Assembly (NCBI GenBank): GCA_010909165.1
Contig: MU008169.1
Span: 806,001-870,000 of the forward strand
Reading direction: 5' to 3'
Length of the DNA: 64,000 nucleotides
From: Anthoceros angustus
Taxonomy: Eukaryota > Plantae > Anthocerotophyta
Shown here: positions 1 to 64,000 of the stretch, piece after piece
Numbering within the stretch: the stretch's first letter is position 1
How the letters are laid out: every line of letters starts with the position of its first letter
Translations under genes and position numbers: made by a program
The notes under the pieces: generated by a model
What the model was told of the DNA's origin: nothing
Seen by the model: the letters and a program-made list of their open reading frames with translations, nothing else
Databases searched by the model: none

Positions 1-109
1 CTGCGGTCAAGGGATAAAAAGGAACACGGTGACATTATCACCAAGCGCCGTTGCCCATCTTAAGGATGGTCTTCGAACTTAGGCCTTATGTGACATCACA
101 GGAGTTTTT

Positions 110-508
110 ATGGTGGGAAGCTTTACGGTTGGACCAAGAGGAGATTCTTTGTTATTGTGCAAAACAACATTGGCCTTGTGCTCTAATCCTTGGAAATGGT
201 ACTCAAGATCGGAAGTGGATGCAACTTTCCTCTCCATGTTCCGAGATGTGGCGTCTTTGGAGGAGGCATTGCTAAGGGACCTCCCACAACGAGATATGTA
301 TTTGGGAGCATACCAAACACGGGAGGCAACAACAGAAATGGAGCAGTGGAATGGTGATATCGCGGAAATAAAGAGGATGTTTGTTGCGTTCCCATGGACA
401 CGCACGCATATGAGACCCTTTTGGATTGGCAAGGTAATCACTGCTCAATTGCATTCGCCATGCCTCACTTCCTTGTTCATTAGTGCAGGCGAACACAGAT
501 GCGTCTGA
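110..508 (+). other. Unidentified coding-like relic, possibly transposon-derived
   Basis: 132-aa ORF with protein-like composition (FVAFPW...RPFWIGKVI); no family recognised with confidence. Confidence 0.2.
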
Positions 509-1670
509 AGGAAGGTACGTGAAGAATACTTAATCGGAGGATGCCACGACTGCGAGCAATGCAGGAAAAGGAGCGAAATCCATCCATCAAAAATATCCAA
601 AAGGTTTTTGTTCACGAAACTGTCATCCTCTATTATGGGTTCACATTGACTACGCGGAGACACTTGTACTGTAGATAAGAAGGCAATCAAAGAGAAGTTC
701 ATTGCGTTGCGAGGCTTCATTCAACCAGTGAAAGTCCCACCGAGGATAGTGAAGATGATGGTCATGATGCCGGACCCAGCGAAGATGATGGAGTGGCGTC
801 TGGAGAAGAGTAGAAAGCCCTCTGAATGTTGTGTCATCTTGCATGGGATCTTGGGGAGGCTATGCGTGCCCCAGCGTGTTGCTCCAGCACATATGTCTCA
901 AAAGAGTGTAGGCCCATGATAGAATATTGGTTGTGCCGTTTCTCTGTATACCTCTGTAGACTTCACATGCTATAGAATTTTCGATGTGCAAGCCATTTCC
1001 CTGTACAAGCGGAGGACATGGAGGAAGTATGGCCGTAGTTAATGGCTTGGCATTCCGGCATATTGGCAGGCAACACATGTGTAGCCCGGCATGTTGTGTG
1101 TGTGATGGCGGCGGAACGATCGGCGCTTTTCCGTATGCCGATTGTAGTCTTTGGGTTTTAACAATGTGATTATATTCTTGGGCTCAATTTATGGTGTGCG
1201 GAAGCCACCCACTCACCCCACACATATAGTCTTTGTGTACACACGAGCAAAGGCCACACTACTACCCGCCTTTCCCAATAGGTCGAACGCGGAAATAGGC
1301 GCCGGCCGGCGCCCTACTCCTCAAACATCCTTGGTCCACAGCCGCCATGGTTCGCTCATCCACTCGATCACCGTCCTTTTATGAATGTTAAGGGTGTTTT
1401 GGCTAGGAAGACCAGCGGTGGCGGTGAATGGTCCTTCACATGGGTCTTATATGCACCCAAAATAGGGTTACCTCTTGCACCTTAACCCCTTGGCAAGAAA
1501 TGAACCTCATGTCAATGCTTCACACGAAAGTTCACCCTTCTTTTACGCCCTATATTCATTCATACCTCTATAACCACGAGTTGCGGACCCATGTCAAACC
1601 CCCTTCAGGGGATATTTCCCGTGAAACCCCCTTCGTGAATATTAACCCCCTTCACAAGATATCGTGTTAT

Positions 1671-1831
1671 CAGTCTGGATGAGATTGGGCTCAGCTCTCC
1701 GTTCAGATGTTTGAGGATGCGAGAAGAAGTCCGGATGCGATTAGCAGAGGTGGGCAAGCACGCGAATCTGCCCGATCTTATCCAGACGTATTCTCGCATC
1801 CTCCAACGTTTTAGCGAAGAGCTGGGCCCGC
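1671..1831. repeat. ~160-bp dispersed repeat, inverted copy at ~9461-9619
   Basis: GATTGGGCTCAGCTC...GCGAAGAGCTGGGCCCG is the diverged reverse complement of CGGGCCCAGCTCTTCGC...GAGCTGAGCCCAATC. Confidence 0.85.
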
Positions 1832-1984
1832 GGATTCCGAAGGACGGGTGCTCTGGATCCGGGGAGCAGTGGGCGGGTTCCTTGTTGCATCATTTTCTTC
1901 TCTATCATGAGAAGGAAATGATGCAGCAAGTTTGTGGGCACGACGAGCCTTTCATCTCCTCTGGCTTTGAGCTTCTGTCAAGCA

Positions 1985-2190
1985 TGTTTGTGGAGCTGCT
2001 TCACTCTGTGTGAAGGCAGATTGTGGCCATTTTTGCAGGCCACGTGAAGACAACAACGCGAAGATGAGCATGATGATACCCTGGAGGAAGATAAGCATAA
2101 CGATCCTAAGCCCTTGGAGGTCACAATCTAAAGCTTGAAGAAAGGCTCATAGAGGCTATCTTGCTCACTACCTATCCGGACAAGAAGGCA
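1985..2190 (+). pseudogene. Old CLSY/DRD1-like fragment (intron end plus start of helicase exon, internally deleted)
   Basis: Similar to 58330-58490, then jumps to CTCACTACCTATCCG..AAGAAGG (LTTYP-KK). Confidence 0.7.
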
Positions 2191-2289
2191 TCAGGATAAC
2201 AGGAACCAAGAGATAAGTGACTGTGTAGAGTCAGTCCAAATGTTTGGTGTCTCCTTACAGCATTGGAGTAACGGCATCCCATCTAAGTA

Positions 2290-2875
2290 GTTGGTGTGGG
2301 GATGAGTTCTTTCAGTCCAATGCTGTGACGAAACATCTCGACAAACTCTTAATCGTACAAAAGTCACGTCAACTTTAGCCTCGTCGTGATCTCAATGCCA
2401 CAATACGAGAAGGTAATGCTACCAAGTGCTCTGATGTTTTGGTTAATTCAATGACAAAGAAAGACCCTTCGAGGGTTCTTCTGGACTCTATCAGGGCTTG
2501 TGAAGAAGGCTTGTGAAGAAGGTGTAGCTACACCTTACTCCAGCGTCCACGATGTTACTGCTGGATTCAAATTTCAACCCTAGCGTCGATTACTTGTTAC
2601 ATGCGGTGAGCCAGGCTTTCTGTGTCGGACAAGAGAAGGTTTTCCAGCTCGGTTGTGTTTGCCCCAACAAGATTGCCGGTTGTGGCAAGTATAACAGAGT
2701 TGGGAAATCCTGTGAGCCTGACAAGGAATGGGTATCCATAAATCTCTTCGGGACTGAAGGTGTCCTAACAAGAGGGACCAGGAAATAAGGGACCCAAGTA
2801 GGTGTGCTGATGATTTCTTTCACCCGAAAGATCTAGACAGGCTTTATCTGGCACAAAATTCACGTCAACTTTAGC
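2290..2875 (+). pseudogene. Two degenerate CLSY/DRD1-like C-terminal fragments
   Basis: LLLDSNFNPSV..AVSQAFCVGQEK..DKEWVSINLFGTEG (ORF 2552-2788) and GDEFFQSNAV. Confidence 0.8.
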
Positions 2876-2939
2876 CTCGTGGTGATCTCAACGCTACAAT
2901 AAGAGAACGTAATGCACGCTGGGGTGAACTCGAAGATGC

Positions 2940-3275
2940 ACGCTAGGGTTTGAAAGCTTGGCCACCAGGGATGTGGTGGCATAGACAATGTTGATTGCTG
3001 GGTATGCCCAACAAGGGCTTGGGAATGATGCAATTGTTGTGACGTATGACCCAATGGAGCAGGAGGGCCTCATTTTGGCTGACCTTGTTACTTTTGCTTG
3101 CCTTCAGAAGGCCTTTGCAAGCATAGGCTATGTATACGGCTATGCATAGGAAGCCTGGAGGTAGGTTTATGCTTTGTCCAGGAGTCGAACCCGGATCCCT
3201 AAACAACCATGTGTTGTTCCACCAATCCTTCAACCAATGCCAGCCGCTCACTGCATACCAGATTTATTATCTGAA
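2940..3275 (-). pseudogene. PLS-class PPR relic
   Basis: Similar to the PPR relics at 9825-10560 and 39845-40650. Confidence 0.65.
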
Positions 3276-3315
3276 TAAAGTGATAATCTGAAATGGCCTT
3301 CTAAGAATTATTGTA

Positions 3316-3532
3316 TGTCCTGGCCGGGAATCCAAACTACGTCTGCATTGTGAAAGAATGTCGTATGCCCTGGCCGGGAATCGAAACCGCTTCTGCATTA
3401 TGGAAGAATGTCATATGCTCTGGTCGGGAATCGAAACCGCTTCTGCATTATGGAAGAATGTCATATGCCATGGTCGGGAATCGTAATCGCGTCTGTATAG
3501 TGAAAGAATATCATTCTACCACAACATTGACA
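3316..3532 (-). repeat. Four tandem 50-bp tRNA(Gly-like) 3'-half repeats
   Basis: Units start at 3316, 3366, 3416 and 3466. TGGCCGGGAATCGAA is the reverse complement of the tRNA T-arm/acceptor TTCGATTCCCGGCCA. The last unit extends into TTCTACCAC (D-arm GTGGTAGAA). Confidence 0.75.
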
Positions 3533-4139
3533 GGATTTTTGTTCAACAACATAGCTGTAGTGGCATGAAGTACAAATTAGCGGCAAATTTTGGAGTAATT
3601 ATGATATTGAAGGAAACTATATCGCCAAATTTTGAAATTACTACATGAAGGATGACAACCCTAAATGCTAAACCTTAAAACTTGATAAACAGCCCAAAGA
3701 ATCTTTAAAGTAACCTAAGCATATACTGGTTGATTTATGGGAAGAACTAATATCTCTATAGGCTTTAGATATTTATAATATTGGAGAGTAAGATAGAAAC
3801 TTTACAAATTTTTGTTTATTAGTTTTGGTGTCAAAATTATCTCAAGATTAAGACTCATGCAAATAAAACCTAAATTTTTTAACTCCAAAGTGATAAGATA
3901 GGTACAATAAAATAATTACATTATTTATTTTTACCTTCCTTTTATATGTTTCCTTTTTTCTTCTTTGATTTTCTTTCACTATCTTTTATCACTTTTTATT
4001 TCATATATTCTTTTGACCTTCTTCTCTTCTTTTGACTCTCATATATTTTTATATGTCTATTAACTCTTATCTTTGGGGGTGACACTTTCAAAATGACCTC
4101 TAGGGAGATAGGTCTTTGTCTAGTCCAATGATTCAACAC

Positions 4140-5432
4140 TCTCTCGAAGGTTCTCAAGGTCCTCTAGGTGGGATTTTTGTCGCATGGGAGTTGGGACAGC
4201 CGAAGAAACGCCTATTGTGAATCTTAAGGTAGAGATTCCTCCCCATTTCACACCTAAGATAAGGAAGATCAGGTTAAGGGATTTCAATTCCTTGTCTAGT
4301 ATGTGGATGGCAGAGGAGGATGTATTTTTCACCATTCTTTAGGAATAGGAAGAATGTTCTTGATGGTAACCTTTGTGAAACGCTTGCTCCCCGGCTATCC
4401 TGACAAAATTGTCGATAGTAGCTCCAAAAATGATGGTGGCACCTTCGAAGAATGAGTTCATGAGAGGGGAAGTGAGTGATATCTTAATATTCTTACTATA
4501 TAATAAGTTCGACGACACACACGATGGATGTGGAAAAAGGTTGTAGAGCAATTCTCAATCAATGGAAGGAAGAGAAAAGTGTTTTGATGGTTTGGTTAGA
4601 ACATTGTTAGTCAGATCATTCACGAGGAGGGAACATAACATGATGAGCTTTGCGATATCATACAAGGAACTTCTGATTTTGTAGTGTTGGATGAAGGACA
4701 TTTTGAACATAGTGAAAATAACAATTGTCCGCAGGCCTTGAAGAAGGTTAAGACAATAAACAGGGTGATACTGAGTAGCAATTTATTTGAATATCTTCAT
4801 GGAGTTGTACGGATGCTAAGTTTTATGAAAATGGCTCGGAGTTAGAGCAAAGCCGATGAAAGCGCATACAATGATAAACTGCTTTTAGAATGGTAAACCC
4901 ATAGGAAACTGTGAGGAAGAAACTTTGAAAGTCCAAGTCTGTTTCTATGAACAGGACTTATTTCAGAATACCTTCGTAGAGTTGTACCAGATGCTAAGTC
5001 TTGTGAAGCCAAACTTCCCGGAAAATGATCGAGAGAGCCGATAGAGCTGCACCACAAGCAGGGAAATGATAGGCGGTGCAATAGTGGTATGATAACACAG
5101 GAAATGGTAAACCCATAGGAAGTTGTGAGGAAGAAACTTTGGAAGTCCAAGTCTGCTTTTATGAAGAGGACTAGTGATCACCACATCAGAGATATGGGTT
5201 TACTATACAACCGAACTCTAACTTGTTTTGTAGACTCCCAAAACCCTGAACAATCGAAATCTAACTTGTTTTGTAGACTCCTGTGAGGGTGATGTGCTGA
5301 AGTCTCTTCGAGGACTATACAAGTTTTTTTTTCATATGAAGTGGACATGGTCAACAGTGTAGTGAAAGTGTGGCGGTAAAAGTTGCAAGTTTAAGCTTAC
5401 TTGGAGGACAACGTTAGTGAGCGTTCACCCGT
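4140..5432 (+). pseudogene. Old, AT-drifted CLSY/DRD1-like ATPase N-lobe fragment with internal duplications
   Basis: LKVEIPPHF, GRGGCIF, VVLDEGHF and LKKVKTINRVILS are readable; many stops and frameshifts. Confidence 0.85.
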
Positions 5433-5716
5433 TCCTCTCATTAACTAATTTAGCTAATATAAGTTAACTAAATAATATTATCTAATGCTAACTAATAATT
5501 AGCTAGCTAACTAGTTAATTAAATTATATTAGTTGACTAAATAACTAGTTACTAACATACTAATATATTATCTAGATCTTTAGAGTTTCACCTAACCTAA
5601 AACACTTCAATGGAAGCACCTCCGGTCCCTTGCCTACCTTAAACCAAGTTGCAAATGTTGCAAAGGGCTTAACGTCTTTAAACTCGTCGCATGAACCTCT
5701 AGTCCCCTATCTACCT

Positions 5717-8705
5717 TGAAACTCTTTGCGAAAAGCTCCAGCCGCCTAGCTACTCCATAGCTCTTCTCAAAAACTTCGAGCCGCCGCCTATCTAACTTAA
5801 AACACTTTGCTAGCCTATCTAGCTTAAAACACTTTGCTAAAAGCTTAGGCTGCTTATGTACTCTAGAAGTCTTTTTGAAAATCTTCGGGCTGCCTTCTTT
5901 CTGTTGAAACTCTCCTCAAAAACTCCGGTCCACCTCCTTCTTCTTGAAACTCTCCCCAAAACCTTCCGGCCGCCTCCTTACCCTAAAACTCTTCTTCAAA
6001 ACTTCCGGCCGCCTTCGAACCCTAAAATTGTGGTTGCCTTCGAACCCTAAAATAAAACTCAGCCGCCTTCTTACCCTATAAAACCCTTCGTGACGTTCAT
6101 GGGTTTCTCATATGCCAGTTCGTCACATGGAGTGTGTGTTCATATCAGGGAGTGCGTGTTGTAACATGTTGTAACGACTCTGTATTGTAGCTACTCTATG
6201 TTATAGCCTGTGAATTGTAACCACTCTGTATTGTAGCTACTGTATGTTATAGCTTGTGCGTCATAATCACTCTGTGTGGTAGCGACTATGTATTGTTGCA
6301 ACTCTTTGTTGTAGTTTTTGTAGCGGCCACTCTGCAAGGTAATGACTTTGTGTTGTGCCAACTCTTTGTTGTAGTTAGTATCATGTTGTGTGGTAGTGAC
6401 TTTCAGTTGTTTATTTGTTTCAGTGACTCAATTGCTGGTGTTATAACAAGTTCATAACACAACGTGTAGATGTTACGTGTGGATGACTCCGCCGTTCCTC
6501 TCCTGTCCCACACGGAAAGCCCGGCTCATTTCATGAGCCGGGCTTTCCGTCTGGGACAAGAGTAGAAAGACGATTGTCAGAGAAGGGAAGAAAAACGATT
6601 GTCCATCTCTGGTATTGGCCGCAACCAGATTATCATCTGGTTGCACATAATACAACACAGCCAGGAAATCATCTAAGGCTTGTCGGGGAATGGGTATCCA
6701 TAGATGTCTTGGGGACTGAAGCCATCGTTGGAAATAGAGGACCCTAGTGGCTGTGCTGATGATTTCTTTCATCCGAAACGTCTAGACAGGCTCTACAGGG
6801 CACAGAGGTGACCTCAACGGAAGCCTCGTGGTGATCTCAATGCTACAATCAGAGAAGGTAATGCTGCTAAGTGCTCTGGTGCTTTGGTTAAGTGAGGGTT
6901 CCAGTACAATGGGGAGCTCCTGAACCTCTGTTGCTTGCTGTTATAAGTCATGATGGATAGGGATGCTGCCATGGGAGATGTGGCGGCAAATTCCAGCCTG
7001 CACCTCAACCCAACTCCTGAACTGTGAAGGCTGAGCTTGGTACCAGCTGAGGAGGTCATAGGCACTGCACTGGGATTCAGACCAACTCTCTTACACTGGA
7101 AGCTTTCAATTATCTCAAGATTAAAACTCATACAAATTAGAACTAAATTTTTAACTCCAAAGTGATAAGATAGTTTTGTTTGTTGAAACTCCTCGAAAAA
7201 ATTCGATCCACCTTCTTATTCTTGAAACTCTTTGAAAGCTCCACCGCCTAGCTACTCCATAGCTCTTCTCAAAAACTTCGAGCCGCCGCCTATCTAACTT
7301 AAAACACTTTGCTAGCCTATCTAGCTTAAAACACTTTGCTAAAAGCTTAGGCTGCTTATGTACTCTAGAAGTCTTTTGAAAATCTTGCCTTCTTTCCTTG
7401 AAACTCTCCTCAAAAACTCAGTCCACCTCCTTCTTCTTGAAACTCTCCCCAAAACCTTACGCCTCCTTACCCTAAAACTCTTCTTCAAAACTTCCGGCCG
7501 CCTTCGAACCCTAAAATTGTGGTTGCCTTCGAACCCTAAAATAAAACTCAGCCGCCTTCTTACCCTATAAAACCCTTCGTGACGTTCATGGGTTTCTCAT
7601 ATGCCAGTTCGTCACATGGAGTGTGTGTTCATATCAGGGAGTGCGTGTTGTAACATGTTGTAACGACTCTGTATTGTAGCTACTCTATGTTATAGCCTGT
7701 GAATTGTAACCATTGTAGCTCTTGTGTTATAAACGTAATCATAATCACTCGTGGTAGCGACTATGTATTGTTGCAACTCTTTGTTGTAGTTTTTGTAGCG
7801 GCCACTCTGCAAGGTAATGACTTTGTGTTGTGCCAACTCTTTGTTGTAGTTAGTATCATGTTGTGTGGTAGTGACTTTCAGTTGTTTATTTGTTTCAGTG
7901 ACTCAATTGCTGGTGTTATAACAAGTTCATAACACAACGTGTAGATGTTACGTGTGGATGACTCCGCCGTTCCTCTCCTGTCCCACGGAGCCGGCTCATT
8001 TCATGAGCCGGGCTTTCCGTCTGGGACAAGAGTAGAAAGACGATTGTCAGAGAAGGGAAGAAAAACGATTGTCCATCTCTGGTATTGGCCGCAACCAGAT
8101 TATCATCTGGTTGCACATAATACAACACAGCCAGGAAATCATCTAAGGCTTGTCGGGGAATGGGTATCCATAGATGTCTTGGGGACTGAAGCCATCGTTG
8201 GAAATAGAGGACCCTAGTGGCTGTGCTGATGATTTCTTTCATCCGAAACGTCTAGACAGGCTCTACAGGGCACAGAGGTGACCTCAACGGAAGCCTCGTG
8301 GTGATCTCAATGCTACAATCAGAGAAGGTAATGCTGCTAAGTGCTCTGGTGCTTTGGTTAAGTGAGGGTTCCAGTACAATGGGGAGCTCCTGAACCTCTG
8401 TTGCTTGCTGTTATAAGTCATGATGGATAGGGATGCTGCCATGGGAGATGTGGCGGCAAATTCCAGCCTGCACCTCAACCCAACTCCTGAACTGTGAAGG
8501 CTGAGCTTGGTACCAGCTGAGGAGGTCATAGGCACTGCACTGGGATTCAGACCAACTCTCTTACACTGGAAGCTTTCAATTATCTCAAGATTAAAACTCA
8601 TACAAATTAGAACTAAATTTTTTAACTCCAAAGTGATAAGATAGTTTTTGTTTGTTGAAACTCTCCTCGAAAAATTCGATCCACCTTCTTATTCTTGAAA
8701 CTCTT
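5717..8705. repeat. ~1.5-kb tandem duplication (~5717-7230 and ~7222-8705); third partial copy at 10589-11172
   Basis: Near-identical sequence and near-identical ORF translations (6473/7916/10637; 6814/8284). Each unit carries a CLSY C-terminal relic. Confidence 0.9.
6533..6815 (+). pseudogene. CLSY/DRD1-like C-terminal relic (copies at ~8003-8285 and ~10594-10876)
   Basis: SRAFRLGQE, YHLVAHNTTQPGN, EWVSIDVLGTEAIV. Confidence 0.8.
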
Positions 8706-8967
8706 CCCAAAACCTTCCGGCTGCCTCCTTACCCTAAAACTCTTTTTCAAAAAACTCTCCCCAAAACCTTCCGGCTGCCTCCTTACCCTAAAACTCTTTT
8801 TCAAAAAACTCTCCCCAAAACCTTTCGGCTGCCTCCTTACCCTAAAACTCTTCTTCAAAAAACTCTCCCCAAAACCTTCCGGCTGCCTCCTTACCCTAAA
8901 ACTCTTCTTCAAAAAACTCTCCCCAAAACCTTCCGGCCGCCTCCTTACCCTAAAACTCTTCTTCAAA
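8698..8967. repeat. 54-bp minisatellite, 5 copies
   Basis: Unit AAACTCTCCCCAAAACCTTCCGGCTGCCTCCTTACCCTAAAACTCTTCTTCAAA; single copies near 5948 and 7440. Confidence 0.95.
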
Positions 8968-9065
8968 ACTTGGGGATTTCTGAGCTACGTCTCCCGGGGC
9001 GCAGCATGGCGGGCGATGGCGCCGCGTCAGCAGCACCTCGTCCTCCTCCAGTTGCATGTTTCCGA

Positions 9066-9220
9066 TGTTACTTGCCTTCTGAAGGTCTGTGCAAGGGTCG
9101 GTGCCTTACAGAAGGGCAGGCAGCTGCACTCACAGATTGTCGAAAGAGAATTTCTGGATGGCGTACTGGGGCACCTGCCTGGTGGATATGTATGGTGGTG
9201 AATTAGAAGATGCACGAGCT
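9066..9220 (+). pseudogene. Inverted PPR fragment (duplicate at ~11498-11655)
   Basis: CLLKVCARVGALQKGRQLHSQIVERE..LG.CLVDMYGGELEDAR, typical PLS-PPR motif text. Confidence 0.8.
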
Positions 9221-9824
9221 GGTACGAGCCCTGAGCCTTGCAGATACCAGCCGATTAGAACCCTACGCATGGGGCGATCCGTCAACATGTGGGGAACTTC
9301 CTCCTGCAGCATAGCCGTATGCCACAGCCGGCCATTCCCTGCACGGAGCAAAGCATCGGAAAAATGCAACTGGAGGAGGACCGGGCGGCCCCAGCGGCGG
9401 CCTGCTGTCGCGCAGCCCACGACGTTTCACTTATCACTTAGTCTAAATCATCGGAAAAATGCGGGCCCAGCTCTTCGCTAAACGTTTGAGAAAGCGAGAA
9501 TACGTCTGGATAAGATCGGGCGGATTCGCGTGGTTGCCCACCTCTGCCAATCCCATCCGGACTTATCCTCGCATCCTCAACGACTGAACGGAGCTGAGCC
9601 CAATCACATCCGGACTCAGCCCTTCGCTCCCTGCCTCATACGATCTCTTCGCCCTTCTCGTGTCTCTCTGTTCAAGCCTTGACATGATCTCCGTGAAACT
9701 GTGGCAGACACTGCACATGCTTAGACTTTAGGATACCACTCGAGATGTCGCACGCGGAGTGTTCAAGATTCAAACCCCAAAGCTAGCTCCTCAGCATGCC
9801 CACAAAAGAGCATCTTCTTTTTTC

Positions 9825-10560
9825 CTTCACCACATCCATTGCGCCCAAGCTTTCAAAACGATAGCGGGCAGCTTTCAGTGCACCACATTTTGCATACATG
9901 TCCACCAGGCAGGTGCGTAAGTCACCCAGCACCTCTGTTGGCCACCTATCAGTGCAGCTGCCCTCCCTTCTCTAAGGCACCAGTGCGTCGTCCACAGGCC
10001 TTCAGAAGGCAAGCAAAGGTAACTTCTGTCAGTCAAAGTGAGGCTCGCCTCCTCCATCTGCCCATACACCAACGATCGCCTCTTGCAGTGCACACCAGGC
10101 AGCAATCAGGGCATTCCATATCACCACATGCGTTTCGGACAAGCTGTCAAAACCTGGCGTGCATATTCCAGTTCACCACATTTTGCATACAGTCATGTCT
10201 TGGACAGCAGGCAGATGCCCAACACGACATTATCCAGCAGTCGCCTTTCCATAATCTGTGAGTACAGTTGCCTCCCATTCTGAATGACTCCGCTGCTTGT
10301 ACAGGCCTTGAGAAGAGAGGCGAAAGTAACATGTGTCAGCCAAGATGAGGCCCTCCTGCTCCATTTGTTCATACGAAACAAGTGCCTCATTTCGTAGCCC
10401 TTGTTGCCATTGTTGGGCATACCCAGCATTCACCACTAAGTTTTCAAAAACCTGTCTGGTATCTGCAAAGCTCAGGACCCTAACAAGAAGTAGGTTTTGT
10501 TTCATCAATCGTTTTCAACCCCTGGCAGCCGCTCACAGCAAACCAGATGCCAGATTTATT
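9825..10560 (-). pseudogene. PLS-class PPR pseudogene fragment (10005-10597 duplicated at 12427-13019)
   Basis: VTFASLLKAC..GRQLYSQIMERRLLDNVVLG; YAKCGELEYARQV; AGYAQQ..EALVSYEQMEQEG; frameshifted. Confidence 0.88.
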
Positions 10561-13026
10561 ACCTTAGATCAAATGTAAAATATCCTCTATTTCATGAGCC
10601 GGCTTTCCGTCTGGGACAAGAGTAGAAAGACGATTGTCAGAGAAGGGAAGAAAAACGATTGTCCATCTCTGTGGTATTGGCCGCAATCAGATTATCATCT
10701 GGTTGCACAAAATACAACACAGCCAGGAAATCATCTAAGGCTTGTCGGGGAATGGGTATCCATAGATGTCTTGGGGACTGAAGCCATCGTTGGAAATAGA
10801 GGACCCTAGTGGCTGTGCTGATGATTTCTTTCATCCGAAACGTCTAGACAGGCTCTACAGGGCACAGAGGTGACCTCAACGGAAGCCTCGTGGTGATCTC
10901 AATGCTACAATCAGAGAAGGTAATGCTGCTAAGTGCTCTGGTGCTTTGGTTAAGTGAGGGTTCCAGTACAATGGGGAGCTCCTGAACCTCTGTTGCTTGC
11001 TGTTATAAGTCATGATGGATAGGGATGCTGCCATGGGAGATGTGGCCGGCAAATTCCAGCCTGCACCTCAACCCAACTCCCGAACTGTGAAGGCTGAGCT
11101 TGGTACCAGCTGAGGAGGTCATAGGCACTGCACTGGGATTCAGACCAACTCTCTTACACTGGAAGCTTTCAATCGGTACAAGCGGTGAGCTCACATGACT
11201 GTCTCTGAAATGGCACTCAGGCTAATTTTCAGATGTAGCTTGAACATGCCTGTCCCAGTGCATCGTGTATCGTAAATTTTGGCGGAACACATTCTGTACT
11301 GGAGGTGGTGTTCCCAACACATTTCGTGCATCACTTCCGTTTCGTTTCTGAAATTGGGAATGTGACAGTCTGAAAGTGACACTCTGAACTGGGTCACAAC
11401 TTGGGGATTTCTGAGCTACGTCTCCCGGGGCGCAGCATGGCGGGCGATGGCGCCGCGTCAGCGAGCACCTGGTCCTCCTCCAGTTGCATGTTTCCGATGT
11501 TACTTGCCTTCTGAAGGTCTGTGCAAGGGTCGGTGCCTTACAGACGGGCAGGCAGCTGCACTCACAGATTGTCGAAAGAGAATTTCTGGATGGCGTACTG
11601 GGGGGCACCTGCCTGGTGGATATGTATGGTGGTGAAATGGAAGATGCACGAGCTGGTACGAGCCCTGAGCCTTGCAGATACCAGCCGATTAGAACCCTAC
11701 GCATGGGGCGATCCGTCAACATGTGGGGAACTTCCTCCTGCAGCATAGCCTTGAATGCCGAGAACTTCTTTTGTGCTTAAAAAAAGAAACTTCGACCGTG
11801 CTTGTGACATGTGAACCATCAATGTAAACAATGAGGCCTAAAGTAAAGACTCTTGCGAATCTTTAAATAACTACAATAATGAAGAAGAAAATTGAAAGAA
11901 AGCGTGAAAGAAGAAACTACTACCGAATTTTAGCATGAAAGAAGACAACTCTAAACTTTAAACCTTGAAAGACAATGAAAGAAACTTGAAAGGAAATTGA
12001 ACATATACTAGTGCATCTACGAGAAAGGGTAATTCACATATGGGCTTCAAAACCTTATAGTCTTGATAATTAGTGATGATGAATATCAAAATGATTTATG
12101 ATCCCAAGGTTCTTATGTCTTATCCTAGATAGTTTCACCCTATCTCCACATGCCTATTCAATAATATGTCCTTATTTAAGGTCCCCATTACCATAAGAAA
12201 GAAGAGGTAAAACTAGTGTTTTGTGATAAATGTTAACCATCTATATATCATATCGATATATTTGTTTTAAATAGTTGCATATCGATTAGATTTTTTTTTG
12301 TCATTATTGGTAATTCAGTATGATAATATGATATATAAGGATAAGTTATATTAAATATATGATTATATTATAACTAGATAATGATATCTACATATATTTA
12401 GATTACATAGAAAACTTTCACTTGTGAGAAGGCAAGCAAAGGTAACTTCTGTCAGTCAAAGTGAGGCTCGCCTCCTCCATCTGCCCATACACCAACGATC
12501 GCGTCTTGCAGTGCACACCAGGCAGAAATCAGGGCATTCCATGTCACCACATGCGTTTCGGCCAAGCTGTCAAAAACCTGGCGTGCATATTCCAGTTCAC
12601 CACATTTTGCATACAGTCATGTCTTGGACAGCAGGCAGATGCCCAACACGACATTATCCAGCAGTCGCCTTTCCATAATCTGTGAGTACAGTTGCCTCCC
12701 ATTCTGAATGACTCCGCTGCTTGTACAGGCCTTGAGAAGAGAGGCGAAAGTAACATGTGTCAGCCAAGATGAGGCCCTCCTGCTCCATTTGTTCATACGA
12801 AACAAGTGCCTCATTTCGTAGCCTTGTTGCCATTGTTGGGCATACCCAGCATTCACCACTAAGTTTTCAAAACCTGTCTGGTATCTGCAAAGCTCAGGAC
12901 CCTAACAAGAAGTAGGTTTTGTTTCATCAATCGTTTTCAACCCCTGGCAGCCGCTCACAGCACACCAGATGCCAGATTTATTACCTTAGATCAAATGTAA
13001 AATATCCTCTATTTCATGAACGCGAA

Positions 13027-13097
13027 CACTCTGGCTGGGAATCGGATCTGCATCCACGTTGTGAAAAAGCAACACTCTACCACGAGATCACACCAAC
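13027..13097 (-). tRNA. tRNA-Gly-like pseudogene (related relics at ~15611-15672, 17950-18011, 30428-30485, 34288-34365, 48292-48315, 51991-52015, 61923-61949 on -, and 44703-44730 on +)
   Basis: Composite minus-strand reading TGTGGTCTCGTGGTAGAGTGTTGCTT..CAACGAAGACGCGGGTTCGATTCCCGGCCAATGCA has A-box- and B-box-like motifs and a Gly-type 3' end. The anticodon arm is irregular in every copy. Confidence 0.6.
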
Positions 13098-13876
13098 ACC
13101 ACCAAGGGATGCTTTTCAGGCTTCGTGTATACAAAAGGCCAAAACTGTTATTTGAAAGCTGCAGGTTTGGTATAGCTTGGTTTTCTAATTGTTATCAAAA
13201 TCCCTCTACGGATGCATGGGATATTTGTGGTGCCATAGACTCATAAATTTTAAGAGCTTGAAGTAGATCGAGCTTCTTTAAACTTAGGAACCCGTTATAT
13301 GCCTGGAGCGGTTGTACCAAATACATGGTTTCGAGGCAACCCACTCCAATTGTTTTCTTCGTCATAGCATCTTAAATTTTTGTTGAATCATACCTAAGTG
13401 TAAATTACAAAGCCCATGCCACCACTAGAAGATCCTCATTGACATGAGCTCTGTAAATAAATTAGATGAGAACCCATAGCATGTTCAAAGATATGTCGGC
13501 AATCTCAACCAAGCTAGTCTCCAGTTCCTTTCTCACGTTGTTAACGTAGCATAACCTTGAATGCCGAGAAACTTCTTTTGTGCTTAAAAAAAAAGAAACT
13601 TCAATGTCAGCTTGTAGTGCTTTAGGTGATTTATATTTGGGCTTTAGATCTCTATTACTTGAAGGCAAGTATTATGACTCCAAATTTTGTTCGACATGTG
13701 TGAACCATCAATGTAAACAATGAGGCCTAAAGTAAAGACTCTTGCCGAATATTTAAATAACTACAATAATGAAGAAAGAAAATTGAAAGAAACGTGAAGA
13801 AGAAACTACTACCGAATTTTAGCATGAAGAAGACAACTCTAAACTTTAAACCTTGAAAGACAATTGAAAGAAACTT

Positions 13877-14676
13877 GAAAGGAAAGGACATTCAACTTGA
13901 AGAATGAAGCTTCGAGGGTTCTTCTAGCCTTCATGAAGGCTTGTGAAGAAGATATAAACCTTAGTGCAGTCTCCAGGATCATAGTGCTGGAGCCAGAGTT
14001 TAACCCAAGCGACACTCATCAAGCGGGCAGTAGGGCTTTTTGTGTGGGACAGGATAAGGCGGTGCTTGTGTATCATCTGGTTGCAATGGACAAAGACAAA
14101 ATCGAAAATCGTCGAAAGGCCGTAGCCAAGGAATGGGTGTTCAACAATCTCTTCGGTACTGGAGCTAATGTTGACAACAGAGATGAAGAAGTCAGTGATC
14201 CAAGTAATTGTGGGGATGATTTCTTTCAGTCAAATACTCTAATAAAGCATGTGAACAGGCTTTTATCTTTACAAGTCACGTCAACGCATTGTGGTGATGA
14301 AGGTAATGCTGCTGTGTGGACGGTGGGAAGAAATTTTGGATGTCAAAGTCTGCTGTTATGAAGAGGATTGGAGATCACCATGCTAGAGATTTGGGTATAC
14401 TGAACATGCGGAATCTAACTTGTTTTGTAGACTCCCATGAAGGTGATCAGCTGAGTTATCCTCCAGACTACACGAGTTGTTGTTCATCTGAAGCTGCAGC
14501 CTTTGGAAGCGGACCTGGTGGCAAAGTGCAGTCAAAGTGCAGCGGTAGAAGTGAGAAGTTTAAGCTTACTTCGCGGACAACACTAGTGACTGTTCACCCG
14601 TCCCTGTGCCCTGACGAGTACCGGGACACAGCTGAGTTTCCTGACGTCGACGGAACAGCCTCGGATCCAAGTAAGG
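13877..14676 (+). pseudogene. Permuted CLSY/DRD1-like relic (C-terminus followed by mid-helicase piece); duplicated at 15798-16586
   Basis: RVLLAFMKACEEDINLSAVSRIIVLEPEFNPS..KEWVFNNLFG, then KKFW..RNLTCFVDSHEGD..VHPSLCP. Confidence 0.9.
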
Positions 14677-15797
14677 ATTCCTTTCATCAACCCTATAACA
14701 AATAAGTCGTCATTTACCATTCAACACTCAAAGTTTTGAAACTTTGAGTGTTGAATGGTGAGTGTTGAGACTTGAGTGTTGAATGGTGTTGAGTGTTGAG
14801 ACTTTGAAACACCTCTAAGTCTACAAAATCTCCTAGCCCATACTGATTACAAAATATCTCCACCAAAAACCTTCGCCCTGCTTTCATCCTTATATCGTAA
14901 ATTCACAAAAAACTCACAAACAACTTGCTTGTTTTACGTCTTGAGGATGCTACTATGGGAGATGTGGCCAGCAAGTTCTGGCCTTCACCTCAGCCCAAGT
15001 TTCTGACTGTGAAGCCCGAGCTTGGTACCAGCTGACGAGGTCCTAGGCACTGCGTTGGGCATTCAGACCAGCTCCCTAATAACTCTGGAACCTTGAAATG
15101 GGAACAAGCGGTGGGCTCACATGACTGTCCCAGATTGTACATGGCCGTGGCATTGCATCTTGGATAGAAACTTTGGGTGGAACACATTGTGCGCTGGACG
15201 TGGTGTTCCCTCCAAATTTCGTGCATCACTGCCTTTTCGTGTCTGAAATTGATGGAACGTGGAACTCGTGAAACTGCGCTCTTGCAATCGCGTCGTCCAG
15301 TGAAGTGAAACGTCGTAGGCTGCGCGACAGCAGGCCCACGCTGAAATCGCCCCGTCCTCCTCTAGTTGCATTTTTCTGATGCTTTTGGCAAAGCGATTGT
15401 GCAGGGAATGGCCGGCTGTGCATTCGAGTATGCATAGGAATCTTAACATCTTGCGCCCCGTGCGTAGGCTGGTATCTGCAAGGCTCAGAACCCTGATAAG
15501 AACTAGGTGTTGTTTCATCAATCGTTTTCAACCGCTGGCGGCCGCTCACGGCATATCAGATTCATTATCTTATATGAAATCTAGATTGCTATTATACTGG
15601 AAGCCCGAACGCATTGATGCGAACCCGCGTCTTCGTTGTAAGAAAGCAACACTATACCACGAGACCACAACGTTACGCCTATGTTATGTTTTATGGGCAT
15701 GTGTTTGTGCGGTGCATGGTGTTGAGCATCCGGGAATACGTTCAAAAACACTGCTTGGGCTCAAGAGGCATTCCAGCCAGCTCCTGGTGTTTGATGG

Positions 15798-17178
15798 GAA
15801 AGGAAAGGACATTCAACTTGAAGAATGAAGCTTGAGGGTTCTTCTAGCCTTCATGAAGGCTTGTGAAGAAGATATAAACCTTAGTGCGTCCGGGATCATA
15901 GTGGAGCCGAGTTTAACCCGACACTCATCAAGCGGGCAGAGGGCTTTTGTGGACAGGATAAGGCGGTGCTTGTGTATCATCTGGTTGCAATGGACAAAGA
16001 CAAAATCGAAAATCGTCGAAGGCAGAGCCAAGGAATGGGTGTTCAACAATCTCTTCGGTACTGGAGCTAATGTTGACAACAGAGATGAAGAAGTCAGTGA
16101 TCCAAGTAATTGTGGGGATGATTTCTTTCAGTCAAATACTCTAATAAAGCATGTGAACAGGCTTTTTATCGCACACAAGTCACGTCAACGTTAGCCTTGT
16201 GGTGATGAAGGTAATGCTGCTGAGTGGACGGTGGGAAGAAATTTTGGATGTCCAAAGTCTGCTGTTATGAAGAGGATTGGAGATCACCATGCTAGAGATT
16301 TGGGTATACTGAACATGCGGAATCTAACTTGTTTTGTAGACTCCCATGAAGGTGATCAGCTGAGTTATCCTCCAGACTACACGAGGTTGTTGTTCATCTG
16401 AAGCTGCAGCCTTTGGAAGCGGACCTGGTGGCAAAAGTGCAGTCAAAGTGCAGCGGTAGAAGTGAGAAGTTTAAGCTTACTTCGCGGACAACACTAGTGA
16501 CTGTTCACCCGTCCCTGTGCCCTGACGAGTACCGGGACACAGCTGAGTTTCCTGACGTCGACGGAACAGCCTCGGATCCAAGTAAGGGTGTGAAAGCTGA
16601 TTTCGTTATGCAGATCCTATCTCTTTGTGACAAAGGCAGGAGAAAAGCTTATTATTTTCAGCAAAATGTTCAAACCTCTGCAATACATCCATAGCGTCCT
16701 CCAAAAGCACAAGAGCTGGGCCTTGGGAGACAAAGTTCTGATTGTTGATGGGAAAGCCACCCTAAGGAGATTCAACTCGAAGAACGACCCTTCGAGGGTT
16801 CTTCTGGCCTCTATCAAGGCTTGTGCTTGTGGGGAAGATGTAAACCTTACTGCAGCCTCCAGGATCATACTGTTGGAGCCAGAGTTTAACCCCAGCGTCA
16901 CTCGTCAAGCGGTGAGCAGGGCTTTTGGTGGGACAGGAGAAGAAGGTGGTGATTGTGTGTCATCTGGTTGCGGCCGACACAATCGAAATCGAAAATCGTC
17001 GAAAGGCCGTAGCCAAGGAATGGGCGTCCATCAATCTCTTCGTACAGGAGCTTGACACAACAGGGAGGGATGAAGAAGTCAGTGATCCAAGTAATCGTGG
17101 GATGACTTCTTTCAGTCCAATGCTGTAATGAAGCATGTGGACAGGCTTTGCATCGCACACAAGTCACGTCAACGTTAG
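15798..17178 (+). pseudogene. Two consecutive CLSY/DRD1-like C-terminal fragments
   Basis: ORFs 15832, 16413, 16627 and 16925: GVKADFV, GEKLIIFS, LLASIKAC, FNPSVTRQAVSRAF. Confidence 0.92.
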
Positions 17179-19127
17179 CCTCGTGGTGATGAAGGTAATG
17201 CTGCCGCGCGCTCTGGTGCAGTGGTTATGTGAGGGTTTAAAGACAAAGGGGAACTCCGGAACAACTTGCTTGTTTTACGTCTTGAGGGATGCTACTATGG
17301 GAGATGTGGCCAGCAAGTTCTGGCCTTCACCTCAGCCCAAGTTTCTGACTGTGAAGCCCGAGCTTGGTACCAGCTGACGAGGTCCTAGGCACTGCGTTGG
17401 GCATTCAGACCAGCTCCCTAATAACTCTGGAACCTTGAAATGGGAACAAGCGGTGGGCTCACATGACTGTCCCAGATTGTACATGGCCGTGGCATTGCAT
17501 CTTGGATAGAAACTTTGGGTGGAACACATTGTGCGCTGGACGTGGTGTTCCTCAAATTTCGTGCATCACTGCCTTTTCGTGTCTGAAATTGATGGAACGT
17601 GGAACTCGTGAAACTGCGCTCTTGCAATCGCGTCGTCCAGTGAAGTGAAACGTCGTAGGCTGCGCGACAGCAGGCCCACGCTGAAATCGCCCCGTCCTCC
17701 TCTAGTTGCATTTTTCTGATGCTTTTGGCAAAGCGATTGTGCAGGGAATGGCCGGCTGTGCATTCAGTATGCATAGGAATCTTAACATCTTGCGCCCCGT
17801 GCGTAGGCTGGTATCTGCAAGGCTCAGAACCCTGATAAGAACTAGGTGTTGTTTCATCAATCGTTTTCAACCGCTGGCGGCCGCTCACGGCATATCAGAT
17901 TCATTATCTTATATGAAATCTAGATTGCTATTATACTGGAAGCCCGAACGCATTGATGCGAACCCGCGTCTTCGTTGTAAGAAAGCAACACTATACCACG
18001 AGACCACAACGTTACGCCTATGTTATGTTTTATGGGGCTGGAGGACCACCAATCCGACCCAAGTGTGGGATTATAAGTATTATATTTGTCTATGTAGTTG
18101 AGTAGGGGTTAGATTCTTTTTATTATTAATGGTAACTGAGAAGATAATATAATATATAAGGATAAATTAGGTAAATATATTATTAAATTATAATTAGATA
18201 ATAATATCTTAATATATTCAGATTGCATCAAGAACTTTCAATAGTGAGAACGCAAGTTAAAGTGGTAGAGGCATGAGGTGAGAGATTTGATTAGTCAAGG
18301 TAAGGATTGGTTTCATCGACCCTATAACAAATAAGTCGTTATTTACCATTAAATACTCAAAGTTTCATTAACTTTGAAACACCGAAGTTCACAAAATGTC
18401 CTAGCTCATACCTATTACAAAATAGCCCACCAAAAACCTTCGTCCTGCCATCGACCTTATAACATAAATTCGCATTTACCTACCAACCCCAAAATGCTTC
18501 TCGAGAACCATTGGCGCCTACCAACCCTAAAACACTTGGCGAGAACTTCCGGCACCTACCAACCCCAAAACACTTCGCGAGAACTTCCGGCGGCCTACCA
18601 ACGCTATGAAACATGTCATGTTCTTAGGTTTCTCATGTTTCTCAAGCCCCTTCTACAAAGTGACGCCCCTTCCATGAAGAGACTTTGTGTTGTAGCGAAC
18701 TCTCTATTGTAGCTTCTGTGTATGGTAATAGTCTCTTGCGTTGTTGTTGCAACTCTTGTTTATTCGTGTGGTGTAGCAAGTCAGGTTGTATTGTAGAACT
18801 CAATGTTAGAGACTTTCCCACCAGAAATGATGTTGAAGCTTGTGTGTTGGACCAGCTCTCTATTACAACTACTCTTGTTGTAGCTTGCGTCTTGTAATGA
18901 TTATGTAGTGGGATGTCGTGGTAACTTGTTTTTTTTACCTGGTGTGTTAGAGCAACTCCGTGTTGTACTTTTTTGTTGGTTGGTTGTATGTTGTAGTGAC
19001 TCTGAGTTGAACCTTATTGTGTGCGCATGTGTTTGTCCAGGTACCCGGATGCTGTTGCGCATCTCGATATACGTTGAAAAACAATCTGCCTGGGCTTGAG
19101 GAGGCATTCCAGCCAGCTCCTCAGTGT

Positions 19128-19578
19128 CGCTGATGGGAAAGGGAAGGAGATTCAACTTGAAGAACGACGCTTGGAGGGTTCCTCTGGCCTTCATCAAGGC
19201 TTGTAGAGAAGGATTATCAAGGCTTGTGGAGAAGGATGTAAACCTTACTGCAGTCTCCAGGATCATACTGCTGCAGCCAGAGTTTAACCCAAGCGCTACT
19301 CCTCAAGCGGGGAGCAGGGCTTTTCGTGTGGGACAGGAGAAGGTGGTGGTTGTGTATATCTGGTTGTGGCCGACACAATCAAGATTGAAAACCGTCGAAG
19401 GCTGTAGGCAAGGAGTGGGCCTCAAAAGATCTGCGTCTTCGGTACAGGAGCCATCCTTGACAAGACGGATGAAGAAGTCAGTGATCCAAGTAATTGTGGG
19501 GATGATTTTTTTCAGTCCAATGCTGTAACGAAGCAGGTGGACAGGCTTTATATCGCACAAAAGTCACGTCAACGTTAG
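19128..19578 (+). pseudogene. CLSY/DRD1-like C-terminal relic
   Basis: ORF 19124: AFIKAC..VNLTAVSRIILLQPEFNPS..SRAFRVGQEK. Confidence 0.88.
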
Positions 19579-19849
19579 TCTGTGGTGATGAAGGTAATGC
19601 TGCTGAGTGCACGGTGCTGTGGTTAAGGGACCAACTTGCTCTTTTATGTCTTGAGATGCTATTGTGGGAGATCTGGCCAGGAGATGGACAGGAGCATTCA
19701 GTCTCCCATAGCCTGTTGCATGTATTATATATAGAAACTCTGAACTGTAGCTTGGGTGTTGTAGAACTCTGTGTTCAACCTTGTGTCTTGTTCTTGGGTT
19801 GGTGCAGGTGCCGGGATGCTGTTGAGCGTTGAGCAAGCTGCCGGGGCAG

Positions 19850-21600
19850 CACACAGGTCCAGTCACCTGGCTCCTCCAGCTCCTCTCACACTTCCTTCTG
19901 CTTCTCCTCCTCTTCTTGCACCTGCTCTGATGCTTCCTCTCATGGCTGCCCTCCACGCATTTGTGTGCAGGTCGTCCGCCGGGCTCTCCGCTTGGAGCTG
20001 TCCGGCATCATTTTTCCGGACATGTTCATGTACACTGCCGAGGCTGCCAGGAAGCTGGTGCTGGAGTGTGTGACCAACGCCGACTGTTCCCCTGAAACAG
20101 CATTCTTCCCTTTTACGGCATCGACGGGGCTCCATGGACGCCAACGGAGCTCTTCAACATTTTCATTGTCATACTGGCAAAGTCTTGTTTTGTGTTTCAA
20201 GTGGTCGATGCCATCTCCATGAAACTTTGCCAAGATGAACAGGTCAGCTCCGTCACGGCTTTGAGCCATGAGGCCCAAATTGCCTCCATTGAGGGCGTGG
20301 GTTGCATCCAAGGAGCGACCTTGGGATTGCGGGCAAGCATCGGTATTTTTTTCACGGTACGTAAGTCCTCAACCTGCACCCGAGCTCGCAATGTTGCTTG
20401 CTAACCTTCCCTTCCCTTCCCTTCTCCTCGACTCCCATCCTTGTTGCCTGTGGCAGACATCAACGGGAGGTTTTGAAGCAGCGGAAGCAGTTATCCGTTG
20501 CAATGCTCGTCCCAAGGACACCAGCTTATTTGGCACGTGTTGACAATGACATCCAATGGCCGCACTGCAATGCTGGATTTAACCCCGGAATTTCCCAGGC
20601 CTTTTTAACTTACCACATGGTGTCAGGAGTCCGGCGCCAAGGACATCACTTGTTGTTGGCATTGCGCTTTCTGCTGCGACTGTGGCGGCCTCTGCTTCTG
20701 CTGCTTCTGCCCTTCGAGATCTGCTGCCCCAGCTCGCTCGATTGCTCTTGCGTTGCACCAGTGCAGCTCCTGATCTTGCTCTTGCTCTTCCTCTTGTGCC
20801 TCCTGAGGCTGCGGGCCTGGGCTGTAATTGCTGCCCAGAGCTGCCGATTGTGACTGCTCGGACACCTGGTTGCTCTCACTGCTCCATTTTCTTGCTTCCG
20901 CTTGTGTGCTGGATTGTGGGTTGCTTGCTTTTTACCCTGCTTGGTTTTCTTGCTTCCGCTTGTGTGCTGTCCAGATTGTGGGTTGCTTATTTCTTATCCT
21001 GTCTGTTTTCTTGCTTCCGCTTGTGTGCTGGATTGTGGGTTGCTTATTTCTTTCCCTGCTTGTCACAAGGCAATCCTTCCTGCTGTTGTGCAAATTCTAT
21101 GCTCCCAGGTCCGGGGGTGGTGTTTTTGTACCTGCCAGTGTCTCCTCGTTTTGGCTGTGCTTCTCTCTTCCTGCCTTGCTGTCGGTTTTCTGCTGGGTAG
21201 GGAGGAGTTTGTCTGGTAAGGGAAGGAGGGATCTGTGGAGGTTGGGTCCAGATTGCATTGCCATTCCTGGAGCCAGCCTCAGGGTATTTGCACGGGGCTC
21301 ATGGATTTGTCCTCCTCCTCCTCATGTCATCACCTGCCCTTGCTCGGGAATCAGCAGCAGGCTGGCCAGGCCTGGACCCCGGCGCCTGCAATGCAGGGGC
21401 TGCTGCCAGCAAGATAGACGATCAGCCGGACCTGGACGTGGCGGTGTGGGACACAACAGGATTGACTGGTGCGTGCATTTCTCAGCCTGTTGATTTGGTT
21501 TTGTTCAGGCCGGTGGTGAGCGGGCTGACCTCGGTTGCTTGAGCAGGTTCTGAGAGGCAGGGACGGAAGAGGTCTCACGAAGCTTGTATCGAGGATTTCA
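19850..21600 (-). pseudogene. Unidentified GC-rich gene-like relic head-to-head with CLSY; most of it duplicated at ~37200-38390
   Basis: Coding-like minus-strand frames (GNLGLMAQSRDGADLFILAKF..QYDNENVEELRW), a GTAAG...CACAG intron-like interval, and an internal ~55-60-bp tandem repeat at ~20885-21060. Confidence 0.35.
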
Positions 21601-21660
21601 TGAAAAAATGAGACTCACCTGAATTGGTGTGAGCGGCTGCGGCTCTTTAACTCTCCTTCT

Positions 21661-24145
21661 GTGACCATTTCTGGAAGTTGCCTTGGAATCCTGCAGCCTG
21701 GTAGTGTTGTTCGTGGCCCAGAGGTCCTGCAGTTCGATGATGAACATGTGCCACGTTCCTGTTCGAATACTGCCCAGATATCGCCTTGTGGAAACAATCT
21801 GCCCAGGCTTGATGAGGTATCCCAGCCAGCTCCACTGAGTCAGTGTCGTCGTATGGAGCATCCAACACTCTCTGTGGGTAATGACGGAGGACGCCCTCAG
21901 CAGTCCCGCAGGCGGAGTGGATGCACCTGGAAGGACTCAGATTCCCCTACTTCCACCTCACATGTTCAGAGCTCTCGGCTGGCACGTCGGGACCACCACA
22001 GTCTTGAGTATCCTGCTGGACCTCTTCCTTTGTCCTCTCCGGGCTGGAGGACCTCATCCCAGCTGCTTGGGCCTGAAAGTATTCCTCCGACCTGCATCAA
22101 CCCGCCAAGCAGACCTGTCGGCCTGGGTGCTCAGAACCTTGTCCCTCTGGAGCCGGATCATATTTGTGAGCCTTCATTGGACAGAATCGCTTTCCGGGTC
22201 CACGAACATGCTACTCCGGATATGACTGCCCTTAGTGAGTTTACCGTTCGTTGGAGGTTCCATGATGCTTTGCAGTTTGGCCACAGTGCTTGGGAGCGTT
22301 TGGAGCGTTTGGAGCCTAGTCGGCCAATCTGGGTACCTCAGGATGACAGCACAGAGGGAGCTGTAGCCAGGCTAATGTCGCAGCTCCCTCGGGAAGCTCG
22401 TCAAGGTTCTGCGGGCGGCCCTCTTGCTGCACAGGAGTTGCAGATTGGAATGCGTTCAGCCGACGCCAACGCCACGGTCCGGAGAGCCATGCCCATTCTG
22501 AATCTCAAGGTGGAGATTCCTCCTGATTTTATGCCCAAGATGAAGGAACATCATGTGAAAGGATTTGAATTCCTTGTCAAGTCTTTGGATGGCAGAGGAG
22601 GATGTATTTTTCAGCATGCTCCAGGAACAGGAAGAAAGTTCTTGATGATAGCCTTTGTGAAAGGCTTGCTCACTACCTATCCGCGCAAGAAGGTGCTGAT
22701 TGTAGCTCCAAAAGTGATGGTGGAACCTTGGAAGGATGAGTTCAAGAGATGGGAAGTGGGGGATATCAAGCTTCTTAATATATATGACAAGTCCGATGAG
22801 ACATGCGATGCGGAAAACCTTCGTAGAGCAATTCTTCATCAATGGACGGATGAGAAAAGTGTCCTGATGGTTGGCTACAACATTAGCCGGATCATTCTCA
22901 AGGAGGAACACAACATGATGAACTTCGCGATATCATACTGAAGACTCCTGATTTGGTAATCCTGGATGAAGGACATCTTGTACGCACTGAGAAAAGCAAT
23001 AGCCTGCAGGCCTTGAAGAAGGTTAAGACAATGAACAGGGTGATACTCAGTGGAACTTTATTTTCAGAATACCTTCAAGGAGTTGTACCAGATGCTAAGT
23101 TTTGTGAAGCCAGACTTCCTGGACAATGACCCAGAGTTTGTGCAAAAGAGGATGGAGCTGGAGAATGACAGACTGCGCAATGGTGGCATGATAACCCCAG
23201 GAATGGTAAACACATTGGAAGCTGCGAGGAAGAATTTTGGAAGGCCTTTTATGAAGAGGACTGGAGATCACAACGCTAGAGATGTGGGTATACTGAACAT
23301 GGAATCTAACTTGTTTTGTAGACTTGCATGAAGGTGATCAGCTGAGGTCTCTTCCAGGACTATATGAGTTTGTTGTTCATCTGAAGCTGCAGCCTTTGCA
23401 AGCGAACCTGGTGGCAAAAGTGCAGTCAAAGTGCAGGTAAAAGTGGCAAGTTTAAGCTTACTGGGGACAACATTAGTGACTGTTCATCCGTCCCTATCCC
23501 TGACGAGTACCGGGACACAGCTGAGTTTCCTGATGTCGACGGAACAGCCTTGGATCCAAGTAAGGTGTGAAAGCTGATTTCGTTATGCAGATCCTATCTC
23601 TTTGTGACAAGGCAGGAGAAAAGCTTATTATTTTCAGCAAAATGTTCAAACCTCTGCAATACATCCAGAGCGTCCTCCAAAAGCACAAGAGCTGGGCCTT
23701 GGGAGACAAAGTTCTGATTGCTGATGGGAAAGCCACCCTAAGGAGATTCAACTCGAAGAACGACCCTTCGAGAGTTCTTCTGGCCTCTATCAAGGCTTGT
23801 GCTTGTGGGAAGATGTAAACCTTACTGCAGCCTCCAGGATCATACTGTTGAGCCAGAGTTTAACCCCAGCGTCACTCGTCAAGCGGTCAGCAGGGCTTTT
23901 CGTTGGGGACAGAAGGTGGTGATTGTGTATCATCTAGTTGCGGCCGATACAACCGAAATTGAAAATCGTCGAAAGGCCGTAGCGGAATGGGCGTCCATCA
24001 ATCTCTTCGGTACAGGAGCTATTGTTGACAACAGGGATGAAGAAGTCAGTGATCCAAGTAATCGTGGGATGACTTCTTTCAGTCCAATGCTGTAATGAAG
24101 CATGTGGACAGGCTTTGCATCGCACACAAGTCACGTCAGCGTTAG
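21661..24145 (+). pseudogene. Near full-length CLSY/DRD1-family SNF2 gene copy, frameshifted as assembled
   Basis: 426-aa ORF runs into HAPGTGRKF (Walker A variant), then LDEGH, SGTLFQNTF, VHPSL, LLASIKAC, RQAVSRAF and a stop at 24143-24145. Confidence 0.9.
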
Positions 24146-24337
24146 CCTCGTGGTGATGAAGGTAATGCTGCCGAGTGCTCTGGTGCAGTGGTTAAATGAG
24201 GGTTTAAAGACAAAGGGGAGCTCCGGAACAACTTGCTTGTTTTACGTCTTAAGGGATGCTACTATGGGAGATGTGGCCAGCAAGTTCTGGCCGTCACCTC
24301 AGCCCAACTTCCTGACTGTGAAGCCCGAGCTTGGTAC

Positions 24338-27300
24338 TGTTGAAGTTGTAGCACTCAAGCCCTTAGGGCACGTTTCGTTTTTAAGCCTGAAAACCTGAAC
24401 CGACATTTGGGCGAAGCGTCACGAACTGGCAGTTTTTCTCCTCCTTTACATTCTGGCTCAGCCCTGATACACTACATTGTGTTCTCTACCATGAATTGCC
24501 CATCTATCGGATTCTGATGCATCTGTCGCACCATAATCGTCACATGGTATCAGAGCCAGTGATGGTATCATGCCCAGCCAACGGCGCACAGCTAGGCAGG
24601 CAGACCTTCAAGAATGGAAAAGAATTAATCGTGAGAATTCATACCTCAAGGAGGCAAGAGAAAACCTGTGGGCTTACGCATGGATTCGAACCTGTTCCGT
24701 GCTTCTGATCATAGGAGAAGAACTTTCACTACGTGGCTTTTACGACCCACAGGAGTATGATTGGGCCTACGTAGAAATCTCCTTTCTGTTCATAGAAAGG
24801 CCACCAAACTCACAATGATAAGGCAATTCACCACCACGGTTGAAGTTCACACACCACTCAACCTGCACGAATAAGAGAAACATTGATCACGAGCCTACAA
24901 AACCTATGTAGGCAACATAGCCTTCTATCGTGCCCGGCTCCTCAGACAACCTGTACATTCTTCCTCCACAATCGAAATAGAGGAATTTCAAAATCAGATA
25001 ATAGAATTTACAAGGTCTAGAAACACACACAAAACTAATTCTAACACCTGCAGAAACTATACGTGATCACTCTCCAAATACACATCAATTGCCTCCTTAG
25101 AGCATACCATCAGCCATTAAACACTCCATCAAATTAAAAAGTCCCAACATGTCTACCTCCCACCTTTCCTGTCCAAGGAGGACAAATTTGATTTGGCCAA
25201 GCAACACAATTTCCCCATCCGGAAATTTCGTATCACTAATATCCGAAGAGCGCAAGCTCAGGGTTACGAGTGAGTCTGAAATCCACCCATCCCCATCCCC
25301 AACCCTACGAGGAACACAACTAGAGAAAGATCAATGGGAGGACAATAATCAAGCAAAAACGTGCTCATGCAGGTATGAAACAAGGCAATGCAATAGTGGA
25401 GGGACAACAAGATTAAGCATGGACCCACCATGAGATATATGATATGATATCATGCATACTATACATACAATCAAAAGCTACCACCTTGAATGTCAAGGTG
25501 ACCATGTTGATCACCATGCCATGGTTTTCCAGTGGATCATTAAATTCGTGCTCTTGGATTCAATATCCCCGAGGAGCTCCTAGAAGCAATCGCTATCCAC
25601 ATTACCGAATCATGGGTGAGCGTACAAAGCCTCCAAGGCATCAAACCTCTAATCAACAAGTTATACAATGCCATCAAGAAGACGCCGGAAAGTTTTGCTC
25701 ATGCCGGAGAGCCATCCTCCGGCTTTCGAGGGAGACAGAGGCCGAGACAGAGGAAACATGAGAGGCATCAGAGGACGTGGCACTTACTCAACCCGTGGCG
25801 AGGGATCTACAACCGCTTGGAAGCCCGAGGGTACCGTGCAAAATACCGCCACATCTATGAAGAATGCTGCTTAGCATCCTCCAATTCCCATGAGACATCA
25901 GCCCCATTGGCCCTAACCATGCGAAACACACTAAAGGCTTTCCTTGCCCAAATTAGCCACAATCCTCCGGGCACTAGCACACCATTAGCACTAGTAGCCT
26001 CTTGCTTATCGCCCAAGGCGAACACTGTATATTGATTCGGAGCCTCGCAAAGACATGACCCCCATAGGGAATATTTTACCAAAGTTACACCTACAAAGAC
26101 AACCCAACTTTGTCCCTTGGAGATAACACCAAACATCATATTATGCCATGGCTCCATTGCTCCAGCAACCACACTCCACCGCAGATTTCGGATGTCCTCT
26201 TAGTTCCCGGACTAACAAAAACCTCTTTTCCGCACGAAAAGTTGATCAAGATGTTATGTTTGTTTTGGCAATGGCCATCTGCCATTGAAACCCCTCAAGG
26301 CGATCTAATTGCCACCGGTGATCTTAAAATGATGACCTATATCATCTAAGGGTTAGTCACCCTTCCTCTCTAACAGCAGTACAGAAACAAAATCGGACCT
26401 TCCTTTGGCACGCTTGGGCATATGCATTTGCAGAAAATGAAGGAGATGATCAACACACAAGCAGCCCATGGCATTACTCTCACGAATTGAGGACGTACTT
26501 GTGAAGCTGTTCCCTCGAAAAGCCATCGCCCTTTTCCTAAGGCATCCAACACAAGAGCTACCAAGCGCCTTCAACTAGTACACTCGACATCCGGGCCTTT
26601 CAATAAATCACTCTTTGGTTATACCTACTTCATGCTTATTATCGATGATTTCACTCGCTTTACTATATATATATCAAGACCAAGGCCCAAGCATTTCCAT
26701 GCTTCAAGGAATACAAGACACAGTCGAAAAGCAAGGCGATACCTTATTATGCCTTAGATCCGACGGTGGAGAATATGGCTCTACTCAATTCACCCACTGC
26801 AAGGAACATGGTATCAACCGTCAAATTACCACTCCTTACACATCCCAACAAAATGGGGTTGAAAGAATGAATCGGACCATCCAGAATGTGGTTTGGCAAT
26901 GATGATTCATGCCCGCCTTCCTAAAACCTATTGGCGGAGGCAATGCGCATGCCTACATCGCACCACAACCTCTTCTCTCTCACTGGCACTCTGAAGCTGA
27001 CAGTCAAGCCCGATCTCTCTACACGGATTTTGGTTCCCCTGCCTATGCCCACATTCCTAAGGCAATCCAACCAAACTAGATCACAAGGCATGAAATTTCG
27101 CTTCATTGGCTTTACCGACGGATCAAAGGTTACAAAATTATCCACCCTCAAACACACAAAGTCACCCACTCAGACGTCACCTTCCTCGAGGACATCCACC
27201 ACACCGGGGAGCCCCAACCAACCTAGATGATGATGAAGATGGCTCTGTGGACTTTTCTCGCACCGGTCCTAACCTTCCCAACCCGCTCCCCAGACGACAC

Positions 27301-29781
27301 GCCCATGTCTCAGCCTCGCCACACCGCACCTCCTCGCCATTCCCTTCACCAGGACACACCACAAACCATCTTTTCGACTCGCCGATCCACTCTCAAACAC
27401 CTCAGCTCCGGCTCACGCCCTTCGATTGAGAGGGGACGGCACGCCGACACGATCAAATCGAGAAATCGTGAATCGCAGTAAAGCAGGGACATTTTCGACT
27501 CAAATTTTCGATCCGCCCCAACTCCGGCGAATCTCCACAACACCTCTCCGCACCTACACGCCGACGCGCTCAAGACCAATGTAATCCACAACCCGACGCA
27601 CTGCGCAGCTCTCAATCCCGGTCCTTGGCCTTCAACGCGCCCCGATTCCCGCTCATGCTCGATCGGCCACACACCGGATCGATTTAGCGAACAATGACCC
27701 GAGCATCGCCTCGGCGCCGGGATCGGCAAGTGACATTGAGTTTTCACAATATGCTCTTGACCCCGACTTTCAAAAACGACGGGCACCTCAACAACAAGTA
27801 GGCATTTATCTGATTTTCTAATTACAATACTCCCGATATGCAACATATAAATGCCTGAAGCCGAGGAAACTCTAGACCCTTATTTCAAAATGTGCAAGAG
27901 GACATCCCACAATCACCGCCACTAACCAGCCTAGGCGTAGACAATCTCACCGCTCCAATGTGTAAAATATAGATATTCTCCTACTAATCAAGGATCCCAA
28001 GAGCAATTTAGCATATTGTCTTAATGCTATAGATCGCTTTGTCCTCGCCACTACCAGAGGCCATCATGCCCACAAAAGGAACACGAAACAAGCAATCGTG
28101 TCGAACTAGAATCCCTACAAGCCAATAAAACTTGGACTTTAACTACTCTACCTAAGGATAGACAACTTGTGGGATCTAAGTGGACCTTCAAGATCAAATT
28201 AAATGCCGATGGTAGCATAGAGAGATACAAGGCTAGATTAGTAGCCAAGGATACTCTCAAAAATATGGTTTTGATTATGATGAAACTTTTAGTCCCGTAC
28301 TTAAGATAACCTCACTTAGGATCCTCCTAGCCTTAGCATCTCACCATGACTATGAGCTAATGCAACTTGACATTAAGACAGCTTTATTATATGGAGATCT
28401 CGACCACACCATCTACATGGAGATTCTCAAGGGATATATGTTAAGGATAGGACAAAGTACAATGCATGCCTACTATTAAAGTCCTTATACGGACTTAAGA
28501 GTGCTATGAAATGGTATTTTAAGCTAGACGCCAGCCTTAAGGAACTAGGTTTCACTAAGTTAAACTCGATAATAATATCTACATTAAAAGATCAAGCATT
28601 TACTTTATCGTCTTAGGGGTATAATGAGACGATATAGTTCTTATGTCCAACACTAAGGCCATACTAGAAGAGACCATCTATGCTAGCTAAGCGTTTCTCC
28701 ATGACCACTTGTAGAGAGCTTTCCTTTGCTTGGGCATTTAGGTCTTAAGGGATAGAAAGGCTAGAAGCATTCTCATTCACCAATCAAAATATATTCAAGA
28801 AATCTTAACAAAGTTTAAGATGTTAGAATCTAGGCCTATCTCAACACCCATGGAAATGAACCTTAAGCTAAGCAAAGAGGTGGATCAACAGGACAACAGT
28901 GACACTACTCCTCCTCCTTATTCCTCACCGTAGGTAGTCTTATGTACCTTATGGTTTGCACTGCACTGCATCCTATCTGGGAGCCTTGTCACAATTCCTA
29001 TCAGCTCCTACTCAAGCTCATTGGAAGGTCATAAGAGGATATTTAGATACCTAAGAGCAACTTGGACTTAGGGTTGCTCTACTACATATCAAACAAGGAG
29101 AACCTCTACAACTTGAAGGTTATAGTGATGCCGAGGCACAACATTGATGATAGAAAAGCACAAGCAACGATATTTATTGGGAGGCACGAACAAGTGGAGT
29201 AGTACAAAGTAGTTGCACTCACCAACCGAGGTCGAGTATTGCTGCTGACTCACGCATGCAAGGATGGACTCGCAACTTCTCCAACTTTCGAGTTAGGCGA
29301 GACCCGAGGATTCCTAGGCCGCCCTCGTGATAATCAAAGTGCCATCTCACTCACCTATAACCCAAGTTCCATGCTCGAACAAAGCACGTGGAGGTACAAT
29401 TTCATTTCATAAGGCAAGTGGTTGAAGAAGGCAAGTTTGCGTTCTATTGTCCAACAGAGCACATGGTAGCGGATGTGCTTACAAAGCACTTAGCTCTATC
29501 AAACATCAACAACACGTGAAGAACATGGGACTTAGAAGGTCTCGGACATTAGCTTCAATTCTTAGCAATGTAAAAGTGCATAGCCTAAGGACTAGATGCT
29601 AAGTGGGAGTGTTGAAGTTGTAGCACTCAAGCCCTTAGGGCACGCGTTTTAAACTGAACCGACATTTGGGCGCACGAACGCGCTTATTCTCCTCCTTTAC
29701 CTCACGATACACTACATTGTGTTCTCTACCATGAATTGCCTATCTATCGGATTACGATGCATCCGAACCATAATCGCCATG
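24338..29781 (+). mobile_element. Ty1/Copia LTR retrotransposon, full-length but frameshifted
   Basis: LTRs 24338-24544 (TGT..ACA) and 29610-~29781; PBS TGGTATCAGAGCC 24545-24557; PPT AAGTGGGAG 29601-29609; TSD GGTAC at 24333-24337 and 29782-29786. Domain order is protease (~26030), integrase (LRSDGGEY, TPYTSQQNG), RT (ERYKARLVAKG, LDIKTAFLYG), RNase H (DNQSAI, VADVLTKAL). Confidence 0.96.
24545..24557 (+). promoter_or_regulatory. Primer-binding site complementary to the initiator tRNA-Met 3' end
   Basis: TGGTATCAGAGCC immediately after the 5' LTR. Confidence 0.95.
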
Positions 29782-30668
29782 GGTACCAAAATTTACGAGG
29801 TCCTAGGTAATCGCTGGGCATTCTGCATCAGCTCCCTAATAACTCTGGAAGCTTGAAATCGAACAAGCGGTGGGCTCACATCGTCCTGCATTGTACATGG
29901 CAGTAGCATTGTATCTTGGATCGAAAATTTGGGTGGAACACATTGTCCGGACGTGGTGTTCCCTCCAAATTGCATCACCGCTTCGGTCCGAAATTGATGG
30001 AAAGTGGCACTCGGAGATCGCACTGCACTCCTACCGGGTGGTGGCGCTTAGGAGGGCGTTGCCGCGGTTTAATCGCTGCTCGTGAAGTGAACGTCAGAAG
30101 TCGCACGAAAGAGCCACCGACCCGCCTCCCTCCCTCTAGTTGCCTTTTTTCCGATGCTTTTGGCAAAGCGATCAGTGCAGGAATGCCTACATGCATTCGA
30201 ATATGCATAGGAATCTTTGGGTAGGGGCCTCGAGTTGCAGGAGGAAGTTCCCAACATCTTTCGCCTCGGTAGTCTGCAAGGCTAGAGCCCATCAACTAGG
30301 TTTTGTTTCATCAATCCTTTTCAACGGCGGCCGCTCACAAAGATACCGTATGCATTATCTTATATGAACTCTAGATTGCTATTCATATCATATTGCAAAC
30401 CCGAACAAGTTTGGGAACACATAGATCGAAATCGAACCCGATCTTCTTGGAAGAAAGCAACACTCTACCACCGTATCACAATGGTATCGTTAACCTTGTA
30501 TATAATTATTATATAATTATATTATAATATATTATAATATATTATAATATATTATAATTATATTATAATTAGATTATGATATCTTAATATATTTAGATTG
30601 CATAGAAAATTTTCAATAGTGAGATAGCAAGTCAAAGTGGTAGAAGCATAAGGTGAAAGATTTGATTA

Positions 30669-30997
30669 TCGTACCGCGAGGGGTGGTTCAACAGGGTAAA
30701 GCCGAAATAATTATTTTTTGAAAAGTTAAGGTTCAACATAAATATTTATATTTTTCAAATTTTATGAAAAATAATGTTATCAAATTTCAACATTTATTAG
30801 AATACATAGGTATCTATATAGAACTAATAGATATGTATAGACTTCCCCTAAATAACTCGCTCTTTATCTTTTCCTTATTTTCAACATCTTAAACCCGTAA
30901 AGTTTTACACATTCAGCATTTTAAGTATAATAATTTCTAAATTTTCAAATTTTATTAATTTTAATTAATTAATACCGAATCACCCTTCGAAGTACGA
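30669..30997. mobile_element. 329-bp MITE with TA target duplication (Tc1/mariner-type)
   Basis: Imperfect TIRs TCGTACCGCGAGGGGTGGTTC and GAATCACCCTTCGAAGTACGA, TA on both sides, AT-rich interior; empty site GATTTGAT-TA-GTCAAGGTAAGG at ~18284. Confidence 0.85.
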
Positions 30998-31814
30998 TAG
31001 TCGAAGTAAGGATTGGTTTCATCAACCCTATAACAAATAAGTCATCATTTACCATTAAACACTCAAAGTAAATGTTAAACACTCAAAGTTTCATTGACTT
31101 TGAAACACCTAGGTCCACAAAATCTCTGGTCGATTACAAAATATCTCGACCAAAACCTTCTCGTTATTGACCTTATAACGAATTAAAAAGCCGCCACCAA
31201 CCCTAAAACACTTCTCAAGAACCACTGCCTAACCCTAAAACACTTCGAAAACTTCCTGCGCCTACCAACCCTACAACAATTTAGAACTTCCTTCGCCTAC
31301 CAACCCTACACTTCGTGAGAACTTCCATGCCTACCAACGCTATAAAACATGTCATGTTCTTAGGTTTCTCAAGGCCCTTCGAAAGGAACACCCTTCCGTA
31401 AAGGGTCTCTATGTTGTAGCGAACTTTGTATTGTACCTACTCGTATGGTAATGTCTCTACGTTGATGTAGCAACTCTTGATTATTCGTTGTAGCAAGTCA
31501 GCATGTGGGACTATATTTTAAAGCCTTTCCCACCAAAATGATGTTGGATCTTGTTTGTTGGAGCAGCTCTCTATTACAGCTACTCCTTGTAGTGGGACGT
31601 TGTGGTAACTTGTGTTATAGCTTATATCTTGTAATGATTATGTAGTGGGATGTTATGGTAACTTGTGTTGTAGCTCGTGTGTTATAACAATTCTGTGTTG
31701 TACCTTTGTGTTGATGGGTTGTATATGTTGCGGTAAGTCTGAACCTTTATGTCTTGTTCTGAATGCATGTGTTTGTGCAGGTGCCTAATGATGTTGAGCA
31801 TCTGGGAATACGTT

Positions 31815-33487
31815 GAAAAACAATCTGCTTGGGCTGGAGAAGGCATTCCAGCCAGCTCCTCAATGTCGTCGTTTGGACCATCCAACACTCTCTGTGGGTA
31901 ATGACGGGAGGACGCCCTCAGCAGTCCCGCAGGCGGAGTGGATGCACCTGGGAAGGACTCAGATTCCCCTACTTCCGCCTTACAAATTCAGAGCTCTGGG
32001 CTGGCATGTCCGGACCACAGTCAAGTATACTGCTGGAACCAGAGTTTAACCCAAGCGACATTCATGAAGCGGGGAGTAGGTCTTTTCGCGTGGGACAGGA
32101 GAAAGAGGTGATTGTGTATCATGTGGTTGCGTCTGACTCAATCGAGATTGGAAACTACTGACAGTAGGCGAGGAATGGGTCTCAAACAATCGACAACACG
32201 GATGAAGAAGTCAGTGGTCCAAGTAATTGTGGGGATGATTTCTTTCAGTCCAATTCTGTAACGAAGCATGTGGACAGGCTTTATATCGCACACAAGTCAC
32301 GTCAACGTTAGCCTGTGGTGATCAAGGTAATGTTGCTGAGGGTACGGTGCTGTGGTTAAGGGACCAACTTGCTCCTTTTACGTCTTGAGGGATGCTACTA
32401 TGGGAGATCTGGCGAGCAAGTTCTGGCTTTCACCTCAGCCCAACTTTCTGCCTCAGAAGCCGAGCTTGGTACCAGCTAAGGAGGTCTTAGCTACTGCGTT
32501 GGGATTGAGAACAGCACCCGAATAATTCTGGGAAGCTGCGAGGAAGAATTTTTGGAAGTCCAAATCTGCTTTTATGAAGAGGACTGGAGATCACAACGCT
32601 AGAGATGTGGGTATACTGAACATGCGGAATCTAACCTTGTTTTGTAGACTCCCATGAAGGTGATCAGCTGAGGTCTCTTCTAGGACTATACGAGTTTGTT
32701 GTTCATATGAAGCTGCAGCCTTTGCAAGCGGACCTGGTGGCAAAAGTGCAATCAAAGGGCAGCGGTAAAAGTGGCAAGTTTAAGCTTACTTCGGAGACAA
32801 CATCAGTGACTGTTCACCCGTCCCTCTGCCCTGACGAGTACTGGGACACAGCTGAGTTTCCTGATCTCGACGGAACAGCCTCGGATCCAAGTAAGGGTGT
32901 GAAAGCCGATTTCGTTATGCAGATCCTATCTCTTTGTGACAAGGCAGGACAAAAGCTTATTATTTTCAGCAAAATGTTCAAGCCTCTGCAATACATGCAG
33001 AGCGTCCTCCAAAAGCACAAGAGCTGGGCCTTGGGAGACAAAGTTCTGAGTGCTGATGGGAAAGTCACCCTAAGGAGATTCAACTCGAAGAACGACCCTT
33101 CGAGGGTTCTTCTGGCCTCTACCAAGGCTCGTGCTTGTGGGGAAGATGTAAACCTTACTGCAGCCTCCAGGATCATACTACTGAGCCAGAGTTTAACCCC
33201 AGCGTCACTCGTCAAGCGGTGAGCAGTGCTTTTCGTGTGGGACAGGAGAAGAAGGTGGTGATAGTGTATCATCTGGTTTCGGCCGACACAACCGAAATTG
33301 AAAATCGTCGAAAGGCCGTAGCCAAGGAATGGGTATCCAAAAATTCTTCGGTATAGGAGCTATCGTGGACAACAGGCATGAAGAAGTCAATGATCCAAGT
33401 ACTTTCGGGGATGACTTCGTTCAATCTAATGCTCTAATGAAGCATGTGGACAGGCTTTACATCGCACACAAGTCACGTCAACTTTAG
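31815..33487 (+). pseudogene. CLSY/DRD1-like N/C fusion relic followed by a C-terminal half copy (32531-33487)
   Basis: ORFs 31829, 32707 and 33135. Confidence 0.9.
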
Positions 33488-35589
33488 CCTCGTGAGGACG
33501 GAACAACTTGCTTGTTTTACGTCTTGAGAGATGCTCCTATGGGAGATATGGCCAGCAGGTTCTGGCCTTCACCTCAGCCCAACTTTCTGACTGTGAAGCC
33601 GGAGCTTGGTACCAGGTGACGAGGTCCTAGGCACTGCGTTGGGCATTCAAACCAGCTCCCTAATAAGTCTGGAAGCTTGAAATGGGAACAAGCGGTGGGC
33701 TCACATGACTGTCCCTGTTTTAAATCTAGAGTGTGCATGGCCGTGGCATTGCATCTTGGACCGAAAATTTGGGTGGAACACATTTTGCGCTGGACGTGGT
33801 GTTCCCTTCAAATTTCGTGCATCACTGCCTTTTCGTGTCTGAAATTGATGGAAAGTGGCACTCGTGAAACTGCACTCTTTCACGCCGGCGGGGGTGGTGG
33901 CGCAATCGCGTCGTCCGGTTAAGTGAAATGTCGTAGGCTGCCCGACAGCAGGCCCATGCTGAATTCGCCCCGTCCTCCTCTAATTGCATTTTTCCGATGC
34001 TTTTGGCAAAGCGATTGTTCGGGGAATGGCCGGCTGTGCATTCGACTATGCATAGGAATCTTTGGGGTAGGCCATGGAGTTGCTGCAGGAGGAAGTTCCC
34101 AGCATCCTTCGTCCCGTGCGTAGGCTGGAATCTGCAAGGCTCGGAGCCCTGATCAGAACTAGGTTTTGTTTCATCAATCGTTTTCAACCGCTGGCGGCCG
34201 CTCACAGCAAACCAGATTCATGATCTTATATAAAATACAGATTGCTTGCTATTCATAGCCTGAACAAGTTAGTCGGGAACAACAGATCGGAAATCGAACC
34301 CGAATCTTCCTAGTAAGAAAACAACCCTCTACAACAACAACAACTTCTGCAGATGAGACCACAAGGCAGCTACGTTAATCTTATGTATGTTTTCCAGACT
34401 GCAGACCACCAATCCCCCGATTATGCTCTCAAGGGTTCATGTTTAGAAAGGTGTAGGTTTGGTATAGCTTGTCTTCTAATTGTTATCAAATCACTCTAAA
34501 AATGCTTCGAACATTGTTCTTATGACAGACTCATGATTTTCAAGAGCTTGAAGTGGATCGACCTTCTCTAAGTTTGGAACCCACCATATGCCAGGAGCAC
34601 TTGCAGCAAAGACATGGCTCCTAGTCGACCTACTCCAATTGTGTACTTGATCATAACTATAATTTTCAATAAATCATATCTAATTATAAATTACAAACGG
34701 CACATCACTTCCTTCCCATATGATGGCTTCGCGATATGTGACTCAAAATTTGTTCTTGCAAAAAGACAAGATCCTCAACGATCGTACTTTGATGATGGCT
34801 ACTTCCATCAATAGTTGCAATTGGGCCTAGCCACTGCAAATCAAAACTGAAGTTTCTAATCCATGCTATTTCCATCAACTGTTGCATTTAGGTTTGGTGT
34901 CTCAAAGTATTTAGTGTGGTGTATGCTTTTCAATTTTGCAAGTGTGAACGGGGCTTCTGGAAGCCTACCTACCCTACCGCCTACCAACCCTAAAACACTT
35001 CGCGAGAACTTCCCGCGGCCTACCTATACTATAAAACCCGTGATGTTCTTCAGTTTCCTAGGTTTCTCAAAGCCCCTTCCGCAAAGACGGACGCCCCTTG
35101 TGTGTAGTGAACTCTGTATTGTAGCTACTCTGTATGGTGATTGTAGCAACTCTTGGTCATCTGTTGTAGGTTAGCTTGTACATTGTAGGACTCAATGTTG
35201 AAGCTTGTTGTCACAAAATGATTTTGAGCATGTGTTGAAGCAACTCTGTATTACAGCTTTTGTTGGTTGTTTGTGTTGTTGTAATGATTATGTGTGCATG
35301 TTGTTGTAACTTGTGTTGTTGGATACGTTTGAACTCCGTGTTGCAGCTGTGCTCGTTGGACCATCAGAGACTTGTTTGTCCCACAGTTTCTCATAAATGT
35401 CAGGGAGACTCATGAGAAGACAGAGGCATCCTCAGTGACCAGCTCTGGACCAAGATGAGGCATCAATGCAACCTTCAGTGCTCAGAACCTTGTCCTCAGA
35501 TTATATTGTGAGTCAGTGACCAGTCCAGGCAACTATTCCGTATATTCTTGGTGGTGGTGGTGGGTTTCCGTCAACTGGAGGTAAGGTTC

Positions 35590-36620
35590 GATGATGGCCG
35601 CAGTGCTCAGGATCCTTTGCTTGTCAGAAATGACTTGAAGCTTAGTCGGCCAGACTAGGTGACTCCTGATGGCAGCACAGAGGGAGCCAGCCAGTCCACT
35701 GTCGCAGCTCTCTCTGGAAGGTTTTTTCAAGATTCTGCGGGCGGGCTGCTTGCTGCAAAGGAGTTGCAGGTTTGAATGGGAACAACCGTAGCCAACACCA
35801 CGGTTCGGGCAAAAATGAAGGGCTTAGCCTGAGGCCTAGTCACAGTCCAGGCTTCCATGTTGGAGGCTGAGACTATAAATCCAACCAAGGGTCCGAAGAC
35901 CCCAGACCCAGTCCGAGTCCAGGGTCTAAGTTTGGAGGCTGAGCCTCTATCTCCGACCTACGATCCGAATACTCCAGACCCAGTCCGAGTCCAGGCTCCA
36001 ACTTTCCTCCAAGACCTTCCTGACGAGGAAAGGCACTGTGTGTCAAGAGAGCACAGATATGTCAGACACAGAGACCAAGGCCAAGGCCATGGAAGATGAG
36101 ATGGCACAACTCTGGAGGCAGGCTCTTGGCTGAAGCGCTTGGAGAGGTAACATCAACTTTGGTTTTCTTTAGCGGTTCTATGGGTACCCTTGTAAAGCAC
36201 ATTTCCGCGTTGCGTACTATTCATAACAGTAAACCTGCATTGTAGTCAACCTGCAGCTATTGAAACGGAGCAACAGCAGAAAGCCGATCGGCTGTATACA
36301 TGACTATGAACGGAATTCAGAATGTGGTCAAGTGTGCTGTCTCTGTGGTCATGTGAGAGCTGCAATGAATGTGGAGTTCTTCGCTCCTCTCCGGGCTGTG
36401 AGCACCACTGGTGTCCATTCGTATCTCCTGCGGCCGTGAGCTTCACTTTGACATCTTTTGTAGAGCTGCTTCACTCTGTTTGAAGGCAATGCGTGGCCAT
36501 GTTTGCAGGCCAAGAGAAGACAGCAACGCCAAAATCCTCGAGGATAAGCATATTTTGGAGGAAGATGAAAATATTCAGCAACCTAGGCCCTTGTACGTCA
36601 GAGCCTGAAGAAAGGCCCAC
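35590..36620 (+). pseudogene. CLSY/DRD1-like 5' region with two introns and the Cys/His exon
   Basis: EDEMAQLW; CIHDYERNSECGQVCCLCGHV (C-x-H...C-x2-C motif upstream of the CLSY/DRD1 ATPase); 72-bp repeat units. Confidence 0.82.
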
Positions 36621-38419
36621 TGAGTGACTTTAGCCTGTTCAGGTTCTGACCTACAAGGGCCTAGGAACCTGAGTCACGTCGACTTTGGCCTCTTGGTGAT
36701 CTCAATGCTATAATAGAGAAGGCAATGCTGCTGAGTGCTCTGGTGCTTTGGTTAAGTGGGGTTTAAAGACAATTGGGGAGCTCTGGAACCTCTTGTTGCT
36801 GTTATACTTCTTGAGGGATGCTGCCATGGGCAGGTGTGGCCATGGTATCAGCTGAGGAGGTCACATGCACTACCCCTAGGCATTCAGACCAACTCCTAGA
36901 ACTTGGAAGCTTGAACTCGGTATAAGCGGTGAGCTCACGTGACGGTACTGACACTCGGACTGTTTTTCAGATGTCGGTTGAACCTGCCCGGCCCTTGCAT
37001 CGTGCATCGTAAATTTGGGCGGAACACATTTTGTGCTGGATGTGGTGTTCCCGCTAAAGTTCGTGAATCACTTCTGTTCCGTTTCTGGAATCTTTTGAAA
37101 GTGAGTGAACTGGATCACACCTTGGGGTGCGTCTGAGCTAAGTTTTGCTTGTGAGGTACCAGCATGAGGCATTTTACCCTATCTTGACGGTGGCACGTAT
37201 CAACCTGCACCTGAGCTCGCAATGTTGCTTGCTAACCTTCCCTTCTCCTCGACTCCCATCCTTGTTGCCTGTGGCAGACATCAACAGGAGGTTTTGAAGC
37301 AGCGGAAGCAGTTATCCGTTACAATGCTCGTCCCAAGGACACCAGCTTATTTGGCACGTGTTGACAATGACATCCAATGGCCGCACTGCAATGCAGGATT
37401 TAACCCCGGAATTTCCACGCCTTTTAACTTACCACATGGTGTCAGGTCCGGCGCCAAGGACATTACTTCTTGTTGCCATTGCGCGTTCTCTGCTGCACTG
37501 TGGCCCATCTGCTGCTTCTGTCGAGATCTGCTGCCCCAGCTCGCTCGATTGCTCTTGCGTTGCACCAGTGCAGCTCCTGATCTTGCTCTTGCTCTTACTC
37601 TTGTGCCTCCTGAGGCTGCAGGCCTGGGCTGTAATTGCTGCCCAGAGCTGCCGATTGTGACTGCTCAGACACCTGGCTCTCACTGCTCCATTTTCTTGCT
37701 TCCGCTTGTGTGCTGGATTGTGGGTTGCCTTTTTACCCTGCTTGGCTTCTTGCTTCCGCTTGTGTGCTGTCCAGATTGTGGGTTGCTTATTTCTTATCCA
37801 GTCTGTTTTCTTGCTTCCGCTTCTGTGCTGGATTGTGGGTTGCTTATTTCTTTCCTACTTGTCACAAGGCAATCCTTCCTGTTGTGCAAATTCTATGCTC
37901 CCAGGTCCGGGGTGGTGTTTTTGTACCTGCCAGTGTCTCCTCGTTTTGGCTGTGCCTTCTCTCTTCCTGCCTTGCTGTCGGTTTTCTGCTGGGTAGGGAG
38001 GAGTTTGTCTATAAGGGAAGGGAGGGATCTGTGGGAGGTTGGGTCCAGATGCATTACCATTCCTGGAGCCAGCCTCAGGGTATTTGCACGGGGCTCATGG
38101 ATTTGTCCTCCTCCTCCTCATGTCATCACCTGCCCTTGCTCAGGGAATCAGCAGGCTGGCCAGGCCTGGACCCCGGCGCCTGCAATGCAGGGGCTGCTGC
38201 CAGCAAGATAGACGATCAGCCAGACCTGGACGTGGCGCTGTGGGACACAACAGGATTGACTGGTGCGTGCATTTCTCAGCCTGTTGATTTGGCTTTTTGT
38301 TCAGGCCAGGTGGTGAGCAGGGCTGACTCAGTTGCTTGAGCAGGTTCGAGAGCAGGGACGGAAGAGGTCTCACGAAGGTGGAATTGATCACCTGAGAAAG
38401 AAATTAAGACTTGCCAGAA

Positions 38420-39545
38420 TTTCAGGGGTGTGAGCGGCTGCGGCAATTTAACCTTCCTCCTGTGACCATTTCTGTACCTTGCCCTGGAACCCTGCAGCCT
38501 GGTAGTGTTGTTCGTGCCCCAGAGGTTATCTGCTTAGATGATGAATATGAGCCTTCTGTTTCAATGCCCAGAGTGTCCCTTTGTCCTTTAGAAACAATCT
38601 GCCCAAGCTTGATGAGGCATCCCAGCCAGCTCCTCAATGTCGTCGTTTGGACCATCCAACACTCTCTGTGGGTAATGACGGGAGGACGCCCTCAGCAGTC
38701 CCGCAGGCCAGAGTGGATGCACCTGGGAAGGACTCAGATTCCCCTACTTCCGCCTTACAAATTCAGAGCTCTGGGCTGGCATGTCCGGACCACAGTCATG
38801 AGTATACTGGACCTGTTCCGTTGTCCTCTCCGGGCTGGAGGACCTCATCCCAGGTTGTGCCTGACAGTATTCCTCCAACATCAATCCACCCGCCAAGCAG
38901 CCCTGTCAGCCTGGGTGCTCAGAACCTTGTCCCTCTGGGCCGGTCTGAGGCTCAGTGCAGAGTCGCTTTCCGGGTCCACGAGCATGCTATTCCGCTCCTG
39001 ACTGGCCGTGGTGAGTTTCCGTCCGTTGGAGGTTTCATGATGCTTTGCACTTTGGCCGCAGTGCTCAGGATCCTTTGCTTGTCAGAAATAGTCAGCCAAA
39101 CCGGGTACCTCCTGATGACAGTATAGAGGAGCTGTAGCCAGTCCAATGACGCAGCTCTCTCTGGAAGGTTCTCAAGGTTCTGCAGGCGGGCCTCTTGCTG
39201 CACAGGAGGTGCAGGTTGGAATGGGGTCAGCTGAAGCCAACACCACGGGTCAGGCAAAGGTGAAGGGCTTAGCCCGAGCCAGTGTTCAGTCCAGGCTCCA
39301 AGTTTGGAGGCTCAGACTAAATCTCCAACCAAGGGTCCGAGACTCCAGACCCAGTCCGAGTCCAGGCTCCAACTTTCCTCCACCCAAGACCTTCCTTCCT
39401 GACGAGGAAAGGACAGATGTATTAGAGAGCACAGATATGTCAGACACAGAGACCAAGGCCAAGGCCATAGAAGATGAGATGGCACAACTCTGGAGAGACG
39501 CTGCGTTGGTTGAAGCGCTTGGAAAGGTAACAGCAACTTTGCTTT
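38420..39545 (+). pseudogene. CLSY/DRD1-like 5' exon copy
   Basis: Paralogous to 21620-22480 and 41050-42160; ends AIEDEMAQLWRDAALVEALGK|GTAAC. Confidence 0.8.
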
Positions 39546-39844
39546 GGTTCTGCTCTGCTACGCTACCACAGGCATCCAGCACGTGCACTTCTATGTCAAC
39601 CACTTTTCGTGCCCAATCTACCAGGCTTCTGACAGCTAACAGCACCTCTTGGTTTAAACCTCAAGTCAAAGGTACTCTGATCCTCAACACTGGAGTGAGT
39701 GTATGGACTGGTTTCATGGTGACTTGCGTACAGTATGCCCCATTTTGTTGTAGAGGGCCAATGCCGAGGCTAAATGCTGGCCAAGGTGGCCCGTTTTGCG
39801 CCTCGTGGCAAACGGGCTGGTCAGACTACCGAGTCCTTGCTATG

Positions 39845-40650
39845 CACCCAGCAATCAGGGTATTCCATGGCACCACATCCTTTTGGTCAAGCTGTGAAAA
39901 ACCAGACGTGCAAACCACGTTTTGCATACATGTCCTGGACACCGGGCAGTTGCCAACACAACATTAACCAGCAGTCGCCTTTCCACAATCTGTGAGTGCA
40001 GCTGCGTCCCCTTCTGGTTGGCTCCGGTGATTGTTCAGGTCTTCAGGACAGAGGCAAAAGTGACATGCTCAACCAAAACGAGGCCCTCCTGCTCCATTTG
40101 TTCATACGCAACAAGTGCCTCATTTCCTAGCCCTTGTTGGGCATACCCAGCAATCAGCACTGTCTACGCCACCACATCCTTTGTGGCCAAGCTTTCAAAA
40201 GCCTGGCGTGCATCTTCCAGTTCACCACCATACATGTCCACCAGGCAGGTGGCCACCAGGACATCATCCAGCAATTCTCTTTGGACAAGCTATGAATGTG
40301 GCTGCCTGCACTTCTGGAAGGCACCAGTTTTGCACCAGCCTTCACAAGGCAAGCAAACATGGTAAAACCAGGCCTTCCTGCTTCATTTGTCCATACACAA
40401 CAAGTTACTCATGTCCGAGGGGGCCTTGCTGAGAAAACCCAGCAGTCAGCGAGGTCCATGTCACCACGTCCTTCGTGGCACAGCTGTCAGGAACCTGGCG
40501 TGGTTGTTTCAGTTCAAAGCATTTTGCATATATATGCCCACCAGGCAGTTACCCACCAATATATTATCTAGTTGTCCTCTTTCGACAATCTGTGAGTGCA
40601 GCCCGTGCCCTTCTGTAAGGTACCAATCCCTGCACAGGCCTTCATAGGCC
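39845..40650 (-). pseudogene. PLS-class PPR pseudogene fragment
   Basis: EGHGLHSQIVERGQLDNILVGNCLVGIY; LVDMYGGELEDARQAFESL; LIAGYAQQGLGNEALVAYEQMEQEG. Confidence 0.88.
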
Positions 40651-40664
40651 AAGCAAAACCTCTT

Positions 40665-40935
40665 ATTGTTAAAGCCTGTCCAGATGTTTCGGGTGAAAGA
40701 AATCATCAGTGAAAAATCATGAGCACACCTACTTGGTCCCTTAATTCCTGGGATCCCTGTTATCAACGATGCCTTCATGAAGCTTACACTTGCAACTTCT
40801 ACCGCTGCACTGTGGTGAACTGGCCACCACGTTCATGCAAAGGCTATTGTTTGGATGAACAACAAGGTCGAGAAAAGTGCTAAAGAGACTTCAACTCATC
40901 ACCTTCTAGAGGGTCTACATAAGAAGTTAGATTTT
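40665..40935 (-). pseudogene. Scrambled antisense CLSY/DRD1-like pieces
   Basis: Reverse complement resembles the C-terminal relic at 2755-2850 and the mid-helicase segment (GTGCAGCGGTAGAAG; AATCTAACT..GTAGAC..GAAGGTGATGAG). Confidence 0.7.
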
Positions 40936-41049
40936 TAATGTTTAATATACCCAAATTGCTAGTGTGGTGATCTTTAGTCCTCTTTATGAAAGCATTCTTG
41001 GACTTCCATTTTTTTCTTTTGAGAAAAAATTAAGACTTGTAGGTGGGTT

Positions 41050-42551
41050 CCTGGGGTGTGAGCGGCTGCGGCAATTTAACCTTCCTCCTGTAACCATTTC
41101 TGTACCTTGCCCTGGATCCCTGCAGCCTGGTAGTGTTTGTGCCCCAGAGATTATCTGCTTAGATGATGAAGATGAGCCTTCCTGTTTCAATGCCCAGAGT
41201 GTCCCTTTGTCCTTTAGAAACAATCTGCCCAAGCTTGATGAGGCATCCCAGCCAGCTCCTCAATGTCGTCGTTTGGACCATCCAACACTCTCTGTGGGTA
41301 ATGACGGGAGGACGCCCTCAGCAGTCCCGCAGGCGGAGTGGATGCACCTGGGAAGGACTCAGATTCCCCTACTTCCGCCTTACAAATTCAGAGCTCTGGG
41401 CTGGCATGTCCGGACCACAGTCAAGTATACTGCTGGACCTGTTCCGTTGTCCTCTCCGGGCTGGAGGACCTCATCCCAGTGATTGTGCCTGACAGTATTC
41501 CTCCAACATCAATCCACCCGCCAAGCAGCGCTGTCAGCCTGGGTGCTCAGAACCTTGTCCTCTGGAGCCGGTTCATGCTGAGCCCTCAGTGCACAGAGTC
41601 GCTTTCCGGGTCCACGAGCATGCTATTCCGCTCCTGACTGGCCGTGGTGAATTTTCCGTCCGTTGGAGGTTTCATGATGCTTTGCACTTTGGCCGCAGTG
41701 CTCAGGATCCTTTGCTTGTCAGAAATAGTCAGCCAAACCGGGTACCTCCTGATGACAGTATAGAGCTGTAGCCAGTCCAATGACGCAGCTCTCTCTGGAA
41801 GGTTCTCAAGGTTCTGCAGGCGGGCTCTTGCTGCTGTACAGGAGGTGCAGGTTGGAATGGGGTCAGCTGAAGCCAACACCACGGGTCAGGCAAAGGTGAA
41901 GGGCTTAGCCTGAGCCAGTGTTCCAGTCCAGGCTCCAAGTTTGGAGGCTCAGACTAAATCTCCAACCAAGGGTCCGAAGACTCCAGACCCAGTCCGAGTC
42001 CAGGCTCCAACTTTCCTCCAAGACCTTCCTGACGAGGAAAGGACATATGTATCAGAGAGCACAGATATGGACAGAGAGCCAAGGCCATGGAAGATGAGAT
42101 GGCACAACTCTGGAGAGACGCTGCGTTGGTTGAAGCGCTTGGAAAGGTAACAGCAACTTTGCTTTGGTTACCTTTGAGTAGCACATTCTGAAAACCGCGT
42201 TTGCTGAACTATTCATAACGGTGAACGTGCATTGTTGTCAGCCTGCACCTATTGAAACGGAGCAACAGCAGAAACCGGTCGGCTGTATACATGACTATGA
42301 ACGAAATTCAGAATGTGGCCAAGTCTGCTCTCTCTATGGTCATGTGAAAGCTGCTATGAGTGTGGAGCTCTTCGCTCCCCTCCGGACTGTAAGCACTACT
42401 GTTGCCCATTCGTTTGAAAGTTTGCATATCCTGCGTCTGTGAGCTTCAATTAGACATCTTTTGTGGAGGTGCTTCACTCTGTTTGAAGGAGTTTGTGGCC
42501 ATGTCTGCAGGCCAAGGGAAGACAAAAACGCAGCGATGAGCATGAGGATTT
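41050..42551 (+). pseudogene. 5' half of the young CLSY/DRD1-like gene (introns 42147-42241 and 42389-42510)
   Basis: Phase-0 GT..AG introns join ..ALGK|PAPIETEQQQKPVGCIHDYERNSECGQVCSLYGHV..APLRT|AKGRQKR; 42461-42551 is identical to 58330-58420. Confidence 0.8.
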
Positions 42552-42629
42552 TGGTGGCGTCGAGGTTCATGGACATGTGTCCACAAAGCCGAGCTCTGCA
42601 GATGAATTATGGAAACTCCGAGTCACAAA

Positions 42630-43140
42630 CACCACGCTTTCAAAATATTTTCAAGCCATAGTTTCCTATGTGTCTTCCGTTCTAAGTCATCATTTCTCTT
42701 CCTTGTGCTCTAGCTCCATTCGCTTCCACAAACTCTCCTGTCATTCCCCAAGAAGTCTAACTTCACAAAGCTTAGCATATGGTACAACTTCATCAAGGTA
42801 CTCTAAATAAAGCGCACTTAGATCACCATGTTCGATGTTTGAACCTTCTTCAAGCCTACAAGCATTTGGTATTCTCGAGCGAACAAAATGTCCCGCATCT
42901 AGGACTATCAATCAAGAGTCTCCAAAGATTTCAAGTTTGTCATGTTGTGTTCCCTCTCTGCGGATAATATGGCTAATAATGTTGTAGCCAACTATCAGGA
43001 CACTTTTCTCATCCTCCCCTAGATGGAGAATTGCTCTATGTTGTTTTTTTTCCACATTTTTTATCTCATCAAACTTATCAATTATAGTAAGAATTTTGAT
43101 TCACCCACTTCTCATCTCCCTAAACTCATCCTTTGAGGGT
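42630..43140 (-). pseudogene. Old antisense CLSY/DRD1-like ATPase fragment
   Basis: Reverse complement resembles 4430-4800 and 58710-59250. Confidence 0.75.
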
Positions 43141-45204
43141 TCCAGGATCACTTAAAAAGTTTATCGATAGATATTTGTTACTATAAAACTATGTACATTC
43201 AATATATTTTTATTTTAATAATTTTATATAATGAATAGAGTTAGTGAGAGAACCGGACAAAATTGGAAGATTCAAACATTCACCTATTCAATGAGCTATT
43301 TGTTTGGATATTTAAAATATTTCAATTACTAGATATCAATATTATAAATATTTAAAGCCTATATTTGAGTCCTCCCTTCAAGGAATGACATCTAAACATG
43401 AGTTTATTTTTTTCGTGAAATAATATTTACAACAAGAATTCTGCAAGAGGATTTATGAGAGCGAATCCTAAGTTGGGTTTCCATATCGGACAAGAGAGGC
43501 AGGAAGAAAGTCTTCGCCTCGGCCCTCGCAACTCCGACTGGGCCAACTTGATTGGTTACCTTTGATTTTACGCAAAGCCGCAAGAGAATGTCATGATGGA
43601 TCCTCTAATTTCACTTTGGGTAACGATAGAAGACCGTTGGTATAGCATAGCATTTGTTTGCCTTCAACTTGGAAATATCTAAAGCCTACACATGTATTCG
43701 ATAGAGTACTACAAGTCCAAACTAAAGTTTTGAATCAATATTTTTTTTCTAAGCAAGTAATCACCCAATATTCAAGGTTATGCTATGAACAATTTGACAA
43801 AGAGGACCAGCTTTGTGAGATTCCTAACATATATTCAAGATGCACTAGGTCTCATCCAATTTATATACAAAAGTCATGTCAATGAGATCTTATGTGGCAT
43901 GAGTTTTGTAAATGAAGGCGTGAAAGCTTTGAGCATATAATAAGATATGTTGGAATCTCAACCAAATAGATCTACCATTCTTTTGTCACATTCAAGCACA
44001 ATCTCTAATATTACGGACTTGTTTGTTCGAGATTGAAGAACATGCAATAGAAACTTCAATTTTGACCTGCTTTAGAGATTGAAGAACATGCTATAGAAAC
44101 TTCAATTTTGACTAGTGGTGTCCCGGCCTAATCGAAACCATTGATTGAAGCGACCTTCAAGTAGAGCGTCAAGGAATCTTGAGTCTTCGCAAGGAAAATA
44201 ACAAATTGAGTCACATGATAGCAAGTCCACCATTCGAGAGGAGAAGTTGGAGAAAGTGGTATGTCTTTTGTAATTTACAATTACGTATGATTTAATAAAA
44301 ATAAAGATAATATGATCAAGAAAACAATTAGATTAGAGTGAGTTGGCCCAAAACCACATATGCATTGTATCAAGCTTCGACATGTGATGGGTTCAGTTAA
44401 AGGAAGGCCGGCCTATTTTAAGCTCTTGAAATTTGTGAGTATATTATAGGATAAATATAGCATGCAACCTCTTGAAATTGTAAGTAAGCATACTATAGGA
44501 TAAATACAGCATGAAATCTCTTGAAATTTATGAGTATATCATAGAACAAATATAGCATGCATTCTTAAAGTGATTTTAATAAAATAAAAACGTTTAATAA
44601 TTTTATACACACAATGACCTGTAAATTATTATTTGCACTGGTAATCACGTAGTGCAACAGCGTCATGGACATAAATATTTTGTTGTTGTTGTCCACTACA
44701 CAGATGCGGGTTCGATCCCCGGCAAATGCAACTTGCGTAGGTACTCAAAAGTTCTACAACGTGGCAACCCCTTTATCGATTTCAGATAATAAATCTGGTA
44801 TGCAGTGTTACTTGCTTCCATAAGGCCAGCGATTGAAAGCAGTCGGATCCAGTGCCTTGCGGATCACAGTTAGCGAGCAACCAGCTGAAAAGAACCCTAC
44901 GCACAGGACGAAATATGTGGGGCCTCCTGCTTCCTATGCATAGCGAATGCCCAGCAGGCCATTCCATGCTCAATGGCTTAGCCATAGCTTGCCAGTGCAG
45001 TGCCTGTGACCTTTTCATCAGCTGGTACCAAGCTCGGGCTTCACAGTTAGGGCTGAGGTGAAGGCTGGAACGAGCTGGCCACATCTGCCCATAACAGCAT
45101 CCTCAAGACGCAAGACGTATGACAGCAACAGAGGTTTGGGAGCTCCCATTTTCTTTCAACCTCAATTAACCAAAGCAGCGGAGACGTCAGCATTGCCTTC
45201 AAGG

Positions 45205-46486
45205 CTAAAGTGGACAGTGCCTTCTGGCGATATATAGCCTGTCCAGGTGTCTCCTTACAGCATTGGACTGAAAGAACTCATCTGCACAGTTAACTGGATC
45301 ACTCACTTCCTGGTCGCTGTTGTCAACGATACCTTCAGTCCCGAAGAGATTGACGGATATCCATTCCTTGTCTAAGGCTTGGCGGCGATTTTCTGGCTCG
45401 GTCGTATTTGCTGCAACCAGGTGATACGCAATCACCTTCTTCTCTTGGCCAACGCGGAAAGCCCGGCTCACCGCTTGGCGAGTGACGCTGGGTTAAAGAC
45501 GGGTTCCAACAGTATGATCCTGAGGCTGCAGTAAGGTTTACACCTTCTCCACAAGCCTTGATAGAGGCCAGAAGAACCCTCGAAGGGTCGTTCTTGTCAT
45601 TGAACCTCTTGATGGTACCATTTCTTGGGTGGCTTTCCCATTAACAAGCAGAACTTTGTCTCCCAAGGCCCAGCTCTTGTGCTTTTGTAGGACCTCCTGT
45701 ATATATTCCAGAGGTTTGAGCATACTGCTGAAAATAATAAGCTTCTCTCCTGCCTTGTCGCAAAGAGATAGGATCTGCATAACCCAGCTCCACACCCTTA
45801 CCGGGAGTCGAGGCTGTTCCGTCGAGATCAGGAAACTCAGAGGTGTCCCGGTACTCGTCAGGGCAGAGGGAGAACAGTCACCAATGTTGTACCTGAAGTA
45901 AGGCTAAACTTGGAACTTTTCCGCTGCACTTTGACTGCACTTTTGCCACCAGGTCCGCTTGCAAAGGCTGTAGCTTCAGATGAACAACAAACTCCTGTAG
46001 TCCTGGAAGAGACTTCAGGTCAGCACCTTCATGAGAGTCTACAAAGGAAGTCAGATTTCGAATGTTCTGGATACCCTCATCGATAGCGTCGCTACAAGCA
46101 GTCCTCGTGATAGATTTACATTTGGACTTCCAAAATTCTTCCCACTTTGTCCCATTTGTCTACCATTGCCTGGGTTATCATGCCACCATTGCGCAGTCTG
46201 TCATTCTCCTGCTCCTTCTCCAGTTCCATCCGCTTTTGTGAAAACTCTGGATCATTCCCCAAAAATTCCGGCTTCACAAAACTAAGTATCTGGTATAACT
46301 CCATGAAGTTATTCTGAAATAAAGTGCCACTCAGTATCACCCTGTTCATTGTCTTCACCTTCTTCAAGGCCTGCAGAACATTGGTATCTTCATTGCGTAC
46401 AAAATGTCCTTCATCCAAGACTACCAGATCAGGAGTCCCCACTAGAATATTGCTAAGTTCATCATGTTGTGCTCCTCCTTGTGAAT
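45205..46486 (-). pseudogene. Antisense CLSY/DRD1-like C-terminal two-thirds
   Basis: LVVLDEGHFVRNE..SGTLFQNNF..SRAFRVGQEKKV..RHLDRLYIARRH. Confidence 0.93.
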
Positions 46487-47690
46487 GACATTTTGTACGC
46501 AATGAAGATACCAATGTTCTGCAGGCCTTGAAGAAGGTGAAGACAATGAACAGGGTGATACTGAGTGGCACTTTATTTCAGAATAACTTCATGGAGTTAT
46601 ACCAGATACTTAGTTTTGTGAAGCCGGAATTTTTGGGGAATGATCCAGAGTTTTCACAAAAGCGGATGGAACTGGAGAAGGAGCAGGAGAATGACAGACT
46701 GCGCAATGGTGGCATGATAACCCAGGCAATGGTAGACAAATGGGACAAAGTGGGAAGAATTTTGGAAGTCCAAATGTAAATCTATCACGAGGACTGCTTG
46801 TAGCGACGCTATCGATGAGGGTATCCAGAACATTCGAAATCTGACTTCCTTTGTAGACTCTCATGAAGGTGCTGACCTGAAGTCTCTTCCAGGACTACAG
46901 GAGTTTGTTGTTCATCTGAAGCTACAGCCTTTGCAAGCGGACCTGGTGGCAAAAGTGCAGTCAAAGTGCAGCGGAAAAGTTCCAAGTTTAGCCTTACTTC
47001 AGGTACAACATTGGTGACTGTTCTCCCTCTGCCCTGACGAGTACCGGGACACCTCTGAGTTTCCTGATCTCGACGGAACAGCCTCGACTCCCGGTAAGGG
47101 TGTGGAGCTGGGTTATGCAGATCCTATCTCTTTGCGACAAGGCAGGAGAGAAGCTTATTATTTTCAGCAGTATGCTCAAACCTCTGGAATATATACAGGA
47201 GGTCCTACAAAAGCACAAGAGCTGGGCCTTGGGAGACAAAGTTCTGCTTGTTAATGGAAAGCCACCCAAGAAATGGTACCATCAAGAGGTTCAATGACAA
47301 GAACGACCCTTCGAGGGTTCTTCTGGCCTCTATCAAGGCTTGTGGAGAAGGTGTAAACCTTACTGCAGCCTCAGGATCATACTGTTGGAACCCGTCTTTA
47401 ACCCCAGCGTCACTCGCCAAGCGGTGAGCCGGGCTTTCCGCGTTGGCCAAGAGAAGAAGGTGATTGCGTATCACCTGGTTGCAGCAAATACGACCGAGCC
47501 AGAAAATCGCCGCCAAGCCTTAGACAAGGAATGGATATCCGTCAATCTCTTCGGGACTGAAGGTATCGTTGACAACAGCGACCAGGAAGTGAGTGATCCA
47601 GTTAACTGTGCAGATGAGTTCTTTCAGTCCAATGCTGTAAGGAGACACCTGGACAGGCTATATATCGCCAGAAGGCACTGTCCACTTTAG
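46487..47690 (+). pseudogene. Sense CLSY/DRD1-like fragment (fold-back arm)
   Basis: ORFs 46528, 47100 and 47340. Confidence 0.93.
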
Positions 47691-50060
47691 CCTTGTGGTG
47701 AAGGCAATGCTGACGTCTCCGCTGCTTTGGTTAATTGAGGTTGAAAGAAAATGGGAGCTCCCAAACCTCTGTTGCTGTCATACGTCTTGCGTCTTGAGGA
47801 TGCTGTTATGGGCAGATGTGGCCAGCTCGTTCCAGCCTTCACCTCAGCCCTAACTGTGAAGCCCGAGCTTGGTACCAGCTGATGAAAGGTCACAGGCACT
47901 GCACTGCCAAGCAGACCAACTCCCTGCTGGAAGGAGCTCAGTACAACCGGTGAGCTCACATGAATTTGACTGGACTTGCACTCAGCCTATTCACAGGCAC
48001 TGCACTGGCAAGCTATGGCTAAGCCATTGAGCATGGAATGGCCTGCTGGGCATTCGCTATGCATAGGAAGCGTGGGGCATGCCTGAGTTGCTGCAGGAGG
48101 AGGCCCCACATATTTCGTCCTGTGCGTAGGGTTCTTTTCAGCTGGTTGCTCGCTAACTGTGATCCGCAAGGCACTGGATCCGACTGCTTTCAATCGCTGG
48201 CCTTATGGAAGCAAGTAACACTGCATACCAGATTTATTATCTGAAATCGATAAAGGGGTTGCCACGTTGTAGAACTTTTGAGTACGCAAGTTGCATTGGC
48301 CGAATCGAACCCCGGACATTGTGTGTACATTGTTCTAGTGGACATTGTTCTACAACAACAACAACAACAACTTTATTTATACAACAACAACAACTTTATT
48401 TATGTCCATGACGCTGTTGCACTACGTGATTACCAGTGCAAATAATAATTTACAGGTCATTGTGTGTATAAAATTATTAAACGTTTTTATTTTATTAAAA
48501 TCACTTTAAGAATGCATGCTATATTTGTTCTATGATATACTCATAAATTTCAAGAGATTTCATGCTGTATTTATCCTATAGTATGCTTACTTACAATTTC
48601 AAGAGGTTGCATGCTATATTTATCCTATAATATACTCACAAATTTCAAGAGCTTAAAATAGGCCGGCCTTCCTTTAACTGAACCCATCACATGTCGAAGC
48701 TTGATACAATGCATATGTGGTTTTGGGCCAACTCACTCTAATCTAATTGTTTTCTTGATCATATTATCTTTATTTTATTAAATCATACGTAATTGTAAAT
48801 TACAAAAGACATACCACTTTCTCCAACTTCTCCTCTCGAATGGTGGACTTGCTATCATGTGACTCAATTTGTTATTTTCCTTGCGAAGACTCAAGATTCC
48901 TTGACGCTCTACTTGAAGGTCGCTTCAATCAATGGTTTCGATTAGGCCGGGACACCACTAGTCAAAATTGAAGTTTCTATAGCATGTTCTTCAATCTCTA
49001 AAGCAGGTCAAAATTGAAGTTTCTATTGCATGTTCTTCAATCTCGAACAAACAAGTCCGTAATATTAGAGATTGTGCTTGAATGTGACAAAAGAATGGTA
49101 GATCTATTTGGTTGAGATTCCAACATATCTTATTATATGCTCAAAGCTTTCACGCCTTCATTTACAAAACTCATGCCACATAAGATCTCATTGACATGAC
49201 TTTTGTATATAAATTGGATGAGACCTAGTGCATCTTGAATATATGTTAGGAATCTCACAAAGCTGGTCCTCTTTGTCAAATTGTTCATAGCATAACCTTG
49301 AATATTGGGTGATTACTTGCTTAGAAAAAAAATATTGATTCAAAACTTTAGTTTGGACTTGTAGTACTCTATCGAATACATGTGTAGGCTTTAGATATTT
49401 CCAAGTTGAAGGCAAACAAATGCTATGCTATACCAACGGTCTTCTATCGTTACCCAAAGTGAAATTAGAGGATCCATCATGACATTCTCTTGCGGCTTTG
49501 CGTAAAATCAAAGGTAAACCAATCAAGTTGGCCCAGTCGGAGTTGCGAGGGCCGAGGCGAAGACTTTCTTCCTGCCTCTCTTGTCCGATATGGAAACCCA
49601 ACTTAGGATTCGCTCTCATAAATCCTCTTGCAGAATTCTTGTTGTAAATATTATTTCACGAAAAAAATAAACTCATGTTTAGATGTCATTCCTTGAAGGG
49701 AGGACTCAAATATAGGCTTTAAATATTTATAATATTGATATCTAGTAATTGAAATATTTTAAATATCCAAACAAATAGCTCATTGAATAGGTGAATGTTT
49801 GAATCTTCCAATTTTGTCCGGTTCTCTCACTAACTCTATTCATTATATAAAATTATTAAAATAAAAATATATTGAATGTACATAGTTTTATAGTAACAAA
49901 TATCTATCGATAAACTTTTTAAGTGATCGGAACCCTCAAAGGATGAGTTTAGGGAGATGAGAAGTGGGTGAATCAAAATTCTTACTATAATTGATAAGTT
50001 TGATGAGATAAAAAATGTGGAAAAAAAACAACATAGAGCAATTCTCCATCTAGGGAGGAT

Positions 50061-51388
50061 GAGAAAAGTGTCTTGATCGTTAGCTACAACATCGCTAGCC
50101 GGATCATTCACAAGGAGGGAGCCCAGCATGATGAACTTAGCAATATTCTAGTGGGGACTCCTGATCTGGTAGTCTTGGATGAAGGACATTTTGTACGCAA
50201 CGAAGATACCAATGTCCTGCAGGCCTTGAAGAAGGTGAAGACAATGAACAGGGTGATACTGAGTGGCACTTTATTTCAGAATAACTTCATGGAGTTATAC
50301 CAGATACTTAGTTTCGTGAAGCCGGAATTTTTGGGGAATGATCCAGGGTTTTCACAAAAGCGGATGGAACTGGAGAAGGAGCAGGAGAATGACAGACTGC
50401 GCAATGGTGGCATGATAACCCAGGCAATGGTAGACAAATGGGACAAAGTGGGAAGAATTTTGGAAGTCCAAATGTAAATCTATCACGAGGACTGCATGCG
50501 ACGCTATCCATGAGGGTATCCAGAACATTCGAAATCTGACTTCCTTTGTAGACTCTCATGAAGGTGCTGACCTGAAGTCTCTTCCAGGACTACAGGAGTT
50601 TGTTGTTCATCTGAAGCTACAGCCTTTGCAAGCGGACCTGGTGGCAAAAGTGCAGTCAAAGTGTGGCGGTAAAAGTTCCAAGTTTAGCCTCACATCAGGT
50701 ACAACATTGGTGACTGTTCACCCGTCTCTCTGTCCTGACGAATACCAGGACACCTCTGAGTTTCCTGATCTCGACGGAACAGCCTCGACTCCCGGTAAGG
50801 GTGTGAAAGCTGATTTCGTTTGGAGATCCTATCTCTTTGTGACAAGGCAGGAGAAAAGCTTATTATTTTCAGCAGTATGCTCAAACCTCTGGAATATATA
50901 CAGGAGGTGCTACAAAAGCACAAGAGCTGGGCCTCGGGAGACAAAGTTCTGCTTGTTAATGGCAAAGCCACCCTAAGAAATGGTACCATCAAGAGGTTCA
51001 ATGACAAGAACGACCCTTCGAGGGTTCTTCTGGCCTCTATCAAGGCTTGTGGAGAAGGTGTAAACCTTACTGCAGCCTCAGGATTATACTGTTGGAACCC
51101 GTCTTTAACCCCAGCGTCACTCGCCAAGCGGTGAGCCGGGCTTTCCGCGTTGGCCAAGAGAAGAAGGTGATTGCGTATCACCTGGTTGCAGCAAATACGA
51201 CCGAGCCAGAAAATCGCCGCCAAGCCTTAGACAAGGAATGGATATCCGTCAATCTCTTCGGGACTGAAGGTATCGTTGACAACAGCGACCAGGAAGTGAG
51301 TGATCCAGTTAACTGTGCAGATGAGTTCTTTCAGTCCAATGCTGTAAGGAGACACCTGGACAGGCTATATATCGCCAGAAGGCACTGA
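50061..51388 (+). pseudogene. Young CLSY/DRD1-like C-terminal two-thirds; with its 3' flank it repeats at 60103-62113
   Basis: ORFs 50073, 50626, 50820 and 51047. Confidence 0.93.
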
Positions 51389-52165
51389 CAACTTTAGCCT
51401 TGTGGTGAAGGCAATGCTGCTGAGGTCTCTGGTGCTTTGGTTAAATGAGGGTTGAAAGAAAATGGGAGCTCCCAAACCTCTGTTGCTGTCATACATATTG
51501 CGTCTTGAGGGATGCTGCTATCGGCAGATGTGGCCAGCTAGTTCCAGCCTTCACCTCAGCCCTAACTGTGATGCCGAGCTTGGTACCAGCTGATGAAAGG
51601 TCACAGGCACTGCACTGAAGCAGACCAACTCCCTGGAAGCTGAGCTCAGTACAACCGGTGAGCTCACATGAATTTGACTGGACTTGCACTCAGCCTATTC
51701 ACAGGCACTGCACTGGCAAGCTGGCTAAGCCATTGTGCATGGAATGGCTGGGCATAAGCTATGCATAGGAAGCGTGGGGCATGCCTGAGTTGCTGCAGGA
51801 GGAGGCCCCACATATTTCGTCCTGTGCGTAGGGTTCTTTTCAGCTGGTTGCTCGCTAACTGTGATCCGCAAGGCACTGGATCCGACTGCTTTCAATCGCT
51901 GGCGTTATGGAAGCAAGTAACACAGGATACCAGATTTATTATCTGAAATCGATAAAATGGCAACGTTGTAGAACTTTTGAGTACGCAAGTTGCATTGGCC
52001 GAATCGAACCCCGGACATTGTGTGTACATTGTTCTAGTGGACATTGTTCTACAACAACAACAACAACAACTTTATTTATACAACAACAACAACAACTTTA
52101 TTTATGTCCACTAAGGATGGAAGAACCATCATGGGACAGAGATAGTACAGCGAAAAGAGGTTTAA

Positions 52166-53562
52166 ATACCGAGTTCAAGCTTCCAAGTTCTAGGAGTTGG
52201 TCTGAATGCCTAGGGGTAGTGCATGTGACCTCCTCAGCTGATACCATGGCCACACCTGCCCATGGCAGCATCCCTCAAGAAGTATAACAGCAACAAGAGG
52301 TTCCAGAGCTCCCCAATTGTCTTTAAACCCCCACTTAACCAAAGCACCAGAGCACTCAGCAGCATTGCCTTCTCTATTATAGCATTGAGATCACCAAGAG
52401 GCCAAAGTCGACGTGACTCAGGTTCCTAGGCCCTTGTAGGTCAGAACCTGAACAGGCTAAAGTCACTCAGTGGGCCTTTCTTCAGGCTCTGACGTACAAG
52501 GGCCTAGGTTGCTGAATATTTTCATCTTCCTCCAAAATATGCTTATCCTCGAGGATTTTGGCGTTGCTGTCTTCTCTTGGCCTGCAAACATGGCCACGCA
52601 TTGCCTTCAAACAGAGTGAAGCAGCTCTACAAAAGATGTCAAAGTGAAGCTCACGGCCGCAGGAGATACGAATGGACACCAGTGGTGCTCACAGCCCGGA
52701 GAGGAGCGAAGAACTCCACATTCATTGCAGCTCTCACATGACCACAGAGACAGCACACTTGACCACATTCTGAATTCCGTTCATAGTCATGTATACAGCC
52801 GATCGGCTTTCTGCTGTTGCTCCGTTTCAATAGCTGCAGGTTGACTACAATGCAGGTTTACTGTTATGAATAGTACGCAACGCGGAAATGTGCTTTACAA
52901 GGGTACCCATAGAACCGCTAAAGAAACCAAAGTTGATGTTACCTCTCCAAGCGCTTCAGCCAAGAGCCTGCCTCCAGAGTTGTGCCATCTCATATTCCTT
53001 GGCCCAGGGCTCTGTGTCTGACATATCTGTGCTCTCTTGACACACAGTGCCTTTCCTCGTCGGGAAGGTCTTCCCTTGGATGGAGATGTAGTTTCAGGCT
53101 CCAAACTTGGAGCCTGAACTCGGACTGGGTCTGGAGTATTCGGATCGTAGGTCGGAGATAGAGGCTCAGCCTCCAAACTTAGACCCTGGACTCGGACTGG
53201 GTCTGGGGTCTTCGGACCCTAGGTTGGAGATGTAGGCTCAGCCTCCAAGCTTGCAGCCTGGACTCGCACTGGGTATGGAGTCATCGGACCCTTGGTTGGA
53301 TTTATAGTCTCAGCCTCCAACATGGAAGCCTGGACTGTGACTAGGCCTCGGGCTAAGCCCTTCATTTTTGCCCGAACCGTGGTGTTGGCTACGGTTGTTC
53401 CCATTCAAACCTGCAACTCCTTTGCAGCAAGCAGCCCGCCCGCAGAATCTTGAAAAAACCTTCCAGAGAGAGCTGCGACAGTGGACTGGCTGGCTCCCTC
53501 TGTGCTGCCATCAGGAGTCACCTAGTCTGGCCGACTAAGCTTCAAGTCATTTCTGACAAGCA
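52166..53562 (-). repeat. Inverted copy of 35618-36923 (antisense CLSY 5' exons)
   Basis: Identical mirror ORFs 36411+/52482- and 36246-/52644+. Confidence 0.95.
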
Positions 53563-53808
53563 GGTTTCTCTTTACACCGAGAATGATGATACATATAATC
53601 AAATGACGCACAGATGTTCATCCCTGCCCTGGGCACTAGATTCCTACTCTGCTCGTGAAAATGTGGTGACATGTGAGCGTAGTTGGCGGTGATAAGGTAA
53701 CGGTCAAGATCCAATCTTAGATCCCAAGAGCTGATGCCCTTGATTGGCGGGCAGCCTCTCGGCTGGGATCAGGAAGTACCTGGTTTCGCTGAAAAGGAGC
53801 CAAGTCAT

Positions 53809-56697
53809 TTGTGACAAGGCTCCCAGATAGGATGCAGTGCAGTGCAAACCATAAGGTACATAAGACTACCTACGGTGAGGAATAAGGAGGAGGAGTAGTG
53901 TCACTGTTGTCCTGTTGATCCACCTCTTTGCTTAGCTTAAGGTTCATTTCCATGGGTGTTGAGATAGGCCTAGATTCTAACATCTTAAACTTTGTTAAGA
54001 TTTCTTGAATATATTTTGATTGGTGAATGAGAATGCTTCTAGCCTTTCTATCCCTTAAGACCTAAATGCCCAAGCAAAGGAAAGCTCTCTACAAGTGGTC
54101 ATGGAGAAACGCTTAGCTAGCATAGATGGTCTCTTCTAGTATGGCCTTAGTGTTGGACATAAGAACTATATCGTCTCATTATACCCCTAAGACGATAAAG
54201 TAAATGCTTGATCTTTTAATGTAGATATTATTATCGAGTTTAACTTAGTGAAACCTAGTTCCTTAAGGCTGGCGTCTAGCTTAAAATACCATTTCATAGC
54301 ACTCTTAAGTCCGTATAAGGACTTTAATAGTAGGCATGCATTGTACTTTGTCCTATCCTTAACATATATCCCTTGAGAATCTCCATGTAGATGGTGTGGT
54401 CGAGATCTCCATATAATAAAGCTGTCTTAATGTCAAGTTGCATTAGCTCATAGTCATGGTGAGATGCTAAGGCTAGGAGGATCCTAAGTGAGGTTATCTT
54501 AAGTACGGGACTAAAAGTTTCATCATAATCAAAACCATATTTTTGAGAGTATCCTTGGCTACTAATCTAGCCTTGTATCTCTCTATGCTACCATCGGCAT
54601 TTAATTTGATCTTGAAGGTCCACTTAGATCCCACAAGTTGTCTATCCTTAGGTAGAGTAGTTAAAGTCCAAGTTTTATTGGCTTGTAGGGATTCTAGTTC
54701 GACACGATTGCTTGTTTCGTGTTCCTTTTGTGGGCATGATGGCCTCTGGTAGTGGCGAGGACAAAGCGATCTATAGCATTAAGACAATATGCTAAATTGC
54801 TCTTGGGATCCTTGATTAGTAGGAGAATATCTATATTTTACACATTGGAGCGGTGAGATTGTCTACGCCTAGGCTGGTTAGTGGCGGTGATTGTGGGATG
54901 TCCTCTTGCACATTTTGAAATAAGGGTCTAGAGTTTCCTCGGCTTCAGGCATTTATATGTTGCATATCGGGAGTATTGTAATTAGAAAATCAGATAAATG
55001 CCTACTTGTTGTTGAGGTGCCCGTCGTTTTTGAAAGTCGGGGTCAAGAGCATATTGTGAAAACTCAATGTCACTTGCCGATCCCGGCGCCGAGGCGATGC
55101 TCGGGTCATTGTTCGCTAAATCGATCCGGTGTGTGGCCGATCGAGCATGAGCGGGAATCGGGGCGCGTTGAAGGCCAAGGACCGGGATTGAGAGCTGCGC
55201 AGTGCGTCGGGTTGTGGATTACATTGGTCTTGAGCGCGTCGGCGTGTAGGTGCGGAGAGGTGTTGTGGAGATTCGCCGGAGTTGGGGCGGATCGAAAATT
55301 TGAGTCGAAAATGTCCCTGCTTTACTGCGATTCACGATTTCTCGATTTGATCGTGTCGGCGTGCCGTCCCCTCTCAATCGAAGGGCGTGAGCCGGAGCTG
55401 AGGTGTTTGAGAGTGGATCGGCGAGTCGAAAAGATGGTTTGTGGTGTGTCCTGGTGAAGGGAATGGCGAGGAGGTGCGGTGTGGCGAGGCTGAGACATGG
55501 GCGTGTCGTCTGGGGAGCGGGTTGGGAAGGTTAGGACCGGTGCGAGAAAAGTCCACAGAGCCATCTTCATCATCATCTAGGTTGGTTGGGGCTCCCCGGT
55601 GTGGTGGATGTCCTCGAGGAAGGTGACGTCTGAGTGGGTGACTTTGTGTGTTTGAGGGTGGATAATTTTGTAACCTTTGATCCGTCGGTAAAGCCAATGA
55701 AGCGAAATTTCATGCCTTGTGATCTAGTTTGGTTGGATTGCCTTAGGAATGTGGGCATAGGCAGGGGAACCAAAATCCGTGTAGAGAGATCGGGCTTGAC
55801 TGTCAGCTTCAGAGTGCCAGTGAGAGAGAAGAGGTTGTGGTGCGATGTAGGCATGCGCATTGCCTCCGCCAATAGGTTTTAGGAAGGCGGGCATGAATCA
55901 TCATTGCCAAACCACATTCTGGATGGTCCGATTCATTCTTTCAACCCCATTTTGTTGGGATGTGTAAGGAGTGGTAATTTGACGGTTGATACCATGTTCC
56001 TTGCAGTGGGTGAATTGAGTAGAGCCATATTCTCCACCGTCGGATCTAAGGCATAATAAGGTATCGCCTTGCTTTTCGACTGTGTCTTGTATTCCTTGAA
56101 GCATGGAAATGCTTGGGCCTTGGTCTTGATATATATATAGTAAAGCGAGTGAAATCATCGATAATAAGCATGAAGTAGGTATAACCAAAGAGTGATTTAT
56201 TGAAAGGCCCGGATGTCGAGTGTACTAGTTGAAGGCGCTTGGTAGCTCTTGTGTTGGATGCCTTAGGAAAAGGGCGATGGCTTTTCGAGGGAACAGCTTC
56301 ACAAGTACGTCCTCAATTCGTGAGAGTAATGCCATGGGCTGCTTGTGTGTTGATCATCTCCTTCATTTTCTGCAAATGCATATGCCCAAGCGTGCCAAAG
56401 GAAGGTCCGATTTTGTTTCTGTACTGCTGTTAGAGAGGAAGGGTGACTAACCCTTAGATGATATAGGTCATCATTTTAAGATCACCGGTGGCAATTAGAT
56501 CGCCTTGAGGGGTTTTCAATGGCAGATGGCCATTGCCAAAACAAACATAACATCTTGATCAACTTTTCGTGCGGAAAAGAGGTTTTTGTTAGTCCGGGAA
56601 CTAAGAGGACATCCGAAATCTGCGGTGGAGTGTGGTTGCTGGAGCAATGGAGCCATGGCATAATATGATGTTTGGTGTTATCTCCAAGGGACAAAGT
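53809..56697 (-). mobile_element. Inverted internal Copia segment (reverse complement of 26107-28994), no LTRs
   Basis: Identical mirror ORFs, e.g. 27346-/54957+ and 26615+/55901-. Confidence 0.96.
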
Positions 56698-57193
56698 GGG
56701 AAGAATTTTGGAAGTCCAAATGTAAATCTATCACGAGGACTGCATGTAGCTATCCATGAGGGTATCCAGAACATTCGAAATCTGACTTCCTTTGTAGACT
56801 CTCATGAAGGTGCTGACCTGAAGTCTCTTCCAGGACTACAGGAGTTTGTTGTTCATCTGAAGCTACAGCCTTTGCAAGCGGACCTGGTGGCAAAAGTGCA
56901 GTCAAAGTGTGGCGGTAAAGTTCCAAGTTTAGCCTCACATCAGGTACAACATTGGTGACTGTTCACCCGTCTCTCTGTCCTGACGAATACCAGGACACCT
57001 CTGAGTTTCCTGATCTCGACGGAACAGCCTCGACTCCCGGTAAGGGTGTGAAAGCTGATTTCGTTTTGCAGATCCTATCTCTTTGTGACAAGGCAGGAGA
57101 AAAGCTTATTATTTTCAGCAGTATGCTCAAACCTCTGGAATATATACAGGAGGTGCTACAAAAGCACAAGAGCTGGGCCTGGGAGACAAAGTT
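56688..57193 (+). pseudogene. CLSY/DRD1-like mid-helicase piece embedded in inverted Copia
   Basis: RNLTSFVDSHEGAD..VHPSLCP..GEKLIIFS. Confidence 0.93.
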
Positions 57194-57344
57194 GGGTTGT
57201 CTTTGTAGGTGTAACTTTGGTAAAATATTCCCTATGGGGGTCATGTCTTTGCGAGGCTCCGAATCAATATACAGTGTTCGCCTTGGGCGATAAGCAAGAG
57301 GCTACTAGTGCTAATGGTGTGCTAGTGCCCGGAGGATTGTGGCT
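57185..57344 (-). mobile_element. Inverted Copia piece (reverse complement of 25955-26114)
   Basis: Direct sequence match, 160 bp. Confidence 0.93.
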
Positions 57345-57769
57345 CCAAAAGTGATGGTGGAACCCTGGAAGGATGAGTTCCATAGATGGAATGTGAGGAT
57401 ATCAAGATTCTCACTGTATGACAAGTCCACTGAGACACACGATGTGGAGAAACGTCGTAGAGAGATTCTTCATCAATGGGAGGCAGAGAAAAGTGTCTTG
57501 ATCGTTAGCTACAACATCGCTAGCCGGATCATTCACAAGGAGGAGCACAACATGATGAACTTAGCAATATTCTAGTGGGGACTCCTGATCTGGTAGTCTT
57601 GGATGAAGGACATTTTGTACGCAATGAAGATACCAATGTCCTGCAGGCCTTGAAGAAGGTGAAGACAATGAACAGGGTGATACTGAGTGGCACTTTATTT
57701 CAGAATAACTTCATGGAGTTATACCAGATACTTAGTTTCGTGAAGCCGGAATTTTTGGGGAATGATCCA
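57335..57769 (+). pseudogene. CLSY/DRD1-like ATPase motif Ia-III piece
   Basis: VAPKVMVEPWKDEF..LDEGH..SGTLFQNNF. Confidence 0.93.
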
Positions 57770-58338
57770 CTGGAAAACCATGGCATGGTGATCAACATGG
57801 TCACCTTGACATTCAAGGTGGTAGCTTTTGATTGTATGTATAGTATGCATGATATCATATCATATATCTCATGGTGGGTCCATGCTTAATCTTGTTGTCC
57901 CTCCACTATTGCATTGCCTTGTTTCATACCTGCATGAGCACGTTTTTGCTTGATTATTGTCCTCCCATTGATCTTTCTCTAGTTGTGTTCCTCGTAGGGT
58001 TGGGGATGGGGATGGTGGATTTCAGACTCACTCGTAACCCTGAGCTTGCGCTCTTCGGATATTAGTGATACGAAATTTCCGGATGGGGAAATTGTGTTGC
58101 TTGGCCAAATCAAATTTGTCCTCCTTGGACAGGAAAGGTGGGAGGTAGACATGTTGGGACTTTTTAATTTGATGGAGTGTTTAATGGCTGATGGTATGCT
58201 CTAAGGAGGCAATTGATGTGTATTTGGAGAGTGATCACGTATAGTTTCTGCAGGTGTTAGAATTAGTTTTGTGTGTGTTTCTAGACCTTGTAAATTCTAT
58301 TATCTGATTTTGAAATTCCTCTATTTCGATTGTGGAGG
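57761..58338 (-). mobile_element. Inverted Copia piece (reverse complement of 24963-25541)
   Basis: Direct sequence match. Confidence 0.93.
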
Positions 58339-58379
58339 TGCTTCACTCTGTTTGAAGGAGTTTGTGGCCATGTCTGCAG

Positions 58380-59919
58380 GCCAAGGGAAGACAAAAACGC
58401 AGCGATGAGCATGAGGATTTCTTGGAGGAAGATAAGATATTCAGCAACCTCGGCCCTTGTAGGTCAGAAGCTGAAGAAAGGCCAATTCAAAGGCTGAAGG
58501 TGAAGATTCCTCCTCATTTCATGCCCACGATGAAGGAACATCAGGTGAAAGGATTTCAATTCCTTGTCAAGTCTCTGGATGGCAGAGGAGGATGTATTTT
58601 TCAACATGCTCCAGGAACAGGAAAAACGTTCTTGATGATAGCCTTTGTGAAAGGCTTACTCACTACCTATCCGGCCAAGAAGGTGCTGATTGTGGCTCCA
58701 AAAGTGATGGTGGAACCCTGGAAGGATGAGTTCCATAGATGGAATGTGAGGGATATCAAGATTCTTACTGTGTATGACAAGTCCACTGAGACACACGATG
58801 TGGAGAAACGTCGTAGAGAGATTCTTCATCAATGGGAGGCAGAGAAAAGTGTCTTGATCGTTAGCTACAACATCGCTAGCCGGATCATTCACAAGGAGGG
58901 AGCCCAGCATGATGAACTTAGCAATATTCTAGTGGGGACTCCTGATCTGGTAGTCTTGGATGAAGGACATTTTGTACGCAACGAAGATACCAATGTCCTG
59001 CAGGCCTTGAAGAAGGTGAAGACAATGAACAGGGTGATACTGAGTGGCACTTTATTTCAGAATAACTTCATGGAGTTATACCAGATACTTAGTTTCGTGA
59101 AGCCGGAATTTTTGGGGAATGATCCAGGGTTTTCACAAAAGCGGATGGAACTGGAGAAGGAGCAGGAGAATGACAGACTGCGCAATGGTGGCATGATAAC
59201 CCAGGCAATGGTAGACAAATGGGACAAAGTGGGGAAGAATTTTTGGAAGTCCAAATGTAAATCTATCACGAGGACTGCATGTAGCGACGCTATCCATGAG
59301 GGTATCCAGAACATTCGAAATCTGACTTCCTTTGTAGACTCTCATGAAGGTGCTGACCTGAAGTCTCTTCCAGGACTACAGGAGTTTGTTGTTCATCTGA
59401 AGCTACAGCCTTTGCAAGCGGACCTGGTGGCAAAAGTGCAGTCAAAGTGTGGCGGTAAAAGTTCCAAGTTTAGCCTCACATCAGGTACAACATTGGTGAC
59501 TGTTCACCCGTCTCTCTGTCCTGACGAATACCGGGACACCTCTGAGTTTCCTGATCTCGACGGAACAGCCTCGACTCCCGGTAAGGGTGTGAAAGCTGAT
59601 TTCGTTTTGGAGATCCTATCTCTTTGTGACAAGGCAGGAGAAAAGCTTATTATTTTCAGCAGTATGCTCAAACCTCTGGAATATATACAGGAGGTGCTAC
59701 AAAAGCACAAGAGCTGGGCCTGGGAGACAAAGTTCTGCTTGTTAATGGCAAAGCCACCCTAAGAAATGGTACCATCAAGAGGTTCAATGACAAGAACGAC
59801 CCTTCGAGGGTTCTTCTGGCCTCTATCAAGGCTTGTGGAGAAGGTGTAAACCTTACTGCAGCCTCCAGGATTATACTGTTGGAACCCGTCTTTAACCCCA
59901 GCGTCACTCGCCAAGCGGT
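58380..59919 (+). pseudogene. Main helicase exon of a CLASSY/DRD1-family SNF2 remodeler, truncated inside motif VI
   Basis: 466-aa ORF 58362-59762: MKEHQVKGFQFL, GGCIFQHAPGTGKTF, VAPK..W..EF, LDEGH, SGTLFQNNF, VHPSL, GVKADFV. One 1-nt frameshift near 59720. Continues LLASIKACGEGVNLTAASR..FNPSVTRQAV, then Copia sequence. Confidence 0.94.
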
Positions 59920-60111
59920 TGTAGATCCCTCGCCACGGGTTGAGTAAGTGCCACGTCCTCTGATGCCTCTCATGTTTCCTCTGTCTCGGCCTCTGTCTCC
60001 CTCGAAAGCCGGAGGATGGCTCTCCGGCATGAGCAAAACTTTCCGGCGTCTTCTTGATGGCATTGTATAACTTGTTGATTAGAGGTTTGATGCCTTGGAG
60101 GCTTTGTACGC
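59911..60111 (-). mobile_element. Inverted Copia piece (reverse complement of 25620-25820)
   Basis: Direct sequence match, 201 bp. Confidence 0.93.
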
Positions 60112-61301
60112 AATGAAGATACCAATGTCCTGCAGGCCTTGAAGAAGGTGAAGACAATGAACAGGGTGATACTGAGTGGCACTTTATTTCAGAATAACTT
60201 CATGGAGTTATACCAGATACTTAGTTTCGTGAAGCCGGAATTTTTGGGGAATGATCCAGGGTTTTCACAAAAGCGGATGGAACTGGAGAAGGAGCAGGAG
60301 AATGACAGACTGCGCAATGGTGGCATGATAACCCAGGCAATGGTAGACAAATGGGACAAAGTGGGAAGAATTTTGGAAGTCCAAATGTAAATCTATCACG
60401 AGGACTGCATGTAGCTATCCATGAGGGTATCCAGAACATTCGAAATCTGACTTCCTTTGTAGACTCTCATGAAGGTGCTGACCTGAAGTCTCTTCCAGGA
60501 CTACAGGAGTTTGTTGTTCATCTGAAGCTACAGCCTTTGCAAGCGGACCTGGTGGCAAAAGTGCAGTCAAAGTGTGGCGGTAAAGTTCCAAGTTTAGCCT
60601 CACATCAGGTACAACATTGGTGACTGTTCACCCGTCTCTCTGTCCTGACGAATACCGGGACACCTCTGAGTTTCCTGATCTCGACGGAACAGCCTCGACT
60701 CCCGGTAAGGGTGTGAAAGCTGATTTCGTTTTGGAGATCCTATCTCTTTGTGACAAGGCAGGAGAAAAGCTTATTATTTTCAGCAGTATGCTCAAACCTC
60801 TGGAATATATACAGGAGGTGCTACAAAAGCACAAGAGCTGGGCCTCGGGAGACAAAGTTCTGCTTGTTAATGGCAAAGCCACCCTAAGAAATGGTACCAT
60901 CAAGAGGTTCAATGACAAGAACGACCCTTCGAGGGTTCTTCTGGCCTCTATCAAGGCTTGTGGAGAAGGTGTAAACCTTACTGCAGCCTCCAGGATTATA
61001 CTGTTGGAACCCGTCTTTAACCCCAGCGTCACTCGCCAAGCGGTGAGCCGGGCTTTCCGCGTTGGCCAAGAGAAGAAGGTGATTGCGTATCACCTGGTTG
61101 CAGCAAATACGACCGAGCCAGAAAATCGCCGCCAAGCCTTAGACAAGGAATGGATATCCGTCAATCTCTTCGGGACTGAAGGTATCGTTGACAACAGCGA
61201 CCAGGAAGTGAGTGATCCAGTTAACTGTGCAGATGAGTTCTTTTCAGTCCAATGCTGTAAGGAGACACCTGGACAGGCTATATATCGCCAGAAGGCACTG
61301 A
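60103..61301 (+). pseudogene. CLSY/DRD1-like C-terminal portion through the natural stop
   Basis: ORFs 60139, 60351 and 60617 (HelicC lobe intact over about 200 aa). Confidence 0.93.
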
Positions 61302-62184
61302 CAACTTTAGCCTTGTGGTGAAGGCAATGCTGCTGAGGTCTCTGGTGCTTTGGTTAAATGAGGGTTGAAAGAAAATGGGAGCTCCCAAACCTCTGTTGCT
61401 GTCATACATATTGCGTCTTGAGGGATGCTGCTATCGGCAGATGTGGCCAGCTAGTTCCAGCCTTCACCTCAGCCCTAACTGTGATGCCCGAGCTTGGTAC
61501 CAGCTGATGAAAAGGTCACAGGCACTGCACTGCCAAGCAGACCAACTCCCTAACACTGGAAGCTTGAGCTCAGTACAACCGGTGAGCTCACATGAATTTG
61601 ACTGGACTTGCACTCAGCCTATTCACAGGCACTGCACTGGCAAGCTATGGCTAAGCCATTGTGCATGGAATGGCCGGCTGGGCATAAGCTATGCATAGGA
61701 AGCGTGGGGCATGCCTGGAGTTGCTGCAGGAGGAGGCCCCCACATATTTCGTCCTGTGCGTAGGGTTCTTTTCAGCTGGTTGCTCGCTAACTGTGATCCG
61801 CAAGGCACTGGATCCGACTGCTTTCAATCGCTGGCGTTATGGAAGCAAGTAACACAGGATACCAGATTTATTATCTGAAATCGATAAAATGGCAACGTTG
61901 TAGAACTTTTGAGTACGCAAGTTGCATTGGCCGGGAATCGAACCCCCGGACATTGTGTGTACATTGTTCTAGTGGACATTGTTCTACAACAACAACAACA
62001 ACAACTTTATTTATACAACAACAACAACAACTTTATTTATGTCCACTAAGGATGGAAGAACCATCATGGGACAGAGATAGTACAGCGTAAAAGAGGTTTA
62101 AATACCGAGTTCACTTACGTACATGACTACCAGTGCAAATAACAATTTATCGGTAATTGTGTGTGTAAAATCGCCATTAAAATT

Positions 62185-64000
62185 TCATTGAAACACCGAT
62201 TAGGAAGATCGTCACGAGGCCACGAGACACTCCGAGCTGCTCTTGTCGGATCGTTCTCTTGCCTGCCTGCTACCCGGGTTTTCGACATACATGCAAGCAC
62301 TTGTCCCGTGATCATCCAATGTCCCTTCCCTCATCAGTTCTTGGGTTTCTTCCCACACTTCAGCCCTGTGGACACTCTTCGCTGCGCATGCGGTGACCGC
62401 CAATAAACTGCCTGGCTTTTCACCATTTCTCCTCATGCTGAGCGGAATTCTGGCTATGTGTGAGAAGTCCCCGTCTCACCATCGCGGTCTGTAAAATGCC
62501 ACCGAGTGCAATGGATCTACTCCCATTGCCGGTCCGTGTGTGGCATCAGCGCCAAGCAACACATCATAATTTCTTGCATTAGATACCAACCTCAATGACC
62601 GAAGCATCCTCGGTGCTTGGCTTGAGCTGTATGCGAATCGGATCCCGAGTGATCCCCATCACTTGCTCTTTGGTACCCGCAGACGTGGAGATGCGCACCT
62701 CACATGGCTTCAATTTGTCTCCGTATAGCTGGAGTGCCTTCTGCACACGGGCACCAAGCAGCACTGGATCCGCACCCGTATCTACCAGCACACATTCTGG
62801 GGCAATTCACTGTGACTTCTCGACCTTGATTGTCCACCATGGCGACGCCCCCTTTTCCTCGGGCAGCTGATTTCAAATGTTCACCACACAAGCTGGTAAG
62901 CCCGAACACTATGTCGACCTTTGCGGATGCCTTTTTCATCCAGGCCTGCATTGCCTGCTTGAATGGCTGCACCTTGACTCCCAGATCACGTAAGCTAACC
63001 ATGGGCATATCCATTGCCCTTTCCAGTAGGAGCTCCATACTGGGCGATTTTCTTTCTGAGGGGTTCACGGACTCATGATCCTCCACCTGCCTGAAGGCCG
63101 TGGGCATTTTGAGTTGATTTCTCGCCCTAATCCTTTTCCCTTTGACACCTTCCCCCATGACAATGTCACCTTTCATACCAGGGGCCACCTCCATGGTCAT
63201 CAATGCATATACTTCTTGATCCGAGTCATACTCCTCCAAAGGTGTGTTTGCGACTCCTGGTGTGCTTGCATTCATTGCCAACTGCTCTTGCAGTCTGTGC
63301 ACCTCACTGAGAAGCGCCTTTCGAGTGTAACCCACCGACGGTTTTATTTTGTCACCCAGCCGATCCCCAGCTCCTTTGGGCTTAAATTCTGGGTGAGCTT
63401 GCCAACATGCTGCCTCCATGTGACCTGTTTTGGCACAGGTCCTGCACACCTCCTTTTCCTTAGCTCCACCAACTCGGCATTCAAAGGCTTTGTGCGCACC
63501 CCTGCATCGCAGGCACTTTACCGTTGCCTTGGTGCTGACCGCACTGTTGGCTGGACGTTCCCTGGCAGGTGAATTTCTCCGCAGAGCATTCCCTTGTGAC
63601 TGTTCACGATGGGAGGTCCTTCCTTGTAGCTTTTGTGTATTTGCGGCATGCTGGTGCCCTTTGACGAGATTATGTTCTTCCCAATATGCACTGGTCACAG
63701 CGTCTCCTTTCATGACCCTTTCCGCCATTTCATAAGCCTGCTCCAACTCATAGTTTGCACCATGCAGCATGTGGAGAAAGTTAGCAATCACCCTCCTCTG
63801 TCTACCCGGAAGGGCGGCTATGTAGATTTGTGCGGCTTCCCGCATCGTCTTCACTCGTGTGTCCTTTACCAACTGCCTTAATCTCAGGTACGCCGACCTA
63901 AGGGGCTCATTGGGCTTGATGATGAATCTCGACAGCTCCTGGATCTTTTCTATGGAAGATACCGGAAACATCTCTACAAACCTGCTGAACATTTCATCCA
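62185..64000 (-). mobile_element. Ty3/Gypsy-like gag plus aspartic protease, running off the window edge
   Basis: 430-aa ORF with two zinc knuckles (CLRCRGAHKAFEC; CRTCAKTGHMEAAC), followed in another frame by LVDTGADPVLLG and YDVLLG; no RT or LTR recognised in the window. Confidence 0.75.

Follow-up and report, generated by a model that had tools for sequence, protein, structure and literature searches.

The 64-kb stretch of the Anthoceros angustus assembly that was analysed (the window) contains a mirror-image structure of about 35 kb. Three arms, A (24963–28994), B (35618–36923) and C (42999–46408), are followed by the mirror copies C' (46487–50072), B' (52166–53562) and A' (53809–60111). 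The order A-B-C, C'-B'-A' reported in an earlier note on this DNA is confirmed, with every arm at the coordinates given there, and the mirror copies have hardly any substitutions relative to their sources. The note had described a nested, interrupted palindrome; the mirror order stands, but the right half (46487–62113) reads as a series of 11 or more template switches. Stretches copied in antisense from C, B and A take turns there with sense pieces derived from a CLSY-like gene, and every template that could be identified is found within about 35 kb.

CLSY/DRD1-like genes in the window

In each central arm, the inner part is coding sequence for the 3' half of an SNF2 ATPase of CLSY/DRD1-like type. 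The earlier estimate of about 1.2 kb of such coding sequence proved accurate, as 1.2–1.3 kb per arm (45229–46544, minus strand; 46483–47666, plus strand) match SNF2_N and Helicase_C. Elsewhere in the window, SNF2_N (E = 1.3e-34, ORF 58362–59762) and Helicase_C (E = 2e-13, ORF 60617–61321) occur in the expected domain order, and tblastn with CLASSY-like proteins placed the two lobes in the copies C, C', Y and S described below. The named relatives are CLASSY 1-, 3- or 4-like proteins, unnamed or generic SNF2 proteins, or proteins with JGI RAD54-like labels (E down to 4.5e-45, 26–34% identity); no other plant SNF2 subfamily name was found among these relatives, in a search whose length window left out proteins of DRD1 length. 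The best solved structure is ATRX, which belongs to the same Rad54-like group. A Cys/His motif upstream of the ATPase (C-x-H ... G-x-x-C-x-x-C-G), which we take to define the CLSY/DRD1 subfamily and which is a weak test, is present in B (ORF 36233–36436) and, with one cysteine changed, in 42182–42439. The same pattern occurs in two matches named CLASSY 1 (P0043 and P0062).

In their combination of SNF2_N and Helicase_C, the window genes are like CLASSY1–4 and DRD1 of Arabidopsis RdDM (PMC8752594, PMC10533338). They further resemble CLASSY in that their nearest named relatives are CLASSY proteins and that the upstream Cys motif is as in CLASSY1-named proteins. Unlike the Arabidopsis proteins, the arm copies are broken, and the window copies share only 26–33% identity with them, a comparison that does not separate CLSY from DRD1 orthology. 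The window contains no intact target gene. At only about 32% identity to angiosperm CLASSY proteins, the gene is CLSY/DRD1-like, and its designation as a core RdDM gene in the earlier note is an inference.

The sense pieces, all on the plus strand, include a 2.1-kb piece, Y (50061–52177), which separates C' from B' and is a copy of the 3' part and flank of an S-type gene; C' is joined to it at a homologous position through a 12-nt shared stretch. Two short CLSY-like pieces follow, S1 (56688–57193), with junction overlaps of 13 nt with one mismatch (10 perfect) and of 9 nt, and S2 (57335–57769), with overlaps of 10 and 9 nt. S3 (58330–59919) is a gene body with a 466-residue open frame (58362–59762) that contains SNF2_N, and is probably in its native place; relative to Y it carries a 1-nt frameshift at 59722. 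S4 (60103–62113) is a 3' part that includes the Helicase_C ORF. Its first 942 nt duplicate the end of S3 (60103–61044 and 58971–59919; 942–949 nt), and the two copies flank a small Copia piece. Fifteen of the 18 indels between Y and S4 are deletions in Y. The C-type gene, with its 3' half at 45025–46488 on the minus strand, differs from the S-type genes by 21 substitutions. Because 15 of these 21 fall at codon position 3 and transitions outnumber transversions 14:7, the C- and S-type genes are, as judged from this pattern, true paralogues.

Arms, centre and junctions

Arm A (plus strand), the source of A', is the inner part of a Ty1/copia element. RVT_2 is spread over three frames at 28025–28613 (E = 2.1e-16 and 8.5e-08 at 28025–28476), so that the polyprotein frame is not intact. 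Upstream of it, an integrase-like stretch (26579–26899) was judged by eye from the translation; here Pfam gives only a weak rve_3 match (E = 0.059, nested ORF 26615–26902) and none at 0.01. A search for LTRs found no direct repeats bounding the element. The RVT_2 match and the integrase-like stretch bear out the earlier assignment to Copia, and on these features A is a dead fragment of a Copia-type element. A' had been described as one block; it is inverted Copia as claimed, but comprises four minus-strand pieces lying in the order 4, 3, 1, 2 amid S1–S4: A4' (53809–56700, copied from 26103–28994), A3' (57185–57344, from 25955–26114), A1' (57761–58338, from 24963–25541) and A2' (59911–60111, from 25620–25820, with a 9-nt overlap on each side). 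Over 3.8 kb, the four pieces differ from A by no substitutions and three 1-nt indels, two of which are in homopolymer runs.

Arm B (plus strand) is an internally deleted CLSY-like mini-copy and the source of B' (minus strand), which shares a 12-nt overlap with Y. The two differ by eight substitutions and seven indels, including a 72-nt indel that equals one additional tandem-repeat unit. The earlier reading of B as CLSY 5' exons is correct for its pre-ATPase region, with the Cys motif and the 72-nt tandem repeat, but B continues into the 3' end of the gene, the ATPase core being deleted. Between B' and A4' lies a stretch of 246 nt (53563–53808) that is single-copy in the window.

Arm C (minus strand) contains the 3' half of the C-type gene, followed downstream by a spacer of about 1.9 kb, and takes in part of an old SNF2 fragment, F (42741–43153, minus strand). 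Its alignment with the inverted copy C' (plus strand) shows about four substitutions and 19 indels of 1–101 nt, and agrees with the earlier description of a central stem of more than 3 kb around a 78-nt loop (46409–46486, minus strand). Identity drops to about 77% exactly at 42998/50073, which confirms the arm ends as first given. C' includes stretches of 101, 26 and 32 nt that are absent from C, and a patch of about 120 nt (about 48300–48420) that is identical to the S-type copies. The loop is not adapter: it is gene sequence in the region of SNF2 motif II that continues the C copy, which is native gene sequence up to 46488, while C' begins at 46487. At the fold-back junction, 46482–46488 pairs with 46407–46413 in an imperfect inverted match (6 of 7 nt) with 2 nt of perfect inverted microhomology.

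The boundary of the left arm (42998/42999) falls inside F, which is uniformly diverged: it is about 77% identical to the other copies, and to the S-type copies on both sides of the boundary. Y matches F up to the 12-nt shared stretch and S3 beyond it. Taken with the uniform divergence of F, this identifies the left arm as the template and the right arm as the copy. To the left of the C block, a stretch of 189 nt (42552–42740), single-copy in the window, adjoins the 5' part of a sense CLSY-like gene (G3, 41020–42551, plus strand). The last 91 nt of this gene part (42461–42551) recur exactly at 58330–58420, and the interval 42552–58329 therefore reads as an insertion into that gene.

Nine mosaic junctions lie beyond the centre: seven in 56688–60111, one at 52166–52177 and the switch from C' to Y at 50061–50072 (12 nt). 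All have overlaps of 9–13 nt and none is shorter than 9. The eight besides the C'–Y switch have clean overlaps that measure 9, 9, 9, 9, 9, 10, 10 (13 with one mismatch) and 12 nt. When the same parents were joined at random, an overlap of 9 nt was reached in 4 of 200,000 trials. The sense gene and the antisense Copia offer about 29 matches of exactly 9 nt, as well as 124 that are 8 nt long and 413 that are 7 nt long; all seven gene–Copia junctions use 9 or 10 nt. The overlap lengths thus show a threshold at 9 nt and little preference for anything longer. Rad51/RecA filaments reject DNA without an 8-nt match, and each further triplet adds only about 30% stability (PMC10903458, PMC6719624). Five further junctions, with overlaps of 6–13 nt, lie outside the palindrome and indicate that the locus has a history of such events.

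Origin of the structure

We favour, with a probability of roughly one half, a very recent rearrangement in a cluster where CLSY/DRD1-like SNF2 genes and pseudogenes lie in tandem; one or a few bursts of strand-switching synthesis would have produced the right half. The best reading of the event type is a fold-back followed by synthesis of the break-induced replication (BIR) type. A 3' end at 46488, inside the minus-oriented gene copy, would have snapped back on the 7-nt imperfect inverted match 68 nt upstream and used its own strand as template in the reverse direction over 3.4 kb, which would account for C'. At least ten further rounds of dissociation and re-invasion would have followed, at matches of 9–13 nt, alternating between the antisense of ever further upstream sequences (B, then the four Copia pieces) and sense CLSY-like copies (Y, S1, S2 and S4). 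Synthesis would have re-entered the starting gene 91 nt behind its point of departure, and A2', with the 942–949-nt duplication on its flanks, would be a second excursion. The mirror order would thus be the trace of a copying walk rather than a designed palindrome. A recombinase may have assisted: the step-like lower limit of 8–9 nt fits capture by a Rad51-type filament, as in BIR with template switching, and does not fit plain annealing. Several observations count against this walk, among them the indel pattern and the empty searches for an independent copy described below. The absence from C of the 101-, 26- and 32-nt stretches of C' calls for later deletions in C or extra switches, and microhomology of 9–13 nt is longer than usual in reported MMBIR and fold-back junctions.

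The centre resembles the fold-back inverted duplications of human constitutional and cancer genomes, which have inverted arms, a short single-copy spacer, 2–8 bp of inverted microhomology at the boundary and, as here, junctions with occasional templated insertions (PMC3907307). Those duplications have spacers of 0.8–70 kb and are terminal, whereas the spacer here is 78 nt and the structure is interstitial and continues through at least ten further switches. As in MMBIR/FoSTeS and BIR template switching (PMC2621351), nearby templates are used serially and in either orientation, microhomology is present at every junction, duplications are discontinuous and the original template is regained. The overlaps differ in being longer and step-like (9–13 nt, none below 9 in the mosaic), for which recombinase capture under the 8-nt rule (PMC10903458, PMC6719624) is a better fit than priming by a polymerase only. 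The walk proposed here would have run through at least 11 switches in a hornwort; we know of no bryophyte case of such serial template switching.

With so few substitutions between copy and source, the structure must be of very recent origin if it exists at all. That a real CLSY-like cluster and a real Copia element have been overlaid by false joins, through chimeric molecules, of the kind made by strand-displacement amplification, or a consensus or assembly step, and that the palindrome is absent from the plant, is nearly as likely as the copying walk. Besides the scarcity of substitutions, the many small indels between copies (1–6 nt) show a bias towards deletions and frequently fall in homopolymers, and the few substitutions among young copies in the window's left part are rich in transversions (10 transitions to 17 transversions); this resembles long-read consensus noise and points to a poorly supported region. 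C' is also more complete than its apparent source, C. False molecules of the right kind exist, both as chimeras of multiple-displacement amplification, which join nearby segments by short complementary priming within about 10 kb, with intervening deletions (85% inverted, 2–21 nt complementarity; PMC1855051), and as the false inverted-repeat reads that make up 0.2–7% of ligation nanopore libraries (PMC13141652). Against an artefact, the loop is genomic, unlike in nanopore read-through artefacts, so the centre is not a template-complement read-through; amplification chimeras have no lower step in their complementarity, and annealing-driven joins should give a smooth length distribution with many junctions below 9 nt, which are absent here; and one hornwort genome paper reports no amplification (PMC7027989). 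Assemblers join on long overlaps, not on 9–13 nt. To our knowledge, no assembly tool applies a 9-mer rule. Searches for an independent copy of the locus (metagenome scans, exact-match look-ups, and a word search based on the ORF that spans the loop) did not find one. Least probable of all, and hardly credible, is that the block arose by transposon capture or shuffling (Pack-MULE, Helitron or reverse transcription by a retro-element), or that pre-existing repeats gave rise to it through homologous recombination, unequal or inverted, or through breakage-fusion-bridge cycles. Gene fragments are indeed intermixed with a retro-element in a cluster rich in paralogous repeats able to recombine, and the 9–11-bp range recalls Mutator target duplications. 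Yet the short overlaps are common to both parents, which marks them as microhomology rather than as target-site duplications on either side of an insert. The block is not bounded by LTRs or terminal inverted repeats, and the sequences of the junctions and flanks showed no Helitron-type ends. The presence of antisense pieces and intergenic spacer speaks against an RNA intermediate, homologous recombination would place junctions inside long repeats rather than at 9–13 nt, and the interstitial position with a return to the starting gene is unlike breakage-fusion-bridge products.

Potential for hairpin RNA

The earlier note had claimed that read-through of the centre would give double-stranded RNA, and folding agrees insofar as the transcript is predicted to form a long perfect stem (1 kb around the loop, −941.6 kcal/mol, z = −91). 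An Rfam search of the window found nothing. Like Mu killer and other natural hairpin loci, the structure is a partial inverted duplication of a target sequence with a short spacer that could be read from a flanking promoter into a long hairpin RNA. Of the 21-mers in S4 and Y, the sense copies of the 3' half, 55–60% occur in the stem, and likewise of their 24-mers, against about one third for S3; all window copies are broken. The truncated sense gene part at 41.0–42.55 kb points into the structure. These features, and the maize Mu killer locus, an inverted duplication of this kind that reportedly silences in trans, would suit an evolved hairpin-RNA gene whose siRNAs modulate or attack a CLSY-like RdDM remodeller and a Copia family and which selection maintains for that reason. 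We consider such a gene very unlikely. Selection has had no time to act, given the near-absence of substitutions between the arms; instead of being cut down to a target, the arms also contain 2 kb of spacer sequence, a diverged fragment and shuffled pieces of Copia; a copying walk accounts for the structure piece by piece; and conservation was not found in the searches for independent copies. Mu killer is also backed by genetic and small-RNA proof and is directed at a transposon, whereas the would-be target of the present locus includes a silencing-pathway remodeller, and its arms carry much non-target sequence. The proposal of a feedback regulator or conflict locus is accordingly not supported, since near-zero substitutions make the structure, if real, too young for a signature of selection as a feedback regulator.

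The fold-back centre and the chain of 9–13-nt junctions have instead the anatomy of a copying accident, which could nevertheless yield a hairpin RNA against a gene that helps silencing; any such RNA would be a by-product. If the structure were transcribed through its centre, for example from 41.0–42.55 kb, a 3.4-kb hairpin RNA and siRNAs against the CLSY-like paralogues and Copia would be expected. There is a small chance that all of this holds, that is, that the structure is real, is transcribed from the upstream truncated sense gene, and that a single BIR-type accident made a 3.4-kb hairpin whose siRNAs act on CLSY-like RdDM paralogues and a Copia family. The silencing machinery would then have a newly arisen locus directed against itself, observed before its copies had begun to diverge, and the junction rule of this locus, with nothing below 8–9 nt, would expose recombinase-guided template switching in vivo.

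Arrangement and divergence of the mirrored arms

Comparison of the window with itself reproduced the mirror order proposed in the earlier note. Arms A (24963–28994), B (35618–36923) and C (42999–46408) recur in inverted orientation and reversed order as C' (46487–50072), B' (52166–53562) and A' (four pieces, A1' to A4', within 53809–60111), on the other side of a loop at 46409–46486, and the mirror structure is thus confirmed in the sequence. A simple, single-step palindrome was rejected, since A' is shuffled, sense pieces are interleaved and the spacers between the arms measure 6.6 and 6.1 kb in the left half but 0.25 and 2.1 kb in the right.

BLAST identities of 95–100% had hinted at arms of differing age. 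This was rejected because global alignments show all three arm pairs to be essentially undiverged, the differences being indels and tandem-repeat copy number rather than substitutions. A and the four Copia pieces of A' differ by no substitution over 3.8 kb and by three 1-nt indels, two of which are in homopolymer runs; C and C' differ by about four substitutions and 19 indels, and their identity falls to ~77% exactly at 42998/50073. B and B' are separated by eight substitutions and seven indels, including an additional unit of a 72-nt tandem repeat in the pre-ATPase coding part (35860–35995 in B, 1.9 copies; 53073–53336 in B', 3.7 copies), which encodes a Pro/Thr-rich unit.

At the centre, the minus-oriented C copy is native gene sequence up to 46488, with C' starting at 46487, and its last seven bases pair with 46407–46413 at six of seven positions, giving a loop of 68–78 nt. 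Fold-back inverted duplications show this layout, in which a short inverted match accompanies a single-copy spacer (PMC3907307). The predicted fold of 1 kb around the 78-nt loop is a perfect stem (−941.6 kcal/mol, z = −91). Nanopore template-complement read-through was considered as the origin of the centre and rejected, because the loop is genuine gene sequence.

The chain of pieces in the right half and its junctions

From 46487 to 62113, inverted copies (minus strand) alternate with sense pieces (plus strand). C' (minus) is followed by Y (50061–52177, plus), the sense 3' part of an S-type gene, then by B' (minus) and by 246 nt (53563–53808) that, like 42552–42740, have no source within the window. 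Next are A4' (53809–56700, minus; from Copia 26103–28994), the sense CLSY-like piece S1 (56688–57193, plus), A3' (57185–57344, minus; from Copia 25955–26114), a second such sense piece, S2 (57335–57769, plus), A1' (57761–58338, minus; from Copia 24963–25541), the probably native sense gene body S3 (58330–59919, plus), A2' (59911–60111, minus; from Copia 25620–25820) and S4 (60103–62113, plus), the sense 3' part of the gene. Along the chain, the sources of the antisense pieces lie ever further left.

The outer end of C contains an old SNF2 fragment (42741–43153) that is uniformly diverged on either side of the arm boundary, and Y turns from the type of this fragment to S-type at that boundary, which identifies the left arm as the template and the right arm as the copy. 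Residues 42461–42551 and 58330–58420 match exactly; the intervening 15.8 kb reads as a templated insertion into the sense gene, which appears to have been re-entered 91 nt behind the departure point. The A2' excursion is flanked by a 942–949-nt duplication (58971–59919 and 60103–61044). Two sequence types, a few substitutions apart, are represented among the sense pieces of 56688–61044 (S3 with Y, and S2 with S4), while S1 is mixed, having two indels in common with S4 and agreeing with Y at one site. One of the templates of the mosaic was therefore probably a gene copy lying beyond the window.

Eight junctions were checked against both parents and have clean overlaps of 9, 9, 9, 9, 9, 10, 10 and 12 nt, one of the 10-nt overlaps extending to 13 nt with one mismatch; the C'-to-Y switch lies on a 12-nt shared stretch at a homologous position. 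When the same parents were joined at random 200,000 times, four joins reached an overlap of 9 nt. The exact matches available between the sense gene and antisense Copia number ~413 of 7 nt, 124 of 8, 29 of 9, 7 of 10, 2 of 11 and 1 of 12, and the seven gene-Copia junctions have overlaps of 9 nt (five) and 10 nt (two), i.e. a step at 9 nt with almost no preference above it. Priming driven by annealing should yield a smooth distribution of overlap lengths. Rad51/RecA filaments refuse DNA without an 8-nt match and gain ~30% in stability with each further triplet (PMC10903458, PMC6719624); by analogy, the shape of the observed distribution would be that of this 8-nt rule. Five more junctions outside the palindrome, in the left third of the window, have overlaps of 12, 13, 9, 8 and 6 nt, in the same style as those of the palindrome. 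Further SNF2 fragments are also found in 1–24400, together with near-identical tandem duplications (e.g. 5715–7232/7221–8705 and 14919–15697/17260–18036).

Gene and element content

Arm A corresponds to the interior of a Copia-type element, with an integrase-like stretch at 26.6–26.9 kb and RVT_2 at 28.0–28.6 kb spread over three frames; a search for LTRs in A found none. The CLSY/DRD1 coding sequence claimed for the inner stem was borne out, as the inner 1.2–1.3 kb of C and C' encodes a CLSY/DRD1-like SNF2 ATPase in its 3' half, which runs from the region of motif II to Helicase_C, both copies facing outward from the centre. B had been described as CLSY 5' exons. The pre-ATPase region is indeed kept, with a Cys motif also found in two hits named CLASSY 1, but B includes the 3' end of the gene as well and lacks the ATPase core; it is a mini-copy with an internal deletion.

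Within the window, the longest open frame of this family (58362–59762, 466 aa) has angiosperm CLASSY 3/4/1-like proteins as its best named relatives, at only 26–34% identity, and ATRX as its best solved structure. Every protein query was a single open frame. The CLSY-like genes are tied to RdDM by an identity of about 32% with the CLASSY proteins of angiosperms. Across the whole window, over 25 SNF2 fragments with identities of 67–100% form a "graveyard". Between S3 and C (58885–59700 and 45690–46488) there are 21 substitutions, of which 15 fall at codon position 3; 14 are transitions and 7 are transversions. The mostly third-position differences and the 2:1 ratio suggest at least two paralogues under purifying selection until recently, and the C-type and S-type CLSY-like genes are true paralogues. 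Despite this pattern, C contains frameshifting indels, which are common to C'.

Directly upstream of the truncated 5' part of a sense CLSY-like gene (41020–42551), a small inverted SNF2 fragment (40780–40992, minus; ~74% identical to 23246–23459 of another CLSY-like copy) marks an inverted junction of greater age within this cluster. An (ACA)n-containing unit of 23–26 nt, repeated twice, is found 3' of each gene copy, beside a tRNA T-arm-like stretch (48358–48403, 52054–52105 and 61989–62040; also 44700–44740). The unit and the stretch may together be what is left of a SINE-like element; ARAGORN detected no tRNA, and scanning the window for Rfam families and for tRNAs gave no match. At 62700–63992 (minus), an open frame of 430 aa contains a Cys-His motif resembling a zinc knuckle and probably encodes the gag of an LTR retro-element; no Pfam family matches it, and an exact-protein look-up was blank.

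Origin and significance of the structure

The structure is best read as the trace left by a fold-back and a subsequent series of template switches within the CLSY-like gene cluster, and we place the probability of a real, very recent chromosomal event at roughly 0.5. An artefact of sequencing or assembly retains a substantial minority share. Indels far outnumber substitutions among near-identical copies (18 to three between Y and S4, with 15 of the 18 being deletions in Y), many copy-to-copy indels are in homopolymers, some of them common to several copies, and, among the substitutions separating young copies in the left part of the window, transversions outnumber transitions by 17 to 10. This pattern looks like noise left in a long-read consensus where polishing with short reads was not possible. 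Stretches of 101, 26 and 32 nt present in C' are missing from C, and C' has a ~120-nt patch identical to S-type copies; additional switches or subsequent deletions would account for these features, as would consensus mixing. Strand-displacement amplification generates inverted chimeras primed at 2–21 nt (PMC1855051), and ligation nanopore libraries produce false inverted repeats (PMC13141652); one hornwort genome was built with wtdbg and Pilon from nanopore reads of ligation libraries and no amplification (PMC7027989). As a conjecture, the 9-nt joins could stem from 9-bp overlaps of the Tn5 type or from a consensus step with small k. Searches for an independent copy were all blank and are thus uninformative: a related-locus search with the S3 open frame found none on metagenome contigs, a 30-mer across the loop/C' junction had no exact match on such contigs, and neither an exact-protein look-up of the S3 frame nor a word search with a 151-aa loop-spanning frame returned a match.

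The hairpin-RNA idea of the earlier note is physically sound, but, as judged from sequence, only a possible consequence of the structure. The stem is perfect, the truncated part of the sense gene points into it, and 21-mers common to the stem account for 55–60% of S4 and Y, the 3'-half sense copies, and about one third of S3; an intact target, however, is absent from the window. That the structure is a selected hairpin regulator is improbable, since the near-absence of substitutions between the copies leaves no room for selection, and transposon capture, homologous recombination or breakage-fusion-bridge is the least probable origin.

If the structure is an artefact, read-level checks would be needed for every gene fusion, scrambled gene or recent duplication called from this assembly. 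If the chromosomal event is real, the 9-nt step would be rare in vivo evidence that a recombinase, and not plain annealing, chooses templates in serial switching. One replication accident could then create a hairpin-RNA locus against a silencing-pathway gene, and the locus would provide a natural test, in a land plant of an early-diverging lineage, for silencing of RdDM remodellers through the very pathway in which they act.

Follow-up and report, generated by a model that had tools for sequence, protein, structure and literature searches.

How did a 14- to 16-kb block inside the window (the whole 64-kb stretch of DNA analyzed here) come to be a mosaic of near-identical copies of two neighbors, an SNF2/CLSY-like gene and a dead Copia element? 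An earlier, sequence-only reading had attributed it to one polymerase shuttling between two templates. We reexamined each junction by self-BLAST and by base-by-base extension of both donors, and at least 12 junctions between positions 42551 and 60111 were found to link nonadjacent segments. The explanation that we favor, to which we give about an even chance, is that template switching coupled to repair or replication produced a complex rearrangement in the plant very recently.

Extent of the mosaic

The segments lie in both direct and inverted orientations, every donor that was identified is at most 35 kb away, and the strand changes at 10 of the 11 scorable switches. Because the Copia element (24344-29800) and an older CLSY paralogue fragment (V, 35618-36923) are still intact in the window, the segments are copies rather than relocated pieces. 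The left edge of the block is probably at 42552, within an intron, and a 91-nt duplication flanks the block. The mosaic sits within the contig, with continuous sequence to its left and right. Two features bear on its borders and internal gaps.

42461 to 42551, + strand: 91-nt direct duplication, 100% identical to 58330-58420; the two copies flank the block 42552-58329
53563 to 53808, no strand assigned: 246-nt stretch for which no donor was found within the 64-kb window; its edges are an 18-nt imperfect repeat (53543-60 and 53801-18)

Substitutions amount to no more than 0.15% in all young pieces. The Copia pieces carry none in 3,827 nt, versus 8 in approximately 7,300 nt for the other pieces (the probability of zero being approximately 0.015).

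The Copia donor and its antisense copies

24344 to 29800, + strand: resident degenerate Ty1/Copia element with RVT_2 and LTR-like ends, donor of K1 to K4
53809 to 56697, - strand: K1, antisense Copia 28994>26107, 0 substitutions and 1 single-base indel in 2888 nt
57185 to 57344, - strand: K2, antisense Copia 26114>25955, 160/160 identical
57761 to 58338, - strand: K3, antisense Copia 25541>24963, 0 substitutions and 1 indel in 578 nt
59911 to 60111, - strand: K4, antisense Copia 25820>25620, 201/201 identical

The donor is, as judged from its sequence, a degenerate member of the Ty1/Copia class, as evidenced by RVT_2, an integrase-like motif upstream of the reverse transcriptase (RT), and LTR-like ends. 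Its RVT_2 matches (28025-28613; E = 2e-16, Pfam) are spread over three frames, and six-frame translation revealed an RNase H-like motif and, upstream of the RT, an integrase-like motif at 26579-26899 that has no Pfam hit. The LTR-like ends (24332-24547 and 29604-29782) are approximately 5% apart in substitutions. The element interrupts copy III, an older CLSY paralogue whose two parts are 20369-24337 and 29795 onward. Elsewhere in the window, a gag-like open reading frame (ORF) at 62700-63992 on the - strand has a single distant match, of 48% identity, in Logan.

Mapping bore out the earlier observation that the four pieces are out of order in the donor (coordinates above), and copying does resume at essentially the same Copia position after the first CLSY excursion, 7 to 8 nt behind the departure point. 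Together, K1 to K4 tile the donor once without overlap, covering 28994-24963 with the loss of 134 and 78 nt, and K4 fills part of the gap between K2 and K3 (chance, approximately 0.05). Such nonoverlapping coverage could result from chromothripsis-like end joining (NHEJ or Pol-theta) after the shattering of an inverted Copia duplicate and of CLSY copies. However, the donors have been kept and the CLSY pieces overlap heavily, which implies copy gain, and we consider end joining improbable.

That one partner is a retrotransposon, and that RT is known to switch templates at short identities, raises the further alternative of a transposable element (TE) or RT origin, in which RT would switch between copackaged RNAs or a Pack-MULE, Helitron, or CACTA element would capture the fragments. 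We regard this origin as very improbable. The Copia element is degenerate, with its RT in three frames, and every Copia piece is antisense to CLSY. Moreover, self-BLAST of the mosaic borders revealed no LTR and no TIR or other TE border, inverted repeats being the feature searched for as a sign of TIR-element or Helitron capture, and the flanking duplication of 91 nt is not a TE-sized target-site duplication.

The CLSY-like gene, its paralogues, and its pieces

The gene is a predicted CLSY (CLASSY) SNF2 remodeller: its copies include an SNF2-rel_dom (E = 1.3e-34) in piece a and a Helicase_C domain at 60617-61321 in piece D (Pfam), although its closest named relatives, which are CLASSY 3/4-like, share just 30 to 33% identity. 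Each CLSY copy within the window is either a fragment or disrupted by frameshifts. Those that contribute to the mosaic, or flank it, are as follows.

35618 to 36923, + strand: V, older CLSY paralogue fragment, donor of the inverted 52166-53562
41020 to 42551, + strand: E, 5' part of the CLSY-like gene (exon 1 and 5' intron), cut off at 42551
42741 to 46488, - strand: left palindrome arm, in which a spacer separates an antisense L-type CLSY fragment from antisense B-type CLSY (A')
46482 to 50060, + strand: right palindrome arm, made of B, a spacer, and the start of L-type
50061 to 52177, + strand: C, 3' half of a-type CLSY, reached from the L-type copy by an in-register switch at GAGAAAAGTGTC (50061-72)
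52166 to 53562, - strand: inverted copy of V, joined to C at ATACCGAGTTCA (12 nt)
56688 to 57193, + strand: P1, sense CLSY, equivalent to 59221-59734 and 60353-60859
57335 to 57769, + strand: P2, sense CLSY, equivalent to 58688-59126
58330 to 59919, + strand: a, CLSY from within an intron through the SNF2 domain, with a 466-aa open frame at 58362-59762
60103 to 62113, + strand: D, CLSY 3' part, whose start backs up 949 nt from where a ends, so that 58971-59919 is duplicated

The native order, E and then a, is backed by three older paralogues, with which E is colinear as far as 42551 and from which it diverges beyond. E ends at 42551, and the sequence of a picks up in the same intron, 91 nt upstream of that point, a proximity with a chance of approximately 0.04. 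An older open-frame paralogue lacks approximately 708 nt bounded by GT...AG (from approximately 41886 in E to approximately 58462 in a), and from this gap we infer that a begins in an intron, in agreement with the retained intron that the sequence-only reading had placed at 58330. A piece that starts in an intron is evidence against a spliced mRNA template and, with it, against retroposition.

Within 43022-50060, the palindrome arms are 3 substitutions in approximately 3.3 kb and 18 indels apart; weak L-type similarity in the left arm reaches approximately 42600. Over 1985 nt, C and D show 3 substitutions and 18 indels relative to each other. V and its inverted copy share 95.7% identity including gaps, with 8 substitutions in 1299 nt (self-BLAST). 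P1 differs from D by 2 substitutions and 1 indel and has character states in common with D, C, and a. P2 differs from a by 4 substitutions and 3 indels, with three changes private to it, and its final 156 nt are identical to 60103-60258. Variants private to P1 and P2 lie at 57069, 57396, and 57412-14. Neither P1 nor P2 matches any in-window CLSY copy exactly, and their states are shared with different copies. Derived states are common to a and C, whereas D, P2, A', and B carry the ancestral ones.

The notion of one polymerase and two templates is thus too simple, since there are at least five template kinds (Copia, a-type CLSY, B-type CLSY, L-type CLSY, and paralogue V) and P1 and P2 are unlike any copy in the window. 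What stands of the proposed shuttling is the stretch 53809-60111, which reads as a nascent strand that used clean microhomologies to alternate between antisense Copia and sense CLSY.

Anatomy of the junctions

Eight joins, J1 to J8, link nonhomologous sequences.

52166-77: J1, 12 nt, CLSY 3' flank to the inverted paralogue at 36923
56688-97: J2, 10 nt exact, Copia/CLSY join
57185-93: J3, 9 nt exact, Copia/CLSY join
57335-44: J4, 10 nt exact, Copia/CLSY join
57761-69: J5, 9 nt exact, Copia/CLSY join
58330-38: J6, 9 nt exact, Copia/CLSY join
59911-19: J7, 9 nt exact, Copia/CLSY join
60103-11: J8, 9 nt exact, Copia/CLSY join

The sequence-only reading had listed nine shared words and described the switches as free of inserted bases. 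All nine words were recovered at their reported positions, and J1 to J8 have exact overlaps of 9 to 12 nt and no filler. A random join would have an overlap of at least 9 nt with a chance of approximately 4e-5, and such overlaps are seen here seven to eight times. Longer imperfect homology surrounding the joins was ruled out, as the 12 nt on each side of the words match at 22% (43/192), which is the chance level. None of the joins is blunt or has an overlap of 0 to 4 nt, and this too, together with the lack of filler, speaks against end joining. Pol-theta-mediated end joining uses approximately 1 to 6 nt of microhomology and leaves short templated inserts; the overlaps here, in joins that bound tracts of 160 to 2889 nt, are too long for it, as had been argued. 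No poly(A) was present at any of the joins inspected, which again is unlike retroposition.

Two further junctions are of other kinds. First, the ninth word, at 50061-72, had been counted as a switch word like the others, but it is an identical 12-nt block in equivalent positions of two CLSY paralogues, which makes the switch there an in-register one. Second, the fold-back junction (46482-46488), with an offset of 76 nt in gene coordinates, does lie on an imperfect word, as had been described; this word is 7 nt with one mismatch, and the exact overlap is just 2 nt.

K1 starts (53809) on the single longest word, of 12 nt, that is common to antisense Copia and sense CLSY, a word missing from the earlier list. 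Exact look-up of the window's ORFs in a protein collection found none, and the ORF at 59759-60157 on the - strand, which spans J7 and J8, had no match there.

A threshold in overlap length

The overlap lengths observed are 9, 10, and 12 nt, with a steplike cutoff below 9 nt. The words common to antisense Copia and sense CLSY number 167 of exactly 8 nt and approximately 49 of at least 9 nt, and yet words of 8 nt or less are used by none of J1 to J8 (P of approximately 7e-6 if word choice tracked availability among words of at least 8 nt). This step does not fit end joining. A software overlap threshold is an improbable source of the floor, as assemblers and polishers are not known to make joins at 9 to 12 nt.

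The 9-nt floor may reflect recombinase-type (Rad51-like) pairing rather than simple annealing. Recombinase filaments refuse targets without 8 nt of microhomology (PMC10903458, citing Qi 2015 and Lee 2015). The likeness to such Rad51/RecA sampling is the length threshold, at 8 to 9 nt; the differences are that the filament work is biophysics on purified components rather than on rearrangement junctions in plants, and that the mosaic has no 8-nt join.

Template switching in the plant or in vitro

Under the explanation that we favor, a 3' DNA end would have departed its template within the intron of the CLSY-like gene and been serially reprimed on single-stranded templates up to approximately 35 kb off, each time via an exact word of at least 9 nt. 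These templates would be CLSY paralogues, an inverted paralogue fragment, and then, for the last 6 kb, the opposite Copia strand. The end would have rejoined its own gene on two occasions, at points 91 nt and 949 nt behind its departure, leaving the flanking duplications. The origin may have been in vivo, through a single event or a few that were closely spaced, and the templates of the Copia/CLSY shuttle could be the leading-strand templates of diverging forks. In-vivo switching is favored by the eight nonhomologous joins, with their exact words, absent filler, and chance-level flanks, and by the structured variants, derived in a and C and ancestral in D, P2, A', and B.

The chief rival, which we treat as a serious if tentative possibility, is an in-vitro chimera that arose in whole-genome amplification (WGA), a strand-displacing library step, or assembly, was taken into the contig, and was polished with reads from the true loci. 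In that scenario, a displaced 3' end would reanneal repeatedly to nearby displaced strands. Chimeras of phi29 multiple displacement amplification (MDA) have overlaps that peak at 7 nt and are mostly 5 to 8 nt, with distances mostly below 10 kb (PMC9984789), and amplification chimeras are in the majority inverted, with preferred distances of 80 and 280 nt (reviewed in PMC9984789). The mosaic resembles them in its short overlaps, its donors on the same molecule at no more than 35 kb where identified, its predominance of inverted switches (10/11), and its short-offset fold-back, whose 76 nt fits the expected offsets (approximately 80 and 250 to 300 nt); both the inversions and the fold-back count against an in-vivo event. 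The identity of the Copia pieces to their donor also fits an in-vitro copy, and mixed CLSY character states are expected from polishing with reads from several paralogues. Nevertheless, overlaps of 5 to 8 nt are absent from J1 to J8, where all reach at least 9 nt; the distance between Copia and CLSY is approximately 30 kb, not below 10 kb; the mosaic is internal to an assembled contig that continues in both directions; and P1 and P2 have no identical counterpart at any window locus.

Older junctions in the window also bear on this choice. Overlaps of 12 nt (7221-32), approximately 10 to 13 nt (10585-97), and 9 nt (13877-85) join units that are now 0.4 to 0.9% apart in substitutions. Since these units have diverged, the overlap signature predates the young mosaic and favors a process in the living plant over an in-vitro one.

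The error pattern points the other way. Among the CLSY copies, indels, with a bias toward deletions, far exceed substitutions and homopolymers of at least 5 nt are depleted, which suggests a noisy long-read consensus and weighs against in-vivo switching. A CAG/CTG basecalling artefact as the source of the indels was not supported, as just 4 to 5 of 18 lie near such sites per young pair. A uniformly error-prone copying polymerase was rejected, given 2 indels in 3.8 kb of Copia tracts versus 18 in 2 kb of C.

Comparison with known systems

FoSTeS/MMBIR overlaps are usually a few bases, shorter than the 9 to 12 nt seen here. The mosaic is otherwise like the products of FoSTeS/MMBIR and chromoanasynthesis: its breakpoints are clustered, its templates are nearby and in both orientations, its donors are retained, its microhomology joins are seamless and without untemplated bases (with only 2 nt at the fold-back), and returns to the original template leave duplications. 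It differs in the uniformity of its overlaps, with their floor at 9 nt, and in its density of at least 12 switches in approximately 14 to 16 kb.

Plant double-strand-break repair can copy "filler" DNA and, through template switching, patch gene fragments (Wicker et al. 2010, as cited in PMC13477047). Such repair likewise builds pseudogene mosaics of gene and TE fragments, copied into a break from ectopic templates, but with one or two filler blocks, in contrast to the many alternating tracts and near-zero age of the mosaic.

Implications

If real, the locus preserves, with unusual clarity and at an age near zero, roughly a dozen template switches made in succession in the germline genome of a plant, and because both donors are adjacent, the rules of template choice are directly readable from it. 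A hard 9-base floor, despite more plentiful shorter words, would then point to recombinase-type pairing and away from annealing over a few bases, the usual assumption for MMBIR or Pol theta; it could be tested genome-wide. Also, a silencing-linked family (CLSY-like, by sequence) would be undergoing fragmentation into pseudogene pieces in inverted and direct orientation. If the mosaic is instead an artefact, the assembly holds amplification chimeras, and its gene-fragment and palindrome content is unfit for biological interpretation.

A broader idea, which we think unlikely, is that this lineage has active in-vivo copying in which jumps between the templates of nearby forks are gated by recombinase-like exact words of at least 9 nt, so that mosaics are built genome-wide, including in the predicted RdDM-remodeller paralogue cluster. 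In the terms of such gated jumps, 9 nt corresponds to three base triplets and 12 nt to four.

The CLSY gene cluster and its resident Copia element

Fragments of a single SNF2 gene, in which Pfam domains SNF2-rel_dom and Helicase_C were matched, form a cluster that fills the window. Among named proteins, the nearest relatives are CLASSY 3/4-like (CLSY), at only 30-33% identity, indicating that the host belongs to a plant lineage thinly covered by databases. One older CLSY paralogue (20369-24337, resuming from 29795) harbors a retroelement with integrase-like and RNase H-like motifs, as revealed by six-frame translation:

~24344-29800 (+, sense): degenerate Ty1/Copia, RVT_2 matches spread over three frames

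A 430-aa open frame at 62700-63992 (-) carries a CX2CX4HX4C zinc knuckle and resembles retrotransposon Gag. A Pfam search of this frame returned no match, and its sole homologue among 5.8 billion proteins is a Logan contig, with 48% identity over half its length.

Copia and CLSY pieces alternate across seamless joins

Self-BLAST, together with extending both donors one base at a time, confirms the joins. Four antisense Copia pieces (K1-K4) interleave with four sense CLSY pieces (P1, P2, a, and D) within a series of eight non-homologous joins (J1-J8).

Pieces of the mosaic
K1: 53809-56697, antisense Copia, donor 28994>26107
P1: 56688-57193, sense CLSY
K2: 57185-57344, antisense Copia, donor 26114>25955
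P2: 57335-57769, sense CLSY
K3: 57761-58338, antisense Copia, donor 25541>24963
a: 58330-59919, sense CLSY
K4: 59911-60111, antisense Copia, donor 25820>25620
D: 60103-62113, sense CLSY

Joins and their overlaps
J1: 52166-77, 12 nt
J2: 56688-97, 10 nt
J3: 57185-93, 9 nt
J4: 57335-44, 10 nt
J5: 57761-69, 9 nt
J6: 58330-38, 9 nt
J7: 59911-19, 9 nt
J8: 60103-11, 9 nt

A sequence-only reading had placed nine shared words at template switches without inserted bases; all nine words are present where it put them, and an inserted base was found in 0/8 of J1-J8. In the 12 nt flanking each side of these eight words, the donors match at chance level (43/192, 22%); the words are isolated exact blocks, not tips of more extended homology. 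As had been claimed, the order of the Copia pieces departs from that of the donor. They are mutually non-overlapping on the donor, K4 lies within the K2-K3 gap, and the element loses just 134 and 78 nt.

The word at 50061-72, listed earlier with the other switch words, is an in-register switch or crossover. This 12-nt identical block occupies the same gene position in a diverged (~75% identical) L-type CLSY paralogue and the a-type gene. Left of it, piece C (the a-type 3' half, 50061-52177, +) matches the left-arm L-type copy; right of it, C matches a. The proposed fold-back on an imperfect short overlap has just 2 exact nt, or 7 nt with one mismatch; its offset is 76 nt in gene coordinates.

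For two tracts inside the rearranged block, 53563-53808 and 42552 to ~42610, the window contains no donor, and the former is flanked by an 18-nt imperfect direct repeat.

Word choice has a floor at 9 nt

Maximal exact words common to antisense Copia and sense CLSY number 167 of 8 nt, 36 of 9, 10 of 10, 2 of 11, and 1 of 12, roughly equal to shuffled-sequence expectation. Five Copia/CLSY joins lie on 9-nt words, two on 10-nt words, and none on words of ≤8 nt, while the start of K1 coincides exactly with the sole 12-nt word. Were choice set by availability among words of at least 8 nt, such use would have P ~7e-6. Use per site increases >20-fold from 8 to 9 nt and only ~1.5-fold from 9 to 10 nt; this dependence is a step, where annealing stability would be expected to give a smooth increase.

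Qi reportedly found in 2015 that pairing gains stability with a ninth base and, beyond it, in 3-nt increments. Rad51/RecA filaments refuse targets without an 8-nt microhomology (PMC10903458). The 9-nt floor and the lengths 9, 10, and 12 would be compatible with recombinase-type pairing.

Against the main rival explanation, an amplification or library chimera incorporated into the assembly, stand the published amplification chimeras, whose overlaps peak at 7 nt (5-8) and whose distances are mostly <10 kb (PMC9984789), and the position of this mosaic inside its contig. Nevertheless, 10/11 switches are inverted, as a chimera would favor, and the fold-back offset is near the preferred chimera distances of 80 and 280 nt (PMC9984789). 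We regard a chimera as a tentative but serious possibility.

Divergence, age, and consensus noise

Over 3,827 nt, K1-K4 carry no substitution relative to the Copia donor and two indels, each of a single base in a homopolymer. Counts elsewhere are also low: 3 substitutions in ~3.3 kb between the palindrome arms (43022-46488 versus 46482-50060), 3 in 1985 nt between C and D (alongside 18 indels), 1 in 941 nt between a and D, 1 in 1071 nt between a and C, and 8 in 1299 nt between paralogue fragment V (35618-36923, +) and its inverted copy V-rc (52166-53562, -). The whole rearranged block is therefore young. The outer BLAST match adds 56 substitutions, every one right of 50061, and B-type CLSY copies are 2.3% apart from the a/C/D type. 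Within the block, the Copia tracts rank as youngest or cleanest (P of zero substitutions ~0.015 at the others' rate), and their zero divergence is a point for a chimera.

Indels far exceed substitutions among CLSY copies; those between C and D are mainly 1-nt homopolymer changes, mainly deletions in C. Homopolymers of at least 5 nt are depleted in the window. This combination suggests a noisy long-read consensus of multi-copy sequence, which again favors a chimera, although the near-identity of the K pieces and Copia argues against uniform random noise, unless the same reads polished both. P1 and P2 are exact copies of no in-window CLSY piece, have states in common with different copies, and, in P2, carry three private changes; thus either their donor lies beyond the window or they have a mixed consensus, and mixed character states likewise favor a chimera.

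Across near-identical CLSY copies, indel events are 2- to 6-fold above substitutions (44987-52177 and 56688-62113; also 5715-8705, 13877-16587, and 38393-42169). A/T runs fall steeply from length 4 to 5, and within the 64 kb none is longer than 9 nt. Paralogue V (35832-36005) and its inverted copy (53073-53352) each carry a 72-nt tandem repeat in their N-terminal part, seemingly with different copy numbers.

An intron at the block limits

Piece E (41020-42551, +) represents the 5' portion of a gene of the same type as a, and three older paralogues show the native order to be E, then a. The two share 91 identical nt (42461-42551 = 58330-58420). Because ~708 nt bounded by GT...AG in E/a are missing from an older paralogue whose 426-aa frame is unbroken, 58330 to ~58462 is intron sequence, which upholds the earlier argument from retained intron against a spliced mRNA template. 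On one reading, a complex insertion of 15.8 kb (42552-58329) interrupts that intron, with the 91-nt duplication on both sides, and 59919 begins a second excursion into K4 with a re-start 949 nt back.

In the paralogue carrying the Copia insertion (20369-24337), the 426-aa frame stays open where E/a hold the intron (41886-42551, 58421-58462), reflecting loss of the intron or else a processed origin of this paralogue.

Proposed serial template switching

The mosaic would belong with the FoSTeS/MMBIR-like complex rearrangements, a class already known. What sets it apart is the sharp floor at 9 nt, a trait of real interest should it prove true in native DNA and genome-wide. In the proposed mechanism, a 3' end would switch template serially, and the segment anatomy is what such copying would yield: donors are kept, the joins leave no seam, pieces run in both orientations, and the strand rejoins its original template behind its departure point. 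The shuttle goes back and forth from the + strand at Copia to the - strand at CLSY, and these could have served as leading-strand templates for a pair of diverging forks. The original observation stands, slightly enlarged, and its switching interpretation is supported in part, given P1 and P2, the in-register word, and the 2-nt exact fold-back. We give in-vivo microhomology-gated switching an even chance. End joining of shattered fragments, an RT-mediated chimera, and TE capture are poor fits.

Older junctions

Outside the young block, units joined at three older junctions are now 0.4-0.9% apart in substitutions:

7221-32: overlap 12 nt
10585-97: overlap ~10-13 nt
13877-85: overlap 9 nt

That diverged junctions carry the same signature speaks against a chimera and suggests that this process has also run in vivo at earlier times.

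An older mosaic (5715-13900) is built of repeated units, 96-99% identical, that are made up of short CLSY fragments, with junction overlaps of 12, ~10-13, 9, 8, and 6 nt and a 54-nt tandem array at 8698-8968. The 7-kb palindrome of CLSY-derived sequence at 43022-50060 has arms ~0.1% apart in substitutions. Stretches of 44, 56, 26, 12, and 36 nt that are present in the right arm and the other copies are missing from its left arm, and these deletions show little microhomology. If transcribed, the palindrome could yield hairpin RNA against the CLSY family.
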